NCBI GenBank assembly: GCA_965215565.1
Contig: CBDCDZ010000004.1
Coordinates: 352,001-416,000 of the forward strand
DNA length: 64,000 nucleotides
Origin: Trueperaceae bacterium
Lineage (GTDB): Bacteria > Deinococcota > Deinococci > Deinococcales > Trueperaceae
Reading direction: 5' to 3'
In this document: positions 1 to 64,000 of the stretch, piece by piece
Layout of the letters: every line of letters starts with the position of its first letter
How positions within the stretch are numbered: position 1 is the first letter of the stretch
Program-made: the position numbers and the translations under genes
Notes under the pieces: model-generated
Databases searched by the model: none
What the model saw: the letters and a program-made list of their open reading frames with translations, nothing else
Told to the model about the DNA's origin: nothing

Positions 1-1
1 C

Positions 2-1867
2 TTGATCACCGCAGTCGTTGATTACATCCTCGATGGTACCCGCAGTGAGGTTGACGGTCATAATGTGCGTGAGCTGCACGCCCGGTACCGCCGGCACCTC
101 GAAGCCCCTCTCCGTGACAATGGACGGATTGTTCTGATTGAAAACGTAGACGCCGCCGCCATAGAGGGTGTGCGTTTTGACGTTATCCGCTACCTTGTAG
201 CCAGCCCAGCCGAGGGTATCGCCGTTCATCCAGTCGTCCTGGGTAGGTGGGTCATAAGGTAATTCGTTTTGGTACAAAATCGTCGTGCCGTTCTCACCGT
301 TCCAGATGGTGTTGTACTCCTGGAAGTGCTCGACGAAAAGACCCGTTGCCGTTACGTTGTTCCCATTGATAATCGCACCGTTGCGACCCAAGTTCGTGTT
401 CCAGCGCTCGGTGTCGCCGTTGACGCCCTCCGTGAAGCCTTCGACGCCGTGGTCGCCGCGCCACACCCAGGTGTGGTCAATGAGGACATTGTCGCTGTTG
501 ACCTCGAGTGCGACCACCGTCTTACCGATATAGGGTCCGCCCACGCGGAAGTACACGTCGGAGAGCGTCGTCGGATTAGCTGCGTCGCTCTCGCCTGCGT
601 CGCCGTTCTTCTCACCCACTTGTAAAAGAAGGGGCGACAGCTCGCTGCCCGCGTCGATGGTGATACCTGCAACTACAACGCCGGGCACGTCAGCCACCGT
701 TAGCGGAACAGCACCGTTCGTCGCTTTGAGGGTCGCGTGCCCGATACCTAGCACAACGGTATTGGCACGCACGACTTGGATGGTTTGAGCGACCTCGTAG
801 ACGCCTGGCGTCAGGAAGAGGTGACGCCCCTCCGCCAACCGTTTATTAATCGTGTCCACCGAGGCAGAGGGGGTCGCCACAAAGAATTCCCCTAACGCCA
901 GAGTACGTCCCGCCGTCATGGTCTCCCCCCAAGAGACGCCCCGCGTCTCGCTCTGGGCTGAGGGCACGCGGACCTTGTAGTCACCCTCTTCCAGGAAGAG
1001 GTAGGGCTTCTCACGGCTCACCGGGGTGGTCTCTAAGTTGGTATAGGGTAGCTGCGGGACGCCTTCATCGTCGTAACCGGGGAAGCTGGCGTCGTCGGGT
1101 GCGCCCACAACGCCTGCGAATACCTGGTTCCACACGCCGTTGGTCCACTCACCGACCTCGCTGTTGCGGGTCAGCCACTGCTGCTGGGAGCCGTTGAGGA
1201 CCGTTTCTGCCCTTGTGTCCGCGACGAACCCGCCGCTGGCGAACTGGGGACCCGCCGTACAGAAGTCCATGAGCGAGAGGGTTCCGCCGCGAACGTCCAC
1301 GCGGCGCACCGAGACGGCTTGCGACACCGCCCAGAAGTTCGCCTCTTGGCGGCACTCGTCCTGACCCTTCGCGTTGATGTGCAGCGTGAGGTTGGAGAGC
1401 GTACGCCAAAAGTTGTTGAGCGCGATGCAGTTGCTCGCGCCGTTATCCTCCAAGCAGCGGTTGTAAACCTCGATTTTGCCGTTGATTATGACATCGCCGG
1501 GTGACGCGCCCAGACCGGAAACCTCAGTATAGTACCCGACCTTAATCTGGAGCGGCTCCTCGTCGGTTCCGTAGGTGCCGGGCTTGAAGAGGTAGGCAAA
1601 ACGCGCACCGCCCATCTCATTATCGACTTGCTGCGCGTGCGTGGCGTCGAGAACACCTTGAATCTCACTCACGGGCATACTGGAATCGAATACCGTCGTG
1701 TTCGGACCGAGGTCATCGGTTTTGATGGGCTCTGACCCTTGATGGCTATTACATGCGCCCATGAAGAAGATCACCCCTAGCAGAAGGATGGGGATTGGTT
1801 TAGTCTTGCATCTGCTCTCAGCGTTCGTCTCACTTGACCCTAAGTTACTCGCCCTGTGTGGCTTCAT
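2..1867 (-). CDS. GH55 exo-beta-1,3-glucanase (laminarinase)-like lipoprotein, runs off the left edge
   Basis: Not in the ORF track because there is no stop in the window. Manual translation from ATG 1867 (RBS GAAAGGAA) gives a lipobox FFMGAC and motifs YLFKPGTY, VGYYTEVSGLG, NNFWRTLSNL, WAVSQA, ASGGFVAD, GSQQQW, typical of bacterial GH55. Confidence 0.85.
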   Translation of the reverse strand, partial: MKPHRASNLGSSETNAESRCKTKPIPILLLGVIFFMGACNSHQGSEPIKTDDLGPNTTVFDSSMPVSEIQGVLDATHAQQVDNEMGGARFAYLFKPGTYGTDEEPLQIKVGYYTEVSGLGASPGDVIINGKIEVYNRCLEDNGASNCIALNNFWRTLSNLTLHINAKGQDECRQEANFWAVSQAVSVRRVDVRGGTLSLMDFCTAGPQFASGGFVADTRAETVLNGSQQQWLTRNSEVGEWTNGVWNQVFAGVVGAPDDASFPGYDDEGVPQLPYTNLETTPVSREKPYLFLEEGDYKVRVPSAQSETRGVSWGETMTAGRTLALGEFFVATPSASVDTINKRLAEGRHLFLTPGVYEVAQTIQVVRANTVVLGIGHATLKATNGAVPLTVADVPGVVVAGITIDAGSELSPLLLQVGEKNGDAGESDAANPTTLSDVYFRVGGPYIGKTVVALEVNSDNVLIDHTWVWRGDHGVEGFTEGVNGDTERWNTNLGRNGAIINGNNVTATGLFVEHFQEYNTIWNGENGTTILYQNELPYDPPTQDDWMNGDTLGWAGYKVADNVKTHTLYGGGVYVFNQNNPSIVTERGFEVPAVPGVQLTHIMTVNLTAGTIEDVINDCGDQ

Positions 1868-1975
1868 AGTTTCCTTTCCGGTGCTTTGAACTGTGCGGTG
1901 CTATGTCGATATAGCAATGTTGACTACCAAGTGCTCCGAGAGCCCGTCTAGCTGACTACAGCGGTGACTTCCCAC

Positions 1976-3317
1976 CTAGACGACGCCCTCCTTGGTTGCC
2001 GCGACGGTCTCGGCGTACCACTTGGCACTCGCTTTGGGGATGCGCTCTAAAGTCTTGTAGTCGGTATAGACCAGCCCGAAACGCTTGCTGTAACCAAAGG
2101 CCCACTCGAAGTTGTCCAGGAGGCTCCAGGCGAAGTAGCCCCGCACATCCGCGCCGCGCTCTATCGCCTCGGCAACTGCCACCAAATGCGTTTTGAGGTA
2201 GCGGATACGCGCCTCATCTTTGACCTCTCCGTGCTCGAGCACGTCGGGATACGCCGCGCCGTTCTCGGTGACCAGCAGAGGCGGCGAGGTCGGATAATCC
2301 GCACTGAGCTGGACGAGCAAATCCGTCAACCCCTGCGGATAAACTTCCCAGCCCATATCCGTGTGTTCGCCTGTCGCCGAGACGTTGCGAAAGCATGGCG
2401 GGTCGCCGTCCGGATCGTGCGCTATTACCGCGCGGCTGTAGTAGTTCACGCCCAAAAAGTCGAGGGGCGCGCTGATTCGCTCCAGGTCGCCCGCTCGAAC
2501 CTCAGGCACGTCCTCACCGTAGACCTCCCACATATCCTCTGGATACTCGCCCTTGACGAGCGGCTCCAAGAACCAGCGGTTGAAAAAGCCGTCGAAGAGA
2601 CGAGCAGCTCTTTCGTCTTGAGGACTGTCGCTCGCAGGATAGCTCGGCGTGAAGTTGAGGACGATACCGTGCTGCGCGCCGGGCGCGTTCTCGCGCATGA
2701 CGGACAGCGCCGCGCCGTGTGCCAAAAGCATAATGATGCGCCGCTTGGAGCGCCTTTTTGCGGTTTTTGAATCCTGGCGCGTGTTCGCCAAAGTAGTGAC
2801 CCAGTATCGCGCTGCACCAAGGTTCGTTGAGGGTAGTGTAGGCGTGCACGCGGTCGCCCAGGCGTGCGGTAACTGCGTCGGCGTAAGTAATAAACGCCTC
2901 CACGATGTCTCTCGAGACCCATCCCCCTATGTCCTGCAAAGCTTGTGGCAGGTCCCAGTGGTAGAGGGTCACGTGCGGCTCGAGCCTCCGCTCTAAAAGG
3001 CTATCGACCAAACGGTCGTAAAAGTCGAGCCCCTTCTCGTTCACTTGACCTGTTCCTTGGGGTAGGACGCGCGGCCACGCCACTGAGAAGCGGTACGCGC
3101 CGACGTTCAGGCTCTGGATGAGGTCTAAGTCGCTCTGCCAGCGGTGGTAGTGGTCGCAAGCGACTTCGCCGGTGTCGTCCCCTTGGACTTTGCCGGATGT
3201 TGCGCAAAAGGTGTCCCAGATAGAAAGACCACGTCCGTCCTCGCGGGTTGCCCCTTCGATTTGAAAGGCGGCGGTAGCGACGCCCCAGGTGAAGTCAGGT
3301 AGAAAATCTAAGCTCAT
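1976..3317 (-). pseudogene. GH1 beta-glucosidase split by a +1 frameshift near 2732
   Basis: WGVATAAFQIEG, LYHWDLP and TLNEP in the 5' ORF; GVNYYS, TENG and DNFEW in the 3' ORF; junction reads CAT CAT T ATG CTT TTG GCA CAC GGC (one extra T). Confidence 0.9.
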
Positions 3318-3445
3318 ATGGGCTCCTGGTAAAATCTGTACGAATTTCAGTTTCCATGTTTCCCTACAAACGAATTCAAAAAGGTAAGAACAGCGTCAAA
3401 GGTACACCTTTGACCTGCGCCCCTCTCTAGCTACCTCGACATCCC

Positions 3446-4318
3446 TCAACCTTTCACTGCGCCCTGCGTCAGCCCTTCGATGATCTGCTTAGAGGCGAAA
3501 ACGAAAACGATCAAGAGGGGTAAAACCGTGAGCGCCGCCGCCAACATCACCGCGCCCCAGTCGGTCGAATAGAGCCCCTGAAGGTTGCGCAACGTCACGG
3601 GTAGCGTGTAGGTCTCGTCTTGTTGAAGGACGATCAGCGGAATGATGAAGTTGTTCCACGAGGTGATGAAGGTGATGAGCCCCAGCGTGCCCAAGGCGGG
3701 GCGCACGAGGGGGAGCACCACGCCCCAGTAGATGCGGAACTCCGATGCGCCGTCGATGCGCGAAGCGTCCATCAGTTCGCGGGGGATGCTGGACGCGATA
3801 AACTGCCGCATCAGGAATATCCCGAAGGCGTTCGCCATCCCCGGCACCCACAGCGCACGGGGCGTATCGATCCAACCGAAGAGCTTGATGATGATGAAGT
3901 ACGGGATGATATTGAGCGCCGCTGGAATCATCAGCGTAGCTAGCACGAAGCCGAACAGCACGTTTTTGTAACGGAAGTCGTACATGGCGAAGCCGAACCC
4001 GCCCAAGCTACAAAAGAAAAGTGTCGTGACAGTTGCCATGACCGCGATGTAGAGGCTGTTCCAAGCGCTCCTCCAGAAGGGCACTTGGTCGAGCAGCGAC
4101 GTGTAGTTTGTAGCCAGGTCATCTCCGAACCATAGAGGCGGCGGCGTGGTGTAAATTTCGCTCGTGCTGTGCGTACCCAGAGTATGCACCCAGTACACGG
4201 GAAACACCGCGATAAGCGCGAGAAAGGCTACGCCGAGAAGGGCGACTGCCCGCTTGATACCCGTCCGAGTCCTATTCTCTGCGCCCGCCGCCCGCATTTC
4301 ACCCGGCGCCAACGCCAT
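3446..4318 (-). CDS. Carbohydrate ABC transporter permease (MalG-like)
   Basis: TM helices, EAA loop DASRIDGAS, WNNF motif. Confidence 0.95.
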   Translation of the reverse strand: MALAPGEMRAAGAENRTRTGIKRAVALLGVAFLALIAVFPVYWVHTLGTHSTSEIYTTPPPLWFGDDLATNYTSLLDQVPFWRSAWNSLYIAVMATVTTLFFCSLGGFGFAMYDFRYKNVLFGFVLATLMIPAALNIIPYFIIIKLFGWIDTPRALWVPGMANAFGIFLMRQFIASSIPRELMDASRIDGASEFRIYWGVVLPLVRPALGTLGLITFITSWNNFIIPLIVLQQDETYTLPVTLRNLQGLYSTDWGAVMLAAALTVLPLLIVFVFASKQIIEGLTQGAVKG

Positions 4319-5319
4319 TATTCTCGCCTCTCTAACCCGCTGCGTCCCATCACCATGAACTGCACGGCGGTTACGACGCCGATGATAAAAAAGAGTACCC
4401 AGGACATCGCGGCAGCCGTGCCCATATCCGACCAGTTAAAGGCGGTGCGGTAGAGGTACAGAACCACCGTCATGCCGCTCCGCGCCGGTCCACCCTCACC
4501 ACCGGTTAAGATAAAGGGCTCTTCAAACATCTGTAGGTTGCCAATAATCGATAGGGTGACGGCAAAAAAGGCGATGGGGCGCACCAGCGGCAAGCTAATA
4601 TACCAGAACTTCTGCCAGGTGTTCGCGCCGTCAACTTCGGCCGCTTCGTAGTATTCACGGGGGATAGAGGCGAAGCCGCTGCTGTAGAGCACGGCGTTGA
4701 AGCCGAAGAACTTCCAGAAGACCAGCAGGGCAATCGCAGGTTTGACATAAGGGGCGGAGCCCAGCCAGTTGATGGGTAAAGCTTCGGCAAGTCCGCCCCA
4801 GAGCCAGGCACTCCAGGGCGCGGTTACCAAGTAGCTCAGCAGGGTGTTCAGCAGCCCGTGGTGAAGCCCGTATAGGGTTGAAAATACCAGCGCGACTGCC
4901 ACAGTCGAGGCGATGTAGGGCACGAACACCATGCCGCTAAAGAGGTTGCGAAACCTGGGCAGCATGACGATGAGCGCGAACGCTAGCGGAATAGCGACGA
5001 GGTGCTGCGGCACGCCCGAGACGACCGCCAGCCACACCGTGTTGCCGAGCGACTGCCAGAACCAGGGGTCAGTGAGGAGGAACTGGTAGTTCTCAAAACC
5101 GACGAAGCGCATCGCGCCGATGCCCTGCACGGGGTCCCAGCGCTGAAAGGAGAGGTAGACCGAAAAGAGGATAGGAAACAGCCCGAAAATAAGGAACAGA
5201 ACAAAAAAAGGGCTGATGAAGATATAGGGTGCGTAGCGGCGCTGAAAGATGTGTAGGCGCGTTTTCCAGGGGAGCTTCTCCCGCTTGGGCGGGGCGGTTG
5301 AAGTTGAGCGAACAGCCAT
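4318..5319 (-). CDS. Carbohydrate ABC transporter permease (MalF-like)
   Basis: EAAEVDGA motif; ATG 5319 preceded by GGAGG. Confidence 0.95.
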   Translation of the reverse strand: MAVRSTSTAPPKREKLPWKTRLHIFQRRYAPYIFISPFFVLFLIFGLFPILFSVYLSFQRWDPVQGIGAMRFVGFENYQFLLTDPWFWQSLGNTVWLAVVSGVPQHLVAIPLAFALIVMLPRFRNLFSGMVFVPYIASTVAVALVFSTLYGLHHGLLNTLLSYLVTAPWSAWLWGGLAEALPINWLGSAPYVKPAIALLVFWKFFGFNAVLYSSGFASIPREYYEAAEVDGANTWQKFWYISLPLVRPIAFFAVTLSIIGNLQMFEEPFILTGGEGGPARSGMTVVLYLYRTAFNWSDMGTAAAMSWVLFFIIGVVTAVQFMVMGRSGLERRE

Positions 5320-5342
5320 AGCCGAGCCTCCAAAGGTGGAAG

Positions 5343-5363
5343 GGGGGTGCAAGGAGCACCCCC
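5343..5363. other. Intercistronic stem-loop between the SBP and permease genes
   Basis: GGGGGTGC-AAGGA-GCACCCCC perfect 8-bp stem. Confidence 0.6.
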
Positions 5364-5376
5364 GAAGACGTTGTGA

Positions 5377-6603
5377 TCACTGGCGCGAGATGCGACGCTC
5401 GATGAGCATCTGGGCTTCCTCCAAAGCAGCGCTGATCTCTTTGCCCTGGGTCAGAACCTGCGTAAGCTGGTCTCCTACAATCTCATCCGCGAGTGCATCA
5501 TTGGGGTTGACGGGCTGACCGGTAATCTCATTGGCGATATCGATGGCGACTCGGTAAGCTTGCTGTCCACCCAGAAACTCCACGGGCTCTTCAAAAACGG
5601 CATTGTCGTAAACCTCGGTATCTGAAGGAAACGCACTGATAGTCTCAAACGCGAGCATCTGCGTATCGGGATTCGTGGTGAGAAACTGAATAAAGTCCCA
5701 AGCGAGTTCCTTGTTGTCAGACCTCTCGGGAACCGCGTAGAACGAGCCACCCCAACTGACGTAGCTCTCGGCGGGTAGGGTTGTCACGCCCCACAGCCCG
5801 GAGGTGTCAGGAACGGTACTCTCCAACCAAGTTGTGAGCCAGAACCCAAACAGCTCGGTTGCCGCTTGACCACTCTGGAACGACGCCGCCCACTCGGGAG
5901 ACCAGTCATCCACATTGAGGTCCATGCCCTCGTCGCGAATCGTCTTGGCAAGCTCGAAAGCTTCCGCGAAGCGTTCACTGGTGACCAGGGGGTTGCCTTC
6001 GGCGTCGAAATAAAGCCCCTCGCCCTCGGCAGCGTTGCTGCGGATGTAAGCGTGATAGACGCGAGCGGCGTTCGGAATTAAGACGAGCCCCTGCTCTTTA
6101 AGCGCCCGACCGAACTCCAGGTAGCTGTCCCAGCTCTGCCCGATTTCTTCGACGGTTGTGCCCATCTGCTCCAAGATGTCGCGGCGGTAGAACATCGTAC
6201 CGGGTCCCAAGTCGGTCGGGATGGCGATGAGACGTCCGTCTGAAGTCGTCGCCTGCTCGAGCGCGTAATCGACGAGGTCTTGGGTGACTTCAGCCGCATT
6301 GTAGGGCGCTTCGTTGAGGTCGACAAGTCCTCCCGCTGAAGCGAACTGCGAGATAAAACCTATTTCGATAGCGGTGACGTCCGGTGCGCCTGCGCCGCTC
6401 GCCAGGGTGGTGAGAAGCGCCGTGTGGTGGTCGACGAACTCTTTGGAGACGACTTCGACGCTCACGTCCGGGTTCTGCTCTTGGTAGGCAGTAGCCGCCA
6501 CGCGCACCGCCTCGGTGAGGTTGGGGAACGCGGCGACGGTCAGCGTCTGCTGCGCAAATACAGGGGTCAGTAACAGGGTGGCGAGGATCAAAAGTCGTTT
6601 CAT
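5377..6603 (-). CDS. Sugar ABC transporter substrate-binding protein
   Basis: Signal peptide, APDV, YRRD and WGGS motifs of family-1 SBPs. Confidence 0.95.
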   Translation of the reverse strand: MKRLLILATLLLTPVFAQQTLTVAAFPNLTEAVRVAATAYQEQNPDVSVEVVSKEFVDHHTALLTTLASGAGAPDVTAIEIGFISQFASAGGLVDLNEAPYNAAEVTQDLVDYALEQATTSDGRLIAIPTDLGPGTMFYRRDILEQMGTTVEEIGQSWDSYLEFGRALKEQGLVLIPNAARVYHAYIRSNAAEGEGLYFDAEGNPLVTSERFAEAFELAKTIRDEGMDLNVDDWSPEWAASFQSGQAATELFGFWLTTWLESTVPDTSGLWGVTTLPAESYVSWGGSFYAVPERSDNKELAWDFIQFLTTNPDTQMLAFETISAFPSDTEVYDNAVFEEPVEFLGGQQAYRVAIDIANEITGQPVNPNDALADEIVGDQLTQVLTQGKEISAALEEAQMLIERRISRQ

Positions 6604-6672
6604 CTAAAGCTCCTTTTCTGTGCGAGTTCTGCGCTAGGGATTTGGATGGTGCTCACGTACTGAACCGAACCT

Positions 6673-7680
6673 TTAGAGACGCTTAACCGAACGCCGAACG
6701 ATGAGTCTAGGCTCGAATTTTCGCTTCACCTCCGCTTCTCGCTGGTCCAGAGCCGCGAGTGCGATGTGCGCGGCAGCCTGCCCCATCTCCTCCAAGGGTT
6801 GCTGAACCGTCGTCAGCGCCGGATAGAAGTACCGGGCGATAAAAACGTCGTCGTAGCCGACGAGGGAGATGTCTTGAGGAATGTTCAAACCGTGGGCGCG
6901 GAGCGTGTGCAAGATGCCCGCCGCCATCTGGTCGTTCGCCGAAAAGATAGCGCTCAGGTCCAACCTTCTGTCCAGCAACCGCTGCGCGGCGCGCTGACCG
7001 CCTTCTTCCTTGAAGTCCGCCTCGACCACGTAAGCCTCGTCGTAAGGAAGCCCGGCAGTCTCAAGCGCTCGGCGGTAGCCTTGCAAACGGTCGCGACTGT
7101 CTTTCATAGCGAGCGGCCCGGCAACATGCGCGATACGCCGATGTCCTTGCTCGAGCAGATACTGGGTTGCTAAAAAGCCGCCCTTTTCATTGTCCAGGTG
7201 GATGCAGCGCTCGCCTAGTTCGGTGATGTTGCGGCCCATGATGACGATAGGGGTTTCAGCAGGGAGATTCCCTTCGAGCCAGCTCAAAAGCTCGCCGTCC
7301 GTCAGCGTTTCCAGACGCAGGATGAGCGCGTCTGAGCGGCGTTGTACCAGATAGCTCGCCGCCTTACGCTCGAACGCCGCATCCGCGTGACCGCTCGAGA
7401 CGATGAGGTGCATACCCGCCGCTTCGACTACCCGTTCGATACCGCGCACGATGCCGCTGTAGTAGGGGCTCGAAATTTCGTTAATCACTACCCCGATACC
7501 GCCCGAACGGTTTGTGACCAGCCCTCGCGCAAAGGCGTTGGGCTGGTAGTTGAGTTTTTCGATGGCGTCCAGCACGCGCTTTTTGGTATCACTCGCAACG
7601 GGTACAGTTCCATTAAGAACCCGTGAGACCGTCGCGGCTGAGACCCCGGCGTGGTAAGACACCTCTTTGATCGTCGGCAT
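6673..7680 (-). CDS. LacI-family transcriptional regulator
   Basis: TIKEVS..AGVSAATVSRVLN HTH; NDQMA and VGYDD motifs. Confidence 0.97.
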   Translation of the reverse strand: MPTIKEVSYHAGVSAATVSRVLNGTVPVASDTKKRVLDAIEKLNYQPNAFARGLVTNRSGGIGVVINEISSPYYSGIVRGIERVVEAAGMHLIVSSGHADAAFERKAASYLVQRRSDALILRLETLTDGELLSWLEGNLPAETPIVIMGRNITELGERCIHLDNEKGGFLATQYLLEQGHRRIAHVAGPLAMKDSRDRLQGYRRALETAGLPYDEAYVVEADFKEEGGQRAAQRLLDRRLDLSAIFSANDQMAAGILHTLRAHGLNIPQDISLVGYDDVFIARYFYPALTTVQQPLEEMGQAAAHIALAALDQREAEVKRKFEPRLIVRRSVKRL

Positions 7681-7692
7681 CAGCACCTCTTT

Positions 7693-7708
7693 ATGAAATC
7701 GCTTTCAT
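7693..7708. promoter_or_regulatory. LacI-type operator O1
   Basis: ATGAAATCGCTTTCAT palindrome with central CG, just downstream of the -10. Confidence 0.85.
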
Positions 7709-7711
7709 TGC

Positions 7712-7740
7712 AGCGTAGTAGACTCTACGGGAATTGTCAA
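7712..7740 (-). promoter_or_regulatory. sigma70-type promoter of the lacI-ABC operon
   Basis: TTGACA (7740-7735), 17-bp spacer, TACGCT (7717-7712). Confidence 0.8.
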
Positions 7741-7854
7741 GTCGCTTTTTCTCGATCTTCCTTTACAATTTAAGATTAAAGAGGGTCAACATGCTCTATT
7801 TTCCTCATTACTATTAGTTATAGAAGCAGGAGGCTGACTTTAGGTTGAAATATC

Positions 7855-7868
7855 TGAAATCGCTTTCA
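7855..7868. promoter_or_regulatory. LacI-type operator O2
   Basis: Identical TGAAATCGCTTTCA, 161 bp from O1. Confidence 0.8.
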
Positions 7869-8074
7869 TAGCGTAAGTTGTGCCGAGCGCACTTATATGA
7901 GCGTGGGTGCGCAGCTTCTGTGTTGAGAAGGGGTGGAAAGAGCGTTCAATCAGAGTTCACAGGTGCTGAGGCGTTGATGCTCCAACGCCCCGTACGGCTG
8001 ACGTCTCCGCCGCTTCGTGACAAGTAGTGCCAAAGAGCTAGAGCTATCCGTTTGGCTATCGCGGATCATACACA

Positions 8075-8227
8075 TAGCAGTTCCACTTACCGTTGCTTGA
8101 GTGCAACTATGCGAAGCAACACTTCTCCGCAGATATCATCCCTGAAAGTACGTGCTAGGCGATGTTCTCTTTAGTAAGAGTGTTGCTTCGCATGGCTTCG
8201 CCCAAGCTGACCAGATGATACCTGCTA
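8075..8227. mobile_element. MITE, TAGC...GCTA family, carrying two nested ~29-bp mini-repeats
   Basis: Ends TAGCAGTTCCA / ACCAGATGATACCTGCTA; internal CGCAGATATCATCC and GTGCTAG shared with 39153-39263. Confidence 0.7.
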
Positions 8228-8731
8228 ACAGTACAGCTCCCCCATTCTCCGGCAGCATAGCTGCTTAGACATCCTGCAGTTGCGTAGGAATTTAGGGAAA
8301 GGTAGAGATTTAGCCGATCGAGAAGTCGCGGCAAGCGTGACGAACGAAACGCTTTTAGCAGCCGAGGCAGCTTTGAGAGCCCTCATCTTTGCAGTTCCCG
8401 AGACGAAGAATACATTTCTAAAAAGGACACTAAGTTTTGCCTGGGTTCGCTTAAGCTGAAACCAAAAAACAACCCCGCCAGGTTTCAGCGGCACCTGACG
8501 ATCACCTCTTATGGCTGCTTCTTCCGACCTGACCAGGTTCGAGGGTCGCCACCGCGCTGAGCCGACGGGGTTAGAAAGAGAATACCACACGCTCCTTGAA
8601 GAGGGCAAAAGGGGAGAACAAACGAACCTAGAGAATTTGTGTAAATCAGCAGTTCCGCGACATACCGAGGCAGATTACCGCTTCTTTAAGGTGCGCTGCC
8701 TCCTTCCTCATAGCCGCTAGAAAGTGACTAT

Positions 8732-8891
8732 TAGCAGTTCCACGACATACTGAGATTGAGCGCAGATCTCTGTCCGCAAGGACTAGCGTTACGGGCAGGC
8801 CGCCCTGCCGTTGCGGGATTTCATCCCCCAAAGTGCGTGCTAGACTGTTCATTTCTCACTAAGGGTGTCTCTGACCAGATGATACCTGCTA
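8732..8891. mobile_element. MITE, TAGC...GCTA family
   Basis: TAGCAGTTCCACG ... CTGACCAGATGATACCTGCTA followed by TA. Confidence 0.75.
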
Positions 8892-8934
8892 TATGTTACG
8901 CACCTCTACGCACGCTGCACCCTCTAAAAACGCT

Positions 8935-9780
8935 TCAGTAGCCGAAGCGCCCTAGCGTTCTCTCCACGCGCTGCACGTAGCTCCCGCCGAAAAGGGTCAC
9001 GTGGACGAGCAGCGGGTAGAGGTTGTAGAGGTGGCGGCGTTCTCCGAAGCCTCCGCGAATGTCCCTCAGCTCGTCGTAGCGCCTGAAAAAGCGCTCTCCA
9101 AAGGTGTCGAAGAGGCTGATATACGCAAGCTCCATCTCGGCGTCGGCGTAGTAGAGCGCGGGGTCTAAAACGCCGGTGACGGCGTCCCCTCGCGCCAACA
9201 CGTTGCTGCGCCAGATGTCGCCGTGGATTAGCGAGGGATGTGGGGGCGCGTCCAAGAGGTCCGGGAGGGCTTGGGCGAGCGACTCGAGTCTGTCACCCAA
9301 CCTTGCGGACAAGTGGCCGGACTCGAGCGCCAACCCCGTCATGTAGCGCAGGCGGTGCTCGCGGAAGAAGTCCACCCACACGTTCGTCCTCGGATTAGGC
9401 TGTGGCAGCGGACCGATGAGGGTGTCCTTTTCCAACCCGTACTGCTCAGCGCGCACCTCGTGCAGTGCGGCGAAGAGTTCGGCGGCGTGGGGCTCGGCGC
9501 GTTCCAGGTTCTGCGGGCTGCCGGGGAGGTACTCCAGGACCAAGAGCGTGTCCGAGGCGTAGATGACTTCAGGAACGGGCAGGGAGCTATGGTCTCTAAG
9601 ATAGGCGAGCATGAACGCCTCGAGCTGCAAGTCCCCCTCGTCGTCCACCTTCGCTACGGCGCTTCCGCCCGCGTAATGCACCCCGTAGACCTCGGCGACG
9701 CAGCCGCCGCGCAACCTCTTCGCTGAACGAAGCTCCGCGCCCAAAATCTCGCCGAGCTGGGCTCTGAGCGCGTCTTTCAC
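8935..9780 (-). CDS. Fructosamine kinase family protein
   Basis: SLIHGDIW..N, LDPA.YY.D.EMELA and LYNLYPLLVH motifs. Confidence 0.93.
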   Translation of the reverse strand: MKDALRAQLGEILGAELRSAKRLRGGCVAEVYGVHYAGGSAVAKVDDEGDLQLEAFMLAYLRDHSSLPVPEVIYASDTLLVLEYLPGSPQNLERAEPHAAELFAALHEVRAEQYGLEKDTLIGPLPQPNPRTNVWVDFFREHRLRYMTGLALESGHLSARLGDRLESLAQALPDLLDAPPHPSLIHGDIWRSNVLARGDAVTGVLDPALYYADAEMELAYISLFDTFGERFFRRYDELRDIRGGFGERRHLYNLYPLLVHVTLFGGSYVQRVERTLGRFGY

Positions 9781-10256
9781 CCCGCCACCTCTCGGCGGAC
9801 GTGCGCCAAGAGCCCTTCGGACGCCGCTTCAATGAGGTCCAGTACGCGCTCGAATCCGCCGCCGCCACCGTAGTAGGGGTCGGGCACGTCCGCCTCGTCT
9901 ACTTGCGCGTAAGAGAGGAACTTCTGAGCCCTCGGACACTGGGGCTCGACGATCTGGCGGTTCGCTTCGTCCATGACGAGCACGTAGTCGAAGTATTCAC
10001 AGTCGTCTCGGCTGATCTGGCGGGCGCGCTGCGCCGAGAGGTCATAGCCGCGCCGCTTAGCCGCGCCCTGTGACCGCTCGTCCGGCGCGTCACCCACATG
10101 GTAGCCGTGCGTGCCCGCCGAGTCGACGCGGACGCGCCCACTCAACCCTTCGCGCTCCACCAAGCTGCGGAAGACGCCCTCGGCGGTAGGCGAACGGCAG
10201 ATATTGCCGGTGCAGACGAAGAGGACGGAAACCGTCCGTTGGGCAGAGCGCTTCAT
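9777..10256 (-). CDS. Low-molecular-weight protein-tyrosine phosphatase (native 5' end cut off by a MITE)
   Basis: VCTGNICRS P-loop, DSAGT and DPYY motifs. Confidence 0.95.
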   Translation of the reverse strand: MKRSAQRTVSVLFVCTGNICRSPTAEGVFRSLVEREGLSGRVRVDSAGTHGYHVGDAPDERSQGAAKRRGYDLSAQRARQISRDDCEYFDYVLVMDEANRQIVEPQCPRAQKFLSYAQVDEADVPDPYYGGGGGFERVLDLIEAASEGLLAHVRREVAG

Positions 10257-10389
10257 ACGGATTCCGATTGATTCGCTGACAAGCGCGAATCAATCCGAAC
10301 GGATGTGAGTAGGAAAAAGGATACGGATGAAGTGTATGGGCGATCACCGAGGCTTCTTCTTGGTAATAGGGAGTTAGACGGAATCCGTA
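10256..10389. mobile_element. 134-bp MITE with 11-bp TIRs TACGGATTCCG/CGGAATCCGTA
   Basis: Perfect TIR, TCA/TTA flanks; removal restores an in-frame N-terminus of the phosphatase. Confidence 0.85.
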
Positions 10390-10760
10390 TTACAGGGCGC
10401 TCTGGAGCGGCTGGAGTCATGTGAGGTCTCCTCGAGGATGAGCTTCATTGAATACGGACGTCTTTTGCACGGCTGCGGTGCGGTGTCAAGGTGTGGCTGA
10501 GCACATTGCGGTTTAGCGAGACACCCGAATATAGGTGCGTTATATCATGGGGCGACTCGAGTCGTCCTCACCTTCGAATCAGCTACCCTTACACGAGAAA
10601 CCGCCCATGAAACAAAAAAATCACAAGCAGAAGTATTGTGAAATAAATCATTTACAGAGTACGCTCGAATTAGCTCCGAGTCAAACTAAAAACAAATTAA
10701 GTCAGGAAGTTGTAGCTATCCTTAGAGTGTGTACCAATTGCGTAGTTTGCCGTTAGGAAA

Positions 10761-11082
10761 CGATGTTCTTATAAGTAAGAGCGTTGCTTCGCTTCTCCCG
10801 AAGGTGCGCGAAGCCTCCGTCAGGAAGGGCTTGCGCGTTAGCCAACGAAGTTACGCAAACGAAGTTTCCCTTTCGCATACAGGTGATCGCTGAACAGGTG
10901 AAGGCTAAGAGCCTAGTGAGCTTTGCTCTAACCTGAGGTGAAGGCTAAGAGCCTAGTGAGCTTTGCTCTAACCTATGCGAACGGTTTTCAACCGTAACCT
11001 GTGCGAAAACGGCGTGACCGGGAATGGCTTCGATCAAGCTGACCAGATGATTGCGCGAAGCTTTACGAAGTAACCTGCTATA
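10761..11082. repeat. Expanded MITE copy filled with nested mini-elements, including a 39-bp unit repeated in tandem (10896-10934, 10936-10974)
   Basis: Shares GATGTTCT..AGTAAGAG.GTTGCTTCGC and AAGCTGACCAGATGAT..ACCTGCTA with 8160-8227; left end not defined. Confidence 0.75.
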
Positions 11083-11233
11083 TAGAGCGAAATCACCGGC
11101 GATTCGCACGTTCCCAGAGACACGTCCCGAGAGAGCAGGAACGAATCTTGCAGGAGTGCTCAACTGTCCAAACCTCTCTGCTGCAGTTGAGCCGCCCAGG
11201 AGGTTGTGCGGGGTTCGCTCTTTCGGAAGAGCG

Positions 11234-12250
11234 CTAGCGCACCTCGAGCCCTAATTCGATCAGCCGCGTGATCAGCTCTCTATAGGGCAAACCCGTCGCT
11301 TCCCACAACTTGGGGTACATGCTCGTCGCCGTGAAGCCCGGCATGGTGTTGATCTCGTTGAGGTAGAGCGTGCCGTCTGCCAAAAAAAAGTCCACGCGCG
11401 CGAGCCCCGCCGCGTCCACCGCGCTGAACGCCTCTTTCGCAAGCTGCTGACAGCGCGCGGCTGTGGACCCGCCAAGGCGCGCGGGAATGTCTAACTGGGC
11501 GCAGCCTTCGGTGTATTTCGTCTCGTAGTCGTAGAAGTCGCCCCCGAAACGAATCTCGCCGACGACGCTCACCTCGGGCGCGTCGTTGCCGAGCACGCCA
11601 ACTTCCAGCTCGCGCGCGCCAGTGAGCCCTACCTCGACGACGACGCGCCGGCCATACCGCGCCGCGAGGGAGAGCGCCGCGCGCAAACCCGCCTCGTCCT
11701 CCGCTCTGCTGATACCCACCGACGAGCCCAGATTGGCGGGTTTGACGAATAGGGGATAGGGGAGACCCTGCAGGGTGCGCAAGACCTCTTCGGGGCGCTC
11801 CAGCCAGGCGCGCCGGTCAACGCCCCGGTAAGGCACCTGCGGCAAGCCGTGGGCGGCGAAAACCGCTTTCATCATCAGCTTGTCCATGCCGACGGCGCTG
11901 CCTAGCACGTCTGAGCCGACGAAGGGGAGCCCCATCAGTTTGAGGAGACCCTGGACGCTGCCGTCTTCGCCCAGAGGACCATGCAACAGGGGAAAAACGA
12001 CGTCGAACGCGCCAGGATCGAGGTGTTGAAGTGACTGCCCGGCTATCTCACGCGCATCTAGACGCCCATCCGAGCCGAGCGCCCGAGCCGAAACGTCGGC
12101 TGGCAGTAGCCGCCCCGCTCTGTCGATGACCAGAGGCGTCACTGCGAAGCGCCCACCCGCCGCCGCCACCACAGAACGCGCCGAGGCGAGCGACACCTCG
12201 TGCTCCTCGGACTGACCGCCGCAGAGGAGGAGCACCCTGGGTTTAGCCAC
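11234..12250 (-). CDS. ddl: D-alanine--D-alanine ligase
   Basis: GGQSEEHEVS, HGPLGEDG, GSSVG, FYDYETKY and NEINTMPG motifs. Confidence 0.98.
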   Translation of the reverse strand: MAKPRVLLLCGGQSEEHEVSLASARSVVAAAGGRFAVTPLVIDRAGRLLPADVSARALGSDGRLDAREIAGQSLQHLDPGAFDVVFPLLHGPLGEDGSVQGLLKLMGLPFVGSDVLGSAVGMDKLMMKAVFAAHGLPQVPYRGVDRRAWLERPEEVLRTLQGLPYPLFVKPANLGSSVGISRAEDEAGLRAALSLAARYGRRVVVEVGLTGARELEVGVLGNDAPEVSVVGEIRFGGDFYDYETKYTEGCAQLDIPARLGGSTAARCQQLAKEAFSAVDAAGLARVDFFLADGTLYLNEINTMPGFTATSMYPKLWEATGLPYRELITRLIELGLEVR

Positions 12251-12516
12251 GCCGACCTCTCACGGGCAACCTTAAATTCGTGTGTAAGTTACACATACTT
12301 TCAGCTTACGCTGCTCAAAGGTGAGAGTCAAGCGTCGCATACCTTCTCGATTTACAACGTCGTTTTTTTAGATCGGTATTGCTCAACCTCTTCTTTGCAC
12401 GGTTAGCCTTACTTAGGCGAGAGGGTGCGCGGCGTAGGGGCACGCAATTTACCACTGTATGAATCGCCCTTGCTTAAACATTAGCGTTTCGCATTTCAAC
12501 GTGCATAATAGAGGAC

Positions 12517-13713
12517 ATGGCCCTGTTTCAGTCCACGTCTCAACCTCTTTCCGAAGTGCTCCGAGAGATTCACGCTGCGCCGCATCTAGGCGTCATTCGT
12601 TTCGCGGGGGCGGGGGCGCAGGCGCTCGCGTGGCTGCACAGCGTGGGGGGGTCCTCGAGGACCCTCTTAGAGGCGACGGACCACTACGCCGCCGCCTCGC
12701 TCGTCCAGGCCGTGGGCTTCGAGCCGGAAAGTTTCGCCTCCGAGCGCGTCGCGCTCGCGTTAGCGAAGAGCGCCTACCGCCGGGCGCAGGTGCTCGCCCC
12801 GGACGCCCCGGTGTTCGGCCTCGGCTGCGCCGCGAGCATCGCCACGGACAGACCCAAGCGCGGCGAGCACCGCGCGTTCGTCGCGTCGCGCAGCCCTTTG
12901 GGTACGTCTTCTTACGCACTCACGTTCACCAAGGGTGCTTTGACCCGCCAGGGCGAGGAGCGCCAGGTGAGCCTTCTCACGCTGCAGGCGTTGGCGAACG
13001 TGTGTGGTTTGCAGAACGCGGACGTCGCCCGCCTAGAGCACCCCGAGTCGGAGCATCCCGAGTCAGAGCGTCCTGAGTTAGAGTACCCCACGCCCCAGTT
13101 CGAGCCCGCGCCCGCGTTGCAGCGGCTGCGTTCGGGCGAGGTATCTTGGGTGAGCGTTGACCCGAACGGGCACCTGCAAGTAGCGAAGAGCGTAGCGGAG
13201 GGGCTCGCGCTTCTCTCCGGCTCATTCAACCCGCTGCACGAGGGGCACAAGGAATTGGCGGACACCGCTTCGGCGCATCTAGGTCAGCGCGTCCAGTTCG
13301 AGCTACCCCTCGTCAACGCTGACAAAGCGCCTATCGACCTCTTTGAAGCGAGCCGCCGCGCGGCGCAGTTCGCCGCTTACGCGCCCCTCATCTTGACGCG
13401 CGCGCCGCTATTTCAGCAAAAAGCTGACCTCTTTCCCGAAAGCACCTTCGTCGTCGGTGTGGACACCGCCATGCGCCTGGTTGCGCCGCGTTTCTATGGG
13501 GGCGAAGCGGCGATGGAGAATGCCCTAGATACCCTAACGGCGACCGGCTGCCGCTTCCTGGTAGCGGGGCGAGAGCGGCAGGAAGCGGGCGACGCGCGCT
13601 TTCTTACTCTGCACGACATCAACATCCCCCGCGCTTATAGGGCGCTCTTTAGCGCGCTACCGGAATCGGTCTTTCGGCGCGACATCTCATCGACTACGTT
13701 GCGCGCCAAATAA
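12517..13713 (+). CDS. CinA-like N-domain fused to an HxGH nucleotidyltransferase (NadD-like) domain
   Basis: G.SRTLLEA, ATDRPKRG.HR; GSFNPLHEGH, NADK, VVGVDT and DISST motifs. Confidence 0.8.
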   Translation: MALFQSTSQPLSEVLREIHAAPHLGVIRFAGAGAQALAWLHSVGGSSRTLLEATDHYAAASLVQAVGFEPESFASERVALALAKSAYRRAQVLAPDAPVFGLGCAASIATDRPKRGEHRAFVASRSPLGTSSYALTFTKGALTRQGEERQVSLLTLQALANVCGLQNADVARLEHPESEHPESERPELEYPTPQFEPAPALQRLRSGEVSWVSVDPNGHLQVAKSVAEGLALLSGSFNPLHEGHKELADTASAHLGQRVQFELPLVNADKAPIDLFEASRRAAQFAAYAPLILTRAPLFQQKADLFPESTFVVGVDTAMRLVAPRFYGGEAAMENALDTLTATGCRFLVAGRERQEAGDARFLTLHDINIPRAYRALFSALPESVFRRDISSTTLRAK

Positions 13714-13883
13714 GCGTGGCTCAGCAAATATATGAAATAATATGTTCACGAGCCTGACTATTGTGAAATATTTCTAAAGCTAGTCGATGTGCCCTGAAGA
13801 ATTTTTGAGGACATAAGCACTTTGCCAGCTTGCAAAAGAGTCATCAACCGCATTGGCGGGTTAGTGGGAACGCTCGGAAGTCG

Positions 13884-14420
13884 TCAGCGCGACGTGTGAG
13901 GCGGCTCGGCGGCTTCGAGCAAACTGAGGGCGTTAGAGCCGTAGACGCGCCTGTCGCATCCGGCGAGGAGCGGCAGCGCCGAGCCCGCCGGATGCTGAAA
14001 GATATAGAGGTCTCTCGCCGCGCCCGACTCAGAAATCTGCTGAAAAATCCCCCCCAAGTCTAGCGGGTAGGGAGGTGCGGCAAAGACGATATCGTACGCT
14101 CCGGGGTGCTGCCGCGCGAAGCGGAGCGCGTCGCCCTGCACAACCTCTACGCCCAGCTTGATGTTCCGCGCATTTTTGCGGATCACGCCTGCCGCCTCGC
14201 GACTCACGTCGACACACGTCGCCTCCCAACCTCGCGAAGCTGCCTCTAAACCCACCGCGCCCGAGCCGCTATAGAGGTCTAGAAATGATCCTCTAGGGTG
14301 AAAGCCGAGGATGTTAAAGAGCGCTTCGCGCAGCCGTGAGGGGCTAGGGCGGGTGCCGCGCTTAGGCGTCTCGAGCACCCGCCCCTTCGCCGCGCCGCCG
14401 ATGATACGAGGTTGAGCCAT
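13884..14420 (-). CDS. rsmD: RsmD-family rRNA methyltransferase
   Basis: RIIGG..KGR, TRP, REALFNIL, DLYSGSGAVGLEAASRG and APPY motifs. Confidence 0.93.
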   Translation of the reverse strand: MAQPRIIGGAAKGRVLETPKRGTRPSPSRLREALFNILGFHPRGSFLDLYSGSGAVGLEAASRGWEATCVDVSREAAGVIRKNARNIKLGVEVVQGDALRFARQHPGAYDIVFAAPPYPLDLGGIFQQISESGAARDLYIFQHPAGSALPLLAGCDRRVYGSNALSLLEAAEPPHTSR

Positions 14421-14546
14421 CGCCAGAAAGTGTACCGCTCAAGTTGCTTTGGGTAAGCGTGCTAGGTAACGTGCTGAGCAGTGGGCGTGAAGTGAGCGAA
14501 AGCACAAAAATTTCACAAGCAAAAGTGTTGTGAAATAATTCTTATT

Positions 14547-15824
14547 TTACGCGCCCCGCGCTCGTCCCATCGCAGCAGCGTCGTTGAGGAGAATGGCCGC
14601 CGCCTTTTCGCCACTTTCCATCGCGCCCTGCACCGAACTCATGCTCGTCGCTTCGGACGCGATGAGCACATTAGGTAGCGGGGTGGTGTGCCCTAAAAGG
14701 GTGGCGCTAAAGCCCGGCGGCTGAGCGAACTGGGCGTAGGGGAGACGTAGGACGCTGAGTAGGCGCAAGGTGTCAGCGCCTTTGTACCAGCGCCCTAACT
14801 CACCCTTGACGGCGCGCGCTAGCGCGTCGTCTGAAAGCTCGCTCAGCCCCAATACCGTGACCGCCAAGAGGTGCTGTCCCGCTGGCGCAAGCTCGGGGTT
14901 CGTGTTGCTGCTCCACAAGGCGTTGTTGATGAGCCCGTCCTCCGCGTTTAAGAGTAGGCGTGGCTCGGCGCTCAAGACCTGATCGGTCGCGAAGTAGAGA
15001 TAGGTGCTCGTTACTGCGCGCCCCTTCGCTGCGACGCCTGTGAGCCGCCGCAACGTGGGCGGGTCCGCCGCGACGATGACGCGCTCCGCTCGGAATATCT
15101 CACGGTCCGTGTGGAGCGTGACGCCACCTTCGGCCGCCTCTAGGCGCGCGACGCGAGTGCTGAGCTGCAGCTCGAGCCCCTCCGCGAGCTGCGCCGTCAC
15201 CGCCCCGATGCCGCGTCGCGGCACCGCGATCTGACCGTCCATGAGCATCCGAAAGTAGTAGCGAAAGAGCCGCGCGCTCGTGGTCAAGTCACGGTTGAGA
15301 AAGATGCCGCCGAAAAAGGGGGCGAAAAAGCTCCCTACCGCACGCTCTGAAAAGCCTTTTCGCCGCAGGTACGCGAGCGCGGTCTCGTCGGCTCCTTGCA
15401 GAAGCGTATGCGCACCCCCTAACTTGAGCGAGGCGGCGAGCCGGGCGACGCGCAGCTTATCACGCGGGGTCAAAACTGCCGTGCTCAGGGTCGAGGGCAG
15501 GCTGCGGGGGTCACGTAGCGGATCGCCGAGCGCGTCACGCTCACGCCCCCGGTGGACGACTGCAGCCGGGGGCAGGGGGACGAGGTCCAAGCGTTTCAGG
15601 TCAAGGTGACGCTTGACCGCTGGGTACGCTGTAAAAAGGACCTGAAAGCCCCGGTCCAAAGTGAACCCGGCAACAGTTGCCGAGCGCACGCGGCCACCTA
15701 CAGAAGGTTCAGCCTCGAGCACCTTCACTCGGACGCCCGCCGAGCACAACACTTTAGCCGCCGTCAGACCTGCCAACCCCGCACCTACGATGGTAACGTT
15801 CATACCGCCGAGTTTAGCGCTCAT
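14547..15824 (-). CDS. FAD-dependent oxidoreductase (amine oxidase/phytoene desaturase-like)
   Basis: GAGLAGL, GGRVRS, LDRGFQV and GAMESG motifs. Confidence 0.9.
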   Translation of the reverse strand: MSAKLGGMNVTIVGAGLAGLTAAKVLCSAGVRVKVLEAEPSVGGRVRSATVAGFTLDRGFQVLFTAYPAVKRHLDLKRLDLVPLPPAAVVHRGRERDALGDPLRDPRSLPSTLSTAVLTPRDKLRVARLAASLKLGGAHTLLQGADETALAYLRRKGFSERAVGSFFAPFFGGIFLNRDLTTSARLFRYYFRMLMDGQIAVPRRGIGAVTAQLAEGLELQLSTRVARLEAAEGGVTLHTDREIFRAERVIVAADPPTLRRLTGVAAKGRAVTSTYLYFATDQVLSAEPRLLLNAEDGLINNALWSSNTNPELAPAGQHLLAVTVLGLSELSDDALARAVKGELGRWYKGADTLRLLSVLRLPYAQFAQPPGFSATLLGHTTPLPNVLIASEATSMSSVQGAMESGEKAAAILLNDAAAMGRARGA

Positions 15825-16176
15825 TCATCCCCGCGTTTTGACCTGGCGCTGCACAGCCACATCTCTAAGTAACCTGAGTCCGAGGTTTTTCCAGGAGTGC
15901 TTTTCCGTCTCTGATGCGCTTCCTTTCACAAGAGCAAGGCGTACCCGTTGTTCAAACGCCCAAACATTATCGAAAAACGGTGGAACCGCAATCTCGAGAA
16001 GGTCGTCAGCCACCGAAAGTGTAGGATTCGCGTGCCTGACATGAAAGTAACTCCGAACTCAGGTTAAGTAGCCTAAAGAGGCGTGCGCAGGGTCTTCACT
16101 CAATTGAGGAGTGGTCTACACCTTCCTACGCCCGAAGTCTCTTCAAACAAGGAACATATCACCCTGCATAAGAGGT

Positions 16177-17361
16177 TCACGTCTGCGGGTAGACCCGCCC
16201 CTGCGCGCCGCTGTAGCGTGAACTCGGGCGGATCAGCTCGTCCTCGCCGCGCTGCTCTAAGACGTGCGCGGTCCAGCCGCCGACGCGGGCGAGCGCGAAA
16301 ACGCAGGAGAAGAGTTGGGCGTCTAAACCCACGCCGTGTAAGACGAGCGCCGTATAGAACTCGACGTTCGTCTGCAAGTTGAGGTTCGGCTTGTGCGCTT
16401 TAAGGGACCGTAAAACAACCTCTTCAACAGTTTTGGCGTCGCTGTAAAGTTGCGCGTCTCTCTCGGCGAAGAGCGTATCCGCTGCGCGGGCGAGCACGTC
16501 TGCGCGCGGATCGCGCACCCGGTAGACGCGGTGACCGAAACCCATGATGCGCTCCTTTTGCGCCAACCTCTCTCGCACCCAAACCTCGGCTTCTTGCGCG
16601 ATACTCTCCTGCGACGCTTCAGCGCGGCGCTGAATCTCGAAGACCATGTCCATCGCCGGCCCCGGCGCGCCGCCATGCAAAGGACCCTTGAGCGCGCCGA
16701 TCGCGCCCACCACCGCCGAGACCAAGTCCGAGCGGGTGCTAGCGATGACGCGCGCTGTGAATGTGGAGTTGTTCACGCCGTGGTCAACGACGGTGTTGAA
16801 GTACGTCTCTAAAGCGCGCGCCGCCGCCTCTGCAGGTTCCTCGCCGCGCAGCATGTAGAGGAAGTTAGCGGCGTGAGACAAATTCGCTCGCGGCTCTATG
16901 GGCCCCTGCCCTAACCGCAAGCGCCAATAGGCGGCGAGGACGCTCGGCAGCGCGGCGATGAGGTGCACAGCGCGGCGCACCTCGGCGGGTTTCGAGAGGT
17001 CAGACGTCGCCTCGTCGCTGAGGCTCAAGGTGTCCGCCCCGAGGCGCAGCGCGTCCATAGGCGGCAGTGTACGCTCGGCTGCGCGCCGCAACACGCTGAG
17101 CGTCGGTTCGCTCAGCGTGCGCCGCGCCGTCAGTTCACGTTTCAGTTCGAGCAGCTCTGCTCCGGAAGGTAAGCGGTCGTTCCACAGTAAGAAGAGCACC
17201 TCTTCGAAGCTCGCCTGAGGTGCGAGGTCCTCTACTGGGAAGCCGCCAATGAGCAGGCTACCCGCCTGACCGTCAACCGAGCTGAGCCGAGTTTCACAGA
17301 AGATGACGCCCCTCAAGCCGTGAGCGACGTGCTGCGCGTTTGTCGTCTTTGCGTTCATCAT
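16177..17361 (-). CDS. Citrate synthase / 2-methylcitrate synthase family
   Basis: DHG.N.ST, GPLHGGA, GFGHRVY..DPR and NVEFY motifs; RBS AAGGAG before ATG. Confidence 0.93.
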   Translation of the reverse strand: MMNAKTTNAQHVAHGLRGVIFCETRLSSVDGQAGSLLIGGFPVEDLAPQASFEEVLFLLWNDRLPSGAELLELKRELTARRTLSEPTLSVLRRAAERTLPPMDALRLGADTLSLSDEATSDLSKPAEVRRAVHLIAALPSVLAAYWRLRLGQGPIEPRANLSHAANFLYMLRGEEPAEAAARALETYFNTVVDHGVNNSTFTARVIASTRSDLVSAVVGAIGALKGPLHGGAPGPAMDMVFEIQRRAEASQESIAQEAEVWVRERLAQKERIMGFGHRVYRVRDPRADVLARAADTLFAERDAQLYSDAKTVEEVVLRSLKAHKPNLNLQTNVEFYTALVLHGVGLDAQLFSCVFALARVGGWTAHVLEQRGEDELIRPSSRYSGAQGRVYPQT

Positions 17362-17366
17362 GCTCC

Positions 17367-18005
17367 TTAATCTGCGCCTGCGGGAAAAGCAGGCGTGTTC
17401 ATCCATAGAGGTGTAAAGGAGGAGGCGGTGTGAGCCACCTTGTGGGTAGCGAAGAGGGACTCGAGCAGCGCGGGCTCAATCAGGGTGGCGACGTAGTTTT
17501 GGCGTCTATAAGAGGTTGGGGTTGCGGGTACGAAGTTCAGCGCTTGCCCGAACAGCGCTCTCGCTTTTCGGGCGAGCAATGCGGCTTGCGCTGCGTCACC
17601 CGCGAGCACCGCGACGCATGGCGCTCGCTCAGTCATAACCGCCTTAGTCGCAGCGTGCGCACCGATAAGCTGAAGCGTGTCATTGGTGTCCAGCCCTAAA
17701 GCGCAAATTTGCTCCGCAATCCCTGCGCTCAAATGAACAGCCAGCACCTCTTGCGTATCAATAGGGGGCTTAGCGGCTACCCGCGTTCCGGCGCGCCGCC
17801 GCTGCATTAGGTAGCCCTGCGCCTCTAAAGCCCGGTAAGCCGCAGCGACGGTGTTGTAATTCGTGTTTGTCGCCGCCGCTAAGGTTTGCACCGTCGGTAA
17901 GAGGTCATGAGGCGCAAGCTCGCCCGTGATGATGCGCACGCGGATGTGGGCTTGGAGTTGATCCCCTAGAGGAACCGGACTCTTTTTGTCGAGGGTAACG
18001 TCCAT
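17367..18005 (-). CDS. GntR-family regulator (YtrA-like HTH)
   Basis: LPTV..LA....NYNTVAAAYRALE..GY...RRRAGT wHTH. Confidence 0.88.
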   Translation of the reverse strand: MDVTLDKKSPVPLGDQLQAHIRVRIITGELAPHDLLPTVQTLAAATNTNYNTVAAAYRALEAQGYLMQRRRAGTRVAAKPPIDTQEVLAVHLSAGIAEQICALGLDTNDTLQLIGAHAATKAVMTERAPCVAVLAGDAAQAALLARKARALFGQALNFVPATPTSYRRQNYVATLIEPALLESLFATHKVAHTASSFTPLWMNTPAFPAGAD

Positions 18006-18190
18006 ATCTTATATTAACTGCTATACTAGTTGAAATCAACCGTTCATATCTCATTTAATCCCAGTACAAACAGAGTTTTTGAGTCTTATTTCTACTGCAT
18101 AAATAGCACAAATACAATTGGTATAGGGAGTTTTACAGGTTTGACTCGAGTCATATTAGCCACAAGTACAGCCAAAAAGCTCACAGACGC

Positions 18191-18220
18191 TTGACAGCGC
18201 TCTAAAAGCACCGTTATAGT
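18191..18220 (+). promoter_or_regulatory. tRNA promoter
   Basis: TTGACA-18 bp-TATAGT. Confidence 0.8.
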
Positions 18221-18236
18221 TTTCTTTGCGCTGCGC

Positions 18237-18312
18237 GGGGCCTTAGCTCAGCTGGGAGAGCACCTGCTTTGCAAGCAGGGGGTCATCAGTTCGAATCTGA
18301 TAGGCTCCACCA
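18237..18312 (+). tRNA. tRNA-Ala(TGC)
   Basis: 76 nt GGGGCCT...AGGCTCCACCA with G3:U70, anticodon arm CCTGC-TTTGCAA-GCAGG, TTCGAAT loop, encoded CCA. Confidence 0.98.
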
Positions 18313-18336
18313 TTAGAAAAGCGCGTCAGAAACGTA

Positions 18337-18380
18337 GGAAACCGGAATGCTTAAATGGCGTTCCGGTTCTCTTTTTGTTT
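18337..18380 (+). terminator. Intrinsic terminator after the tRNA
   Basis: AACCGGAATGC...GCGTTCCGGTT stem followed by a T-rich run. Confidence 0.7.
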
Positions 18381-18427
18381 GATTTACTACTACGCCACTA
18401 CTAAAGGCTATAAACCGAGTCAACACA

Positions 18428-19500
18428 CTACGTCTCGTCACGTGATGGCGTAATACCAGGCACAACTTCAACAGCCTCGTCTTCAGCGAAGTGCGTGTAG
18501 ATGTCTAAGGTCATACTTGGTCTCGAGTGTCCCAATAGTCCCGAAGCTGTTTTGAGAGGGACGCCCGCGTAGTGCAAATTCGTTGCGAACATATGCCTCA
18601 AATCGTGTAAATTTGCGCGAGGAATCTGCGCCTTGTCCTGCAATACCTGCCAAGTGCGCGTTAAGTTACGGTGGCTGATAGGCGTGTTGGTTACAGACGT
18701 GAATATGAGATTATGGATAGGCGCATCTGCTCCTAAAGCGCATGACTCTTGCCGCTGAACCTTTTGGTAAATGTAGAGTGCAGCGAGAACGTCATCAGGT
18801 AAGCCGAGCCGCCGCTGGCTCGAACGTGTTTTCAGGGGCGCAAGTTGTCCGTCACGCCCTAGCTGATAGGTCACTCTAAAGACATTACCGGATAGGTCGT
18901 CCTACCTCAACCCGAGGAGTTCACCCTGCCGTAAGCCGGTAGCGAGGGCTAGTGTGAAGAGTGCGCATAGTCGATGAGCCTGGAGAGAGGCGAGGATACG
19001 TTGCTTATCTTCGCTGCTCCAACTGATTGGTGTTCGAGGTGTTTCAGGAAAGGGTTTGGTGGCGCTCACCGGATTGCGGTGGATCAGCTCGAGATCGTAG
19101 GCGTCGTTAAGCGCGTTGAGTAAAACGGCGCGACACTGGTTAGCAGAACGTGTCCCGACCTCGTCAGCAAGTGTTCCTATTGCGGCGCGAACTTCTTGAG
19201 GGGAGCGCGCGACGAGCTTTGAGCGTCCTAGTACGCGAGATAGATAATGAACGTTACGTGTATAAGTTTCAGCCGTTCTAGGGCGTATACTGCGCCGCTT
19301 ATAGGTCAGCCACTCCTCCAAATACTCGTTGAGAGTTCGTGTACTCCCGTTGTAAGTACCTTGCTTCACTTGCTGCTTTAGGTTATCTAACTTCTGAGCA
19401 ACTTCTTACCGCGTCTTCCCGTAAACGAACTTGGGGTTTTCGGCCCAACCCCTCGAAAAGGTACATTTCAGAGCTAGCGCAGGGACTCTATAACCGCGTC
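18428..19500 (-). pseudogene. Phage/ICE-type tyrosine integrase beside tRNA-Ala, inactivated
   Basis: TGLRQGELLGLR then in-frame TAG at 18902-18904; HDLRH and LGHS..MTLDIY downstream; 5' end degraded and abutting an IS5 remnant. Confidence 0.9.
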
Positions 19501-19517
19501 CAGGTCTCTACCCTCTT

Positions 19518-20135
19518 AGAGGGTGTCTGGGAAGGGTCTATCTCTTGGATTTTGCGAGCCTTGTCAACATCGAACGTACCATAGCAGCGTAGATCAAGGC
19601 TTCACTACTTTGGGGCAGGCGCTCGTAGTCTTTGCTGTGGCGTCTATGACGGCTAATCCCAGGTTAGGTACATCGTGCCAGCACTCGAACGGGCAAAGCC
19701 CGCCCCTTCGGGGCTAGTTCTCTGTGATGCTCACCTGTACAAAGGTTCTTTCTACCACCTAGCGTCTAGGCAAGACCTTAAAGGTGCGGTTGCCCTTGAG
19801 CATAGCAAGTTGTTCAGGCGTGAGTTCTTGTCCTTCGGGAAGCCAAAAGCCTCGGATGCCTGCGTAAGCATGTTGCACAATCTCGATGGTCCAGCCTAAG
19901 GAGTCCGTGACCCACTCTTGGAAGGTGCGCTCCCCCGTCAATAAAGAGGTGGCGAAGTCTACCGAAGCGCCCCTGTAGTGCTTCAAGCAGTTGCTCGCCT
20001 CCGGCTGGGTCACTGATGTTGGCGGCAAGCACAAGTACGCCCAGAAGTAGCCCTTGCGTATCAACCAGGATGTGTCGCCGTCGCCCTTTAACTTTCTTGC
20101 CCCCATCGCACCCTTTGACGCCGCCTGCTTCAGTG
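19518..20135 (-). mobile_element. IS5-family transposase remnant (3' half)
   Basis: GKKVKGRRRHILVDTQGLLL, KVLPRR*VVERTF and RRHSKDYE in broken frames. Confidence 0.88.
19661..19736 (-). mobile_element. 39-bp AGGTGA...TAACCT element with a nested 37-bp CTCGAAC...GTTC element (19684-19720)
   Basis: Interrupts the IS5 frame after ERTF; removing the inner element restores a perfect AGCATC-ACA-GATGCT hairpin. Confidence 0.8.
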
Positions 20136-20812
20136 TGCCTTAGCCGCGTCGCCAACTCAGGTCCAGACAAGGACCTGCCGTGACCCGCCGCGAGGGTAAA
20201 GGGCTCGAGTTCAGCGAGGCTCGAGACCGAACGTCGAGCTGCGACCCAGTCAGGCGTAAAGGGCGTAGGCGGGCGGCTCAGCTCGCGCGCGTGTGTAAGC
20301 TGGGATGTCCAAGAATCCAGGTTCATCGTAGCGAGCGCGTCGCCCGCGATGAGGGTCCGGTCCGCCTCGCGCCACAAGGACACATGACCGGGTGTGTGAC
20401 CCGGCGTGTGAACCGCACGCCACCCCGGTAGCCCCGGTACGCTGCCGTTCGTCGGGAGGGGCTGCACCCGAACACCGAAATCGTAACCGCGGTGCGGGAA
20501 GGCTCGAGACATCATCGCGAGTGCGCCGCCCACGGTCGGGTCTTGCGGCGGGTAGTCCGACGCGCCTGTCAAGTAGGACAGCTCGAGCAAATGTGCGTAG
20601 ATAGGAACGTCCCAGGTCCTGGCTAACTCGAGCGCCGTGCCCGCGTGGTCAAAGTGTCCATGGGTGAGCACGATGGCTTCAGGCTTAGCGCTCTGACCGT
20701 AGCGCTCTTCAGCCGCCTTGCGAAGATAGCGCTCTGAGTCGGGCAGCCCCGTATCGACCAAGACCCAGCCCCCCTGCGGCGCACCAACCAGATAAGCGTT
20801 GACAAAGACTAT
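20136..20812 (-). pseudogene. MBL-fold metallohydrolase truncated at both ends
   Basis: LTHGHFDHAG, HTPGHTPGH and IAGDA motifs; 3' end fused to IS5, no proper start. Confidence 0.85.
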
Positions 20813-20819
20813 GGGGGTC

Positions 20820-21378
20820 GGCCCTGCTGGACCTCGGGTGCGTGCTGGGTCTGAAAATGTGGAGCACGGCGTCCCAGGCTAAACATGAGGTCATAGCAAG
20901 ATACGGCGCGGCACCCATCGATTATCAGCGCGAAGACTTTGTAGCGCGGCTCGAACGCGACGTGCCAGGCGGTGTTGACCTTGTCGTAGACCCTATAGGG
21001 GGTGCTCACCTGGACCGCTCATGGCGAGTGCTGTATCGAGGCGGCGCGCTCGTGGCGACGGCGGCAATCGGTGCGCTGCACGGCGCGTCCGCTCTATCCA
21101 CGATCGGCGGCTTCACCAAGCTGTGGGTGCGTGACAAGCTGCCCAATGGGCGCTCAGCACTGCTCTTCAACGTGGTGGACTTTAACAAGGCGCATCTGGG
21201 AGCTTTAGCACAAGACCTCGAAGCCCTAATTAGCCATCTCAGAGCTGAACGTATCACGCCCCTCATCGCCGCGGAGTTGCCGCTGGAGCAGGCAGCTCGG
21301 GCGCAGCAGTTACTCATCACCTCGCGGGCGCGGGCGCGGGGGCGAGTCGTGCTGCGTCCTGACCTCGCCGCAGGATGA
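20820..21378 (+). pseudogene. C-terminal fragment of a zinc-binding/MDR oxidoreductase
   Basis: GVDLVVDPIGG, PLEQAARAQ and GRVVL motifs; GroES-like N-domain missing. Confidence 0.8.
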
Positions 21379-21394
21379 TCTGAAACTTGTGGGT

Positions 21395-21428
21395 TTTGTG
21401 CAGCGAACGCGCGCAACTCTTACAGAAC
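21395..21428. repeat. 34-bp palindromic module-boundary site S1
   Basis: TTTGTGCAGCGAAC GCGCGC AACTCTTACAGAAC. Confidence 0.8.
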
Positions 21429-21464
21429 GTAAAAACCTACTTTTGCAAGAGGTTTACGGTTTCT

Positions 21465-22730
21465 TTAGCTCTTCCAAGCCAGTATCAGCGCCGCTGTCCA
21501 CGCGAACGTATGCCCGCCCAGACCTTTACCCGTCTTAGGATCATAGTACTCAAAAATCTCCGTCTTCTCCGCGAGCGCGAGGCTGTCCTCTTTGATCTTC
21601 TGCGCCCACACCAAGAAGCCGTTTTCAGTCAGACCCTGATAAAGCATCCAATTGACGTTAATCCAAACTGGGCCGCGCCAGTAGCGTTGCGGTTCAAAAG
21701 CCGGGTCGAGCGGGCTCGTACTCGGCACGAGGTAGCGCACCTCGCCGTTCCAGGTTTCCAATACGTGGAGCATTTTCCGCGTCTGCGCCTCCGTTGCCAC
21801 GCCTGCATAAATCGGCATGAATCCCTCAAACGTGCGCACGCCGATGCGCTCGCCGCTGATGAGGTCTTTGGAGAAGAAAAAAGCCTCCTCTTCGTCCCAT
21901 AGCGATTGCAGAGCAGGTTTACTCAGGTCTAACCAACCTTCGATTTCAACCGTCTCCAGGTCAAAACGTTCGGCTAGCTCGAGCAAATCGCGGTCCGCGC
22001 GGTGCAAGATGGCGTTAAAGGCAACATCGACAACCTTAAAGGGTGACGCTTCATAGATTTTTTCAGGCTCATACTCGTGCTCGCGAAAGAGGTTGACGAG
22101 TCCGATATAGTGCTCGTACGCTTCACTGCCGGGGCGCTGCTCGGCGCTCACGTGCTCCGTGTCGCGGCGCTCACTCGGCAAAGACGCACGCGGCACACGC
22201 GCAAGTGCTTCGTCCCATAAAGGGCTGTTGTCCATCCCGCTCTCCCAAGGATGCAAGAGAGCGACGAGCCCGGTGCCCTTTGGGTCTCTAGCGCGGTAAA
22301 GCCAGCGGTGAAACTCGAGAATCTTAGGAACCAGTGCTTCGGCTTTCTCCTCCGCCAACGCCTTATCCTTGGCATTCTCAACAAGTTCTCGCACCACCGT
22401 CGCGAGAATCGGTGGCTGCGTGATGCCACTGCTCGCTACCTTACCCGAGCGCGACACCGGAACGCCCCACACGTCAGGGCCGGGAAAATAGCCCTTGCTC
22501 TCCTGGTGAAAGGCGATGTGCGGGACCATGCCATCTTGCCACTGCGCGGAGAGAAGCGTTTCAAGCTCAAGCCACGCTCTTTTCTCGTCAAACGTCGCCC
22601 AACCAAGCGCGACAAAGCCTGCGTCCCAGTTCCACTGGTAGGGATACAGGTCTGGCGCAGGGATGGTGTAGGAGCCGTGGTCGTTTGCACGGAGCACCTC
22701 TTCGCACCTCTTGATGAGTTCCGGCTTCAT
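21465..22730 (-). CDS. GH63/MGH1-like glycoside hydrolase (glucosyl/mannosylglycerate hydrolase-like)
   Basis: YPYQWNWD, SGITQPP, HPWESGMDNSP, YWRGPVW.N and FAWTAAL motifs. Confidence 0.9.
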   Translation of the reverse strand: MKPELIKRCEEVLRANDHGSYTIPAPDLYPYQWNWDAGFVALGWATFDEKRAWLELETLLSAQWQDGMVPHIAFHQESKGYFPGPDVWGVPVSRSGKVASSGITQPPILATVVRELVENAKDKALAEEKAEALVPKILEFHRWLYRARDPKGTGLVALLHPWESGMDNSPLWDEALARVPRASLPSERRDTEHVSAEQRPGSEAYEHYIGLVNLFREHEYEPEKIYEASPFKVVDVAFNAILHRADRDLLELAERFDLETVEIEGWLDLSKPALQSLWDEEEAFFFSKDLISGERIGVRTFEGFMPIYAGVATEAQTRKMLHVLETWNGEVRYLVPSTSPLDPAFEPQRYWRGPVWINVNWMLYQGLTENGFLVWAQKIKEDSLALAEKTEIFEYYDPKTGKGLGGHTFAWTAALILAWKS

Positions 22731-24010
22731 TCTTTGACGCCTCCCGCTGTGAGCCCACCGACCAGATACTTCTCAAACCAGAAGAAGAGCACCATAATAG
22801 GCACGGTAACAATGACTGCACCCGCCATCAAGAATTGACGCGGGACCTCTTGCGAATTCAAAGCGACCATCCCTCTCGAGAGCGTAAAAATCTCCGGCGA
22901 GTCCAAAAACATGAAGGCGAACAAAAACTCGTTCCAGGCGATCATAAAAACGTAGAGCCCAACCGAAGCGAGCGCGGGCACACTTAAAGGCAGCGTGATG
23001 CGCCAGATGACCCCTAAGCGCGTGCAGCCGTCAATCATGCCCGCCTCCTCTAAATCTTTAGGCAACGTCTGAAAGTAACTTCGCAGCATATAGAGCGCCA
23101 CGGGAATCGTCGTTGCAGGGTAGACGACCAAAAGACCAGGAAGTGTGTCGCGTAAACCGATCTGAGTGAAAACTGCATAGAGCGGCACGACCAACACGAT
23201 AGCCGGGAACATATAGATGAGCAAAATCGAGCGTGAGAGCATGTCGCGCCCCGGAAAGCGCAGCCGCGTCACGGCGTATGCGCCTAAGACCGCTAGCAAA
23301 AGGGTAATAATCACAGTGGCGACGGCGACTATCGTGCTGTTCAAGATGTAGCGGGCGAAGTCGAAGCGGACCAATACCTCGCGGTAGCCGACCAACAAGT
23401 TACCGAGTCCTTGCGAGAAGTCGATGCTCAAATTGGTGGGATCTTGTAAAAAGGTCGAGCGAGACTTGAGGCTCGAGGCGACCATGAAGTAGAAGGGAAA
23501 GACGACAACCGAGATAAAGAAGATAAAGCCAAAGCCGCGCAAAAGGCGCAAGGTGATGGTTTCATAGATGTTCGAGCCCGCCTCAGCCAAGTTGAGGTCG
23601 CGCAGGCCGTAGCGGGTTAAAAAGGCGGCAGCGCAGAAGGCGAGGGGCGCACCGATGACGCCCCATAAGACGCTGACCTCGCCGAAGCCGAGCGGTCTTA
23701 AACCTGTAAACACGAGCCAGAGCACGCCGACACCCGCGCCCACGGCGAGTGCGAACCAGAGCGGCGTCGTCTGTTTTCGGTTCTCCTCTTTGCGCATCGC
23801 GCTCAGCGTGAGTCCGATCACGAGACCGCTTAGAAGCGCCCAGCCGAGCGGCGTGCTGACCTCTAAGCGGCTAAAAATCACCGCGAAGAATGCCCACAGC
23901 AAGACGGCGGTCAGCGTCGAGAGTGCGCCCATCAGCGCGGCGATGGCGAAGCCCGTTACGGAGGGAAGGTTGCGGGGTGAGGTCTGGGTACGGGTTGCTT
24001 GTGCCATCAC
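22727..24010 (-). CDS. Sugar ABC permease with extra N-terminal TM segments
   Basis: LEEAGMIDG and WNEF motifs. Confidence 0.92.
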   Translation of the reverse strand: MMAQATRTQTSPRNLPSVTGFAIAALMGALSTLTAVLLWAFFAVIFSRLEVSTPLGWALLSGLVIGLTLSAMRKEENRKQTTPLWFALAVGAGVGVLWLVFTGLRPLGFGEVSVLWGVIGAPLAFCAAAFLTRYGLRDLNLAEAGSNIYETITLRLLRGFGFIFFISVVVFPFYFMVASSLKSRSTFLQDPTNLSIDFSQGLGNLLVGYREVLVRFDFARYILNSTIVAVATVIITLLLAVLGAYAVTRLRFPGRDMLSRSILLIYMFPAIVLVVPLYAVFTQIGLRDTLPGLLVVYPATTIPVALYMLRSYFQTLPKDLEEAGMIDGCTRLGVIWRITLPLSVPALASVGLYVFMIAWNEFLFAFMFLDSPEIFTLSRGMVALNSQEVPRQFLMAGAVIVTVPIMVLFFWFEKYLVGGLTAGGVKE

Positions 24011-25269
24011 TCACCCTCCGGGGTATAGCGGAAATAGATGACTATGAAAATTGCTAGGATGAAAAAGAGCACCACCGCCGTCGCCGCGCCCGCGCCGATG
24101 TCTGAGCGTCCAAAGGCGTTGTCATAGACCTGCACGGGCAGCGTCTCCGTCCCGGCTGCGCCGCCAGTCAAGAGGAACACGTCGTCGAACTTGTTAAAGG
24201 TCCAGATGAAGCGCAGCAAGAAGAGCGTCGCGACGATGCCCACGAGCTGCGGCAGGGTGATGTAGCGGAACTTCTGGAACGCGCCCGCACCGTCCACCTC
24301 GGCGGATTCGTAAAGCGCGTCGGGGATGGCTTGAAAGCGGGCGAGCACGAAGAGGAAAGCGAAGGGGAAGTAGCGCCACGCTTCAAAGGCGATGACGGTA
24401 GAAAGTGCAAGCGGGAAGCTAAATGAGAGCCCTAGCAAGCTCACCTCGAAGCTGCGCTGGCTCAGGAATGAGATGGGCTCGTGCATGAGGCCAAACTCTA
24501 AACCCAGCGCGTTCAAGCTGCCGCTAAAGGGGTCTAAAAAGAAGGTCCAGGTAAAGGCAACCGCGATCACTGGCGCGACGTAAGGAAAGAGGAAGAGCCC
24601 GCGCAAGAAGCCCTTGCCGAAGAACTCACCCTGCAAGAGCTGCGCGGCGAAAACGCCTAACAAAATCGAGCCGCCCGTGCCGAAAAGCGTGTACGCGAGC
24701 GTCGTCCACAGCACAGGCCAGAACTCGCGCCCGGAGAGTACGAAGCGGAAGTTTTGAAGTGTGAAGTTGAAGTTCGTCAGCACGTTGCTGGCGTCGCCGC
24801 TCAGAGTCGGTTGGGTTGGGGCACGCTGATCGATACTATCCGCGAAAAATGCTTTACTCGTCTCGAAGGAGAACGCCACGTTCTCGCTGTAGCCGCCCTC
24901 CCACTCGCCAAAGTCGCAGATTAGCGAGCGCCCGTCCACGCTACACGCTTCGGGCAACTCTGTCGGCGTCAGCCCGTCGGCGAGTTGCGCCTCTAACGTC
25001 ACGTTGCGAATCGTCACGTCGGGGCTGCTATTGCGCATCAAGTAGCGCACCTCTAAGGGGTCGCCAGGATTTTTGACGGACACCGCCCGCTCGCGCACCA
25101 CAGGTACAGGTGGGCGCAGGTCGCCCAGTTCGATGTTCTTGAAGCTGATCCAGAAGTTTGCCAGCACCGGGAAGATGACCACGGCAAAAACGATCAAAAA
25201 GGTCGGCGCGAGCATCCAGAAGGCGAGGCGCGCCTCGCGTTGGCTGAGACTTTGTTGTTGCTGGTCCAT
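24007..25269 (-). CDS. Sugar ABC permease with a large extracytoplasmic insertion
   Basis: ESAEVDGA motif; about 120-aa soluble insert after TM1. Confidence 0.92.
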   Translation of the reverse strand: MDQQQQSLSQREARLAFWMLAPTFLIVFAVVIFPVLANFWISFKNIELGDLRPPVPVVRERAVSVKNPGDPLEVRYLMRNSSPDVTIRNVTLEAQLADGLTPTELPEACSVDGRSLICDFGEWEGGYSENVAFSFETSKAFFADSIDQRAPTQPTLSGDASNVLTNFNFTLQNFRFVLSGREFWPVLWTTLAYTLFGTGGSILLGVFAAQLLQGEFFGKGFLRGLFLFPYVAPVIAVAFTWTFFLDPFSGSLNALGLEFGLMHEPISFLSQRSFEVSLLGLSFSFPLALSTVIAFEAWRYFPFAFLFVLARFQAIPDALYESAEVDGAGAFQKFRYITLPQLVGIVATLFLLRFIWTFNKFDDVFLLTGGAAGTETLPVQVYDNAFGRSDIGAGAATAVVLFFILAIFIVIYFRYTPEGE

Positions 25270-25365
25270 CCTCGAGCCTCCTCAGTGAGATTTGAGGTTC
25301 TGTGCCCCGGGCTGTTAGCTAAAAACAAAAGCTAAGATGCTTCGTGCGCGTCTCTATACGCGCAC

Positions 25366-26706
25366 TCAGTTCTGCTGCAGCGCCCGCACCTCTTCCTGAA
25401 TCCTCGAGACCGCCTCCTCTACCGAGAATTCACCATCAGTGAACTGCCGGACGATCTCCGCCATAATCCGCGTGTCGTAAAGCTGCGAGGTCAGCTCGCC
25501 GTAGCCTTGACTGTAGCCCCAGCGCGTGCCCGTTTCCAAGCCTTCGACGAGGTCTTGAATCGTCTCCGCTTCATAGAACTCGCTTAGGGGCGCGCGGCGG
25601 TCCACGCCGACCTCTAGGTTCGACCAGGCGTTGATGAACTGCTCAGAGTTGTCTTGGGTGCCGCGCCGTTGCGGGAACTTACCCTCCGCCGCCATACCGA
25701 GTGTTTGGTCGTACGCTTCGGAGAGGGAATATTCCACGAACTGCCGCGCCGCCTCGAAGTCCGCGTCTACGGTGATGCCAAAGTAGCGCACGTCCGTCCA
25801 ACCTGCGCCCTCTTTATTGCTCGGACCGGATAAGCGAGTCACGAAGCCCGAGTCCTGGGCGAGTTGTGGGCTGGTGGGGTCGTCTACCGCCGTCACGGGC
25901 ACCTCGTTACGCAATCCAGCGAGTTCGTCTAGGATGAAGGGCGACCAGATAATCATGGCGGCGCTGCCCGCGAAGTATAGCTCGCGTGACTGCTGCCAGT
26001 AGAGGTTGCCAGGCGGACTCGCCTCGACCAAGTCTTTGTAGAACTCGAGCGTCTCGGTGAGCTTTTCCGTGTCGAGCGCGATGTTACCCTGGTCGTCCAC
26101 CAAGTTCACGCCGTTGGCGAGCGCGATGTGCTCGAAGACCTGCATCATGTAGCCCTCGCTGGGGTCGGTGGCGGCGACGAAGCCGTACATGTCGGGCGGG
26201 CTATGCAAGGCTTCAATCGCGGCGCGAATAGCTTCGTAACTCGTGGGCGGCTCTAAGCCTGCCTCTTCAAAGAGGTCTTGGCGGTAAACTAGAAGCTGCG
26301 TCCAGCCGTCAACGGGCACGGCAGCATAGCCATCCTCGACTTCAACTAAATTAAGTGCACCCTCGTAAAAGGTGTCCGCACCAAGCGTCTCGATGGCTTC
26401 GGCGGCGCTAAAGGGGTCTAAAATGCCCGCGCTCGCCCAGCCCAAAGTGTAGTTGAGCGGATGGTAAATCACGTCGGGCAGTTCGCCCGCGGCGAAGGCG
26501 GCGGTGACGCGCTCGCCCATCTGGGTTTCGGTTACAGGGATAACCTCGACGCTGACGCCCGTTTGCTCCTGGAAATCTGAAGCGATGTTGCGCTGCACCT
26601 CCAAGCGCTCAGGTTGCTCCTCGGTAGTCCAGAGGACGAGTTGGGCGGAGGCTACACTGCTTGCGAATAGAGCTATGGCGATGGCGACGCTTAGAAACTT
26701 CTTCAC
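25366..26706 (-). CDS. Sugar ABC substrate-binding protein
   Basis: Signal peptide, LPDV and YRQDLF motifs. Confidence 0.93.
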   Translation of the reverse strand: MKKFLSVAIAIALFASSVASAQLVLWTTEEQPERLEVQRNIASDFQEQTGVSVEVIPVTETQMGERVTAAFAAGELPDVIYHPLNYTLGWASAGILDPFSAAEAIETLGADTFYEGALNLVEVEDGYAAVPVDGWTQLLVYRQDLFEEAGLEPPTSYEAIRAAIEALHSPPDMYGFVAATDPSEGYMMQVFEHIALANGVNLVDDQGNIALDTEKLTETLEFYKDLVEASPPGNLYWQQSRELYFAGSAAMIIWSPFILDELAGLRNEVPVTAVDDPTSPQLAQDSGFVTRLSGPSNKEGAGWTDVRYFGITVDADFEAARQFVEYSLSEAYDQTLGMAAEGKFPQRRGTQDNSEQFINAWSNLEVGVDRRAPLSEFYEAETIQDLVEGLETGTRWGYSQGYGELTSQLYDTRIMAEIVRQFTDGEFSVEEAVSRIQEEVRALQQN

Positions 26707-27384
26707 GGTTCACGCTCCTTACATTTTGTTTGGTACAGATTAACAGAAAAAGGCGTGAAGGAATAAATTTTCGGCACGAGGTTCGTACACACTGCGAGCG
26801 TGAATAGAACCTCTTTATGTGTCGCTGCGAATTTCTGGAGACTCTTCGGAGTGCTGTCTTCCGAAGCTTAGGAGAAGCGGGATGTAAGAAGCGTATAAAG
26901 TTATACTAACCTGATTCAAGGATGTCGTAAATTGAGAGCGTCTGAGGGTACGCGCTCACGCGCGGTTTAGATGTCGTACTTTTGACATCTAAACCTCACT
27001 TTAGTATTAGAGTTCTATGGGAGTGGGCTTGGCTTATTTCCTCGGACAGCCGAAGTATACAGCTAAGCGGCTAAGCTCATCTCCTGATTCTCTATAGGTT
27101 GTTGCGACAACTCGAACGTGTTGGGCGTTTCGTAGTTGAGCGAGCTATGCAGTCGTTCGCGGTTGTAATAGACCTCGTTATACTCGAACACTGCGACGCG
27201 AGCGTCATCACGGGTGGCAAAGCGCCCTACTGGGCAGACAAATTCGCGCTTTAAGGTTGACTAAAAGCTCTCGATCACCGCGTTGTCGAAGCACGCCCCT
27301 TTTCCAGCGAAGCTCGGCGGCATCTCATATGCGCGAAGTTCACGCTGATAGGCGTAAGAAGTGTATAGGCTACCTTTGCCGCCT

Positions 27385-27462
27385 AGGTGAAGGCATAGGT
27401 CAGAGCGAAGCTCAAAGCACCTTGTGCTTCACCTATAGAGCCTTTGAGCTTTGCTCTAACCT
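27385..27462. mobile_element. AGGTGA...TAACCT mini-element with an inverted family member nested inside (27397-27434)
   Basis: AGGTGAAGGCAT[AGGTCAGAGCGAAGCTC...TTCACCT]ATAGAGCCTTTGAGCTTTGCTCTAACCT. Confidence 0.8.
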
Positions 27463-27529
27463 TGTGGGTCAAGCCGGGCGGGGCTTGCGCCGGGTCGCGG
27501 CTGAACGCAAGGCTTGTGACACCAAGTCA

Positions 27530-27631
27530 TACCAGTCTGAAAAAGGGGTGTCGCAACGTGAGGGCGTCCGAAGTCACGCTCATAGAGCGTTTAAGGATGT
27601 CACGTTGCGACACCCTTAAATCACTTTGGTA
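27530..27631. mobile_element. 102-bp MITE (TACCA...TGGTA) with TCA target duplication
   Basis: Internal IR GGGTGTCGCAACGTGA/TCACGTTGCGACACCC; removal restores the IS3 sequence. Confidence 0.85.
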
Positions 27632-27789
27632 TCAGTTTTCATACTATCGGCTATCGCGTAGCCAACGATACGCTTCGAAAAACCGTCCATGACGCCCACC
27701 AGGTAGAGCTCGAATGATCAAAGCCCGGCCCTTCAGACCTAGTTTCCAGCCCTCGGCGGTCGGCAGATACGCAATATCGACTACCGTGC

Positions 27790-28059
27790 TATTCGGCCTG
27801 GGTGAGCGCCGCACCCGGGCTCGTCGAGAGGATACGCACCTCGGGCAGGTACGCGCGGGTGCTGCGCGTAACGTCGTGCGACCCGCCCAACGCGCGGGGC
27901 TGGCTGAACTTAGATATCCTCTTCGAGGTGGTATGGGAGGCGTGCGAGTGCCTATACCTACTCAGCTTCGGTCTGGTTGTCGAGGTGGTGGAACCTTCAG
28001 CCCTGCGCGCGTGGGTTGCAGAGGCGGCTAAGGCGACGGCGGAGCTGTATCGCCGGTGA
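27790..28059 (+). pseudogene. C-terminal fragment of a WYL/YafY-type regulator
   Basis: LLSFG..VEVVEP..LR...AE.A.....LY C-terminal motif only. Confidence 0.65.
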
Positions 28060-28149
28060 GTTCGTCGCTAGCTCATACTCTATAGAGGGGCGCAGTGTAT
28101 GCGTGACAGTTCGGTAAGCACGTTTCGTTAGCGGGTAAGCTTTCGTACG

Positions 28150-28183
28150 CTTCTGCGGCAGACGCGCGCGTTAGCTGCAGAAT
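28150..28183. repeat. 34-bp site S2
   Basis: CTTCTGCGGCAGAC GCGCGC GTTAGCTGCAGAAT. Confidence 0.88.
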
Positions 28184-28227
28184 AAACCTCTATGCTCTTA
28201 GCTTGAGGAACAAAAAGTGAACACATA

Positions 28228-28256
28228 TTGACCTATTATAATGCACGTCCTATACT
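28228..28256 (+). promoter_or_regulatory. Promoter of TA operon 1 (probably leaderless)
   Basis: TTGACC-17-TATACT, ATG 5 nt downstream. Confidence 0.7.
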
Positions 28257-28261
28257 AAGCT

Positions 28262-28633
28262 ATGGCAACAAGCTTGCTCGACCATACGCTTCTCAGCGCA
28301 CACGACCCCGCAACGGGCCGTTATGACGCCAAACTTTTAGCCGACGTTCTCGCTGTCTCTCAGAAAGAGATGGCAAAGGTTGTTAGCTACACACCGCGAG
28401 GACTCGGCAAAAACCCCGCCTCACCCCACCTACAACCGCAACTGGAGCGGCTCGTCAAGCTCGTCACGACGCTACGCGAGCTTCTCGACGGGGATATGAG
28501 TTTAGTGCGCGTCTGGCTCAAAGCGCCTCATCCGGCCCTAGGAAACGCGAAGCCGCTCGATTATCTCATGGAGGGCCACCTCGACCTTGTCGAAGGGCTC
28601 GTCTACGCGATTGAGACCGGGCAACCTGATTAG
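28262..28633 (+). CDS. Xre/MbcA/ParS-type antitoxin
   Basis: WLKAPHPALG..KPLDYL C-terminal motif; overlaps the RES gene. Confidence 0.88.
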   Translation: MATSLLDHTLLSAHDPATGRYDAKLLADVLAVSQKEMAKVVSYTPRGLGKNPASPHLQPQLERLVKLVTTLRELLDGDMSLVRVWLKAPHPALGNAKPLDYLMEGHLDLVEGLVYAIETGQPD

Positions 28634-29205
28634 TGCTCGATACTGAGAAGCTCGCGCTTGCCCTCCGTAATCTCCAGCCGACGCCTTTAACGCAAACTTT
28701 CTTCCGCATTATCCACGCGAAGTACGCCTCCACTGCTCTTTCCGCAGTGGGATCGTATCGTTTCGGCGGACGCTACAACCCAGCAGGCACGTTCGAGGTG
28801 CTCTACCTAGCCGACAATCCGGTTACAGCTCTGGAAGAGGTCGAAGCGCTGCTGCGCACCAACGACGACCTCAAAGGTGTTAAGGGACCACCGAGGATCG
28901 TGTTGTCAGTCGAGTGCGCACTTCAGCGTGTCGTTCAGCTTGGTGAAAGCGCACTGCGTAACCTCGAGCTTTCAGTTGAGGACGTCACCGGGCCGTGGCG
29001 CGAGAGCTTGAGGCGCAACCAAACCCCAATGACCCACCAGATAGGGCAAATCAGCTTCGAGCGGGGCGACGTTGAGGCGCTGCTCGCACCTTCTGCAAAG
29101 AACCCGGCAACCTCAAACCTCATAGTGTTTCCGGATAGATTGATGGAAGGTAGTGCTTTACGAGTCTTTGATGACTCCGGCATGATTGACGCGCGTCTAC
29201 CATAA
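28633..29205 (+). CDS. RES-domain toxin (NAD+ phosphorylase family)
   Basis: GGRYN, LYLA....TALEE and PSA motifs. Confidence 0.9.
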   Translation: MLDTEKLALALRNLQPTPLTQTFFRIIHAKYASTALSAVGSYRFGGRYNPAGTFEVLYLADNPVTALEEVEALLRTNDDLKGVKGPPRIVLSVECALQRVVQLGESALRNLELSVEDVTGPWRESLRRNQTPMTHQIGQISFERGDVEALLAPSAKNPATSNLIVFPDRLMEGSALRVFDDSGMIDARLP

Positions 29206-29234
29206 CCAAACCCATTGATCGAGAACTGACTGCT

Positions 29235-30119
29235 TCACTGCGGAAAATGTCTCCTGTAGAGCATCTGCCTAGATTCCCCGGATAGGTTGACGTAAAGCTG
29301 CGTCGTGGTAGGCGAGGCGTGCCCGAGGATGGACTGCACCGCTGCGATAGGTGCACCTTGATTTAAGAGCAGCGTGGCGAGGGTGTGGCGCAAGACGTGC
29401 GGCGTCACCTTTTCCTCTAAGCCGCACCGCTCGGTGACCTGCTTGAAAATACGCTGCATCTGTGAGGTGCTGAGGCGCTGATGTTGCAGCGTTTCATCCT
29501 CCTGTCGCCTGCGACGTTTTGTCACGAAGAGTGCTAAAGCGCTGTCCGAGCGACTGTCCAGATACCGCCTGAGCCACAGCGCCGCTTTCGCCCCGAAGTA
29601 CACCTCGCGCTCCTTATTCCCTTTGCCAAGAACCACAACACTCCGGCGTGACCAGTCGAGGTCAATGCGGTCAAGTTGATGAATTTTGCTAACCCTGCAG
29701 CCAGTCGCAAAAAAGAACTCAACGAGGGCGTGTTCCAATAAACTCTCGCAGGCGTCACGCAGTAGTTCTACTTCTTCGACAGATAGAGCCTTGGGTATCC
29801 GTGCGGGCAGGCGCGGCTCTCGCAGTTTCAGTGCAGGATTCCGCTCGAGAATCTCCTCCTCATAGAGTCACTTGAAAAACGCTTTGAGCGCTCGTACCTT
29901 GTTTGCCAAACTCGAGGTCTGCAAGTGCGTTAGGCTCGTGAGGTGAGCGCGCAGGTGCTCGAGCTTAATCGTCTGAACGGCAGTATCTACGTCCAAGTCA
30001 AGAACTAAGCCCTGCAAGTGCAACTTATAGGAGTAGAGCGTCTTGTTGCTATAGCCATCTAGCTTCTGGGCTTTCAGGTACGTGCGGATGCAGCTTACTA
30101 GGGTGAAATCCTCTTTCAT
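29235..30119 (-). pseudogene. Second copy of the XerD-like tyrosine recombinase, nonsense mutant
   Basis: Colinear with 37675-38565; TGG>TGA at 29868-29870; RVSE>RVSK. Confidence 0.93.
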
Positions 30120-30183
30120 GAGAAACCTCCAAGCCATAGTCTGTACGGCGATTTACTTTGTATCGTGCTTGAAAGGCAGTAGT

Positions 30184-30217
30184 TTTCTGCGATGACCACG
30201 CGCTGAAAATTTCGCCA
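30184..30217. repeat. Degenerate 34-bp site upstream of the pseudo-recombinase
   Basis: TTTCTGCGATGACC ACGCGC then a decayed arm; 65 bp from the ATG, versus 66 bp for S5. Confidence 0.65.
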
Positions 30218-30314
30218 ACCTAAATGCGAAATACCTAGCCATCCAACCTCGCGTTCCTCACATGCAAGTAACGCCTCTTGCAAAATCAAGTATACTGAGG
30301 TCAAGGAGGCTGTC

Positions 30315-30809
30315 ATGGCTGCAAGTACCCCTCAAGCAACCTTGATTGATACGGATACGTTCTTTCAGACCCTTTCGGCGGATAAACCTAATGTGGTCAA
30401 GCGCAAAACCTTTGAGGCCGTTACGGGGCTCGACTACTACGCGCTTGACACCATCTGGCTCAGACAGGGTGAGATACCCGTGCGTCTCTCAGCTAGAGCG
30501 ATGATGACTAACCTAGGTACGCTCCTGGACCTTCGTAGCAAAGAGGTCGCGTCACTCCTCGGCGTTAGCGAGTCTCGCGTCAGTCGTAACAACCAGGTGA
30601 CGCTCGCCATGCTCGACCGCGCTGAAGGGGTCAGTGATACCTTCTCTAAGGTCGCCGCCGTGCTCGGCTTCGAGCACGCACGTGACTGGTTCAAATCACC
30701 CAATTCGGCTTTGGAGGGCGCAGCGCCTTACACGTTACTGAGCACCCACTATGGGCAAAAGAAGGTCGATAACCTGATCGCCGCACTCCTCAATGGGGCG
30801 GTTATTTGA
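30315..30809 (+). CDS. Xre/MbcA/ParS-type antitoxin
   Basis: WFKSPNSALEG.AP..LL.T..G motif. Confidence 0.88.
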   Translation: MAASTPQATLIDTDTFFQTLSADKPNVVKRKTFEAVTGLDYYALDTIWLRQGEIPVRLSARAMMTNLGTLLDLRSKEVASLLGVSESRVSRNNQVTLAMLDRAEGVSDTFSKVAAVLGFEHARDWFKSPNSALEGAAPYTLLSTHYGQKKVDNLIAALLNGAVI

Positions 30810-31447
30810 TACGAATTTACCGGCTCGCCCACGAGCTGGCGCTCGCCAAAAACCCCCAACCTTTTCAGCCTGCTCCTAGTGAGAACCGCTGGAACTCGGT
30901 CGGCACGCAAGTGGCTTATGGCGGAGAACATATTGCGCTTAGCGCGTTGGAACTCCTGACCTGTTGGGGACACTATCCCAACATGCGTGGTTATCAGCTC
31001 TTTACGCTCGACATTCGCTCTGAAGACGTAGAGGATGTGCTTGATCAGCGTCCTAATATCGACCCAAACGACTACAGTCAAACGCGCCGCTACGGAGATA
31101 GTTGGGTCGAGGAAGGGCGTTCGCTGGCGCTTAAAGTGCCGAGCGTGGTCGTCCCGATGAGCTACAACTACCTCGTCAATCCTGATCACCCTGCTTTCGA
31201 TCCGGAGGCAGTTGCCTTCCGCGGTGCGTTCGAATACGAGGCGAGGATCGCAAAGCTTATCGAGGAAGCGAAAGCAGACCGCCCTTCGAGTCGAAGCTAC
31301 CCTACCTACAGAATCCGTTGTGCGAGAGATGCGCGCGTATGCCGCACAACCTTTGAGGCAGGCAGGGCAAGCTGTGAGCACGTTCTCCTCGGCGCGCCGT
31401 GCAGCTTCGCCGCTTCATACTCTTTTGCGCCTATACTGTCTTCGTGA
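30806..31447 (+). CDS. RES-domain toxin with a read-through C-terminal tail
   Basis: NRWN, ALE, VPSVVVP and NYLVNPDHP motifs; domain ends near 31270 but the ORF crosses site S3. Confidence 0.85.
   Translation: MIRIYRLAHELALAKNPQPFQPAPSENRWNSVGTQVAYGGEHIALSALELLTCWGHYPNMRGYQLFTLDIRSEDVEDVLDQRPNIDPNDYSQTRRYGDSWVEEGRSLALKVPSVVVPMSYNYLVNPDHPAFDPEAVAFRGAFEYEARIAKLIEEAKADRPSSRSYPTYRIRCARDARVCRTTFEAGRASCEHVLLGAPCSFAASYSFAPILSS
31317..31350. repeat. 34-bp site S3
   Basis: GTTGTGCGAGAGAT GCGCGC GTATGCCGCACAAC. Confidence 0.9.
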
Positions 31448-31560
31448 AGCGCTACACCCTCAGATACGCCGCCCTACGTCTCGCCCCCAAGTTGCTGCAC
31501 CCCCACGCTCTGCGTGAACGACATAGTTGTTCAGATCATGGCGCAGGCGAGACATAAAGA

Positions 31561-32169
31561 ATGACGCCCTGGTTTTTGGTAGGGTTTCTCCTCACTGGGC
31601 TCTCCTTCGCACAAACGAGCTGCTTGCCCTCCTGGCAACCGTCCACAGAGACCCAGAGACTCGAGTGGCAGCGCGAGGTAGACGAGTGGGAGAGATACCT
31701 AGCGCTCCTACCTGGCTACCTGAGCCAGCTTCCCGAGGAGCCCGACATGCAGCTCGTCATGCCCGTAGAAGGTATGGGCGTCGCCGAAGTTACCGACACT
31801 TGGGGTGCGCCGCGTGGGGGCGGGCGCGTGCACGCCGGGCAGGACCTCTTCGCGCCGCGCGGCACGCCCGTGTACTCAGCCACCCCTGGCTTTGTCTGGC
31901 GCATCTCGGAGCGCAAACTCGGGGGCAAAACCGTCACCGTAATAGGCGGAGGCGGTCTACGCTACTACTATGCCCACCTAGAGCGCTACGCCGATGGGCT
32001 GCGCGAGGGGCAAGCGGTTACTACTGACACCTTGCTCGGTTACGTCGGCGCGAGCGGCAACGCCAAGAACACACCGCCGCATCTGCACCTGGGCGTCTCG
32101 AGCGGCAATCCTCTAACGTGTGAGCGGGTTGTCTACGACCCTCTACCTAAACTCGTGGACCGGGAGTAG
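31561..32169 (+). CDS. Secreted M23-family peptidase
   Basis: Signal peptide, HAGQD, YYAHL and HLH motifs. Confidence 0.93.
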   Translation: MTPWFLVGFLLTGLSFAQTSCLPSWQPSTETQRLEWQREVDEWERYLALLPGYLSQLPEEPDMQLVMPVEGMGVAEVTDTWGAPRGGGRVHAGQDLFAPRGTPVYSATPGFVWRISERKLGGKTVTVIGGGGLRYYYAHLERYADGLREGQAVTTDTLLGYVGASGNAKNTPPHLHLGVSSGNPLTCERVVYDPLPKLVDRE

Positions 32170-32200
32170 GTCTGGCATTGTTTATTCCTTCGGCCTTAAC

Positions 32201-32234
32201 GTTGTGCGTGTGATGCGCGCATCTCGTGCACAAC
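32201..32234. repeat. 34-bp site S4
   Basis: GTTGTGCGTGTGAT GCGCGC ATCTCGTGCACAAC. Confidence 0.9.
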
Positions 32235-32281
32235 GTCGGTGCGTTCAAGGTATACAGCACCTTCAACGGCGGCTTACAACT

Positions 32282-32545
32282 TTAACGAAGTCTCAAAAGC
32301 TCTCGCACGCGCTGGTGCGGCAGGGCGTGCGCAGTCCGCCCCTCCGCACCCATGGTGGTCTTGGCAGCTACGAGAGCGTTGACGATCGCCTCCTCGACCC
32401 CTTGCACAGTCCCTTCGAACAGCGGCGTCATCAGGCCGCTACTCAGCATCCCGAGCGCCGTTACACCCGAGCGCCTCGCCGCGCCGGAGTTCGCGGTTGA
32501 GAACGCCAAGAAGATATCGCCAGAGGTGTGGGCGCCGTAGCTGCG
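32282..32545 (-). pseudogene. C-terminal fragment of a DmpA/P1 peptidase
   Basis: SGDIFLAFST and VEEAIVNALVAA motifs. Confidence 0.8.
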
Positions 32546-32598
32546 GAAGAGTTGCGAGCGCCTGACGCACAAGGTTAGCTTTGAGAACCTCAGAAGGT

Positions 32599-33297
32599 CT
32601 AGCGCCGCCCTGTCGGGTCCATCGGTGGCTCTTCAGAAAGAGGGCGCATAATATCCGCAAGGTCGTCACGGTCTTTGTAGACGGTGCCGTGTAGCGGACA
32701 AACCGTGCGGAGCGGCTTGTCGAAAACACGCCACTGCTCCGCTAAGCGTTCAGTCATCGCTTCAGTCGGTCCCGGTGAACGCTCCAAGCGCAGCGGCTCC
32801 TGGTCTTGGCGCGGCCCTGGTCCCACCGCGCAGTCGCCTGCTAAGAGAACGCCGCCGTGCGCAGACCAGTAGAGTATCACGGAGCCCGCAGTGTGTCCGG
32901 GAAAGTGGATAGGCTCGAGCCCCGCCTCTTCAAGCACCTCATCCGTCACGGGGTCATCGAACTCAACGCCCGCCTGTTTTGCCTCTGGGTGAGATGCGTC
33001 GGCTGGGTGGAGCAGGATGAGTACGCCGTAGGTCTCTCGCAGCGCCCCGTACGCGTCACCTTGCCCAGCGACGTTGCGGTGCGAGAGGACGAGAACTTTA
33101 GGTGGGTAGCCCTCCTCCGCCAGCTTGTGTATGCCGCCGAGCGTCCAGTTGTAAGGTGCATCGAAGAGAACGGAGTAACCCTCAAAGAGCACGGCGAACG
33201 AATTCGGCGGGCGTCCGCTGCCGGTTGTCGCGCCCGCTTGAGGTAGGAGTACGAGGTCGTCGTAGAGATACTGGGCTTTAGGGGAGAAGAAATCCAT
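32599..33297 (-). CDS. MBL-fold hydrolase-like protein
   Basis: LSHR, PGHTAGS, LAGD and PLHG motifs. Confidence 0.75.
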   Translation of the reverse strand: MDFFSPKAQYLYDDLVLLPQAGATTGSGRPPNSFAVLFEGYSVLFDAPYNWTLGGIHKLAEEGYPPKVLVLSHRNVAGQGDAYGALRETYGVLILLHPADASHPEAKQAGVEFDDPVTDEVLEEAGLEPIHFPGHTAGSVILYWSAHGGVLLAGDCAVGPGPRQDQEPLRLERSPGPTEAMTERLAEQWRVFDKPLRTVCPLHGTVYKDRDDLADIMRPLSEEPPMDPTGRR

Positions 33298-33322
33298 GCA
33301 GGTCCTCCGAATTCGAGCTTAG

Positions 33323-33560
33323 CTAAGTGGTACCAAGAATATCACGCAAGCTCTTGCCCGCCTTCTCGCCAGCTTCCTCGGCACTTAACTCGTCAAAGGC
33401 GTCGGTGAAGACCTCCACCCCGACCGAATTGAGCCCGCCCGTTTGTGACAGGATGCGCACCACGGTTTTAAGGTCGAAGTCGCCCTCGCCCGGCGCTTTG
33501 CGGAAGTGCAAGAGGTCGTAGGGGTGCGTTAGACTTCCTATCCCTGCGTGATCAAGGCGA
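33323..33560 (-). pseudogene. C-terminal fragment of a sugar-phosphate isomerase/epimerase (TIM barrel)
   Basis: R..PGEGDFDL and GVEVF motifs. Confidence 0.65.
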
Positions 33561-33803
33561 CAATGCAACCCGGCTCAACCGGTCGCCGTGGGCGTGGCTA
33601 GCCCACCCGGTAGCTCTCTCAACATAGGCTTTACTTCCCCCCGTGATAATACGAAAGCAAACTAGGCCGAACCGAAGACAGTTTTTCTGCTTCTGCCGCT
33701 GATTGTCGGAGTACTGCACGAATATTAATTTTCTTACAGTTCGCTTACTCTCCCGTAAATATGGCAGGCTTAGAACGCCGCGATCGTTGAGATTTGGAAA
33801 ATC

Positions 33804-33837
33804 GCTGTGCCGCTGTTTTGCGTGCCGGTCGCGTAAA
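33804..33837. repeat. Candidate degenerate 34-bp site upstream of the nuclease gene
   Basis: GCTGTGCCGCTGTT TTGCGT GCCGGTCGCGTAAA; arms fit, core diverged. Confidence 0.4.
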
Positions 33838-34017
33838 ATCTCGAGTTCGAATTTGAGTTTCAGCGTGGTGACCTTTTTAAGGTCACCCGACTCGGGAAGA
33901 AGTGCTAGGCGAAGATCCGCGTCGTTTCCATGACGGTCTACTGAAAGTGTACGATTAGAGTTGTAGCCGTATCCACAGTGACAGCGTGGGGGACTCTACA
34001 AGGTGGAGGTTTCAAAG

Positions 34018-37000
34018 GTGAAACGTGTACAAATTGTGCTGGCTGCCCTCTTCATAGGGCTGCTGGCAGCTTGTGAGAGGGACGTAGCTTCGGAGGTGCC
34101 ACTCTCGGACCTCGCGGCGAGCGACCTCTTCTTCTCCGAATATGTCGAGGGCAGCAGCTCCAACAAAGCGCTGGAGGTCTATAACGGCACCGGCGTGCCG
34201 GTCGACCTCTCGAGCTACTCGGTCGAGATTTACTTCAACGGCAACAGCTCTGCCGGTACGACTATCGACCTGATCGGCGTGGTCGCCGATGGCGACGTAT
34301 TCGTGCTCGCCGACGACGGCGCTGACCCGGCGATCCTGGCTGAAACTGATCAGACCAGTACAAGCAACTTCTTCAACGGCGACGACGCTATCGTGCTCCG
34401 CAACGACGGCGAGGTCGTCGACGCCTTCGGCCGAGTCGGTACCGACCCCGGTTTGCAGTTCGGCAGCGGCGATACCGGCTCTCAGAACAACACGCTGCGC
34501 CGCGCTGCGGACACCATGTCGGGTGACACCGACCCGAACGACGCCTTCGACCCGGCTACCGAGTACGAGGGTTTCGGACAAGACAACTTCGGTGACTTGG
34601 GCATGTTTGATGGTAGCGACCCAGCCCCGTCGATCGTCATCAACGAGGTGGACGCCGACACGCCGGGCTCCGACAGCGCCGAGTTCGTCGAGCTGTACGA
34701 TGGCGGCGCAGGCAGCACCCCGCTTGACGGGCTCGTGGTGGTGTTCTTCAACGGTTCGGACGACGCGTCCTACGAGGCGTTCGACCTAGACGGCCAGACC
34801 ACGGATGAGAACGGTTTCTTCGTCCTCGGTAACCCGGACGTAGCCAACGTCGACCTGGTTTTTGACCCCGGCAACTCTGGGGCGTTGCAAAATGGGGCGG
34901 ACGCGGGGGCGCTCTACCAAGGCGACGCGTCTGACTTCCCCAACGACACGCCGGTCACGACTGACAACCTCGTGGACGCCATCGTGTACGACACCGACGA
35001 CGGCGGCGACAGCGGTTTGCTGGACGGTCTCGGCGAAACCACTCAGTTCAACGAAGATGCGAATAATGACAAGGACAACGAGTCCAACGCTCGCGTGCCA
35101 GACGGGATGGGCGAGTTCACCGCCCAGGCACCGACGCCGGGCGCATCTAATGCTGGCGACGGCGGTAACGGAGGCGGCGACGGCGGTGGTGAGATCGGCC
35201 AGTGCGGTACCGACGCGACACTCATCAGCGCGGTGCAGGGCAGCGGCGCGACCAGCCCGTTGGTCGGCCAGACTGTCGTTATCGAAGGCGTCGTGGTCGG
35301 CGACTTTCAAGCAAGTGACGATGGCATGTTCGGCGACCTGGACGGTTTCCACGTGCAGGAAGAAGTTACCGATTACGACGCGGATGAAGAAACGTCCGAG
35401 GGCGTCTTCGTCTTCACGGGCAGCAGCGACGTGCCGGACGTGCAGGTGGGCCAGACGGTGCGCGTGCGCGGGACAGTCGGCGAATTCGAGAGTTCCGGCT
35501 CCTCGCAGACGCAGATCACCGACCCTACTGTGGTCATCTGCAGTGAGGGTGTCTTGCCCCCGGTGACCGACATTACCTTGCCCGTTCCCCCACGCAACTT
35601 CCTAGAGCGTTACGAAGGCATGTACGTACGCTTCCCGCAGAGCCTCGCCATCAGCGAGTACTTCAACTTCGACCGCTTCGGCGAGATCGTCCTGGCGCGG
35701 CCCCTGCCGGGCGAGGACCGCCCCTACCAGCCGACGGCGGTGAACGAGCCCGGCTCGGAAGCGGCGGCCGAGCGAGACGAAGACAACCGCCTCGCCCGCA
35801 TCACGCTGGACGACGGGCGCAGCAATCAGAACCCCGACCCGGCGCGTCACCCTAACGGCGAGGTGTTCGACCTGGACAACCGCTTCCGCGGCGGTGACCT
35901 CGTACAGAACGCGCTGGGCGTCCTGGATAACACCTTCGGTATCTACCGCGTCCAGCCGACCCAGGGCGCGAACTACACTCGCGTCAACCCGCGCCCGGAG
36001 GAGCCCGAGGCGGTCGGCGGCTCCCTCAAAGTCGCGAGCTTCAACGTGCTCAACTACTTTAACGGCGACGGTCAGGGTGGCGGCTTCCCCACCTCACGCG
36101 GCGCGGACGACCCCGAGGAGTTCCAGCGCCAAGAGGCTAAGATCGTCGCGTCCATCGTCGGTACCGGGGCGGACGTCGTTGGCTTGATCGAAATCGAGAA
36201 CGACCCGGCGGGCGAGACCAGCGCCCTCGACGACCTGACCGAGGCGCTCAACGCGGAGGCGGGCGCGGGCACCTACGACTACATCCGTACTGGTGATATC
36301 GGCACGGACGAGATCAAAGTGGCCTTCATCTACAAGCCGGGTACGGTCACTCCGATCGGCGACCCTGCGGTGCTCACCGAGTTTGAAGGCCGCGACTTCG
36401 TCGACCCGCGCGACATCGGACCCAAGAACCGCCCGGCCTTGGCCCAGACCTTCCGCGAGGAGGCGACCGGCGGCGTACTCACGGTGGTCGTCAACCACTT
36501 TAAGTCGAAGGGCTCGAGCTGCGGTCCGGGCGACGACGACCCGGATCAGGGCAACTGTAACGGCACACGCGCCGACGCTGCCGACATCCTGGTGGACTGG
36601 CTCGCCAGCGACCCCACCGGCAGCGGCGATCCTGACGTACTCGTCATTGGCGACCTCAATGCCTACGACAAGGAAGACCCCATCGACCAGGTTAAGGAAG
36701 GTGCGGACGACGCGGACGGCACCGAGGACGATTACGCCGACCTCAACCTCGCGTTCGAGGGTGAACTGGCCTACTCCTATGTCTTTAGCGGTCAGTTCGG
36801 CTACCTCGACTATGCGTTAGCGAACCAGGCGCTCTTGGACCAGGTCACGGGCCTCACCGAGTGGCACATCAACGCCGACGAGCCGGATATCCTGGACTAT
36901 GACACTACATTCAAAAAAGACCCGCAGGACGCGCTCTTTGAACCCAACCCCTACCGCTCCTCCGATCACGATCCGGTCATCGTAGGGCTCGACCTGACCC

Positions 37001-37422
37001 CGAGCGACGCTGAGGCACCCGTCATCACCCTGAAGCGCTCAGGTCAGACCCTCTTCCCGCCCAACCATAAGTACCGGACGCTCGACCTCGCGCAGATCAT
37101 CGCCTCGGTGAGTGACAACGTGTCCGACCTCTCTGTGTCCGACGTGGTCATCACTCGCGTCACCAGCGACGAGCCGGAGAACGGCACCGGAGACGGCAAT
37201 ACAGATGACGACATCGTCCTCGAGGGCTGCCAGGTGGTGGAGCTCCGGGCCGAGCGGAGCGGGCCTGGGGACGGCCGCGTCTACACGGTCGAGATTGCGG
37301 TGCAAGACCGGGCGGGCAACGTCGGCACGGCCAGCTACCGGGTCGAGGTGCCTAAAGGACGTAAGGACGCGGCTATTGACAGCGGCACGGCCTATAGCGT
37401 CACCGGGTGCGAGCTTCCATAG
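34018..37422 (+). CDS. ExeM/NucH-family extracellular nuclease lipoprotein (two lamin-tail domains, OB fold, EEP domain)
   Basis: LAAC lipobox; FSEYVEGSS.NKALE; SFNVLNYFN, NHFKSKG, GDLNAY and SSDHDPV motifs. Confidence 0.95.
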   Translation: MKRVQIVLAALFIGLLAACERDVASEVPLSDLAASDLFFSEYVEGSSSNKALEVYNGTGVPVDLSSYSVEIYFNGNSSAGTTIDLIGVVADGDVFVLADDGADPAILAETDQTSTSNFFNGDDAIVLRNDGEVVDAFGRVGTDPGLQFGSGDTGSQNNTLRRAADTMSGDTDPNDAFDPATEYEGFGQDNFGDLGMFDGSDPAPSIVINEVDADTPGSDSAEFVELYDGGAGSTPLDGLVVVFFNGSDDASYEAFDLDGQTTDENGFFVLGNPDVANVDLVFDPGNSGALQNGADAGALYQGDASDFPNDTPVTTDNLVDAIVYDTDDGGDSGLLDGLGETTQFNEDANNDKDNESNARVPDGMGEFTAQAPTPGASNAGDGGNGGGDGGGEIGQCGTDATLISAVQGSGATSPLVGQTVVIEGVVVGDFQASDDGMFGDLDGFHVQEEVTDYDADEETSEGVFVFTGSSDVPDVQVGQTVRVRGTVGEFESSGSSQTQITDPTVVICSEGVLPPVTDITLPVPPRNFLERYEGMYVRFPQSLAISEYFNFDRFGEIVLARPLPGEDRPYQPTAVNEPGSEAAAERDEDNRLARITLDDGRSNQNPDPARHPNGEVFDLDNRFRGGDLVQNALGVLDNTFGIYRVQPTQGANYTRVNPRPEEPEAVGGSLKVASFNVLNYFNGDGQGGGFPTSRGADDPEEFQRQEAKIVASIVGTGADVVGLIEIENDPAGETSALDDLTEALNAEAGAGTYDYIRTGDIGTDEIKVAFIYKPGTVTPIGDPAVLTEFEGRDFVDPRDIGPKNRPALAQTFREEATGGVLTVVVNHFKSKGSSCGPGDDDPDQGNCNGTRADAADILVDWLASDPTGSGDPDVLVIGDLNAYDKEDPIDQVKEGADDADGTEDDYADLNLAFEGELAYSYVFSGQFGYLDYALANQALLDQVTGLTEWHINADEPDILDYDTTFKKDPQDALFEPNPYRSSDHDPVIVGLDLTPSDAEAPVITLKRSGQTLFPPNHKYRTLDLAQIIASVSDNVSDLSVSDVVITRVTSDEPENGTGDGNTDDDIVLEGCQVVELRAERSGPGDGRVYTVEIAVQDRAGNVGTASYRVEVPKGRKDAAIDSGTAYSVTGCELP

Positions 37423-37487
37423 GCTCTCGGGATATAGATGGAAAGGTAAGCTGAAGGCTGCTGAGCTTCAACCTAGATGCTGAACTT

Positions 37488-37519
37488 CAACCTCCCCGTC
37501 TTACCGGGGAGGTTGCTTT
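37488..37519 (+). terminator. Terminator-like hairpin after the nuclease gene
   Basis: CAACCTCCCCG...CGGGGAGGTTG stem. Confidence 0.65.
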
Positions 37520-37575
37520 GACGCTCGGTAGACCCACTGATGATAAGGCTAGTTAGCCTCGGCAGACCTAACTTC

Positions 37576-37609
37576 GCTGTGCGGCGAACGCGCGCAACAG
37601 CCGTAGAAG
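37576..37609. repeat. 34-bp site S5, 66 bp upstream of the intact recombinase
   Basis: GCTGTGCGGCGAAC GCGCGC AACAGCCGTAGAAG. Confidence 0.88.
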
Positions 37610-37674
37610 CCCATTACTTCCCCAAGAACGATTCAACTTAAACCTCCGTGCAGACTACAGATCGGAGGTTTTTC

Positions 37675-38565
37675 ATGGACAAACAAGAAGCATCCACTTT
37701 GGCAAGCTGCGTTCAGACGTACTTAAAAGCCCGAAAGTTGGACGGCTACAGCGATAAAACGCTCTACTCCTATAGACTGCATCTGAATCATTTAGCCGCA
37801 GATTTAGGTGATGCTACTCCTATTAGCATGGTTAAGCTCGAGCACCTCCGCACCCACCTCACCAGCCTGACGCACCTGCAAACCTCGAGCCTAGCGAACA
37901 AGGTTCGCGCCCTTAAAGCGTTTTTCAAGTGGCTTTACGAGGAAGAGGTGTTGGAGCGTAACCCCGCGTTGAAGCTGAGGGAGCCGCGCTTGCCAGCTAG
38001 AATACCCAAAGCGCTCTCAGTTGAAGAAGTGGAGCTGCTGCGTGACGCCTGCGAGAGTTTATTGGAGCACGCCCTAGTTGAGTTCTTTTTTGCGACTGGC
38101 TGCAGGGTTAGCGAAATTCATCAACTGGACCGTATCGACCTCGACTGGCTGCGCCGGAGCGTCGTGGTCCTCGGCAAGGGCAACAAGGAGCGTGAGGTGT
38201 ACTTCGGGGCGAAGGCGGCGCTGTGGCTCAAGCGCTACTTGGACAACCGCTCAGACAACACTTTAGCACTGTTCGTCACGAAGCGACGGAGACGTCAGCA
38301 TAGCGGGACTTTAGAACATCAGCGCCTGAGCACCTCGCAAATGCAGCGCATCTTTAAGCGGGTCGCTAAGCGGTGCGAGTTGGAGGAGAAAGTGACGCCG
38401 CACGTGTTGCGCCATACACTCGCCACGCTGCTTCTCAATCAAGGTGCGCCCATCGCTGCCGTGCAATCCATTCTCGGGCACGCCTCACCCACGACTACGC
38501 AGCTCTACGTCAACCTATCCGGGGAATCAAGGCAGATGCTCTATAGGAGGCACTTCCCGCAATGA
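37675..38565 (+). CDS. XerD-like tyrosine recombinase, 296 aa, intact
   Basis: RBS GGAGG; N-terminal SAM-like domain; TGCRVSE, GKGNKER, HVLRH, LGH and TTQLY catalytic set complete. Confidence 0.95.
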   Translation: MDKQEASTLASCVQTYLKARKLDGYSDKTLYSYRLHLNHLAADLGDATPISMVKLEHLRTHLTSLTHLQTSSLANKVRALKAFFKWLYEEEVLERNPALKLREPRLPARIPKALSVEEVELLRDACESLLEHALVEFFFATGCRVSEIHQLDRIDLDWLRRSVVVLGKGNKEREVYFGAKAALWLKRYLDNRSDNTLALFVTKRRRRQHSGTLEHQRLSTSQMQRIFKRVAKRCELEEKVTPHVLRHTLATLLLNQGAPIAAVQSILGHASPTTTQLYVNLSGESRQMLYRRHFPQ

Positions 38566-38626
38566 ACCGCCGCACCTCAGCAAGCACGGGTTTTTGCGCT
38601 ACAATGTTATGTAACTAGGAGTATTC

Positions 38627-38896
38627 ATGGACGCAGCCGCGCTACCCCACCTACCTAAGCTTACAGAGTTGCCGATAAGTCTGCCCACTGACGGTGCGAT
38701 CAATATCGAGATTGTTCAAGGTGTACCTACCTTTCGAGCTTCAACTGCCGTGGTGGGTAGGATCGAGCAGCTCCTCAAGAAAGAGCAAGAAAAGGGGTTG
38801 AGCGTCTCTGAAGCGGATGAACTGGCTCAGTATGAAGAGGTCGATGACTACCTCAGCCATCTGAACCGCGTCGTTTGTAATTTGCAGAGCGCTTAG
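38627..38896 (+). CDS. Small hypothetical protein, partner of the HNH gene (antitoxin-like)
   Basis: Own TACAAT and AGGAG; RIEQLL.K.....LS..E..EL..Y pattern. Confidence 0.7.
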   Translation: MDAAALPHLPKLTELPISLPTDGAINIEIVQGVPTFRASTAVVGRIEQLLKKEQEKGLSVSEADELAQYEEVDDYLSHLNRVVCNLQSA

Positions 38897-38903
38897 CGCG
38901 GGA

Positions 38904-39469
38904 GTGGCGCGACCTAAAGTACCCATCGCTCTAAGAACCGAAGTCAGAGAGCGCGCAAAGTCATTATGCGAGTACTGCCACACCGACGAGACGTGGCAGT
39001 ACGTTCCTTTTACTATCGACCACGTTGTTCCGGTCAGTCTAGGTGGTTCTATAGCAGGAGAGAACCTTGCACTTGCCTGTTTCCACTGCAATCGGTACAA
39101 GGGCGATGCGACTCAGGCTACTGACTCTTCTACGGGTCAAACCGCGCAACTATAGCAGGTATCATCTGGTTTGAGCCAATCTCACACGATAGAACAACGG
39201 CTAGCACGCACATTGTCGGATGATATCTGCGCTATTTCAGTCCAATACTTTTGATAACCGCTATATTTAACCCGAGAACGCAGCGCTGGGCAGAGCACTT
39301 CATCTGGTCGAGCGACAAGCTACGAATCGTTGCGTTGACAGCTACAGGTAGAGCGACATTGCGTGCCTTGAATCTCAACCGTGAGCGGGTACTGCGCATA
39401 CGCGAAGCGGATGTCGCTGTTGGACAGCATCCACCTCATGACGACCCGGTACAGAGTAAAGAGGTTTAG
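38904..39469 (+). pseudogene. HNH endonuclease interrupted by a MITE
   Basis: CEYC, IDHVVP, NL..AC..CN; continues LFNPRTQRWAEHF after removing 39153-39265. Confidence 0.92.
39153..39263. mobile_element. 111-bp MITE with TA duplication
   Basis: TIR TAGCAGGTATCA / TGATAACCGCTA (10/12); removal restores CAA CTA TTT AAC CCG. Confidence 0.9.
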
Positions 39470-39471
39470 GT

Positions 39472-39505
39472 GCTATGCGCGTGATGTGCGCGTTAAGCGC
39501 AGAAG
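39472..39505. repeat. 34-bp site S6
   Basis: GCTATGCGCGTGAT GTGCGC GTTAAGCGCAGAAG, 2 bp after the HNH stop. Confidence 0.85.
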
Positions 39506-39532
39506 CCGTTGGTCAGCTTTCGCTGATAGGTT

Positions 39533-39970
39533 CTAGGCTCCGTCTTTACTCTCCAGCCCCTTATAACATTTTGTTAGCAGCGCACACGCTTGCTCGATCT
39601 CCACTTGTGTCAGCTCCCGCGTCATCCGCTTTTCAACCTCAGCTACCAAACTGTGAGCATGTTCCAAGAGCGCTTGCCCCTCAGCAGTCGGTTTCACCCG
39701 CTGAATACGTCCATGCTCGGGGTGCGGCGAGCGCTCTAGCAGCGCGCCACGCTCAAGCCCGATCACGATCTGGTACATAGTCTGAGGTGTTACGAAACAG
39801 CGGCGAGCAAGTTCGGCATTTGAGAGCCCCTGCTCCTTCACCAGCTCGCCCAACGCGGCGTACTGCGGGGTCGTAAGGTCTAGTGTCGCGAGCGCTGCAT
39901 CCATGTTGCTGCGCAGCGCCGACTGAGCGCGCTTGAGGAGATAGCCGAGAGGATCAGAGGTCAGGTTCAT
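39533..39970 (-). CDS. MarR-family regulator
   Basis: LTTPQY..L, SNAELAR..VTPQ and T.EG motifs. Confidence 0.93.
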   Translation of the reverse strand: MNLTSDPLGYLLKRAQSALRSNMDAALATLDLTTPQYAALGELVKEQGLSNAELARRCFVTPQTMYQIVIGLERGALLERSPHPEHGRIQRVKPTAEGQALLEHAHSLVAEVEKRMTRELTQVEIEQACALLTKCYKGLESKDGA

Positions 39971-39982
39971 GGCTTGGCATTA

Positions 39983-40028
39983 TATCAGGGTACTGATAAT
40001 CTAGCTACAAGTTATCAGGGTACTGATA
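39983..40028. promoter_or_regulatory. Two identical palindromic operators, probably for the MarR
   Basis: TATCAGGGTACTGATA at 39983-39998 and 40013-40028 between divergent genes. Confidence 0.85.
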
Positions 40029-40043
40029 AATAGGAGGTCAAGA

Positions 40044-40418
40044 ATGAATGTAAAAACGAAGGTTGACGGTCCCGACTTCATTGCGCTACAATGGCGCGAT
40101 TTGGACCCTGGCAAACGTTTCTACCACGAGACGCTAGGGCTAGCACTCGCCCCGCAGAGCCCGCCTGGTGCAGTTGTTTTCGCTACCGAGCATATCACCT
40201 TTGCCGTGCGGACGCCGCTCGTCAATCTAGACCTCACCCCACATCGGGGTTATGGCGTGGCACTCTGGTTCAAGGTAGACGACAGCGCGAAGCTACGTGA
40301 CCATCTGGTTGACAAGGGGGTTGAGGTCACGTCGGACCTAGTAGACGGTCCCTTTGGCAAGACCTTTTCCATCCGGGACCCTGAGGGTTACCTCATCACC
40401 CTTCACGACTGTGGCTGA
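40044..40418 (+). CDS. VOC/glyoxalase family protein
   Basis: FY..TLGL and GPFGKTFSIRDPEGY motifs. Confidence 0.92.
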   Translation: MNVKTKVDGPDFIALQWRDLDPGKRFYHETLGLALAPQSPPGAVVFATEHITFAVRTPLVNLDLTPHRGYGVALWFKVDDSAKLRDHLVDKGVEVTSDLVDGPFGKTFSIRDPEGYLITLHDCG

Positions 40419-40863
40419 GGCGCATTACTGGGTCAACACAGTGTCGCGCGATCACGTATGGGCAGGGGTCGAGGGCGGCTTCACCCAAGCGGATCACGGC
40501 AAGCGCACACGCCTCGAGCGTCTAAGAAGAGGGAACATGCTGATTTTCTACTCTCCTAGAACTGCTTTTAGGGGTGGGGAGGTGCTGCAGGCGTTTACCG
40601 CCTTGGGCGAAATCATAGACAACGAGCCCTATCAAGTCGAGATGACGTCCGACTTTCATCCCTGGCGACGTAAGGTGAGCTTCGAAGGGGTGAAAGAAGC
40701 ACCGGTACGTCCTTTACTAGAAGACCTTACCTTCGTTACTGATAAACGGAAGTGGGGCTTCCCCTTTCGGCGCGGGCTCTTCGAGATCAGCCCGCAGGAC
40801 TTCGAGCGGATCGCTAAGGCGATGGGCGCACAGGTCGAGATGCCAGCACAGCTATTCGGTTGA
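40411..40863 (+). CDS. EVE-domain protein
   Basis: YWVNTVSRDHV..GV.GGF.QA.HGK and FRRGLFEI...DF motifs. Confidence 0.88.
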   Translation: MAEAHYWVNTVSRDHVWAGVEGGFTQADHGKRTRLERLRRGNMLIFYSPRTAFRGGEVLQAFTALGEIIDNEPYQVEMTSDFHPWRRKVSFEGVKEAPVRPLLEDLTFVTDKRKWGFPFRRGLFEISPQDFERIAKAMGAQVEMPAQLFG

Positions 40864-40872
40864 ACTATGGTG

Positions 40873-40906
40873 CTTCTGCGACTAACACGCGCGGTTGACG
40901 CATTGC
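40873..40906. repeat. 34-bp site S7
   Basis: CTTCTGCGACTAAC ACGCGC GGTTGACGCATTGC, 9 bp after the EVE stop. Confidence 0.85.
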
Positions 40907-41204
40907 GCCGTCCCCCGCCAGTTGCACAAAACGCCATCCGCAATAGCTGTCACTTTTTCAGTGTTCGAGGGGCGCAAAGGCGCAGATGAACGCATACTCT
41001 TTTCACTGCACAGCCGAATCAGGCGCTTAGGTTGGCGCGTTTAGCGCCTTTCAGTTCCCCGCCTTCGCTGCGGCGATTTCGACGATGGTGCCGCAGAAAC
41101 ACTACGCTCGCGCCAACGCCATGCGCTCGCTCGCAGGTTCCGCTTCAGGTATCGCCGCCCCTATTCTAGCGGGTGTACTGCTGAGCTTCACGAACCTAAC
41201 GCTT

Positions 41205-41422
41205 ATTGCGTGGTCGAAGTGACCATGCGTGAGGATAATCGCTTCTGGTTTCTTCTCTCCGTAGCGCACTTCAGTCGCCTCGTGGAGATAGCGGCTCGAG
41301 TTAGGCGGCCCCGTGTCGACCAGTACCCAATCCCCTTGCGGCGTATCAATCAGGTAAGCATTGACGAAGACGGTAGGCACGCGCACGACGCCCGGTACGA
41401 CCATTTCTGTTTTGACGTTCAT
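41205..41422 (-). pseudogene. N-terminal fragment of an MBL-fold hydrolase (paralog of 20136-20812)
   Basis: FVNAYL..WVLVDTG...LTHGHFDHA, then homology stops. Confidence 0.85.
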
Positions 41423-41588
41423 AGTTGTTCCTCCTCGAGCTTAGGGTAGCACCTGAACGGGGGCTCTGGACCTGACGTCCCGGAATAGCCTTGAAGACCG
41501 ACCTAGTCAGAGCAAAAGCTTAGCTTGGTATAGACCGCTCATTTTGCGCCGCTCTTAGTCAAGAGCAGGGGTGGAATCGGGCGGTGGC

Positions 41589-41622
41589 GCTGTGCAGCAG
41601 ACGCGCGCGTCTCTTGCAGAGG
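41589..41622. repeat. 34-bp site S8
   Basis: GCTGTGCAGCAGAC GCGCGC GTCTCTTGCAGAGG. Confidence 0.88.
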
Positions 41623-41873
41623 CAAGAGCTAGCTCTTGCCCTCGGCCTTCGGTATCTTCAGCAACTTCCGATCGCTCTTTTACTTATCTAAACCACCGCT
41701 CTAAGAGCGGCGGTTTCACATGAAGAGAGTGCGGCTAAAGAAGAGACCAGCAGTGTTAAGTACTTCGACTTCAATAATCTAAACTATCTCGAGGAAGTTT
41801 TTGCGCTCAGAACGAACTTCGTTGACATTCTCTAGTTTAGGTTATTTCGACACACCTACTTAGAACAACAGTA

Positions 41874-42920
41874 CTAGGATAGTAACGTGAGCGCCACGTG
41901 CGCCCGCGTGGACAGCCCAAGCTTTTTTAAGGTGTGTTCGGTGTGGCGTCTTGCAGTATTGAAGCTCACACCTAAGTTCTCAGCTATCTGCTTGTCGGTA
42001 AGCCCTTTTGCCAGCAACAGCGCGACCTCAACTTGCCGGGGCGTGAGGGCGTAGCGCGTTTTTAGAGTGCCGGGGTCAGGTAGAGTACCTAGTTGACGCG
42101 ACACGCTGAGCAAGTAGCGAGGCTCTGCGGCTCCACCTTGCAAGGCGATCCTCAGTTCGTAAATGGCTAACCCTGTCGAGACGCGGCGGCGCGGCGTAAG
42201 CGGTTCCTCGCTCAGCGTTTTCACCGAACGCGCCGCCGCAGCCATGACCCGGCCAAAGCCTGTGTCGCTTTCGGCGAGCTGTGCGAATACCTCGTTTCGC
42301 CGCAGCTCTTTACCTTGCGTGTTCAATAGGGCGAGCGGTAAGGGAGCGGCGAGCGGGTCGGGTCCCGCACGCCAAGCGGCGTGCAGGTGCGCCCCTGCCC
42401 CAAACGCCGCCAGCACAAGGTCGATAAGTTGGTACCCCTGCTCGCCGTAAAGCCGAGCTGAGTCTTTTTCAAAGGCGCACAAGATGGATAGCTCCCCGGT
42501 GGGCGTAGCAACCGAGGGTCCTAGCAAGTAATTAAGTCCTGCGGGCACGAATACGTCTTGATAGGTGGGGGAGCGCTCGAGCTTCTCCCTGGCAAACGTG
42601 TCTATGAACACGGTAGGACCTCGCTCCAAGCGTGCCTGTACGAACGCTTGCAAGTGCGGGTCAGAATTGACACTGGGCTCACGTAGCTGCTTATAGCGCC
42701 CTCCTAAAGTGAGTAGCATCTCCTTATCGGTATCGTCGCTACTCAGCGCCGCGTCACCATTGACCTCAAAAAACACGGTGTGGTCCGCGCCCAGCAGGTC
42801 GCGCAGGGCGCGGTTACATGCTAAGTGGTACGACTCAGAATTTGCGAACTCCGGGCGCGACAAGAACACACGCTGCGCCCGGACGACCCGCTCGAGGTCG
42901 GCGCTACTCAGGTAAGGCAT
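41874..42920 (-). CDS. LuxR C-terminal HTH regulator with an N-terminal GAF-like region
   Basis: LTPRQVEV..LLAKG...KQIAENLGVS.NTARRH motif. Confidence 0.9.
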   Translation of the reverse strand: MPYLSSADLERVVRAQRVFLSRPEFANSESYHLACNRALRDLLGADHTVFFEVNGDAALSSDDTDKEMLLTLGGRYKQLREPSVNSDPHLQAFVQARLERGPTVFIDTFAREKLERSPTYQDVFVPAGLNYLLGPSVATPTGELSILCAFEKDSARLYGEQGYQLIDLVLAAFGAGAHLHAAWRAGPDPLAAPLPLALLNTQGKELRRNEVFAQLAESDTGFGRVMAAAARSVKTLSEEPLTPRRRVSTGLAIYELRIALQGGAAEPRYLLSVSRQLGTLPDPGTLKTRYALTPRQVEVALLLAKGLTDKQIAENLGVSFNTARRHTEHTLKKLGLSTRAHVALTLLS

Positions 42921-43139
42921 CTTCTCCCTAACTATCCAAAGATTTACTGTTTAAGTCTTTTTAGTGCAATTGCCCTATTGGTTTCGTAGTCTACCAAGTT
43001 TTAGGGTGGAGAAGTTGCCAAAACGTTTACGTCACCAAGGTAGTCAACGGGGATAGTGGACAGCTCACGCTGCCACCGCGAAGACCGATGGCTTTGGCAA
43101 CGTAACGTCATCTTTAGCGTCGCACTTTAAGGAGGCAGT

Positions 43140-44699
43140 ATGATTTTTTCTAAGCTAGCTCGCGGATACCTTCACACGCTCTGTCTATCTCTACTTTTCC
43201 TAACCGCTTGCAGCTCCGGCAGTCCCGACGAGCCCACGAACACTGCACCTAGCGTGAACGCAGGCGCTGACCAGACGGTGACGGTCGGCGCGATGGTCGA
43301 CCTAGCGGGCAACGCTACCGACGCCGAAGGCGACAATCTCACTTACACCTGGTCCTTCACCGACAAGCCGGACGGCAGCGACGCTGCATTTGACGATGAC
43401 GACAACGCAAACGCCCGCTTCACACCGGACGTTGTGGGGGAGTACGAGGTGAGGCTCAGCGTCTCCGACGGTAACTTGACCGGCAGCGACAGCTTGAGCG
43501 TGACAGCGACCGAAGCGGACGACCCCGGTAATCCCGGCAGCGCGGCCGACGGCTACGAGAATGCAGCTACCACGCTCACCAGCACGCCCAGCGCAGGCGA
43601 CTTTTTCGGCGACGCCGTAGCTATTTCAGGCGACACCGCGCTAGTCGGCGCACCTAGGGAGGAAAGCGTCGGGTTTGCCTACTTCTATACGCGCGGCGCG
43701 GACAGTAGCTGGGGACAGCCACAAAGGGTCAGCGCCAGCACCCCCAGCGGTCGCTTCGGCAGCGCTGTTTCCGTCTCCGGTGACACCGCATTCATAGCCG
43801 CACCCTTCAACGTTCCCGGAATTGAGGATGGTGGCTCAGTCTTCGTGTTCGAACGCAGCGGCGGCACCTGGAGCGAAGTCCAGAAACTCAAAGCGTCCGA
43901 CGTGGAAGAGGGCCAGTTCTTCGGCGATAGTGTGGCCGTGTCTGGTGACTATGCGTTTGTCGGTGCGCCCCGCGACGATGGTGCAGAACAAGATGAGGGC
44001 GCGGCTTACGTGTTCGAGCGCAGCGGCGGTAGCTGGGCGCAGGTTCAGAAGCTGACGCTTACAGGCACTGCTTTGTCGTTCGGTCGTGCGGTTGCTGTTT
44101 CGGGTACGCAAGCAGTCGTAAGCACCCAAAGGGAAGATCAGGGCGAGAGTATTCTCGAGGGCACTGCTTATGTCTATGAAAGAACAGACGGTAGCTGGAA
44201 CCAAACCGCTCAACTGATGCCCGCTACTCCAAAGCTGCTAGGGGAGTTTGGCGACTCGGTTGCCATAGACGGAAATACCATCGTCGTCGGTCAAGAAACG
44301 GATACCTCTGGCGCAGACGGTGACGGCGGTGCAGCCTATATATTTGTAAAAACGGCTGACACTTGGTCGCAGTCACAAAAGATTAAAGCGAACGACGCTG
44401 TTGAAGATGCGCAGTTCGGTAGCTCTGTAGCAGTTGCAGGGGACTATATCTTGGTCGGCGCACCCTACAACTCGGTCGCCGATTTTTGGGGTGCGGCTTA
44501 CCTGTTCCAGCGTGACGACTCAGGCTTCGCACAGACCAACAGGTATCAAGCAGTTACACCTGCTGACAACGACGGCTTCGGTTATGCTGTCGCCCTGGAC
44601 GCGGGCGGCGCTCTTATCGGCGCACCTTATAGCGACGACGGCGCAGGCGGCGATAACGCAGGCGCGGCTTACACGGTAGGGCGCAGCGCGGCACCTTGA
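43140..44699 (+). CDS. Lipoprotein with a PKD-like domain and an FG-GAP repeat beta-propeller
   Basis: LTAC lipobox; NAGADQTV..LTYTW; seven FG..VA...VGAP-type repeats. Confidence 0.92.
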   Translation: MIFSKLARGYLHTLCLSLLFLTACSSGSPDEPTNTAPSVNAGADQTVTVGAMVDLAGNATDAEGDNLTYTWSFTDKPDGSDAAFDDDDNANARFTPDVVGEYEVRLSVSDGNLTGSDSLSVTATEADDPGNPGSAADGYENAATTLTSTPSAGDFFGDAVAISGDTALVGAPREESVGFAYFYTRGADSSWGQPQRVSASTPSGRFGSAVSVSGDTAFIAAPFNVPGIEDGGSVFVFERSGGTWSEVQKLKASDVEEGQFFGDSVAVSGDYAFVGAPRDDGAEQDEGAAYVFERSGGSWAQVQKLTLTGTALSFGRAVAVSGTQAVVSTQREDQGESILEGTAYVYERTDGSWNQTAQLMPATPKLLGEFGDSVAIDGNTIVVGQETDTSGADGDGGAAYIFVKTADTWSQSQKIKANDAVEDAQFGSSVAVAGDYILVGAPYNSVADFWGAAYLFQRDDSGFAQTNRYQAVTPADNDGFGYAVALDAGGALIGAPYSDDGAGGDNAGAAYTVGRSAAP

Positions 44700-44953
44700 G
44701 ATCTCTCGCAGATGCTCGAGCCACCCTTCACAGACAAGAGCCGTTGAGACGGAGTCTACGAGGTTAGGTCGCCGAAGCACGTTTGTCCTCAGGTATAAAC
44801 CTTCACTGGGACGCACCAGATTCTTCAGTGCGTCTTCAAATTATCTCTCTCGCTTGTACACTGACGCCAGCACGAGTGCACGGGCGTTAGAGAGTATCCC
44901 GGCAACTCTGTACCACTAAACGGTCTAAATAACATGTAAAGCGCGACAAGGGA

Positions 44954-45355
44954 TTGTCCGGCTTCGCCGTGAGCTATAGGGGTCCGCTGGGCGAGTTGCA
45001 CGACGTTAGCCCAGACGACGCGCGGGTCGGCGCTATAGAGGGATTCTTCGCGTCGTCCCAGAGTTCAGGTGAGCTTGGCCAGCGTGAAGAAGCCGTCCTC
45101 GCCCAGCTGACCAGGCTCTACGGCAGCCCGCCGCATGGCCACCTCGACTACTTCGACTATATGTGGTGGCGGGACGAACGGAGCAGCGCGCCTGCGGACC
45201 GCGCGGCACTTGCCCGACACCCTGTGTACGGTCACGCGGCGTTCCAAAAGTCCTATTGGGGAAACAAACTGCTCTTCGCGGGTGCCGAGACGGGCGTGCA
45301 ACAGGGCGGCGTGCTTTTAACCTGCGACTGCGCGGTCGGACCGGGGCCGATCTGA
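44954..45355 (+). pseudogene. Flavin monoamine oxidase fragment fused to an MBL fragment
   Basis: QLTRLYG, W..E, HP.YG, LFAGAET..GG then VLLTCDCAVGPGP, matching the 32599-33297 protein. Confidence 0.7.
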
Positions 45356-45391
45356 TGTCTGCCACAGAACGCTACGAGCGATACTTGAAGC

Positions 45392-46405
45392 TCAGTTGGA
45401 CGCCGTGGCAACCTCGAGCCACCCCTTCACCTCTTCCAAGGTCGTCTCCATCTTGAACTGCGGCGCAGCCCGCACGATGCCCTGCGGGTCGATAATCAGC
45501 GTGGCGGGTAGGACGCTCACGCCGTAGCGGTCGGTGATGAGCCCGGCGCGGTCTAAGAGGACGCTGGGCGAGGTCTCGAGCTGGTCCGTGAACTGCCGGA
45601 TGACGCCGGGGGCCTCGCGCCAGTTGATGGCGTAGACCTCCACGTCGCCACGCTCGGCGGCGGCGCGTGCGAGCATAGGCAGTTCTAATTGGCAGCTAAA
45701 ACACATCGTCGCCCAGAAGGTCAGCACGACGGTCTGGCCCCGCAGGTCGCTCAGAGTGACGCGCTCTTGGAGGTCTGTACCCATGACTGCTGCTTCGAAG
45801 TCCGGGGCAGGCTTGCCGATGAGGCCGGATAGGTCGCTCGAGGCCGCGATCTGCACCGTGTCCGTCTCGGTGGCGTCAGCTTGGAGCGCAAAGCTATCCA
45901 CAATTTCCGCGACCTCGTGAAGGTGCGCGGGACGGTCGGCAGCGTAGAGAAAGTGGTAGAGCGTGCCTCCAGCGAGAAGTACGGTGAGGCCGGTTTCGGG
46001 TGCGCCGCGGTAGGGGAAGCCGCGAGCGCTCAGTGCCGGGTAGCCGTTCACGGTGTGAGGCTTAATTTGCCCCTCCGCTATCGGCAGGCCGAGACCTTGA
46101 CGCAGCACCTCGTTCGCTTTCCCTTCAGGAGCAGGCGAACTCAGCACCTGTAACACCGGTCCCAGCACCTCGCCTCGCCGCCACGCCTCGAACATCACCT
46201 CGGTCTCGGCGACGTAGAGCTTATCGCCCTCGTCGGGCAAGGGCTGGTCGAAGCGGCGCGAGTCGTACCAACTCGAGGGCAGCGAGAGGAGGTAGTCCGC
46301 TGAGGCGGGCGCGACTACGCGAGTAGGTCCGTGTTCGTCGTGGGCGTGGGCGGTGAAAGCGAAGAAGAAAAGACATAGAATTGGCAAGCATTTCGTGTAC
46401 GTCAT
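45392..46405 (-). CDS. Secreted protein with a C-terminal TlpA/redoxin domain
   Basis: APDF, FWATMCFSCQLELP and LPAT motifs. Confidence 0.88.
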   Translation of the reverse strand: MTYTKCLPILCLFFFAFTAHAHDEHGPTRVVAPASADYLLSLPSSWYDSRRFDQPLPDEGDKLYVAETEVMFEAWRRGEVLGPVLQVLSSPAPEGKANEVLRQGLGLPIAEGQIKPHTVNGYPALSARGFPYRGAPETGLTVLLAGGTLYHFLYAADRPAHLHEVAEIVDSFALQADATETDTVQIAASSDLSGLIGKPAPDFEAAVMGTDLQERVTLSDLRGQTVVLTFWATMCFSCQLELPMLARAAAERGDVEVYAINWREAPGVIRQFTDQLETSPSVLLDRAGLITDRYGVSVLPATLIIDPQGIVRAAPQFKMETTLEEVKGWLEVATASN

Positions 46406-46445
46406 AGGAAATTACCTCGAGATAAACATAGAAGAGATGTGCGGC

Positions 46446-46540
46446 GTAGGGGCGATTCATGAAGCGCCCCTACCGAGCGGTGCGGGCTATATGGGTGAGG
46501 GATTGTGCAGCGCAGGGACTGGTTTGAAATCCGCCCTTAC
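46446..46540. repeat. GTAG-type REP-like pair
   Basis: GTAGGGGCGATTCATGAAGCGCCCCTAC (46446-46473) and a decayed partner (46512-46540). Confidence 0.6.
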
Positions 46541-46553
46541 GACACATGAAAAC

Positions 46554-48281
46554 CTAGCGGCTGGCGCTCGAGTCCGCCCACACATCGAAGACCTTCGTGC
46601 CCACAAACTCCTGACCGTAGGGGTCGGTCGCGCGCACCGTGATGGTGTGGACGCCCGGCTCTAGGTTGTCGGGCAGCGTGGCCGTGTAGATGTGATATGA
46701 CTTGCCCGCCGTCGTCAAGCGCCAGTCCATGTCCTGCGGCTGGAAACTGATGGCTAAGGGGTCGCGCTGGTCCTGGTTCCAGGTCATCTCCATTGTCTCG
46801 CCGCCGATGCTCATCTCGACTTGCGTGTCGCGGCTGCCCGCGTAGACGTTGGCGACGACGGTGACGTTATCTAGCTCGCCCGTCGTGATGATGCCCATGT
46901 CGCTGAGTGTCCCGCCATCTGCGCTGAAGCCGGTTTGCGGAAAGTCGAAGCTGATGTGCATGGCGTCGTCCGAGCCCGAGACCTTCCAATGTTCGCTGAA
47001 CTGGTTGCCCTCCACGTCGAAGACCATATAGCCTTTGGGCGCGCCGCAGCGCTGATAGCTCGTCGGGATGCCGAACTCGTCTTCGGTGCCGCTCCACCAC
47101 GAGCCGCAGACCGCACCCGCCACGAACTGCGGGAAGGGCACGGTGCCCCAACCGAAAGACTCGACCTCTTCGCCGTCGTCGTTCGTCACCATGCCGGGGT
47201 CGTACGTCTCGCCCTCGCGGAAGCGCTCGACGGTGTGGGAGTGCCCAGCCAGCGAAATCACGTTCTCGAAGCCGCCCTCTTCCAAGATGCGGTAGACCTC
47301 TTGGCGGTTCGTCTCCTGGTGCTTTTCGGCGTCGCGGTCCACGTAGTTCGTGAGCGCGATGTGCATCCCTAAGACGATGAGCTTATCGGGGTCCACAAAC
47401 TGAAGGTCGTTGCGGAACCACTCGAGCTGCTCGTCGCTGATGCGCCCGTTATAGGTTCCCTCGAAGCCCTCGTCCACGTTGTAGCGCACGTTATCAAAGA
47501 TGACGAAGTGCGTCTGTCCGTAGTCGAAGGAGTAGTACGGCGCGCCGAAGTAACGCTTGTAGGTTTCCAGGTGATATTGGTCGTCGGGCGAGTCGAAGTT
47601 GAGGTCGTGGTTGCCCGGTAGGTAGAAGATCGGAAACGGCAACCCGCCCATCACCTCTTGGTAGCGCGGGTAGAGGCCTAAGGGGTCGTTGACGAGGTCG
47701 CCCACCGCGACGCCGAAAAGGGCTTCGCTGCTGCCGAGTTCCGCGATGGCCGTGTCGCGCATCCAGGTCAGCTCTTCCTGGGTCGTGACCTGTGTGTCGC
47801 CGAGCACGACGAAGCGGAAGGCGTCAGGCTCGTCCACCTGCACGAGCGGAAAGTCCACGGATTCAGGCAGCGGGCCGGTCGGCTCTAAACCCCGGTACTC
47901 CTGGATGACTTCAGGCGAGCCCTCGGGTTGGTGGATGTGGAAAAACTGCGGGACCTTGTTGTCGTCTACTGGAACCATGTAGCCCTGCGGCTTGCTCACG
48001 GTAACGATCATACGTTCACGCATGGGCAACTCGTACGCGCCATCCTCGCCGGTCTGCACGACCTGGACGCCGTTCGAGACCGACACGCCCAAGACGCCCA
48101 TCTCATCCTTATCGCGCGCGCCGTTCTCGTTGGTGTCCTCGAAGACGACGCCCGCAAAGGTATCGCCGCCCGAGTTCATTGCGCCGCCTGTCACGTTGCC
48201 GCCCGTCACATCACCGCCTGTATCCTGGGCTGACGCGCCCCAGAAGAGCGCTAAACAGATGAGAACCCCTATTCGCCGCAT
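46554..48281 (-). CDS. Secreted calcineurin-like metallophosphoesterase
   Basis: GVVFED.N.NG, VSVSNG; GDTQ, GDLV, GNHD, HI and GHSH motifs; ATG 48281 with GGAGG. Confidence 0.92.
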   Translation of the reverse strand: MRRIGVLICLALFWGASAQDTGGDVTGGNVTGGAMNSGGDTFAGVVFEDTNENGARDKDEMGVLGVSVSNGVQVVQTGEDGAYELPMRERMIVTVSKPQGYMVPVDDNKVPQFFHIHQPEGSPEVIQEYRGLEPTGPLPESVDFPLVQVDEPDAFRFVVLGDTQVTTQEELTWMRDTAIAELGSSEALFGVAVGDLVNDPLGLYPRYQEVMGGLPFPIFYLPGNHDLNFDSPDDQYHLETYKRYFGAPYYSFDYGQTHFVIFDNVRYNVDEGFEGTYNGRISDEQLEWFRNDLQFVDPDKLIVLGMHIALTNYVDRDAEKHQETNRQEVYRILEEGGFENVISLAGHSHTVERFREGETYDPGMVTNDDGEEVESFGWGTVPFPQFVAGAVCGSWWSGTEDEFGIPTSYQRCGAPKGYMVFDVEGNQFSEHWKVSGSDDAMHISFDFPQTGFSADGGTLSDMGIITTGELDNVTVVANVYAGSRDTQVEMSIGGETMEMTWNQDQRDPLAISFQPQDMDWRLTTAGKSYHIYTATLPDNLEPGVHTITVRATDPYGQEFVGTKVFDVWADSSASR

Positions 48282-48822
48282 ATGATGACCTCCGCCGTGC
48301 TGAGTTTGGGTTGGCAGCGGCCTGCTCGAGATACAAGTAGAAGCACGAGACAATGTGAGCCACGCGAAACGGATGTCGGAGCGCGCAGAGGGTGACGTGA
48401 TGTTAGGAGAAGTCGCTGTAACCTGCTGTCAACTTAACGGAGAGGCTTCACAGTTTTGTCAGGTTGTGAGTGAAGAGGGTTAAAACTTTGGTGCAGCGTG
48501 GGCCGCTGAGCTGTGCGAGGGCAACGCTATTTGTTTTGATGAGATTGATCGGTTATTCATCAGGCGACGACCTGGGCAATCTCGAGCATGGAACGACCTC
48601 TTTGCGTCAGCGCTTGCGCGAGGACACTGAAAGCGGTCGCGGCGGCGAATGCGTGACACTTAACAGCAGCGAAGCCCTGGACGCGCACCTTTGCAAGGCC
48701 TAAAATCTCTTTACAGATGCTGAAGACGCGCCCGATGCCGAGCCGTTTCTTGAATAGAGCTTTTATCTCAAGGCGTCGCCTAGTTTGCTGGTTGAGCTGC
48801 CTGTGTGCTGCTTGTGCCTCAC

Positions 48823-50383
48823 GAGCTTATGTCAAATGTTGTGGATGCGAGTTCAAGCGGCACGTTCCTCTTTGATGCCGTCAATGAATCTGACATCGCG
48901 AATCACATCTTTGAGTAGTTCTGAGCCCTTGAGCCTGAGCCACCTCTTTTCGGCTGCCTGAGCGAGTTTGAATACGAGTGAAAGCATCGTATCGCGGGAG
49001 AGGTTGTTGCGCGTCTTAGCAGTTCTGAGCCTCACGGTGGCGAAGGTAGATTCAACGGGATTCGTGGTTCTAATGTGTGACCAGTGGCGGGCAGGGAAGT
49101 CATAGAAGGTGAGTAGCGCATCATGGTCCTTTTTTAGACACTCCGCCGCTTTGGGGTATTTCTCTCCGTAACTCTCGAGAAAGAGGTCGAAGGCCGTTTC
49201 AGCTTCATGTCGGCCGGCTTGCCGCCATATAGATGTTGTGCAGTGCACGCTTGGCTTTAGGCTGCTGACTTGTAGGCAAGGTGTTCAGAACGTTAGCCGT
49301 CTTATGCACCCAGCAACGTTGTGCTTGGGTCGTGCTGTAGACCTGAGCGAGCGCTTTCCAAAAGCCTAATGCACCGAACTAGGCCCAACGGGCCGGGCTT
49401 TGCCCGTTCTATATCCCCTACAGCGAGCTTGGGGTCGACTGTGAGCCCGCGAGCCTTGAGGTCTAACAAGACTTCTTTCCACGACTGCGTGCTCTCGCGG
49501 TAGCCGTCGGCAATAGCTAACAGCTCTTTTCTACCGTCTTCCGTTGCGCCGATGACGACCAGCACGCAATGTTTAGACTTTTCCATACGCATGTGGAAGT
49601 ACACCCCGTCTACCCGCAAGTAGACGTAACGCTGAGCCGACAAATCGCGCTTTCGCCAGCTCTCAAATTCTTGAGACCACACGCTTTTGAGGCGGCTGAC
49701 CGTCGAGGCTGAAAGTCCAGGCGCGTTACCGCCCAAGAGCGCCGAGAGCGCGTCGAAGAGCCATTAGCAGGGCGTAGGACGCCGTTATAACTGATATAGG
49801 TAGCGATTAGAAGATGATACCTCCTGCTGAGGGCTCCTTTTGAAAGTCGCCCGTAGAAACACCCTTGAGGTACAACCAGGGGATCAGTTCTTCTAAGCTG
49901 GCGCTCCGCCGCAGGTACTTGGGCAAGATGCCTGAGTGAAAGCGAATCTTCTCCGCCTTCGTACGGTCACGTACTTTCACCTGCACTGGACCGATGCCCG
50001 TTTGCACCTCCCGCTCGGGTAAGTAGCCATTATGTACCAGCCACAGGTTACGACTGAAAGCCGGACGCCGTTGGCGTTCACCTGTGCACGCCCCGGTTCA
50101 TCACGTAAGTCCTGATGCTGAGCGAGAAAGCTCTCTACCTCCGCTTCGATCGCCTGCGCCAAGAGCTTTCTTGCTCCCTGCCGCAGTACATCTGTGAGGG
50201 GGTCAGCTATCAGAGCTGGATTCTCTAAAGTCATTACGTTATCGTTTGCCAATAGGTTAGAGCACAGCTCAAAGGCTCTTAGCCTTCACCTGTGGCGTAT
50301 CATTCTTTCTTTTCCCACAATGATTTCAATCATCAGCGGTGATACGCCGCTTTACCTCCGTCCACAACTTTCAGCATAATCTC
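48823..50383 (-). mobile_element. IS256-family element, transposase inactivated
   Basis: 25-bp imperfect TIRs GAGCTTATGTCAAATGTTGTGGATG / GAGATTATGCTGAAAGTTGTGGACG; LYLKGVSTGD, VDGVY and RTTNPVES motifs; four small insertions. Confidence 0.93.
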
Positions 50384-50419
50384 CCTGGCGTACTGAACCG
50401 CGCGTCGTCGCGCTAAAGC

Positions 50420-52066
50420 TCAGTCCGCCACCTCGAAGACTTGAGAAGCTTCAGAGACCTGTCCATAAGGGTCGGTTGAGCGCACCGTCACGGTGTGGAC
50501 ACCAGGCTCCAGGTTGTCAGGCAGATCAGCCACCCAGATGTGCGACGAGGGGTTCGGCGTCGAAACCTCTTCGTCTGTACCCAGATAGCGCAGGTAGCGG
50601 TCCTCCATAAAGGGGTCGGCGCGCAGCGTGTGCTGCATAGGCTGAAAGTCGCCGTCATTTAGGCGAAACTCCACCTGATGGCGCTCACCGCCGTCGAAGA
50701 CGTTCACCACGAGCTGCGGTGCTTGCCAGGGGGCGACCTCGAACTGCTCGGGGCTGAGCTGGTTGCGTCCGCTCGCCTCCTGCTCCAGCATAATGCGCAT
50801 CTGATAGTCTTCGGGCTCGCCTGCTGCCTTGAAGCGCGTGCTGTAGTCGTCCCCTTCAAACGAGAGGATGTAGTAGCCGTTAGGATTACCGTCCTCCATC
50901 GTGGTGGCAGGTAGCCCATGCTCGTTCTTGGGTCCACCCCAACCGTCCCCTCTGACTTCCGCCAGAACTTGATGGTGGAGCGGCTCAGGGCCGTTCCAGC
51001 TGTGCTCCTGGCCTAAGTACATCTGCCAGCTGTTGCTGGTATCGTGACCCGCAAGGGTGTAGAGGCGCTCACGCCCCTCAAATACAGCGAGCAAGTCGGG
51101 TAAGTTGACCGTGACGAGGCGTTCAGTTCGGTCTACCGCGTCTGTGGTCAGGGGGATGTGGGTGGCGATGACGACGAGCTTGTCTTCGGGGACAAAGCTG
51201 AGGTCGTTTTCTAACCACGCGATCTGCTCCTGGGAGATAAACCCTCTGTAGCCGCCCTCCGCCGCACCCAAGTAGTCCACGTTGTCGAGCGCGACAAAGT
51301 GTACCTGGCCGTAGTCGAAGGAGTAGTAGGTCGGGCCAAAGATACGCTTAAACGTGTCCGTGGCGTGTTCATCGCTCAAAGCATCGAAGTTGACGTCGTG
51401 GTTGCCCGGTAAGTTCCACCAGGGGATGCCGATCTGCGAGACCAGATCGTTATGCCGCTCGTAAAGCGCGAGGTTGTCGTTCACCACGTCACCCACGGTG
51501 AGTCCGAAGAGGGCGCTCGAGCCGATCAGTTCGGCAATGACGTCGTCGCGCAGATAGCTCAGCTCTTCGTCGGTGGTCGTCTGCGTGTCGGCAAAGGCGA
51601 CCGCGTCAAAGCGGTCTTGCGCTTCGGTAGGAAGGAGCGGAAAGTCTACGGAGTCGGGTATGGCTCCCGTCGGCTCGATACCGCCGAATTCCAGCTCCGG
51701 CGAGCCTTCGGGGTAGTGCAGGTAGTAGAATTGAGGCAGCTGCGCCTCGTTGACAGGCACTTCATAGTCGTTGGGTTTGCTGACGAAGAGAATCATGTTA
51801 TCCCGAGCAGGAAGCTCGTAGCGCCCTTCACCGTCCGTTTGGACGACCTCCAAGCCGTTCGAGACCGCGACGCCTTCAACGCCGGGTTCGCCGCCATCTC
51901 GTTCACCGTTCTGATTCTGATCCTCGAAAACGACGCCCCGAGCGGTCGCTTCACTCGCGTCGCCCGTTGTGTCACCACCTGTAGCACCGCCCGTCGATTG
52001 AGCCTGAACGGTTGTGAGGGTTCCTAAGCTCAATATGCCTACGACGATCCACCTTGGTAAACGCAT
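50420..52066 (-). CDS. Secreted calcineurin-like metallophosphoesterase (paralog of 46554-48281)
   Basis: ADTQ, GDVV, GNHD, HIP and GHD motifs. Confidence 0.92.
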   Translation of the reverse strand: MRLPRWIVVGILSLGTLTTVQAQSTGGATGGDTTGDASEATARGVVFEDQNQNGERDGGEPGVEGVAVSNGLEVVQTDGEGRYELPARDNMILFVSKPNDYEVPVNEAQLPQFYYLHYPEGSPELEFGGIEPTGAIPDSVDFPLLPTEAQDRFDAVAFADTQTTTDEELSYLRDDVIAELIGSSALFGLTVGDVVNDNLALYERHNDLVSQIGIPWWNLPGNHDVNFDALSDEHATDTFKRIFGPTYYSFDYGQVHFVALDNVDYLGAAEGGYRGFISQEQIAWLENDLSFVPEDKLVVIATHIPLTTDAVDRTERLVTVNLPDLLAVFEGRERLYTLAGHDTSNSWQMYLGQEHSWNGPEPLHHQVLAEVRGDGWGGPKNEHGLPATTMEDGNPNGYYILSFEGDDYSTRFKAAGEPEDYQMRIMLEQEASGRNQLSPEQFEVAPWQAPQLVVNVFDGGERHQVEFRLNDGDFQPMQHTLRADPFMEDRYLRYLGTDEEVSTPNPSSHIWVADLPDNLEPGVHTVTVRSTDPYGQVSEASQVFEVAD

Positions 52067-52087
52067 CTTGGTCTCCTTAGAATGAGG

Positions 52088-53152
52088 TCAGTTCTGAACG
52101 CTCGTCTGCGCCATTTGCAACTCACTGAGCCGCACGGTGTTCTGCATAACGAGGTCGCCGTCCACCGCCCGAATCTCCATCGTGACCTCGGGATCGGGCG
52201 CGTCCCAGTCGATACTCAGGAGACCGTAGTTATCAAAGAAGTAGACATCACCTAAACGGTTCGCGTCGGGCGGGATGCTCTCCCAGTTCTCGGTTAAGCC
52301 GCTCGAGTTGACTTCCCAGAGCGGATAGGGCGCGTCAGAGGTGCGCTTGGAGAACTGCGCCCAGTGCGTGTCGCCCGTGATGAAGAATGTGCCGTTTGCG
52401 CCCGTTTCTTGAATGAGGTCCACCATACGCCCCTTCTCGTCTGGAAAGTTCGCCCAGGTCTCCCAACCTGTGCCGTCTTGCAAAAAGGGGATGCTCGTGC
52501 CGATGATATGCAGCTCGGCAGGTTCGCGGAGCGTCTCTTCTAACCAGGTCCACTGCGCCTCGCTGAGCATCCTTGCGTCGGGTCCGGTCGTCGCCGTGTA
52601 GGGTCCCGCGCCGACCTCTTGCCGCGCTTCGTACTCGGCGTCGCTGACCTCATTGATGGGCGAACGCGCCCAGCGTGTGTCGAGCAGGATGATTTGGACG
52701 CGCTGTCCCGCTGGTCCATACGTGTACGACGTGTAGATGCCGCCGTCGCGGGTGCGCCGTTCTGTACCCTCGGGCTCGTTAAAGAAGTCGAGGAAAATCT
52801 CTTTGGACTGCGCCTTCATCGGGTACTCGCGCCCCGCGTCGTTCTCGCCGTAGTCGTGGTCGTCCCAAGTGGCGATGACCTCGGACTGCTCCAAGAGTTG
52901 CTGATAGCCCTCGTTCGCCCCGAGCATCTCGTACGCGCCTCGGAGTTCGGCGGGGTCTTCAGTGTCGCCGTAGACGTTATCACCTAAAAAGATGAATACG
53001 TCGGGGTTACTGTCTACAACAGCGTTCCAGACAGCTTGCGGGCTGCTCTGCTCGGCGCAGGAGCCAAACGCGATACGGGTGATGGGCATGTCTTGGGCGA
53101 AGATTACGCCAACAGATGAACTTAGAAAGAGACTGAGAATGAAACGCTTCAC
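52088..53152 (-). CDS. phoD: Alkaline phosphatase D family protein
   Basis: AFGSC, GDNVYGD, WDDHD, LDTR and GDTH motifs. Confidence 0.92.
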   Translation of the reverse strand: MKRFILSLFLSSSVGVIFAQDMPITRIAFGSCAEQSSPQAVWNAVVDSNPDVFIFLGDNVYGDTEDPAELRGAYEMLGANEGYQQLLEQSEVIATWDDHDYGENDAGREYPMKAQSKEIFLDFFNEPEGTERRTRDGGIYTSYTYGPAGQRVQIILLDTRWARSPINEVSDAEYEARQEVGAGPYTATTGPDARMLSEAQWTWLEETLREPAELHIIGTSIPFLQDGTGWETWANFPDEKGRMVDLIQETGANGTFFITGDTHWAQFSKRTSDAPYPLWEVNSSGLTENWESIPPDANRLGDVYFFDNYGLLSIDWDAPDPEVTMEIRAVDGDLVMQNTVRLSELQMAQTSVQN

Positions 53153-53991
53153 TGTTGGCCTCTCGAGCTGCTCGCACTTGACGTGCGCAAAAAGGCTTCC
53201 AAGCCTGCTAGGTCGTCCGTGTTGATGTGGTCCACACCGACCTCATCCAGGACGCGCCACACCGCCTCGCGTGCCGGACCGGGCTCGTCCGGCGTCGCCC
53301 AGAAGCGCATCGTGCGCCCGCTCTCGTGCGCAGTGCGGACAATACGCTCCAACTTCTGCCGCTCCGCTCTAGGTATCTCGCCCTCGCCGTTCCAAATGAA
53401 GTTCGAGGTCCAGCGGTCGCTGATGAGTGGGATAAAGCTAGCTGGTGCGTCCGAGCCCAGGTCGTCCAAGCGTCCGTCGTACCCGGCGTAGCGCGTCGCT
53501 TGGGCTTGCATCAGCTCGCGTGGGCGGTTGCCGGAGATAATGGCGGTGACAGGACCTTGTTGAGCACCGTTCTCACCATAAGCTGTAAGGATATCTTTGT
53601 AAGACGCCAGTACCTCGTGAAGCGCTCTATAGGTCGCCTCCTCGTCCGTCTTGATATCGATAAGGAGCGTCAGCGATTCATCGCTACCTTCGTAGACCGA
53701 GCCGCTATTCTGCTCGATGCGCGCCCGCAGCGGGTCCAGGTAGAGCGATTCTAAAGTCCTTCCCAAGCGCAACTCGTGTGCGTCGTGCCCGACAAACAGT
53801 TCGCCGAACACGAGAAAGATATCGGCCTCCACGCTAGTGAAGCCGTAGCTGAGCGCGTCGTAGAGCGGGCGCTCGTGTTCATAGTCGTTGTGGGCGTGCG
53901 CTTGCTCTAAAGGCACAACAGACTGGGCAACAGCGAGGGGAACGGTAAAGAGTAGAAGAGCTGCTGCGAGGTGAAAAGCTTGGCGCATCAT
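53149..53991 (-). CDS. Secreted PI-PLC/GDPD-superfamily phosphodiesterase (AIM6-like)
   Basis: AHAHNDY, SVEAD, VGHD, LLIDIK, RFWATPD and INTDDL motifs. Confidence 0.88.
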   Translation of the reverse strand: MMRQAFHLAAALLLFTVPLAVAQSVVPLEQAHAHNDYEHERPLYDALSYGFTSVEADIFLVFGELFVGHDAHELRLGRTLESLYLDPLRARIEQNSGSVYEGSDESLTLLIDIKTDEEATYRALHEVLASYKDILTAYGENGAQQGPVTAIISGNRPRELMQAQATRYAGYDGRLDDLGSDAPASFIPLISDRWTSNFIWNGEGEIPRAERQKLERIVRTAHESGRTMRFWATPDEPGPAREAVWRVLDEVGVDHINTDDLAGLEAFLRTSSASSSRGQQ

Positions 53992-54107
53992 GCAACCTCC
54001 CGTGTGGTGCTTGTTGAGGGTTGCCCAGGGCATCTTTCTTTATAGACGCTCGAGGTCAGCGCAAGGTCAGCGGTTAGATAAGGGATTTAGCCTATATAGA
54101 AGTAGCG

Positions 54108-54141
54108 CTTCTGCGACGAACGCGCGCAACTGTTGCGTTAG
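54108..54141. repeat. 34-bp site S9
   Basis: CTTCTGCGACGAAC GCGCGC AACTGTTGCGTTAG; overlaps the GNAT stop codon. Confidence 0.85.
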
Positions 54142-54773
54142 CGCATCTCTTGTACAGGTCGCCACATGAACCAGAAGGGCGGTCCGCCGGGTAGCAGGCT
54201 CTCCTCATAGCGGATAATGTTGAAGCCGTGCTTTTCGTAGAGCCGCACATTAGACTCGAGCATCGTCTCCAAGTAGCAGCCATATCCGGTTCTCTCGCTC
54301 CGCCCGAGCCCTTCACGAACTAGATACGATCCAACCCCCTGCCCTTGCTTTTCTTTAATAACACCTAGCACGACCAGATACCAATGAGGCTCCTTAGGGT
54401 GGGCGACGTCGATCACGCTGCCCAGCTTGGCAAGGCGAGGAAAAGCCCGCGGGTCGGCAAGGGCGATACGTAGGAGCGGTAAGGCGGCGCGCACCTGTCG
54501 TCGCAGGGTCATCACCGCGTGACCCGGAGGCAGCCACACCGCTACACCGGCAATACGGTCGTCCTCGAGCGCGACGCTTACGTGTCCGTACCATAGGGCG
54601 TCCGTGAGGGCGACTCGAAAAAAAGCGGGCAGTAGCCTTTTGCGCTTCGCCTTATCAGACCAAACACTCATAAACTGGGGAGCGTCATAGAAGCTCTCAG
54701 CTAAGACCGCTGCGGTCTCGTCTAAGCGCGAACGGTCTGAGAGGTCGAGTATCTGGATGGATGATGGGGTCAT
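54138..54773 (-). CDS. GNAT-family N-acetyltransferase
   Basis: HWYL..LGV...QGQGVG, YLET and NV.LYEKHGF motifs. Confidence 0.93.
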   Translation of the reverse strand: MTPSSIQILDLSDRSRLDETAAVLAESFYDAPQFMSVWSDKAKRKRLLPAFFRVALTDALWYGHVSVALEDDRIAGVAVWLPPGHAVMTLRRQVRAALPLLRIALADPRAFPRLAKLGSVIDVAHPKEPHWYLVVLGVIKEKQGQGVGSYLVREGLGRSERTGYGCYLETMLESNVRLYEKHGFNIIRYEESLLPGGPPFWFMWRPVQEMR

Positions 54774-54867
54774 AGGGCTACCTCGCCCTTTAGGTTAGCG
54801 CGAGTGCTGCCCCGGCGCATGTGCTGAAGGTCATGCGTCAAAACGTTCTGGAGCTCCTTGATACAGC

Positions 54868-54901
54868 TTAGTGCGACAGACGCGCGCGACTCTCGCATTG
54901 C
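54868..54901. repeat. 34-bp site S10
   Basis: TTAGTGCGACAGAC GCGCGC GACTCTCGCATTGC. Confidence 0.88.
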
Positions 54902-54993
54902 GTTCAGGCACCCCTTGAGCCGCCTTCCAGTCGGCGTGGCAAAAAGCGGGCAGTCCTGCCACCAATAGTGGTACAATTGCCAAGAGGTGCAAG

Positions 54994-55386
54994 ATGACCG
55001 TCCAACAGTTAGTTCAAGGCAACAGCACGGAGCGCATTGCAGCAGTTCGCGAAGGACTCTCCTTCGAGAGCTTCGTCACGCTGCGTGAAGCCTTAGACGT
55101 GGGTACAGATGAGCTCGCTCAGCTTTTGGGCATTCCCCGTCGCACGCTGACCAAGCGGCAGAGCGAGGGCGTCTTCAAGCTTGCCGAGAGCAACGCCATC
55201 AGCCGGGTGGCTCGCGTGTACAAGGAAACGCTCGACTTCTTCAGTGATGAGGCAGACACGCTGAGATGGCTTAAAACGCCTCTGCCCGCGCTTGGCGGCG
55301 CACCTTTAAGCTTACTTGATACCGATCCAGGCGCTGACGCGGTGAGTACACTCCTCACTCAGCTCGCTTGGGGCATCTATCCTTGA
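54994..55386 (+). CDS. Xre/MbcA/ParS antitoxin
   Basis: VREGL, LGIPRRTL.KR and WLKTPLPALGG.PLSLLDT motifs. Confidence 0.93.
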   Translation: MTVQQLVQGNSTERIAAVREGLSFESFVTLREALDVGTDELAQLLGIPRRTLTKRQSEGVFKLAESNAISRVARVYKETLDFFSDEADTLRWLKTPLPALGGAPLSLLDTDPGADAVSTLLTQLAWGIYP

Positions 55387-55838
55387 TCGTCGCTTGGCGG
55401 CTCACCCACGAGCGCTTCAAAGACCAAGCAGTAAGCGGTAACGGTGGGCTGTTCGCCCCCGGACGTTGGCATAGCCAAGGAAAACGAATTGTATATAGCT
55501 CAAGCAGCTTGGCGCTTGCCACGCTCGAGCTGTTCGTGAACTTGCAGAACAAGCGGCAGCTCGCCCACTATGTCAAGAGCCGAATAGAGATTCCTCAAGA
55601 GCTTACCGAAACCCTAGAGGAAGATGCTCTAAGGACGTTTTTACGGGCTCCCGACCAGTTTGACAGCCGTGGCTACGGCGACTCGTGGCTCGCTGGGGAG
55701 CGAAGCTGTGTACTCCAGGTTCCGAGTCGGGTGGTACCGCAGGAATGGAACTACCTCATCAACCCATTGCACACAGATTTCGAGAAGATCGTCGCCTCGA
55801 CTAGCCTATACGAGGTGGATGAGCGCCTTTTGCTATAA
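55383..55838 (+). CDS. RES-domain toxin
   Basis: GRWH, YSS.SLALATLE, VPS.VVP and NYLINPLH motifs. Confidence 0.93.
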   Translation: MIVAWRLTHERFKDQAVSGNGGLFAPGRWHSQGKRIVYSSSSLALATLELFVNLQNKRQLAHYVKSRIEIPQELTETLEEDALRTFLRAPDQFDSRGYGDSWLAGERSCVLQVPSRVVPQEWNYLINPLHTDFEKIVASTSLYEVDERLLL

Positions 55839-55851
55839 AGCAGTAGTCAGA

Positions 55852-55885
55852 GTTGTGCGTGAAACGCGCGCGTCACACGCAGAAG
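55852..55885. repeat. 34-bp site S11
   Basis: GTTGTGCGTGAAAC GCGCGC GTCACACGCAGAAG, 13 bp after the RES stop. Confidence 0.9.
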
Positions 55886-55934
55886 AGAAAACGCTACGAA
55901 AGGCTTGCATTGCCGCACAAACTTCGGCGGCAGG

Positions 55935-56705
55935 TTACGTCAGCGCCACGCCCGATACTTGGCGGCAGTACTCGAGCAAACGGTCCTGCAAGTCGGGGTC
56001 TCGCGCCGCCGGATGGACCTCGCCAGGTCGCTGGTGATAGAAAAAACCGCCGCTCCGCTGCGCTTCTGGATCGCCGCTCACCGCCAACCACGCCTGGGTC
56101 AGGTGGGCCTGATCGAGATCGTCGGGCGCACTAGGACCGCCCATACGGGTTGCCACCCAGCCGGGGCTGACCACGTTCGACGCTACGTAAGGCCAATGCC
56201 GTGCCACGCCGAAAGCGAGCAGCACATCGTGGAGCTTCGTATCGGAATAAGCCTGAGCACCGTTCCAGCGGCGATTGGCGTATTGCAGATCTTCCAGACT
56301 CGCGTCGCCGCCCAAGTGCATACCCGAACTCAAGTAGACCAGTCGTTCGGGCTTTTCCATGAGCGCGGTGAGCATGTAGGGCGCGAGTACGTTGACAGCC
56401 CAGAGTTGGGATAACCCGTCTTCCGTCTCGACGCGGCGAGATTCACGGTAGCCGAGCCCGACGTTATGGACCACTGCGTCAAAGGGGTTGAGCGTGTTAG
56501 CTTGGTCGGCGACACCGCGCATCGCTGCGAGCGTTGACACGTCACCGACCAGCACCGCCTCGGCTTGCGGCAACGCAGCCCGCGTATCCTCTGCCCGCGC
56601 CTCGTTCCTAACGTGGAGCACGACGGCGTGCCCTTGCTCGGCGAGAAGGCGACCTACCATCAAGCCGAGTCCGTCCGATGAACCGGTGATGAAAACTTTT
56701 GCCAT
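55935..56705 (-). CDS. SDR-family oxidoreductase
   Basis: TGSSDGLG and YSDTK motifs. Confidence 0.93.
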   Translation of the reverse strand: MAKVFITGSSDGLGLMVGRLLAEQGHAVVLHVRNEARAEDTRAALPQAEAVLVGDVSTLAAMRGVADQANTLNPFDAVVHNVGLGYRESRRVETEDGLSQLWAVNVLAPYMLTALMEKPERLVYLSSGMHLGGDASLEDLQYANRRWNGAQAYSDTKLHDVLLAFGVARHWPYVASNVVSPGWVATRMGGPSAPDDLDQAHLTQAWLAVSGDPEAQRSGGFFYHQRPGEVHPAARDPDLQDRLLEYCRQVSGVALT

Positions 56706-56792
56706 CTCGTCCTCCTTCGTGTCCGCCGCTAGGCGGCGTTCAGTCTGTAGGACGCTCTGTGGCGAGTGCCATCCTTAGAAGCCGATGCCCTT

Positions 56793-57689
56793 TCAGTTGT
56801 TGAAGTAGTAGCCCTGCTCGAGGTCTTCGGCGAGTCCCGGCTCAGTCGGCTGCCACCCCAGTCGCTCGCGGGTCAGCGTGCTCGAGGTCGGGTTGTCAGC
56901 GGCAATGACGAACGAGAGCCAACCGAAGTGCTCACCCACCTCTTCCAGAGACTTGCTGACCACTGGTACGCTCAAGCGTTCGCCGATGACCTCAGCGATG
57001 TCCCGGACCAGTATGCCTTCCTCGGCGACCCCGTGGAGCCTCGAGCCTGCCGGTGCCCGCTCTAAGGCCAGGCGGAAGAGGCGCGCGGCGTCGCGGCGGT
57101 GCACCGCAGGCCAGCGGTTAGCGCCGTCCCCTACATAGGCTGAGACGCCCTCTGCGCGGGCGAGGCCGATAAGCGCCGGGACAAACGCGATGTCGCCATC
57201 GCCGTGGACCGAGGGCGGCAACCGCACCAGAGACGAGCGCACCCCGCGCGAGGCCAGAGAAAGCGCTGCCTCTTCAGACGGCAGGCGGACCGCCGAGGCC
57301 GAGCTGACCTCAGCAGCGTCTTCTTCCGTGACCGGCTTCTTGGCTGCAACCACAGTGGTCCCGGAGGTGATGACGAGTGGCCGACCCGATCCAACTAACG
57401 CCTCTCCCATGACCTCAACGGCGCGGCAGTCAATCTCGCCGGCTTTCTCGTATTGTGAGAAGTCGTGGACGAACGCGAGGTGGATGACCCCATCGGACGC
57501 CGTAGCGCCGGCACGGAGGCTATCCAGGTCGCCCAGCGACCCGCGGTGCACCTCGGCTCCGGCGGCGGTGAGGTCCTGAGCGGAAGCATCCGAACGGGCG
57601 AGACCGAGCACCTGATGCCCCGCACCGAGCAGCTCTTGAACGACGGCGGAGCCGATAAAGCCTGTTGCGCCAGTTACAAAAACACGCAT
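56793..57689 (-). CDS. Atypical SDR / NAD-dependent epimerase
   Basis: TGATGFIG, HLAF and VH..DAA motifs. Confidence 0.93.
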   Translation of the reverse strand: MRVFVTGATGFIGSAVVQELLGAGHQVLGLARSDASAQDLTAAGAEVHRGSLGDLDSLRAGATASDGVIHLAFVHDFSQYEKAGEIDCRAVEVMGEALVGSGRPLVITSGTTVVAAKKPVTEEDAAEVSSASAVRLPSEEAALSLASRGVRSSLVRLPPSVHGDGDIAFVPALIGLARAEGVSAYVGDGANRWPAVHRRDAARLFRLALERAPAGSRLHGVAEEGILVRDIAEVIGERLSVPVVSKSLEEVGEHFGWLSFVIAADNPTSSTLTRERLGWQPTEPGLAEDLEQGYYFNN

Positions 57690-57782
57690 GTTAAACTCCC
57701 TTCGTGGCTAAGCATTATCGGCTTAAAGCCGCCTTGATAAAAGTCGTGACGGCATACCGGTATAGCGACTAACAGGCTAAAT

Positions 57783-58646
57783 ATGACGGAGACCTTCACA
57801 GACGACAACGCACTAGGAGCCTACCTCAGAAATCGTCGCGCCCGGCTCGACCCCGCCGACTTTGGCTTTTCCGGGCGGCGGCGGACGCCCGGGCTGCGGC
57901 GCGAAGAGGTCGCCCAACGTGCTAACCTCAGCGTCACCTGGTACACCTGGCTCGAGCAGGGGCGCGGCGGCACACCCTCGGCTAACGTACTCGAGCGGCT
58001 TGCCCGCGCCCTGGTGCTGACGCCCGCCGAGCGGGAACATCTCTTTTTATTAGCGCAGCACCGACCACCCGAAGTCCGCTGCCAGGTCGGGGAGGTCACG
58101 CCACATCTTCAGCGGGTACTCGACGCACTCGAATTCAGCCCAGCCCTTGTCAAGACCCCGACCTGGGATGTGCTCGCCTGGAACCGCGCGGCGGCGGCGG
58201 TGCTAACCGACTACGGCACGCTCGAGGCCGAGGAGCGCAATATCCTCCGCCTCGTCTTTGGAGACCTCCGCGCCCGCGCTGCCAATCCGGGCTGGGAGAG
58301 CAGTGCCCGCTTCGTACTAGCGACGTTTCGCCTGGAGGTGGTCCGCGCCAGGGTCGGTGTCAGCGGGGAGCTGCTGGTTGAGGAGCTGAGCCAGTCGAGC
58401 CCTGAGTTCAGGACGATGTGGCGCGAGAATGAGGTTGGCACATATGGCGAGGGCACCAAGCATCTCGAGCATTCAGAGGCAGGGTCGTTGGCGCTGGACT
58501 ACTCGACCTTCGCCGTTGACGGACAGCCTGGCCTCGGCTTAGTCGTTTTCAATCCGACCACGCCCACAGATGCGGAGCGGGTCCGCTCGCTCGTCAAAGC
58601 GCACGCCGTTGTCTCGGCACGACCATCGGCGTCGCGCCCTAGCTAG
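57783..58646 (+). CDS. XRE HTH plus MmyB-like ligand-binding regulator
   Basis: RRTPGLRREEVA, WLEQGR and SPEF...W motifs. Confidence 0.93.
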   Translation: MTETFTDDNALGAYLRNRRARLDPADFGFSGRRRTPGLRREEVAQRANLSVTWYTWLEQGRGGTPSANVLERLARALVLTPAEREHLFLLAQHRPPEVRCQVGEVTPHLQRVLDALEFSPALVKTPTWDVLAWNRAAAAVLTDYGTLEAEERNILRLVFGDLRARAANPGWESSARFVLATFRLEVVRARVGVSGELLVEELSQSSPEFRTMWRENEVGTYGEGTKHLEHSEAGSLALDYSTFAVDGQPGLGLVVFNPTTPTDAERVRSLVKAHAVVSARPSASRPS

Positions 58647-58804
58647 AACAAGCATCAAGCTCAGTCGGATGTTATACTGGCTCGTCCAGCAAGTTAGAGC
58701 TTCCGAAGGTGTCCAGAAGTTTGGCACTGTTGATGTCATTAGTAAACATCTAGCACAGATGACGATCAATCTGGCCAACTCTCTTCGCTATAATCACCAT
58801 GAAC

Positions 58805-58838
58805 AGGGTGCGATCCGAAGCGACCATTCTCGCGGAAA
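58805..58838. repeat. Candidate degenerate 34-bp site closing the SDR/XRE module
   Basis: AGGGTGCGATCCGA AGCGAC CATTCTCGCGGAAA; arm spacing fits, core diverged. Confidence 0.35.
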
Positions 58839-59542
58839 AGCACCGCATAGTCCCTAGTCGCGTCGCGTCCGTCGAAGTTCGCTTGTTTAAGCGACTCGAG
58901 CACCAGGTCCGTCGACTGACTTGGTGATTGCCGCACCTCGGAGCGTACCCGAGAGGACCGTTTCGACCTGCTCGACCCTTGACTGACCCCGTGAACCTTG
59001 CGAAGGTGCTTTTCGAGATTCTTCGCCCTTACTTGTGAAGGGCACTCCGCATGCTTTGGATGATGCCGTTGGTAGTCAGTTCGCTTCGGAAGGCGTGGCT
59101 AGCGTATTGAGAACCCTGGTCCGAATGATGAACGAGCCCTGCTAAGCTATGGCGCTGCTGGGTTGCCATTGCCAGCGCCGAGCGGGTTAAGTCGTCAGTG
59201 AGCCTTTCTGAGAACGCTCAGCCAATGACTCTGCGACTAAAGAGGTCAAGCGTCATAGCCAGGTAAAGCCAGCCTTCAGCAGTGGCAAGGTAGGTGATGT
59301 CGCTTGCCCAAATAGTATTAGGCTCTGCTGCGCTGAAGTTCTGCTGCACTAAGTTCTCAGCTTTAGGGCGCTGGTGCTTGGAATTTGTCGTGGTTTTATA
59401 TTTTCGTTTCGTTTTACCTCTCAGCCCCGCCGCTTTCATCAGGCGCGCGACGCGCTTGCGTCCAACACTGTGTCCAGCAGCCTTGAGGTCGCTATGGATG
59501 CGCGGCGAGCCATATGTACAACGACTTCCGCAGTGGAACTTA

Positions 59543-60661
59543 TACCAAACTGAAAGATAGAAGTCACAGTTTGCCAAGTTGAGAGACAGCGAAATGCCAC
59601 CAGGGGAAGTTCGTCAAAAGTTCTAAAGGTTCCTTGTCGCTAGTGAATTGCTCGAGGACTCGGGTCAGCGCATCGTGAAGCGCATCAATAGTGCCGAAGC
59701 AGCAATTGGCGAGAGCGCGGCGAAACTCTTGAAACCAGCGCTCGACGGGGTTAAGTTCAGGGCTGTAGGGGGGCAAGGCGATGGAGAAGATATTCTCGGG
59801 AACCTCTATATCCTCCTTGCGGTGCGCCGGGGCGTTGTCCTTGAGTAGAAGAATCAGATCGTTAGGATAGGTTCGGCTGAATTCGGCGAGGAAGACCTCA
59901 TAGCAGTCACCGTCAAGTCTAGGAAGATAAAGACTGCAACTTTCACCCGTCATCGGTTCGACTGCGGTATAGAACCACGTCCATTCGTACTTACGTTGCA
60001 CGACGCAAGGTGGTCTAATACCTCGGCGACAGTAACGGCGTTTATGCCAGTTAATGAGCCCAAAGCGGGCTTCATCCATCGCAAAAACGCGGATGCGCTC
60101 ATAGCTTTCTTTGTCTTTTGGGAGTCTCGCAGCTAAGCGCCCGGCGAAGTTTTTTTGAACTCGGCTTGTGTTTCGGCATCCGCCTTCTCATGGCGGGGCC
60201 GTCCTACTTTGGCTTTGATCTGGTGGCGCTTGAACAGCTTGAGCACGCTACTGTCGTCTTTGTAGCTTACTCCGTGTTCGGCTACAAGTCGACGCGCTTG
60301 AGCATAGGTCGCTATCTCGCCTACGACAAGCGCGTCATTGAGCGCTTGCCAGGCTGCTTCTGTCATGCGCTCACCTGACGCCTTCCCCTGCTGCGATGGA
60401 GTTAGCAACGCATGTAGCCCCGCTTGCCGATACGCCTCAAACCACCGTTGACATTGCCGCAAGCTATAGCCTATTTGCTGCGCTACAGTAGGCAAACTCC
60501 TTGCTTCGCCGCTTTTGAGTTGCTTGAGCATACTCAGTCTTGTTCCTATTACGCTACGGCGATGCTCGCGTAAGAGCCTCGCCAATTCCTCCGGGCTTTC
60601 TTGAATAATTGCCTCATAATTGTGCATCCTTGTATTATGACATTGTTACTTCAGTTTGGTA
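59543..60661 (-). mobile_element. IS630-family element, apparently intact
   Basis: 12-bp TIR TACCAAACTGAA; TTA on both flanks; orfA 60133-60627; orfB DEARFG, DNAPAH and YSPELNPVE motifs; A7C slippery site near 60150. Confidence 0.93.
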
Positions 60662-61146
60662 TTAGTAATCTGCTCGGTGAGCGTTTCGTCCTCCTGCGCT
60701 CGCTTACTTGCAGGGCGTTTCAGCCAATCATAGAAACCGCTCACAGAAACCTGCAACACCTCAGCCATCAAGCTCACTGCCCACTGGCTGCGGTGCTCTC
60801 GGATGAAAGCGTATCTCACGTGCTTTCTTTCGCGAAGAACCCGACTGCCTTTTTTAGAATGTCACGCTCCTGTTTCACTCGCACGAGTTCTTTCTTCAGG
60901 CGCAGATTCTCCTCTTGCTCAGCCGTCAAAGCGACCCTGCCGTTGCCCGGAAACGCCAGCTCACCGCGCTCTTGCGCTTGCTTGCGCCCTTTCTAAAGGC
61001 TATGGTCGGATACGCCCAATTCCTCGGCTATTTGAACCACGCTTACACCCGGTTGCTGGCTTAGCCGCACGGCTTCCCGTTTGAATTCTGCCGTGTAGGT
61101 TCTTCTTGTCATGATGCCTCCATTCTCGCATTAGAGGCTTAACCTA

Positions 61147-62492
61147 TGGGCTTGGCTTAGAACCTTGGACACTCGAAGTATACAGCTACGCGGCTAGGCT
61201 CACCTCCTGATTCTCTTTTTTCTGTTGAGATAGTTCGAAAGTATCCGGCGTCTCGTAGCCGAGCGAGCTGTGCAGCCGCTCACGGTTGTATATAGACCTC
61301 GATATATTCGAACACGGCAACTCGGGCGTCATCGCGCGTAGCAAAGCGCTCAATGGGATAGACAAGTTCGCGTTTGAGCGTAGACCAGAAGCTCTCGATC
61401 GCAGCGTTGTCGAAGCACGCCCCCTTACCTGTAAAGCTTGGCAGCATCTTGTGCGTTTCGAGTTCGCGCTGGTAGGCATAGGAGGTGTATTGAGAACCCC
61501 TATCGCTATGATGGATCAGACCGGGCGGAGGTTTGCGCCGGGTCGTGGCTGAGCGCAGGGCTTGCAGCACGAGGTCAGTTTTCATGTTGTCTGCCATCGC
61601 ATAACCGACGATGCGCTTCGAGAAACCGTCCATGACGCCCGCCAAGTAAAGCCAGCCCTCAGCAGTAGGAATATACGTGATATCCACGTGCCAGACCTGA
61701 TTGATAGCGCTCGGACGCGGCTGTTCTAGCAAAAGGTTCTGGGTCTCAAGCTCGCAGCGCTCATGTTTGGAACGGTGTTTCTTGTGACTCACAGCGTAGA
61801 GCCCTTCACGCCGCATCAGCCTTTTGACTCATCCAGGGAACAGGCAACGTGTTGTTTCTTCAATTCGGCGTGGACACGGGGGCTGCCATAGCGTCCCTTG
61901 TTCTTCTCGAACACCGCCTTGATCTTCGCCAACAGCTCGGCGTTCTTTCGCTCGCGCTCGCTTGGCTCTCGGTGCTGACGAGCCCGCCAGTGGTAGTAGC
62001 TGCTCCTAGTCACGCCCAAGACCTCGCACAGCATGGAGACGGAGAACTCGCCCTGGTGCGCTTCGACGAAAGCGCAATTTAGGTCGTGTGTTTCGCAAAG
62101 TAGATGGCAGCCTTTTTTACAATCGCCAACTCCGTCTCGAGCCGTGACCGAAGGAAATCCTTTAGGGCTTCACCTCCGAGCGTAGACGCCGCAACTCGGC
62201 TTCATCAGCCGTGGGCTGTGCCCGTTTATGCCCCATCACTAAGCGCCCTCCCCGGTACTGCTTACGCCACTTGTGGATGTTCGACTCGGAAATGCCCAGA
62301 CTTCTCGCCGCCTCGGTGATACCGCCGTTCGTCCAGCTCGACTGGATAGCCCTTTTTCTCAACAAGTTCCACCGCGTCGATCTTAAACTCTACCGGATAC
62401 TGTCTGACTACTCTTTTTCCTTCTGCCATCATTCATCTCCTTGTCAAAGTCTACGTTCTACTAACTTTGTCCAAGGTGATAGGCCAACGCCA
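61147..62492 (-). mobile_element. Inner IS3-family element, defective
   Basis: 25-bp imperfect TIRs TGG..TTGGC.TA..ACCTTGGACA; CTA duplication; WHVDITY, HHSDRGSQY and DNAAIESF motifs; frameshifts. Confidence 0.93.
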
Positions 62493-62572
62493 CTAGTCTC
62501 CGTTTTAGCGGGGCAATATCAGTATTGAGCGTATCTCTGTGGAGAGAGAGGCGCAAGGGGGATTGAATTAGG

Positions 62573-62660
62573 TGTGCACTACTCCCTACTCGGGAGAGTA
62601 GTGCACAGTAAAAAATAAAACTGAAGCAAAGATTAAGCCCCTCTCGAGGAGGGGCGGGAG
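62573..62660. terminator. Two hairpins downstream of the secreted-protein gene
   Basis: TGTGCACTACTC...GAGTAGTGCACA followed by an A-rich run (U-rich on the minus strand); GCCCCTC...GAGGGGC. Confidence 0.55.
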
Positions 62661-62683
62661 TTCACTAGCGTACGAACTGTATG

Positions 62684-64000
62684 TTATTCAGGGTAAGGTT
62701 TGAGCGGTTGGCTGTAACGGTACGCTTGGATATGTTCAAACCCCGGTTTGTCGTGGTCGGCGAACCACTTGTCGCGCCGCGTGTTCCACTCCGCTTTTGC
62801 CGCCGAACCTTCGATAACCTTGAAGCAGTTCGAGCCGAACTTTTGCTGTAGTTTACTGAGTTGCGCTTTATGTGGATAGCTACTTCCGCCGTAGAGAAAG
62901 GTGACGTTAGTACACTCCGTGACGTAATCCACCGGGTTGATACCCCTGCTAGAGAATAGTGAGTTGGGACCGGATGGTTTCGGTGCCATGTAGATGGTGA
63001 CGTTGTTGAGCGCTAAGGGGCACGCTTTGCGGTGCTCCGGTTTTGTACCATTTGCGTCAAGCTGACTCTGCTCGTCCCATTTGAAAGGAAAGCCATAAGT
63101 ATTGGTTGCGCCACCATAGCCACTCGCTTGAGGTTTCATTGCGAAGAGCGTGTTCTTGACGGTCATAGTACCAGGAGTACGCTTGAACCCGTACTCGTAT
63201 CCGCGACAGGCGATCCCCACATAGGTCCAATCGACTAGCACGTTATCAATTGTTCCGGCAGCTCTCATGTCGTTGTCTAAGATGTCGTCGCCTGTATGCC
63301 GGAAGTAGGAGTGCGAGAGTGTCCAGTTCTCGGCATGATCACTTGCAGGGGCGGTTTTTCGACCGTTGACCCAGCGCACCGAACCGATGCTGAGCGCGTC
63401 GCCGGCTGTGTCGCCCGCTGCCCGCTCTATCTTAGCTCCTTTTGAACCCAAGATGCTCACGAAGTTACGCCCGCCGTGGAAGATGTTGTCCCAATTCGAG
63501 GTATCTTTGGCGTCAGTTTTGAGCGTGCCGCCCGAGACACATAGACCACTGCCATTGTCTTCAAGTCTAATTGCTGTAGGATTTTCGCTCGGGACCCCGG
63601 TGATGGTCTTGCCTGTCAACTTGACCTGGGCGTTTGCTGAAAGACTTCTGAGCCTCAAGCTGGTTGTATCTGTAGGTACCGTAGGGTTGGAACTCGTCAA
63701 ACAGGTAGAGATAGTAGGCGTAGGAGTGGGTGTAGGTGCAGATGTGCCACCGGGTGTGTAGCTCTTGCTAGAAGAAATCTCTAAGGCGTCAAGGGTAAAG
63801 CCGTCTTCACGCATCCACACATTAACCGTATGAACGCCTTTCGAGGGAACATTGATAGTAGCGACAGGTCCGCCCATCGTTTCGTTGACCCAGGTGTACG
63901 CCGTATCGAAGCCGCCATCGATATTATCGGCGCTGCTCACAGCGTTGCTATTAAATCCCACGTGCAAAGAGTTGCTCGAACTCGTTGGTCCACTCTTAGG
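62684..64000 (-). CDS. Modular, probably extracellular protein (beta-sandwich module, PT linker, beta-helix-like domain); start beyond the window
   Basis: Frame open to the right edge; NSLHVG..G.HTVNVWMREDG..LD; PTPTPTP linker; GD-rich repeats. Confidence 0.7.
   Translation of the reverse strand, partial: PKSGPTSSSNSLHVGFNSNAVSSADNIDGGFDTAYTWVNETMGGPVATINVPSKGVHTVNVWMREDGFTLDALEISSSKSYTPGGTSAPTPTPTPTISTCLTSSNPTVPTDTTSLRLRSLSANAQVKLTGKTITGVPSENPTAIRLEDNGSGLCVSGGTLKTDAKDTSNWDNIFHGGRNFVSILGSKGAKIERAAGDTAGDALSIGSVRWVNGRKTAPASDHAENWTLSHSYFRHTGDDILDNDMRAAGTIDNVLVDWTYVGIACRGYEYGFKRTPGTMTVKNTLFAMKPQASGYGGATNTYGFPFKWDEQSQLDANGTKPEHRKACPLALNNVTIYMAPKPSGPNSLFSSRGINPVDYVTECTNVTFLYGGSSYPHKAQLSKLQQKFGSNCFKVIEGSAAKAEWNTRRDKWFADHDKPGFEHIQAYRYSQPLKPYPE

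Follow-up and report, generated by a model that had tools for sequence, protein, structure and literature searches.

In integrons, co-oriented cassettes sit behind a fixed attI/intI platform and are joined at attC sites, hairpins of single-stranded DNA that vary in length and have complementary arms. The loxP site is built as 13-8-13 with exact arms, and in Cre/lox and Xer chemistry four subunits cut at the edges of a core whose identity is needed for exchange. The locus described here shares with integrons a tyrosine recombinase that serves arrays of shuffled gene cassettes, and the existence of orphan arrays that lack the enzyme. With the dif (pdif) modules of Acinetobacter, as described in excerpts of PMC12907356 and PMC11705084, it has in common Xer-family chemistry, sites of the form arm-6 bp-arm, a cargo of toxin-antitoxin and accessory modules, and multi-module arrays on chromosome and plasmid. 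With the engineered Cre/loxPsym SCRaMbLE system it shares many symmetric-core sites of which any pair may recombine either way (excerpt of PMC4691749).

The window, a stretch of 64,000 nucleotides from a Trueperaceae bacterium, holds an island of gene blocks separated by 34-bp sites (Table 1). With a probability of roughly 0.8, we regard these sites as the joints of a gene-cassette platform that is likely run by a cassette-borne Xer-like recombinase acting through a palindromic core.

Table 1. Sites, genes and cassettes of the island, in window coordinates.
Feature	Position	Strand	Basis or remark
tRNA-Ala and broken phage-type integrase	18237..19369	.	left edge of island
Site S1, 14-6-14, core GCGCGC	21395..21428	.	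matrix
Sugar-ABC/glycoside hydrolase operon, S1 to S2	21465..26706	-	gene calls
Site S2	28150..28183	.	matrix; homology to recombinase and Xre-RES cassette of locus L003 stops at its core
Xre/MbcA antitoxin and RES toxin pair, passenger of second recombinase cassette	28262..29205	+	
Second recombinase copy, 87% identical, in-frame stop	29235..30119	-	
Decayed site upstream of second recombinase copy	30184..30217	.	-17 bits; positional homology to intact sites
Second Xre-RES pair; RES frame extends through S3	30315..31447	+	
Site S3	31317..31350	.	matrix
M23 peptidase, sole gene between S3 and S4	31561..32169	+	
Site S4	32201..32234	.	matrix
Weak site, core GCGAGC	32540..32573	.	16.7 bits; end of homology to relative G002 within 26 bp
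Doubtful decayed site preceding ExeM-like nuclease gene (34003-37422)	33804..33837	.	1.1 bits
Site S5, 65 bp ahead of recombinase start	37576..37609	.	matrix
Predicted RNA hairpin over recombinase GGAGG ribosome-binding site	37640..37671	+	
Intact 296-aa Xer-like tyrosine recombinase	37675..38565	+	
Small ORF and split HNH nuclease gene, passengers of recombinase cassette	38627..39469	+	
Site S6, core GTGCGC	39472..39505	.	matrix
MarR/VOC/EVE cassette	39533..40863	.	homology
Site S7, core ACGCGC	40873..40906	.	matrix
Site S8	41589..41622	.	matrix
Site S9	54108..54141	.	matrix; homology of phosphatase block to relative G001 stops here
GNAT cassette	54138..54773	-	89% copy in G002 ends at site on S10 side
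Site S10	54868..54901	.	matrix
Xre-RES cassette	54994..55838	+	87% copy in G001 has site at start, decayed site at end
Site S11	55852..55885	.	matrix

The 34-bp sites and their distribution

The first-pass annotation listed eleven clear copies of the motif. All are present, with leave-one-out matrix scores of 22.7–40.2 bits, and nine carry the core GCGCGC that it described, the exceptions being S6 and S7. The inverted 14-bp arms it reported do flank a 6-bp core, but their palindromy is loose (5–11 of 14 positions match), and a generic inverted-repeat scan (at least 11/14 matches) recovers only one of the eleven sites because the arms are too degenerate. The three degenerate copies it proposed fared differently. 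That at 30184 fails by matrix but has positional support, because alignments of intact-recombinase cassettes extend exactly to its core; that at 33804 is marginal and is left doubtful; and that at 58805 was rejected on a score of -36 bits. The weak copy at 32540 was absent from its list. Proximity to a stop codon (17 bp or less), described as frequent, applies to 5 of 11 sites, and S3 falls within the extended RES reading frame (30806-31447). The absence of sites left of tRNA-Ala was confirmed, the best score left of 21395 being 5.9 bits. An Rfam scan of the window returned tRNA and SRP only, with nothing on the sites, and a promoter/terminator scan stayed at chance level.

The array extends beyond the window, to a small contig and some seven clusters on the chromosome. 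A matrix scan of the source genome found 38 sites of at least 20 bits, 33 on contig C4 and 5 on C2; at a 14-bit threshold C4 gave 35 real hits, against 0 in two order-3 Markov simulations. The uniform spread expected of a REP element or transcription factor site was not seen: 34 sites form 7 clusters that cover 104 kb of a 4.39-Mb contig. Most arrays in the source genome have no adjoining recombinase.

Among 251 Deinococcota genomes, six hold 6–68 pattern matches and 245 hold 0–2. Four of the six site-rich genomes carry the recombinase, whilst G324 (12 site matches) and G328 (6) yielded no recombinase match at E 1e-10. A full-length close relative occurs in just one of the 245 site-poor genomes (G360, 71% identity), where it is surrounded by variant sites whose cores are GCGCTC and CGGCCC. 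Site and recombinase largely co-occur across the phylum. Identity with REP or bcr elements was rejected by description: bcr repeats are 100–400 bp long and confined to the B. cereus group (excerpt of PMC6542083), whereas these sites are 34 bp, clustered, and found in Deinococcota and several Bacillota families. The DUF1874 motif, described in an excerpt of PMC5737381 as a structured motif in consecutive intergenic regions, had no Rfam match in the window or in loci L001, L025, L027 and L068.

Sites as precise joints of exchanged gene blocks

Synteny breakpoints between relatives coincide with the sites. In 355 alignments of at least 300 bp, drawn from 32 regions (1.29 Mb), 87 of the 695 ends, which are non-independent events, have a site centre no more than 25 bp away in both copies, 0.84% of positions being that near. 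The position of the crossover was read from 30 cassette ends at which identity was at least 90% and the neighbour differed: identity was 0.23–0.57 at variable outer-arm positions, 0.90–0.97 in the core and 0.73–1.0 in the inner arm. Cassettes common to genomes therefore retain their inner arms and have different outer arms, the change falling exactly at the 6-bp core; every site combines the arms of two neighbouring cassettes. The sites mark precise joints where gene blocks were exchanged between related Trueperaceae genomes, and, together with their clustering, this supports the earlier proposal of an integron-analogous capture and shuffling platform.

Of 167 cassettes, with a median size of 2.1 kb, 38 group into 17 families in which no adjacent pair recurs, and 129 have no second copy among the compared regions. 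In four cassette pairs both copies lie in the same genome, are 100% identical and have unrelated flanks. The modules drawn between sites by the first-pass annotation are borne out for several cassettes, but not every interval is proven; the sugar-ABC block is present without sites in G001 and G002, so it cannot count as a proven cassette. The MarR/VOC/EVE cassette has a 97% identical core-to-core copy in G001 (C1:3462431-3463835) between different neighbours, and the homologue of the ExeM-like nuclease gene on contig C2 sits behind a strong site. Gene labels were correct save for the supposed HNH pair, in reality a single HNH gene interrupted by a 113-bp repeat (39151-39264); one contig from run X3 is without the repeat, and its match ends at the S6 core. 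The broken phage-type integrase at the left edge is of another recombinase type and, with the tRNA-Ala, probably lies outside the cassette system. At lone sites, the flanks are poorly syntenic in the relatives compared. The suggested search of reads for circular modules or inverted junctions was made on contigs of public runs, in which neither appeared at any site; two low-depth X1 contigs are joined near S2 across unmatched sequence, and more likely represent other strains.

With the core left unscored, GCGCGC is still found in 166 of 200 sites, and a minor second class, CGGGCC, in 5 of 200. Of the eight family pairs that occur in two arrays, six are flipped in relative orientation; all eight include one G002 array. 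Neighbouring main ORFs share a strand in 73 cases and oppose in 57. That a palindromic core accompanies cassettes in either orientation was missed by the first reading. As the core is palindromic the site has no direction, and a single pair could excise, integrate or invert, as is the case with loxPsym.

The recombinase and its relatives in Bacillota

The intact recombinase retains a full R-K-H-R-H-Y set (R144, K168, H243, R246, H269, Y278), hence an intact active site, and combines Pfam PF00589 with PF02899/PF13495, with no arm-binding domain. Aligned to the XerD and XerA structures, it has the core-binding and catalytic domains of a simple Xer-like tyrosine recombinase, a fold that is clear as predicted from sequence. 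It was ruled out as an integron integrase by its score against TIGR02249 (108.6 bits, cut-off 265) and by the absence of the IntI insertion: model positions 11-179 and 222-299 match, with just 11 residues to span the 42 between (180-221). The source genome contains no gene above that cut-off. None passes the cut-off for XerD either, the best being this recombinase at 199 bits (cut-off 330); it scores 206 against 335 for XerC. Four further tyrosine-recombinase genes are present in the source genome.

The recombinase is itself a cassette, lying between ordinary sites inside the array; in relatives, too, sites flank it, and its passengers change. In five of seven relative loci (L001-L007) a site precedes it at an S5-like distance. 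All seven have the predicted leader hairpin over its ribosome-binding site, with z -3.4 here and -2.7 to -4.7 in three relatives.

On a quick tree, the same recombinase clade occurs in Bacillaceae and Alicyclobacillaceae, accompanied there by related sites of 34 bp, with 106 hits across 13 Bacillaceae loci and 59 in 12 of 16 Alicyclobacillaceae-type loci. The Bacillaceae matrix found no sites in 17 loci of a sister clade with a longer N-terminus or in 27 outgroup loci. The Bacillota cores are asymmetric and co-oriented (GCACCC, CTGCCC, GCCCCC, GCGCCC) and their cassettes measure about 1 kb, in contrast to the symmetric core and flipped cassettes of Trueperaceae; the symmetric core likely derives from a Bacillota-type system with directional cores. 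At the genome level the link in Bacillaceae is weak, a strict site pattern being present in 34 of 46 Bacillaceae-family genomes with the recombinase and 39 of 75 without (n=121). Breakpoint comparison of the 13 Bacillaceae loci placed 5 of 168 ends at sites, nearly all alignments being of the recombinase gene itself.

Mechanism, alternatives and comparison with known systems

By analogy with related enzymes, the recombinase is the candidate for performing the recombination. It would bind the 14-bp arms individually, on double-stranded DNA, and use the identical palindromic GCGCGC cores to recombine any pair of sites, with four subunits, cuts at the core edges and a need for core identity as expected from Cre/lox and Xer chemistry. 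The exchange seen at the core, and the two orientations of the cassettes, likely come about because the enzyme would join any sites in this way. Cassettes most likely move by being excised as core-to-core circles and then integrated at another site, and arrays without a recombinase gene would be served in trans. The hairpin over the ribosome-binding site likely keeps the recombinase level low, and toxin-antitoxin cassettes likely stabilise the arrays. A point against the model is that dozens of identical-core sites should be a danger to a chromosome. We lean, at a little better than even odds, towards an undescribed class of cassette system, independent of integrons and dif modules, that is widespread in Bacillota and driven by a dedicated Xer-like recombinase carried in a cassette; in Trueperaceae it would have evolved a palindromic core and turned into a natural SCRaMbLE, each site open to every cassette in either orientation, and able to recruit chromosomal operons into arrays.

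Possible, if distinctly less probable, is that the same sites and enzyme move cassettes by two intermolecular crossovers, cointegration and resolution, with no excised circles. This differs from the excision model only in route, and the product junctions would be identical. The cointegrate route is favoured for Acinetobacter Xer modules, for which an excerpt of PMC11705084 states that excision was not observed, and sites are present here on the small contig C2 and on contig C6 of G001. However, the flanking sites in that account are mostly inverted with differing central regions, whereas the cores here are identical and symmetric, so that excision is not forbidden by the site; moreover, array length and content vary, unlike one-for-one swaps.

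It is unlikely that the joints are real but another enzyme acts, the recombinase gene being a mere passenger cassette. The two genomes that have sites without it, the weak Bacillaceae link and the four other tyrosine-recombinase genes would fit such a role, but site sequence varies with recombinase clade, the sister clade is without sites, the source genome has no XerD above cut-off, and the gene lies between sites in both Trueperaceae and Bacillaceae.

That the sites are transcription factor operators or REP-like repeats, with breakpoints there merely from intergenic position, is very improbable and is largely refuted by the breakpoint and crossover-position results. An arm-spacer-arm shape is common to both, and just 34 of 213 site centres lie in crude ORFs. 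Yet identity switches exactly at the core, the sites often come after a stop codon and not ahead of a start, they are clustered rather than dispersed, and their cargo genes share no pathway. Nor are the arms of one site more alike than random pairs (identity 8.06, against 8.02 in shuffled pairs; p 0.385). Least probable of all is an atypical integron whose sites would be attC-like hairpins of single-stranded DNA. The cassette-array layout and a stretch of about 10 extra residues relative to the Alicyclobacillaceae recombinases might recall one, but against it stand the fixed 34-bp length, the poorly covered integron profile and the lack of arm covariation, both inside sites and from one end of a cassette to the other (7.95 against 7.93).

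Our literature search found no description of this 34-bp site or recombinase clade. One recombinase clade and one site family provide a searchable signature for hundreds of mobile cassettes, which would escape integron and IS annotation; the directional form is present in at least 73 of the 121 Bacillaceae-family genomes sampled. Symmetric-core multi-site shuffling has so far been engineered, and its occurrence in nature shows that such shuffling is able to persist and raises the question of how it is restrained. Because one system exists in a directional and a symmetric form, the part played by core asymmetry can be put directly to the test, and a 296-aa recombinase tolerant of degenerate arms could become a new tool for genome engineering.

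Like an integron, the array is shuffled at site-precise joints. However, its sites have a fixed length, no hairpin covariation and arms from two neighbours, its cassettes are larger, often carry several genes and lie in both orientations, the recombinase is a cassette inside the array rather than part of a fixed platform, and it lacks the catalytic-domain insertion specific to IntI (excerpt of PMC8138268). As with dif modules, arm-6-arm-flanked modules form arrays on chromosome and plasmid-size replicons. A dif site has two 11-bp arms, one each for XerC and XerD, around 6 bp. In the accounts excerpted from PMC12907356 and PMC11705084, the Acinetobacter site measures 28 bp with distinct XerC and XerD arms, varied central regions set compatibility, and host XerCD acts under FtsK control; here, by contrast, the site is 34 bp with a single half-site class and no significant pairing of arm types within sites (p 0.19), one near-invariant palindromic core prevails, and the candidate is a dedicated recombinase within a cassette, which falls below the cut-offs of both the XerC and XerD models. 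Unlike Cre/loxPsym, the system is natural, has an Xer-like enzyme and 14-6-14 sites with degenerate arms, and keeps those sites to accessory islands. The platform is real, and stands nearest to the Acinetobacter dif modules, with a loxPsym-like twist.

Cassette joints and the position of crossover

The 34-bp sites, two 14-bp arms around a 6-bp core, are the joints of cassettes. All eleven clear copies that the first-pass annotation had placed in the window were borne out, with leave-one-out scores of 22.7–40.2 bits; among its three degenerate copies one stands, by its position, as a decayed site, one is doubtful and one is unsupported, and an additional weak copy was found (Table). Site scores are sharply bimodal, with 38 sites at 20 bits or more in the 4.49-Mb genome (33 on the 4.39-Mb contig C4 and five on the 50-kb contig C2), and a refined matrix gave 35 matches on C4 at 14 bits against none in two Markov simulations. 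The 34 strong C4 sites are grouped in seven clusters, together 104 kb. The half-site consensus is approximately (C/G)TT(C/G)TGC(G/A)N(C/G)(A/G/T)(G/A)(A/T)(C/T); conservation was absent outside the 34 bp, and the two arms of one site agree at only 5–11 of 14 positions.

Thirty-two regions (1.29 Mb, 213 sites) were compared, drawn from this genome, three other Deinococcota genomes (G001, G002 and G005) and four loci holding recombinase relatives (L003–L005 and L007). Of 695 alignment ends, which are not independent events, 87 coincide with a site (its centre no more than 25 bp away) in both copies and 40 in one copy; the share of all positions that lie so close is 0.84%. The cassettes are shuffled: the 167 site-to-site intervals (median 2.1 kb; 38 in 17 families, 129 single-copy) include no neighbouring pair that recurs. 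They are also flipped, relative orientation being reversed in six of the eight family pairs found in two arrays, all eight of which include one G002 array; the main ORFs of neighbouring cassettes share a strand in 73 cases and oppose in 57. Four pairs of duplicates are 100% identical, each within G001 or G002, and one of these pairs also shares an identical outer arm. At 30 ends where cassettes at least 90% identical have different neighbours, identity falls to background at variable outer-arm positions (0.23–0.57) and is high in the core (0.90–0.97) and inner arm (0.73–1.0), which places the crossover in the core or at its edge.

Within the window, the MarR/VOC/EVE interval has a 97% core-to-core copy in G001, and for the blocks with GNAT, Xre-RES, phosphatase and recombinase genes at least one end of the homology falls on a site. 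The sugar-ABC operon is bounded by sites here and site-free in G001 and G002. Either it joined the array in this genome, which may make it an example of a chromosomal operon drawn into an array, or it is no cassette at all. Pairs of sites 11–60 bp apart with no gene between them are empty or collapsed cassettes.

The core, left unscored, is GCGCGC in 166 of 200 sites and one change off in most of the rest; a minor asymmetric class, CGGGCC (5/200), coexists with GCGCGC sites in the compared regions. Complementarity between the two arms of a site does not exceed that of random pairs (8.06 versus 8.02, p 0.385), the two ends of a cassette are likewise at random (7.95 versus 7.93), and arm types are unpaired within sites (p 0.19), the value for cassette ends being p 0.03. 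The sites are accordingly double-stranded, with a single class of half-site, each site being a hybrid of its two neighbours.

The recombinase and its distribution

The window's recombinase belongs to the simple Xer-like enzymes and retains the complete set of six catalytic residues; a second copy carries an in-frame stop. No XerD scored above the NCBIfam cut-off in the whole genome. A predicted leader hairpin that pairs with the ribosome-binding site of the recombinase is conserved in the seven relative loci L001–L007; Rfam had nothing matching it in either the window or L001. A site precedes the recombinase start by about 100 bp in five of these seven loci and another lies downstream in all of them, with varying passengers, which indicates that the enzyme itself travels as a cassette.

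In a set of 41 relatives, pattern matches number 14–68 in the four genomes that carry the recombinase and 0–1 in the other 37; across 251 genomes of the phylum, six hold 6–68 and 245 hold 0–2, counts that include kin and are not independent. Four of the six site-rich genomes have the recombinase, as does G360, and G365 gave a single partial match (49%). The site-bearing genomes G324 and G328 gave no recombinase match; some of their sites end cassettes common to G001 or G005, and G324 C2 and G328 C1 are orphan arrays. The G360 enzyme is 71% identical, with 14 arm-only matches in the surrounding 60 kb against 4.6 in shuffles; its cores, GCGCTC (3) and CGGCCC (4), all lie on one strand, and one site is 68 bp upstream of the gene.

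The closest relatives of the enzyme (81–90%) are in Trueperaceae, followed by Alicyclobacillaceae, Sulfobacillus and other Bacillota (52–61%) and then Bacillaceae (41–49%). The window itself is probably Trueperaceae. Iterating the matrix from Trueperaceae onto 13 Bacillaceae loci yielded a related 34-bp site with 106 matches, scored on the same loci that trained it (shuffles, 0–0.33 per locus); the resulting matrix had no match in 17 sister-clade loci, whose enzymes have a longer N-terminus, or in 27 outgroup loci. Bacillaceae cores are asymmetric (GCACCC 24, CTGCCC 23, GCCCCC 18 and GCGCCC 11 of 118), and all decidable cores are co-directed in 13 of 17 loci, one of these having a single site. 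Alicyclobacillaceae-type loci gave 59 matches in 12 of 16, against 14, lacking a common core, when 16 control loci were treated alike. A quick tree, built from 76 of 81 rows after five short ones had been dropped, unites the site-bearing enzymes in a single clade of 32 rows (SH-aLRT 96), within which the Trueperaceae group falls. The recombinase occurs in 46 of 121 Bacillaceae-family genomes and a strict site pattern in 73 (reversed control, 0), that is in 34 of 46 with the enzyme and 39 of 75 without, a weak link. In one Bacillaceae-type site, at L025, a group II intron terminates exactly at the core edge and replaces one arm; in the near-identical locus L026 the site is intact.

Surroundings and cargo

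The array begins 3 kb past tRNA-Ala and a broken phage-type integrase. Its cargo is mixed: three Xre-RES pairs, an M23 peptidase, an ExeM-like nuclease, MarR/VOC/EVE, GNAT, phosphatases and IS remnants. Among the 43 ORFs scanned, out of 67 called, the genome's other arrays carry GGDEF/EAL proteins, hydrolases, Fic, Ada, P450 and serine beta-lactamase-fold proteins. No stop codon closes the second RES frame ahead of site S3, which it reads through; on a contig of the public sequencing run X1, a related RES end has a stop codon just ahead of a site. The HNH gene is interrupted by a 113-bp MITE-like repeat flanked by TA, of which the genome has well over 100 partial copies. A contig of run X3, from a second study, carries the HNH part in empty form, and the match breaks off at the core of site S6. 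Two abutting stretches of the window are 99.8–100% identical to two C4 segments that each adjoin or fall inside another site cluster; a fusion of an MBL-fold gene with part of a transposase is also present there.

Coordinates of sites and associated features
Feature	Sequence	Coordinates
Clear sites S3, S6	window	31317, 39472
Decayed site	window	30184
Doubtful copy	window	33804
Unsupported copy	window	58805
Additional weak copy	window	32540
Recombinase	window	37675–38565 (+)
Second recombinase copy	window	29235–30119
Leader hairpin	window	37640–37671 (+)
Leader hairpin	L001–L007	9960–10000
Sugar-ABC operon	window	21465–26706
Second RES frame	window	30806–31447
MITE-like repeat in HNH gene	window	39151–39264
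Further repeat copies	window	41753–41867, 26901–27009, 27529–27632
Abutting stretches	window	19501–20815
Their matches	C4	771686–772320, 1267989–1268669
Geneless site pair	L045	2152/2199
Geneless site pair	L048	6973/7030
Geneless site pair	L026	5467/5514
Geneless site pair	G001 C1	881724/881735
Group II intron at site	L025	5254–5530
Intact site	L026	5514–5547

Mechanism and known systems

We put at about four in five the probability that these arrays are, as a whole, a platform of cassettes shuffled at the core by a cassette-borne recombinase. The enzyme would bind each arm, and four subunits would synapse two sites and exchange strands over the 6-bp core; every site would be compatible with every other, and cassettes would leave as circles and enter elsewhere. 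Movement through cointegrates instead of circles is a live rival, because Acinetobacter Xer modules, according to PMC11705084, do not excise. Neither a circle junction nor an inversion at a site turned up in contigs of public sequencing runs, which decides for neither route. For shuffling by the cassette-borne enzyme at symmetric cores the closest mechanistic model is loxPsym, whose symmetric core lets sites recombine in either orientation (PMC4691749).

The literature searched, which had subscription journals outside its scope, held no description of this site or system, so that a prior description, chiefly of the Bacillus form, is possible. The system resembles the integron in its way of working and dif modules (PMC12907356, PMC11705084) in its construction, but does not pass the tests that define either. 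It belongs to a known kind, the recombinase-driven cassette array, within which there is a fair chance that it merits a class of its own.

Follow-up and report, generated by a model that had tools for sequence, protein, structure and literature searches.

The locus and its two recombinase genes

The window, that is, the whole stretch of 64,000 nucleotides of Trueperaceae DNA that was analysed, contains two genes of one tyrosine recombinase family in opposite orientation, as the first-pass annotation of this DNA had recorded. The intact copy (37675-38565, + strand) encodes a XerC/D-like protein of 296 aa that matches PF00589 (E 1.3e-38) and, above cut-off, the N-terminal core-binding domain PF02899. 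It has the catalytic R-K-H-R-H/W-Y set of a PF00589 tyrosine recombinase, with R144, K168, H243, R246, H269 and Y278 kept; the genome has no other intact gene of this family. Its nearest solved structures are XerD 1a0p (E 2.8e-33), followed by XerA 4a8e and 5hxy. The second copy (29235-30119, - strand; 294 codons) was rightly called a pseudogene, since a TGA stands at 29868-29870 where homologues have Trp; in addition, Lys replaces the Glu of the RxSE motif. A predicted hairpin (AAACCTCCG...CGGAGGTTT, 37640-37671, + strand) would cover the ribosome-binding site of the intact gene. It is kept in 11 of 12 homologues, with 96% of cells paired, and is disrupted in the pseudogene; its covariation was not above that of shuffles. 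A promoter scan around the intact gene gave no promoter-like match.

The copies are identical at 87% of amino acids and 79% of nucleotides, with a dS of 1.27, a dN of 0.08 and a longest identical DNA run of 36 bp. Protein identity rises from 67.5% over codons 1-40 to 100% from codon 241 onward, in agreement with the earlier description of near-identical C-termini and diverged N-termini. Measured against rpoB, for which dS is 0.55-0.60 within a genus and 1.17-1.35 between genera, the copies stand at the between-genera level, and the dN/dS of the recombinase copies (~0.06) indicates strong purifying selection. The two were not sisters in a protein tree built by a quick method; a DNA tree of 12 genes was poorly resolved. 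A fresh duplication, against which the many synonymous changes had already been cited, is excluded by the dS, the nucleotide identity and the tree placement. The copies may be independent acquisitions, as had been proposed, or old paralogues. An assembly artefact, which had been named as an objection, is excluded because the copies are only 79% identical; contigs of run X2 agree exactly with parts of the region, with the caveat that X2 may be the source sample and its contigs are then not independent. Gene conversion as the cause of the similar C-termini is unsupported by the alignment, synonymous divergence being high throughout except at codons 121-160 (pS 0.29), a tract that may be the product of old conversion or of chance.

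Each copy has a gene pair beside it, as had been proposed. Convergent with the pseudogene lie an Xre/MbcA/ParS antitoxin gene (28262-28633, + strand; PF09722, E 3.5e-10) and a RES toxin gene (28633-29205, + strand; PF08808, E 4.8e-18). One sigma-70-like promoter match precedes the Xre gene. A second Xre/RES pair (30315-31447, + strand; Xre 30315-30809, RES ORF 30806-31447) recurs in another genome (G001) without a recombinase. Both pairs have the type II layout, with an Xre/ParS antitoxin upstream of an adjacent RES toxin, above the Pfam cut-offs; their matches to NCBIfam NF049844 and NF049845, including that of the first antitoxin to NF049845, were below cut-off. Behind the intact recombinase is a gene for an 89-aa protein of no known family (38627-38896, + strand), a putative antitoxin-like partner of the HNH endonuclease gene that comes next (38904-39469, + strand; PF01844). 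The small protein has 34 homologues, itself included, and matched only unnamed Atlas clusters and nothing in Pfam, NCBIfam or PADLOC; nor does the pair belong to a toxin-antitoxin (TA) family recognised by these three collections. A MITE of 113 bp with a TA target duplication (39151-39263) interrupts the HNH gene; this element has 217 BLAST matches in the genome, 55 of them at least 100 bp long. An intact HNH homologue of 150 aa occurs in genome G071, and in a contig (X1) from a different study position 39150 is followed directly by 39264, a version without the MITE.

A family of short symmetric sites

These genes are set among copies of a 26-bp dyad composed of two 10-bp arms around the spacer GCGCGC. 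A matrix seeded with 10 sites from the window found 40 such dyads in this Trueperaceae genome, and on contig C4 there were 35 matches against 0 in a Markov control. A symmetric IUPAC pattern fits both strands at every site, and both arms follow one consensus; the sites are 10-6-10 dyads of 26-34 bp. Most of the site clusters in this genome have no recombinase in their vicinity. The region from 27500 to 42000 gave no match to Rfam models.

Full sites lie at 28154-28179 (S2, spacer GCGCGC), 31321-31346 (S3), 32205-32230 (S4), 37580-37605 (S5, which precedes the start of the intact recombinase gene by 95 bp) and 39476-39501 (S6, spacer GTGCGC), with S7 at 40877; an M23 peptidase gene (31561-32169) occupies the interval from S3 to S4. 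The intact recombinase, the small protein gene and the HNH gene are bounded by S5 and S6, and the module originally proposed there stands, except that its HNH gene is broken. The proposed module from S2 to 30184 needs more revision. S2 is a full site and the pseudogene and Xre/RES pair are present, but the element upstream of the pseudogene (30184-30203, - strand) is a half-site, with a spacer GCGCGT and an inner arm and no outer arm. The unit between two full sites is therefore S2-S3 (28154-31346), which holds the second Xre/RES pair as well. The alignment of the half-site region to locus L008 stops 3.5 bp from the centre of the full site of L008.

Comparison between genomes showed what the sites mark. 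Among cross-genome matches (at least 83% identity and 600 bp), 10 of 21 internal ends lay no more than 17 bp from the centre of a site, a zone that takes in 0.7% of positions. G001 has the S6-S7 module at 97% identity among different neighbours, and homology begins inside the S6 spacer; passenger modules in Trueperaceae reach 95-98% identity across genomes. The sites are thus points at which passenger modules were exchanged between genomes. The matches listed, which are contigs and not reads, included no clean joint of the kind that excision or inversion at S5/S6 would leave.

Distribution of the recombinase and its sites

Strict sites were found in 9 of 128 genomes of the family and this recombinase family in 8, with both in 6; the genomes with sites may form one clade. 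A full site lies 91-110 bp upstream of 10 of 14 Trueperaceae-clade copies, a site lies within 1.2 kb downstream of 12, and 8 have full sites on both sides. The objection that homologues might never be followed by a second site therefore fails. Flanking sequences are not common to loci L008-L014, and the neighbours of the recombinase vary from genome to genome. The pseudo-recombinase module matches L010, in another genus (G005), over 1922 bp, the homology stopping no more than 5 bp from the centre of S2; it also matches L099 and L101. One module design is thus found in more than one genus, and its junction falls at a site. The best cross-genome identity of any Trueperaceae recombinase module was 82%, with no near-identical module among the genomes of the family, and all Trueperaceae copies differ by a dS of at least 0.87. 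No empty site was found in relatives when 40 candidates per genome were scored. A collapsed relic (C4:166066-166320) has the same upstream gene as the L009 copy of G001, which indicates that a copy stayed in one place since the genus split.

Thirteen of 14 close homologues carry TA-like or nuclease cargo, in seven arrangements. Such cargo is present in 7/7 recombinase intervals versus 10/76 other intervals or, when restricted to Xre/RES, PIN and Fic, in 5/7 versus 8/76; the counts include kin and the enrichment is overstated for that reason. The earlier view that TA-like genes are packed with the recombinase is nonetheless borne out. One of the cargo genes, YhcG, is the PADLOC candidate defence gene PDC-S02.

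The recombinase clade extends to Bacillota. A site lies 26-150 bp behind the gene in 8 of 13 Bacillaceae-clade loci and 7 of 18 loci of the Alicyclobacillus/Sulfobacillus type, whereas the Paenibacillus-rich sister clade gave no site matches. Related dyads hence accompany this clade, and not its sister, in three lineages of two phyla. Bacillaceae loci L032/L033, L038 and L052 have in common only a recombinase unit of ~990 bp, 89-95% identical between genera, with homology ending at the site on either side; in this group the recombinase gene has been exchanged alone between its two sites. Since most Bacillota copies have no TA genes inside the module, the system does not depend on addiction. 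A search of plasmids returned 10 records at ~40% identity, mostly from Bacillus.

Other recombinases were considered as the catalyst. A 343-aa Xer-like family is present in 97/128 genomes, far more than have sites, and a 229-aa recombinase, adjoining what is presumably a Tn3-type transposase gene, in only 2/128; neither follows the sites in its distribution, which speaks against both as the catalyst. Two further recombinases of this genome are of phage type by sequence reading, one with a stop.

A recombinase that probably travels as a cassette

The occurrence of recombinase copies inside site-bounded modules suggests that the enzyme travels as a module rather than acting from a fixed platform. 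Judged from sequence comparison, the two copies are probably old 'autonomous' modules belonging to a gene-cassette system that has no platform. Each is laid out as site, recombinase gene, TA-like cargo and site, and by recombining these sites the enzyme is likely to move both its own module and all the others; the confidence that we place in this reading is moderate. Following tyrosine-recombinase chemistry, two double-stranded sites would be brought together by four monomers bound to their arms, and strands would be exchanged across the 6-bp spacers, whose sequences have to match. Since GCGCGC reads the same on both strands, recombination between any two of these sites would be possible in either orientation. 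The outcomes would be inversion, release of a circle with one site, and re-entry of that circle at any of the ~40 sites either way round, which would account for the opposite orientation of the two copies. The recombinase would excise its own gene too, and this may explain why recombinase modules fused to an adjacent TA or defence module through loss of the intervening site were kept repeatedly in Trueperaceae, as such fusions would penalise loss or add a benefit. The ribosome-binding-site hairpin would hold expression low. In the window the pseudogene module is without a working enzyme and has only part of one site, but its Xre/RES pair is retained, and the other module retains its enzyme and has a broken HNH gene.

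Whether the cargo acts by addiction is a separate matter. The recombinase may be a cassette while the TA-like genes serve in defence or stress responses, or result from chance fusion among modules that are small and common, a somewhat unlikely reading that nevertheless fits several observations: the defence candidacy of YhcG, the occurrence of the small protein/HNH pair alone between sites or decayed half-sites, its lack of fit to any TA family, and the persistence of a module in which HNH is broken. Fusion of TA modules through site loss is also described, in the available text, for dif modules (PMC13141974). Chance is countered by the finding that all seven arrangements are TA-like or nuclease against a background of ~13%, which says nothing against a defence role, and an Xre/RES pair is reported to have stabilised a plasmid in Klebsiella (PMC10896132, as far as the accessible part goes).

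The claim that the catalyst travels as a module, made in the first-pass annotation, is supported by the flanking sites, the varying neighbours and the Bacillaceae exchange; no recent movement in Trueperaceae is seen, given the 82% ceiling and the lack of an empty site. Those last two results, together with the conserved spacing of the upstream site, the dS between copies and the relic in the same place as the L009 copy, would also fit modules that are long-resident and effectively fixed anchors, as in integrons, with the enzyme acting on the sites, the upstream site as primary entry, neighbours that come and go and the two copies as old paralogues. We regard such anchoring as unlikely, because a second site lies behind most copies, the flanks are not common, the same module design is met in more than one genus with a site at its junction, the gene is exchanged alone in Bacillaceae, and most site clusters of this genome have no recombinase nearby. 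It is improbable that the sites are worked by a recombinase of the host, as in the dif modules of Acinetobacter, with this gene a mere passenger: genomes G071 (7 sites) and G034 (3 sites) lack the 296-aa family yet have the widespread 343-aa Xer-like gene, and an unrelated serine recombinase is reported as possible cargo of dif modules (PMC9455709, in its available part), but the 343-aa family does not follow the distribution of the sites, related dyads follow the recombinase clade, and the recombinase is under strong purifying selection.

Returning to the mobile-cassette reading, a wider version of it can be put forward tentatively. The system would span Deinococcota and Bacillota and be undescribed, with a recombinase cassette that seeds, leaves and re-enters arrays and whose arrival reactivates enzyme-less clusters; in Trueperaceae the palindromic spacer may have made every site interchangeable and non-polar, repeatedly selecting recombinase-addiction gene fusions. 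Such a cassette would explain the rise and revival of enzyme-less arrays. A genome survey reports, in its available sections, no complete integrons in Bacillota, the phylum of Bacillaceae and Alicyclobacillaceae (PMC4889954), and the clade found in dyad arrays there may thus represent an integron counterpart. As the Bacillus-type hosts are culturable the system is directly testable, and one small recombinase with a 26-bp non-polar site would be a possible genetic tool.

Comparison with known systems

No description of a recombinase-as-cassette system of this kind was found in the literature searched. Among chromosome-dimer resolvases, XerC, XerD and XerA are the nearest solved relatives and share the layout of arm, 6 bp and arm. 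The window recombinase scores below their curated cut-offs (XerC 206/335, XerD 199/330, XerA 193/220), its family is patchy (8/128 genomes) and often broken, and it is accompanied by dozens of sites rather than one. Streptococcal ICE, IME and CIME also form site-integrase-cargo-site units, with autonomous and non-autonomous members and tandem arrays with internal att sites. The units described here differ in being 0.7-6 kb long, in lacking both transfer genes and a conserved target, whether a tRNA or another gene, and in combining a XerC/D-like two-domain enzyme with a symmetric site that has no attL/attR polarity.

Integrons and CALINs resemble the system in their tyrosine recombinase, their arrays of accessory-gene cassettes, TA cassettes included, and their enzyme-less site clusters (PMC4889954, in part). 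There is no IntI here, TIGR02249 giving 108.6 bits in two partial stretches against a cut-off of 265 and NF011946 63 against 435, and no attI/Pc platform, the recombinase gene being bounded by sites on both sides (8/14 copies). Modules point either way and appear to carry their own promoters, as the sigma-70-like match before the Xre gene suggests. The attC sites of integrons are long, imperfectly palindromic sequences that recombine in single-stranded, folded form, in contrast to the short dyads found here.

A close parallel is with the dif (pdif) modules of Acinetobacter plasmids, in which two-armed sites with a 6-bp spacer are associated with shuffling, inversion and loss at spacer-matched sites and in which TA modules are numerous and fusion by site loss and IS and MITE insertions occur, according to the available parts of both accounts (PMC13141974, PMC9455709). 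Modules between short two-armed sites with a 6-bp spacer, exchanged at those sites, are seen here too. Dif modules differ in having distinct XerC and XerD arms that force C/D module alternation, whereas the present sites have one symmetric arm consensus, a palindromic spacer, mostly chromosomal arrays and a dedicated recombinase family inside the modules. The system works like Acinetobacter dif modules, yet is neither a set of dif modules nor an integron. The enzyme sits on a fixed platform in integrons and belongs to the host in dif modules; an enzyme carried as a cassette would be a third arrangement.

Two recombinase genes in opposite orientation

The window covers C4:352001-416000, and the XerC/D-like recombinase gene was found twice in it, in opposite orientation as the first-pass annotation had claimed. 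An intact copy (37675-38565, forward strand) encodes 296 aa with a PF00589 domain and the catalytic residues present, and falls short of the model thresholds for XerC, XerD and XerA and for integron integrases. The other copy (30119-29235, reverse strand) is a pseudogene with one TGA at 29868-29870, the TGG to TGA change proposed earlier, and a Lys replacing the Glu of the RxSE motif. The earlier view that this was no fresh duplication was borne out by alignment, which gave 87% protein identity, 79% DNA identity, a dS of 1.27 and a dN of 0.08; rpoB dS between this genome and two of the same genus is 0.55-0.60, and 1.17-1.35 against three other genera. A 64-row protein tree built by a quick method put the intact copy with copies from genomes G001 (L008) and G002 (L013), with support of 85-89, and did not make the pseudogene its sister. 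Both copies are thus old lineages, which may have arrived separately or diverged in place, and the low dN/dS indicates that the pseudogene was under selection through most of its history. A predicted hairpin over the recombinase ribosome-binding site (37640-37671) is intact in 11 of the 12 homologues compared and disrupted in the pseudogene; 96% of its cells are paired among the Trueperaceae homologues, with covariation no higher than in shuffles.

A collapsed relic on the same contig (C4:166066-166320; L092 10067-10320), located behind a MITE, still has its N-terminal part, an FFFATG motif and the final codons around a collapsed interior, and a short internal recombinase fragment near 7953-8078 of the window adjoins a MITE variant. 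The 113-bp MITE family is TA-targeting, with ends TATAGCAGGTAT...TGATAACCGCTA and 55 near-full-length copies genome-wide, and has insertions in module genes and beside recombinase relics.

Dyad sites and module exchange

A repeat scan placed dyads in the window at 21399, 28154, 31321, 32205, 37580, 39476, 41593, 54112, 54872 and 55856, their general form being a 10-bp arm (TGCR-N3-RWH), a GCGCGC spacer and the mirrored arm. A matrix seeded with these ten sites found 40 dyads in the 4.49-Mb genome (35 on contig C4 and five on C2), grouped in clusters, and no match in a 2-Mb Markov control. When loci of this genome were compared with those of relatives, 12 distinct alignments of at least 600 bp and 83% identity had 21 ends that were not at a locus edge; 10 of these were no more than 17 bp from a site centre, versus 0.7% of positions. 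The module to the right of the intact recombinase module (39488-40892) recurs in G001 with 97% identity at an unrelated location, with homology starting in the spacer of site S6 (39476) and ending within the next site. As judged from sequence comparison, the dyad sites are the points at which modules are swapped.

The five C2 sites lie in C2:15237-46026 of a 50-kb contig that also carries a paralogue of the window's 1139-aa LTD gene, and C2 is possibly a plasmid vehicle for modules. A GGDEF-terpene synthase fusion gene in G002 (L198:7544-9598) lies within a site-bounded module and the matching stretch of this genome stops at a site, which makes it likely that the gene is mobile as a cassette. 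A site-bounded interval in G001 (L193:5200-6939) holds a group II intron-type reverse transcriptase/maturase. In the window at 19501-20815, one 315-aa ORF joins, at 20135, part of a metallo-beta-lactamase-fold gene to part of a transposase, and both parts are nearly identical to other places in the genome.

The first-pass limits of the pseudo-recombinase module, from S2 (28154) to 30184, had to be redrawn, although its convergent Xre/RES pair stood. Just a spacer and inner arm are left upstream of the pseudogene (30184-30203), and alignment of the region to L008 stops 3.5 bp off the centre of that locus's full site. This is a site remnant, and the unit between full sites is thus S2-S3 (31321), including a second Xre/RES pair that is present in G001 without a recombinase. 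The intact module, from S5 (37580) to S6, has the recombinase, small gene and HNH gene described earlier, but the HNH gene is split by a TA-flanked copy of the 113-bp MITE (39151-39263). A contig from another study (X1) is a version without this MITE, and its bases 1-1260 could not be matched to the recombinase even when the identity required was only 80%.

Homologues in the family and beyond

The closest relatives of the recombinase were Trueperaceae records, and 14 copies of this clade were surveyed (two in the window, L008-L014, L098, L099, L101, L182 and L183). A full site lay 91-110 bp upstream in 10 of 14, being missing in the pseudogene, L014, L101 and L183. The second site predicted behind homologous genes was found within 1.2 kb downstream in 12 of 14 (that of L009 with a damaged arm), with none detectable by site scan in L098 and L099; eight copies had sites on both sides. 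No common flanks beyond the sites were seen among L008-L014, and some genomes had spacer variants (GAGCGC, CGGCCC). The more distant L184 (47-50% identity), outside the 14, showed no site on scanning.

Among 128 family genomes the strict site pattern occurred in nine, the recombinase family in eight and both in six; since the genomes are kin this is an association, not proof. Sites without the family occurred in G071, G034 and G097, G151 had the enzyme with CGGCCC-centred sites, and G092 a distant, broken copy. Other tyrosine recombinases of the present genome were found in 97/128 and 2/128 genomes or were phage-type in appearance. At C4:435780-439680 (L208 5778-9679), a Tn3-type transposase gene accompanied by a divergent 229-aa tyrosine resolvase is inserted amid Rhs-like and SMI1/KNR4-like genes, families assigned by eye.

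In the midpoint-rooted protein tree the Trueperaceae clade was nested among Bacillota sequences, and given that rooting no donor is named. Thirteen Bacillaceae-clade loci (41-49% identity) had related dyads with consensus TTCAACTAAC-N6-GTTAGTTGAA; their matrix, run at a lower threshold and trained on the very loci it scored, gave 91 matches in 67 loci versus 1.3 in controls, and no matches in a Paenibacillus-rich sister clade. A site lay 26-132 bp behind the gene in 8/13, and L037, L055 and L056 had close full sites on both sides. Loci assigned to different genera by record title (L032/L033, L038, L052) had in common only a ~990-bp recombinase unit without a TA pair, 89-95% identical, whose homology terminates at the flanking sites on both sides; this is the most direct evidence for the gene as a cassette. 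Alicyclobacillus/Sulfobacillus-type loci had a site 27-150 bp downstream in 7/18, and 50 dyad matches versus 0.7 in the control. Dense arrays of related dyads occur in L027-L056 and L075 (Bacillaceae) and L015-L025 (Alicyclobacillus and Sulfobacillus types), with up to 15 in 21 kb and polar spacers GGGTGC, GGGCAG, GGGGGC and GGGCGC, and represent a candidate cassette system in culturable hosts.

Cargo of the recombinase modules

The cargo beside the gene varied: convergent Xre/RES (window pseudogene, L010, L099, L101), co-oriented Xre/RES (L009, L013), convergent YhcG/DUF1016 (L011, L012; PADLOC PDC-S02), a small gene with PIN (L008, L098 and, read by eye, L182), or a small gene with HNH, co-oriented behind the intact window copy and convergent in L014. 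The truncated L183 was without cargo. The pseudo-recombinase region aligned to L010 over 1922 bp, ending at S2. Among 84 intervals from one site to the next, none longer than 6.5 kb (one overlap dropped), TA-like or nuclease cargo was carried by 7/7 with a recombinase versus 10/76 without (Fisher p 5e-6, overstated because kin were counted); for Xre/RES, PIN and Fic alone the counts were 5/7 versus 8/76. Eighteen TA-type queries were run by tblastn against all 84, and Pfam was applied to intervals of this genome (E 1e-2 to 1e-4) and to relatives' unlabelled intervals (113/143 ORFs, E 1e-9), coverage and thresholds at which a few TA genes of the background may have escaped detection. The small/HNH pair was solitary between decayed half-sites in G071, and related pairs were solitary between full sites in G001.

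That such cargo serves as addiction genes is plausible, but the HNH gene behind the working recombinase copy is broken. The repeated cargo is best read as selected fusions with adjoining modules, which would have arisen through loss of the site just behind the gene, still present in Bacillota copies, with selection retaining them.

The recombinase gene as a probable cassette

For the family, the proposal that the catalyst itself travels as a module has good support, and for the two window copies it is likely. Against it, searches of relatives revealed no empty site, identity between recombinase genes of different Trueperaceae genomes does not exceed 82%, compared with as much as 95-98% for passenger modules, and the C4 relic shares its upstream gene with the L009 copy of G001, so that recombinase copies can stay put for long.

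By the established chemistry of tyrosine recombinases, double-stranded sites would be expected to recombine wherever their 6-bp spacers match. With a palindromic spacer the site would lack polarity, and modules could invert, be excised and re-enter in both directions, which would account for the opposite orientations of the two copies; a recombinase flanked by two such sites would delete its own gene. No description of the family was found in full-text literature, mostly openly accessible papers. Recombination of dif modules likewise needs matching spacers, according to one account (PMC13141974). The module system described here works like dif modules but is not a member of that class, nor is it an integron.

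Follow-up and report, generated by a model that had tools for sequence, protein, structure and literature searches.

A simple tyrosine recombinase and a dispersed family of 32-bp sites point to an apparently undescribed gene cassette system in Trueperaceae

The DNA analysed here, hereafter the window, is a stretch of 64,000 nucleotides from a Trueperaceae bacterium (contig CBDCDZ010000004.1, positions 352,001 to 416,000), and it contains an intact gene for a predicted tyrosine recombinase of 296 aa, the sole intact close copy in the genome (Table 1). The catalytic residues R144, K168, H243, R246, H269, and Y278 are invariant in an alignment of 31 sequences that includes XerC, XerD, and IntI1. 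Pfam detects a SAM-like core-binding domain (residues 17-92) and a catalytic domain (residues 114-281) and nothing else, an arm-binding domain being absent. The initial annotation had described an intact enzyme with the full R-K-H-R-H-Y set, no N-terminal arm-binding domain, and a short insert rather than the long IntI-type insertion, and each part of this description holds. The insert (residues 203-216) is approximately 10 aa longer than in Bacillota relatives and approximately 19 alignment columns shorter than that of IntI1; it is basic and occupies the position of the IntI insertion, and most Bacillota relatives are without it. Together, alignment and domain models confirm the predicted protein as a simple tyrosine recombinase consisting of a core-binding and a catalytic domain.

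The closest homologues of the recombinase are 81-90% identical and all belong to Trueperaceae. Its scores against the XerC and XerD equivalog models are 206 and 199 bits (cut-offs 335 and 330), and its score against the IntI model TIGR02249 is 109 (cut-off 265). No XerC, XerD, or IntI above the model cut-off occurs in this genome, which holds four further, distant tyrosine recombinases. A housekeeping XerC/XerD acting on a single dif site, the identity that the initial annotation had set against its own proposal, can be rejected, as the protein falls below both cut-offs, forms a separate clade, is missing from most of the family (present in 7 of 128 genomes), and is accompanied by 39 sites. 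Among the 40 of 43 plasmid homologues listed at E<=1e-30, none is annotated as TnpI, and no Tn3 transposase is annotated beside the recombinase gene in the window. Phage homologues at the same threshold comprise 10 records, each at most 38% identical.

The recombinase gene itself lies between two sites within a 1.9-kb module (37577-39504). Its left boundary, S5, ends exactly 66 bp before the ATG, precisely as initially reported. Such genes are usually found beside a toxin-antitoxin or nuclease gene, the neighboring cargo being Xre-RES, HNH, or YhcG in 8 of 9 Trueperaceae copies. The HNH gene of the present module is interrupted by a TA-flanked miniature inverted-repeat element of approximately 113 bp (MITE, 39151-39263) that gives 266 blastn hits across the genome, and a contig of sequencing run X3 skips exactly this stretch. 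The second recombinase copy in the window is a pseudogene, its in-frame stop having been overlooked in the first reading. A homologous site had also been placed 65 bp before this copy; a site-like stretch is indeed present at that distance, but only one arm is kept and its position weight matrix (PWM) score is negative. Trueperaceae recombinase copies are often decayed, and both copies in a related genome (G001) look damaged, one by a stop at codon 4 and the other by the change G268D beside the catalytic His.

Table 1. Positions of the recombinase genes, sites, and cassettes in the window.
Feature	Position	Strand	Basis or remark
Site	21396..21427		Matrix
Site closing second recombinase cassette	28151..28182		Homology with a G005 cassette ends at its core
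Cargo of second recombinase cassette: Xre/MbcA antitoxin and RES toxin	28262-29205		
Second recombinase copy, pseudogene	29235..30119	-	87% identical; in-frame stop at codon 85
Half-decayed site 65 bp before second recombinase copy	30185..30216		One arm kept; PWM score -15 (S5: 32)
Site	31318..31349		Matrix
Site	32202..32233		Matrix
Weak, decayed site	32541..32572		13.8 bits; end of a G002 cassette maps here
Site S5: 13-bp arm, core GCGCGC, 13-bp arm	37577..37608		Left boundary of recombinase cassette; PWM score 32
Conserved hairpin over GGAGG ribosome-binding site	37641..37670	+	Alignment, folding
Tyrosine recombinase gene, intact, 296 aa	37675..38565	+	ORF; sole intact close copy in genome
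Cassette cargo: 89-aa ORF (no Pfam match) and HNH nuclease gene split by MITE	38627..39469	+	
Site, core GTGCGC	39473..39504		Right boundary of recombinase cassette
MarR, glyoxalase, and EVE cassette	39473..40905		97% identical site to site in G001, with different neighbors
Site, core ACGCGC	40874..40905		Matrix
Site	41590..41621		Matrix
Site, left end of single-gene GNAT cassette	54109..54140		Cassette homologue in G002
Site	54869..54900		Matrix
Site, right end of Xre-RES toxin-antitoxin cassette	55853..55884		Matrix

Several other features of the window were recorded. Three distinct Xre/MbcA-RES toxin-antitoxin pairs lie within 28 kb (28262-31447 and 54994-55838), and such pairs are the dominant toxin-antitoxin cargo in relatives as well. 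A tRNA-Ala gene followed by a broken phage-type integrase (18237-19369) borders the array region on the left, and the location of the cassette array looks like an island hotspot. Another small repeat family is probably represented by a 39-bp tandem duplicate with related inverted repeats at 10896-10974, 27397-27467, and also 50249.

The sites were collected with a matrix grown from 22 seeds and trained on this genome. They number 39 in eight groups, 34 on the chromosome and five on a 49.7-kb contig, with 11 falling in the window. On the chromosome, 34 sites exceed 16 bits compared with 1 on the reversed chromosome, and a pattern derived from the matrix has 45, 42, and 10 matches in three other genomes while the reversed-pattern control has 0. 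The sites are intergenic and dispersed, each consisting of 32 bp in a 13-6-13 arrangement, and both arms share one consensus with neither C-type/D-type asymmetry nor end classes. S5 adjoins the recombinase gene yet resembles any other site. The small contig carrying five sites (G000 C2:15234-46054) is possibly a plasmid, and hence a vehicle for cassettes.

The ends of homology were mapped relative to the sites. The 1.2-kb flanks of all sites were compared within this genome and with site-bearing stretches of three relatives. At sites above 16 bits, 0 alignments cross and 256 end, whereas control points placed 400 bp off give 361 crossing alignments and 64 ending ones; these counts tally alignments from both sides rather than independent events, and the genomes are kin. 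The comparison yielded 87 homologous cassette-end pairs. For the 35 pairs at 90% identity or more, agreement is 0.93 in the cassette's own flank, 0.88 in its own arm, and 0.97 in the core, but it drops to 0.56 in the far arm (0.60 for random arms) and to 0.26 beyond it. Of the 12 pairs with at least 99% identity, 11 share all 13 bases of their own arm and 11 share all 6 bases of the core, while the far arm agrees at a mean of 7.2 of 13 positions compared with 7.8 for random arms. Exceptions among these 12 are two pairs that share 11-12 of 13 far-arm bases and one that differs in its own arm. In near-identical pairs, then, gene order breaks at the 6-bp core.

Whole modules have been relocated and duplicated between related genomes. 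Among 136 site-to-site stretches of 8 kb or less, 27 form 13 families, and a neighboring family is common to 0 of 15 pairs. The MarR, glyoxalase, and EVE cassette of the window belongs to one of these families. The median spacing of Trueperaceae sites is 2.1 kb (146 intervals below 20 kb), and sites lie between convergent genes in 46 of 112 cases and between divergent genes in 14. In a sample of 44 window ORFs and 130 ORFs of relatives (14 beside recombinase genes and 116 of 173 listed), the cargo comprises regulators together with their enzymes, efflux genes, arsenic and chromate genes, and toxin-antitoxin pairs. A reading of these regions as defense islands was rejected, since PADLOC matched only 3 of 37 chosen cargo proteins (two HNH and one PDC-S02/YhcG) and the cargo is therefore not mainly anti-phage. 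In contigs from four sequencing runs, none of the 15 joints listed (29 in total) cleanly joins two sites, which speaks neither for nor against activity. Separately, a module encoding TetR, DoxX, and an FAD-monooxygenase occurs twice in the genome (G000 C4:28462-32935 and C4:1533767-1536809). The two copies show 100% identity for 1.5 kb or more, with 12 of 13 far-arm bases shared, and approximately 90% identity thereafter, for which gene conversion or assembly collapse may be offered as readings.

The distribution of enzyme and site overlaps across the family. A close enzyme and the site are both found in the same 4 of 41 relatives. Of 128 family genomes (79 with completeness of 90% or above and contamination of 5% or below), 7 encode an enzyme with at least 71% identity, 8 hold the exact site, and 6 combine the two. 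This co-occurrence is not strict, as G179 and G180 hold sites without the enzyme; each site-only Trueperaceae genome belongs to a genus in which a congener has the enzyme. G268 encodes a 71%-identical enzyme and lacks the GCGCGC-type site, and it carries instead 19 matches to a site with the same arm style and the directional core GGGCCG. One such variant site, read by eye and unflagged by the matrices, lies 62 bp before its enzyme gene. The directional core GGGCCG marks a second Trueperaceae cassette pool, with 19 matches in G268, 14 in G265, and 8 in G267; no enzyme was detected in the latter two genomes, which are congeners of G268, while G266, another congener, holds GCGCGC-type sites instead. 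A further Trueperaceae genome, G202 (L197), has a split homologue that is 49-53% identical and is accompanied by Bacillota-like sites with the core GGGCGC, possibly a separate acquisition.

A phylogenetic comparison with XerC/D, IntI, and an IntXO-like enzyme, as proposed in the initial annotation, favors a distinct enzyme. In a quick IQ-TREE analysis of 123 rows (SH-aLRT only, without bootstrap, midpoint-rooted), the Trueperaceae proteins form a clade (SH-aLRT 100) beside Alicyclobacillaceae and Sulfobacillus proteins, nested in a 56-row clade (SH-aLRT 97) with Bacillaceae proteins of approximately 280 aa. The 56-row clade stands apart from XerC, XerD, XerS, IntI1, and the pXO1 integrase, which we take to be IntXO. 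The nesting of the Trueperaceae clade inside Bacillota in this midpoint-rooted tree suggests transfer into Trueperaceae, and the recombinase system probably reached the family from Bacillota, among relatives of Bacillus.

Related sites accompany these Bacillota enzymes. They flank the enzyme gene in all 13 Bacillaceae loci and in 12 of the 16 from the Alicyclobacillus group, compared with 2 single weak matches in 44 loci of the longer, 330-aa sister types; the Bacillota matrices were trained on the same loci, and reversed controls gave 0-1 matches per locus. The Bacillus arm differs from one common Trueperaceae arm at a few positions only. Homology again breaks at the core in 29 Bacillales pairs; 8 alignments cross a site, and 6 of these come from one pair of near-identical loci. 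Among 20 Bacillales stretches, 3 that surround short-type enzyme genes contain no site. In 121 Bacillales genomes the site pattern occurs in 75 (reversed control 15) and the enzyme in 26, so that another recombinase could act there or the arrays could be orphans. This co-occurrence test is a weak one because the fixed pattern is insensitive, missing genomes with 6-16 matrix sites near the gene. Searching de novo for palindromes ahead of 80 homologue genes, a procedure that proved too strict, gave convincing repeated sites for L006, L048, and L068 only.

The Bacillota loci provided additional observations. Group IIC-attC introns are known from integrons, and a group II intron inserted in Bacillales-type sites, bordering the 6-bp core (L128:23241; L025 at approximately 5516), recalls them, L026 presenting the empty site at approximately 5515. 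In L128 (plasmid CP053689.1, 2730-28400), a homologue is surrounded by 35 sites in 31 kb, almost all of which lie between short genes on the same strand. These sites have the core classes CTGCCA and GCATCA/GCATGC and include many doublets of 57-72 bp, which together suggest nested cassette classes. The 330-aa sister types, including Bacteroidota loci such as L053 and L063, lack these sites, and in two sister loci the frame is open far upstream and reads, by eye, like a restriction specificity subunit, suggesting that these types have a different role.

The initial annotation had linked site and enzyme through their conserved spacing and proposed that homologues be examined for an upstream palindrome. 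The palindrome itself recurs: of 7 homologue loci in Trueperaceae, 5 have a site 62-66 bp upstream of the gene. However, the spacing is a weak link between the two, because the 66 bp are the cassette's own end, inherited with the gene: beyond the S5 core the homologue loci are unrelated, and the far side differs in every homologue. The gap is also ordinary for cassette genes, given that among six other inward-pointing cassette genes in the window four start 75-95 bp from a site and two at 167 and 211 bp. In Bacillota a site upstream of the gene is not a constant feature: within 400 bp, 6 of 22 Bacillales copies have one and none of the 16 loci in the Alicyclobacillus group does, 7 of these loci carrying a site just downstream instead. 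The further suggestion of autorepression via S5 is unsupported for the same reasons, and a scan of 37380-38700 returned 0 promoters and 0 terminators, with no promoter-like match overlapping S5.

A likelier brake than autorepression is the predicted hairpin over the ribosome-binding site. It aligns in 11 of 11 copies with 87.6% of cells paired and 2 pairs changed on both sides, it folds at a z of -2.2, and in this genome it precedes the two recombinase copies only. Its covariation score was reached by 1 of 500 shuffles, a value inflated by the relatedness of the sequences. This structure would limit translation of the recombinase from read-through transcripts, keeping the enzyme scarce. An in-frame GTG nine codons upstream of the start, inside the hairpin (37648-37674), is kept in most Trueperaceae copies, and the hairpin loop is also conserved. 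In the fold-back control of IS transposases, a hairpin hides a promoter element; by analogy, the loop could hide a -10 element.

The symmetry of the core differs between the two lineages. Bacillales cores are directional, with 181 of 190 adjacent sites co-oriented and 76 of 82 single-gene cassettes pointing in the same direction, and the arrays, mostly single-gene, accept cores with differences at as many as 3 positions. In Trueperaceae, no division of cassette ends into heads and tails is consistent, as 10 of 23, 8 of 19, and 4 of 8 cycles of the end graph are odd at three identity thresholds. We considered arm classes that might mark head and tail ends and rejected them on the basis of these cycles and of the single arm consensus. 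Thus, in Trueperaceae a symmetric core goes with the loss of polarity, as expected if the core is palindromic.

Simple tyrosine recombinases such as XerCD and Cre generally place one monomer on each arm of a double-stranded substrate. We consider it likely that the recombinase described here is a dedicated enzyme that exchanges gene modules at the 32-bp sites. Its earlier designation as the probable engine is well supported by the breakpoints at the core, by co-occurrence, by site variation that tracks enzyme divergence, and by the tree, though not by the geometry. The enzyme would bind each 13-bp arm of a double-stranded site, one monomer per arm. Strand exchange over the 6-bp core would then join any two sites whose cores match, thereby excising modules as circles, inserting them at other sites, and inverting them. 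The palindromic core would allow modules to enter either way round, the recombinase's own module would be an autonomous member, and the system as a whole would derive from Bacillota.

From these comparisons we infer that this protein, rather than another, catalyzes the exchange. An alternative, which we consider unlikely, is that the sites are true junctions moved by another enzyme (a host Xer-type recombinase or other protein acting in trans) and that this gene is mere cargo. Sites without the enzyme in four Trueperaceae genomes and in many Bacillales (75 against 26 of 121) would fit this account, as would the four other, distant tyrosine recombinases encoded here, and G001, which has the most sites despite its damaged-looking enzyme copies, counts against a role for the enzyme. 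In the accessible text of PMC13141974, Acinetobacter dif modules use XerC/XerD binding sites like those of chromosomal dif. Against such an account, this genome has no XerC or XerD above cut-off, and the sites show one consensus for both arms instead of C-type and D-type halves. The site sequence varies with the enzyme clade across Trueperaceae, Alicyclobacillaceae, and Bacillaceae, and the site-only genomes fall in genera whose congeners do have the enzyme.

It is less probable still that the enzyme acts in the manner of an integron integrase on folded single strands with attC-like hairpins. The polar, mostly single-gene Bacillales arrays with their tolerance of differing cores are reminiscent of this, as is the short basic insert, which sits where IntI carries its insertion. 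However, pairing between arms amounts to 7.94 of 13 positions within a site and 7.79 of 13 between cassette ends compared with 7.79 of 13 for random arms, and S5 folds no better than shuffles (z 0.11). Pairing at the random level led us to reject attC-like pairing of arms; it argues against single-strand hairpins and for double-stranded sites. The insert is lacking in most Bacillota relatives, and the IntI score remains far below its cut-off (109 versus 265).

Equally remote is a reading of the palindrome as a selfish element repeated across the genome or as an operator (a REP-like sequence, or the target of a regulator or of the recombinase as autorepressor), with breaks produced there by homologous recombination or insertion bias: although the sites are intergenic and dispersed in eight groups and one precedes the gene by 62-66 bp in 5 of 7 close homologues, the breakpoint counts largely refute it, the arms of different sites are approximately 60% alike and thus too dissimilar for homologous recombination to act while homology still breaks at the core, the excess of convergent over divergent locations is unlike that of operators, no target duplication was seen outside the site, and no Rfam family matches the sites.

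The dedicated-enzyme reading invites comparison with known systems. As described in the accessible text of PMC13141974, Acinetobacter dif modules (pdif) comprise one or a few accessory genes, often toxin-antitoxin pairs, between two-arm sites with a 6-bp spacer; crossover takes place within the site, and modules are shuffled, inverted, and excised. The Trueperaceae system shares the two-arm site with a 6-bp spacer as its crossover point and the small accessory modules. However, dif modules have distinct XerC and XerD arms, alternate between C and D modules, and depend on host XerCD, whereas one arm consensus, a palindromic core, and mostly chromosomal arrays are found here, together with a dedicated non-XerCD enzyme on its own module. 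A comparable mixture applies to integrons and CALINs (PMC8618304 and PMC4889954, in their accessible parts), which likewise feature a tyrosine recombinase, exchangeable cassettes, toxin-antitoxin cargo, and enzyme-less arrays. The Trueperaceae system shares with integrons its arrays of independently mobile gene cassettes, and the Bacillales form is integron-like in being polar and mostly single-gene with a group II intron inserted in its sites. Unlike in integrons, IntI is absent above cut-off, arm pairing, S5 folding, and Rfam give no sign of attC hairpins, and the recombinase gene is itself cargo. S5 does not stand out from other sites as a fixed attI/Pc platform would, and modules in Trueperaceae lack polarity and are spaced at a median of 2.1 kb.

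Other tyrosine recombinases share less with this system. XerC/XerD-dif and archaeal XerA (PDB 1a0p, 4a8e, 5hxy) have the same two domains, catalytic set, and 6-bp core at 31-37% identity, but the present enzyme belongs to a separate clade with a patchy distribution and is accompanied by 39 sites rather than one. IntXO of pXO1 is a simple tyrosine recombinase with a cognate palindromic 37-bp PSL and serves plasmid maintenance, according to the accessible portion of PMC5567495. A cassette array is present here instead, and the presumed IntXO, which has its own long branch, matches at an E-value of 3e-5 over 61 aa. GInts (PMC5385486) are reportedly genomic islands with four defining recombination genes and differ by that description from the single enzyme seen here. 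The accessible part of a tyrosine recombinase classification (PMC8138268) names no such subgroup, and a literature search that took in few subscription journals returned no description of this cassette system. As such, we regard it as an apparently undescribed recombinase-driven cassette system that resembles dif modules and integrons and lacks defining features of both.

In a broader interpretation, toward which we lean with some caution, this would be a third, independently evolved cassette system beside integrons and dif modules, with its own recombinase clade and double-stranded 13-6-13 sites. Complete integrons were not found in Firmicutes genomes, as stated in the accessible text of PMC4889954, and the system would fill this gap in Bacillota, where the enzyme occurs in approximately one fifth of sampled Bacillales genomes and sites in many more, and would have jumped into Deinococcota. 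The 6-bp core would act as a switch: directional cores would yield polar single-gene arrays, different cores would maintain separate pools, and palindromic GCGCGC would allow shuffling without regard to orientation, with a recombinase cassette that moves itself and is guarded by a toxin.

If this holds, stress, detoxification, efflux, toxin-antitoxin, and nuclease genes would be moving in Firmicutes and Trueperaceae by a route that has gone unrecognised. Standard tools seek IntI and attC only, while the system can be found from its 32-bp motif. A single-protein recombinase of 296 aa with tolerant 13-bp arms could also serve as a genetic tool. Finally, the Trueperaceae branch represents a natural experiment in which enzyme, arms, and core have diverged stepwise, from Bacillaceae through Alicyclobacillaceae and G268 to this genome, and this stepwise divergence ties the enzyme to its site and makes the role of core symmetry testable.
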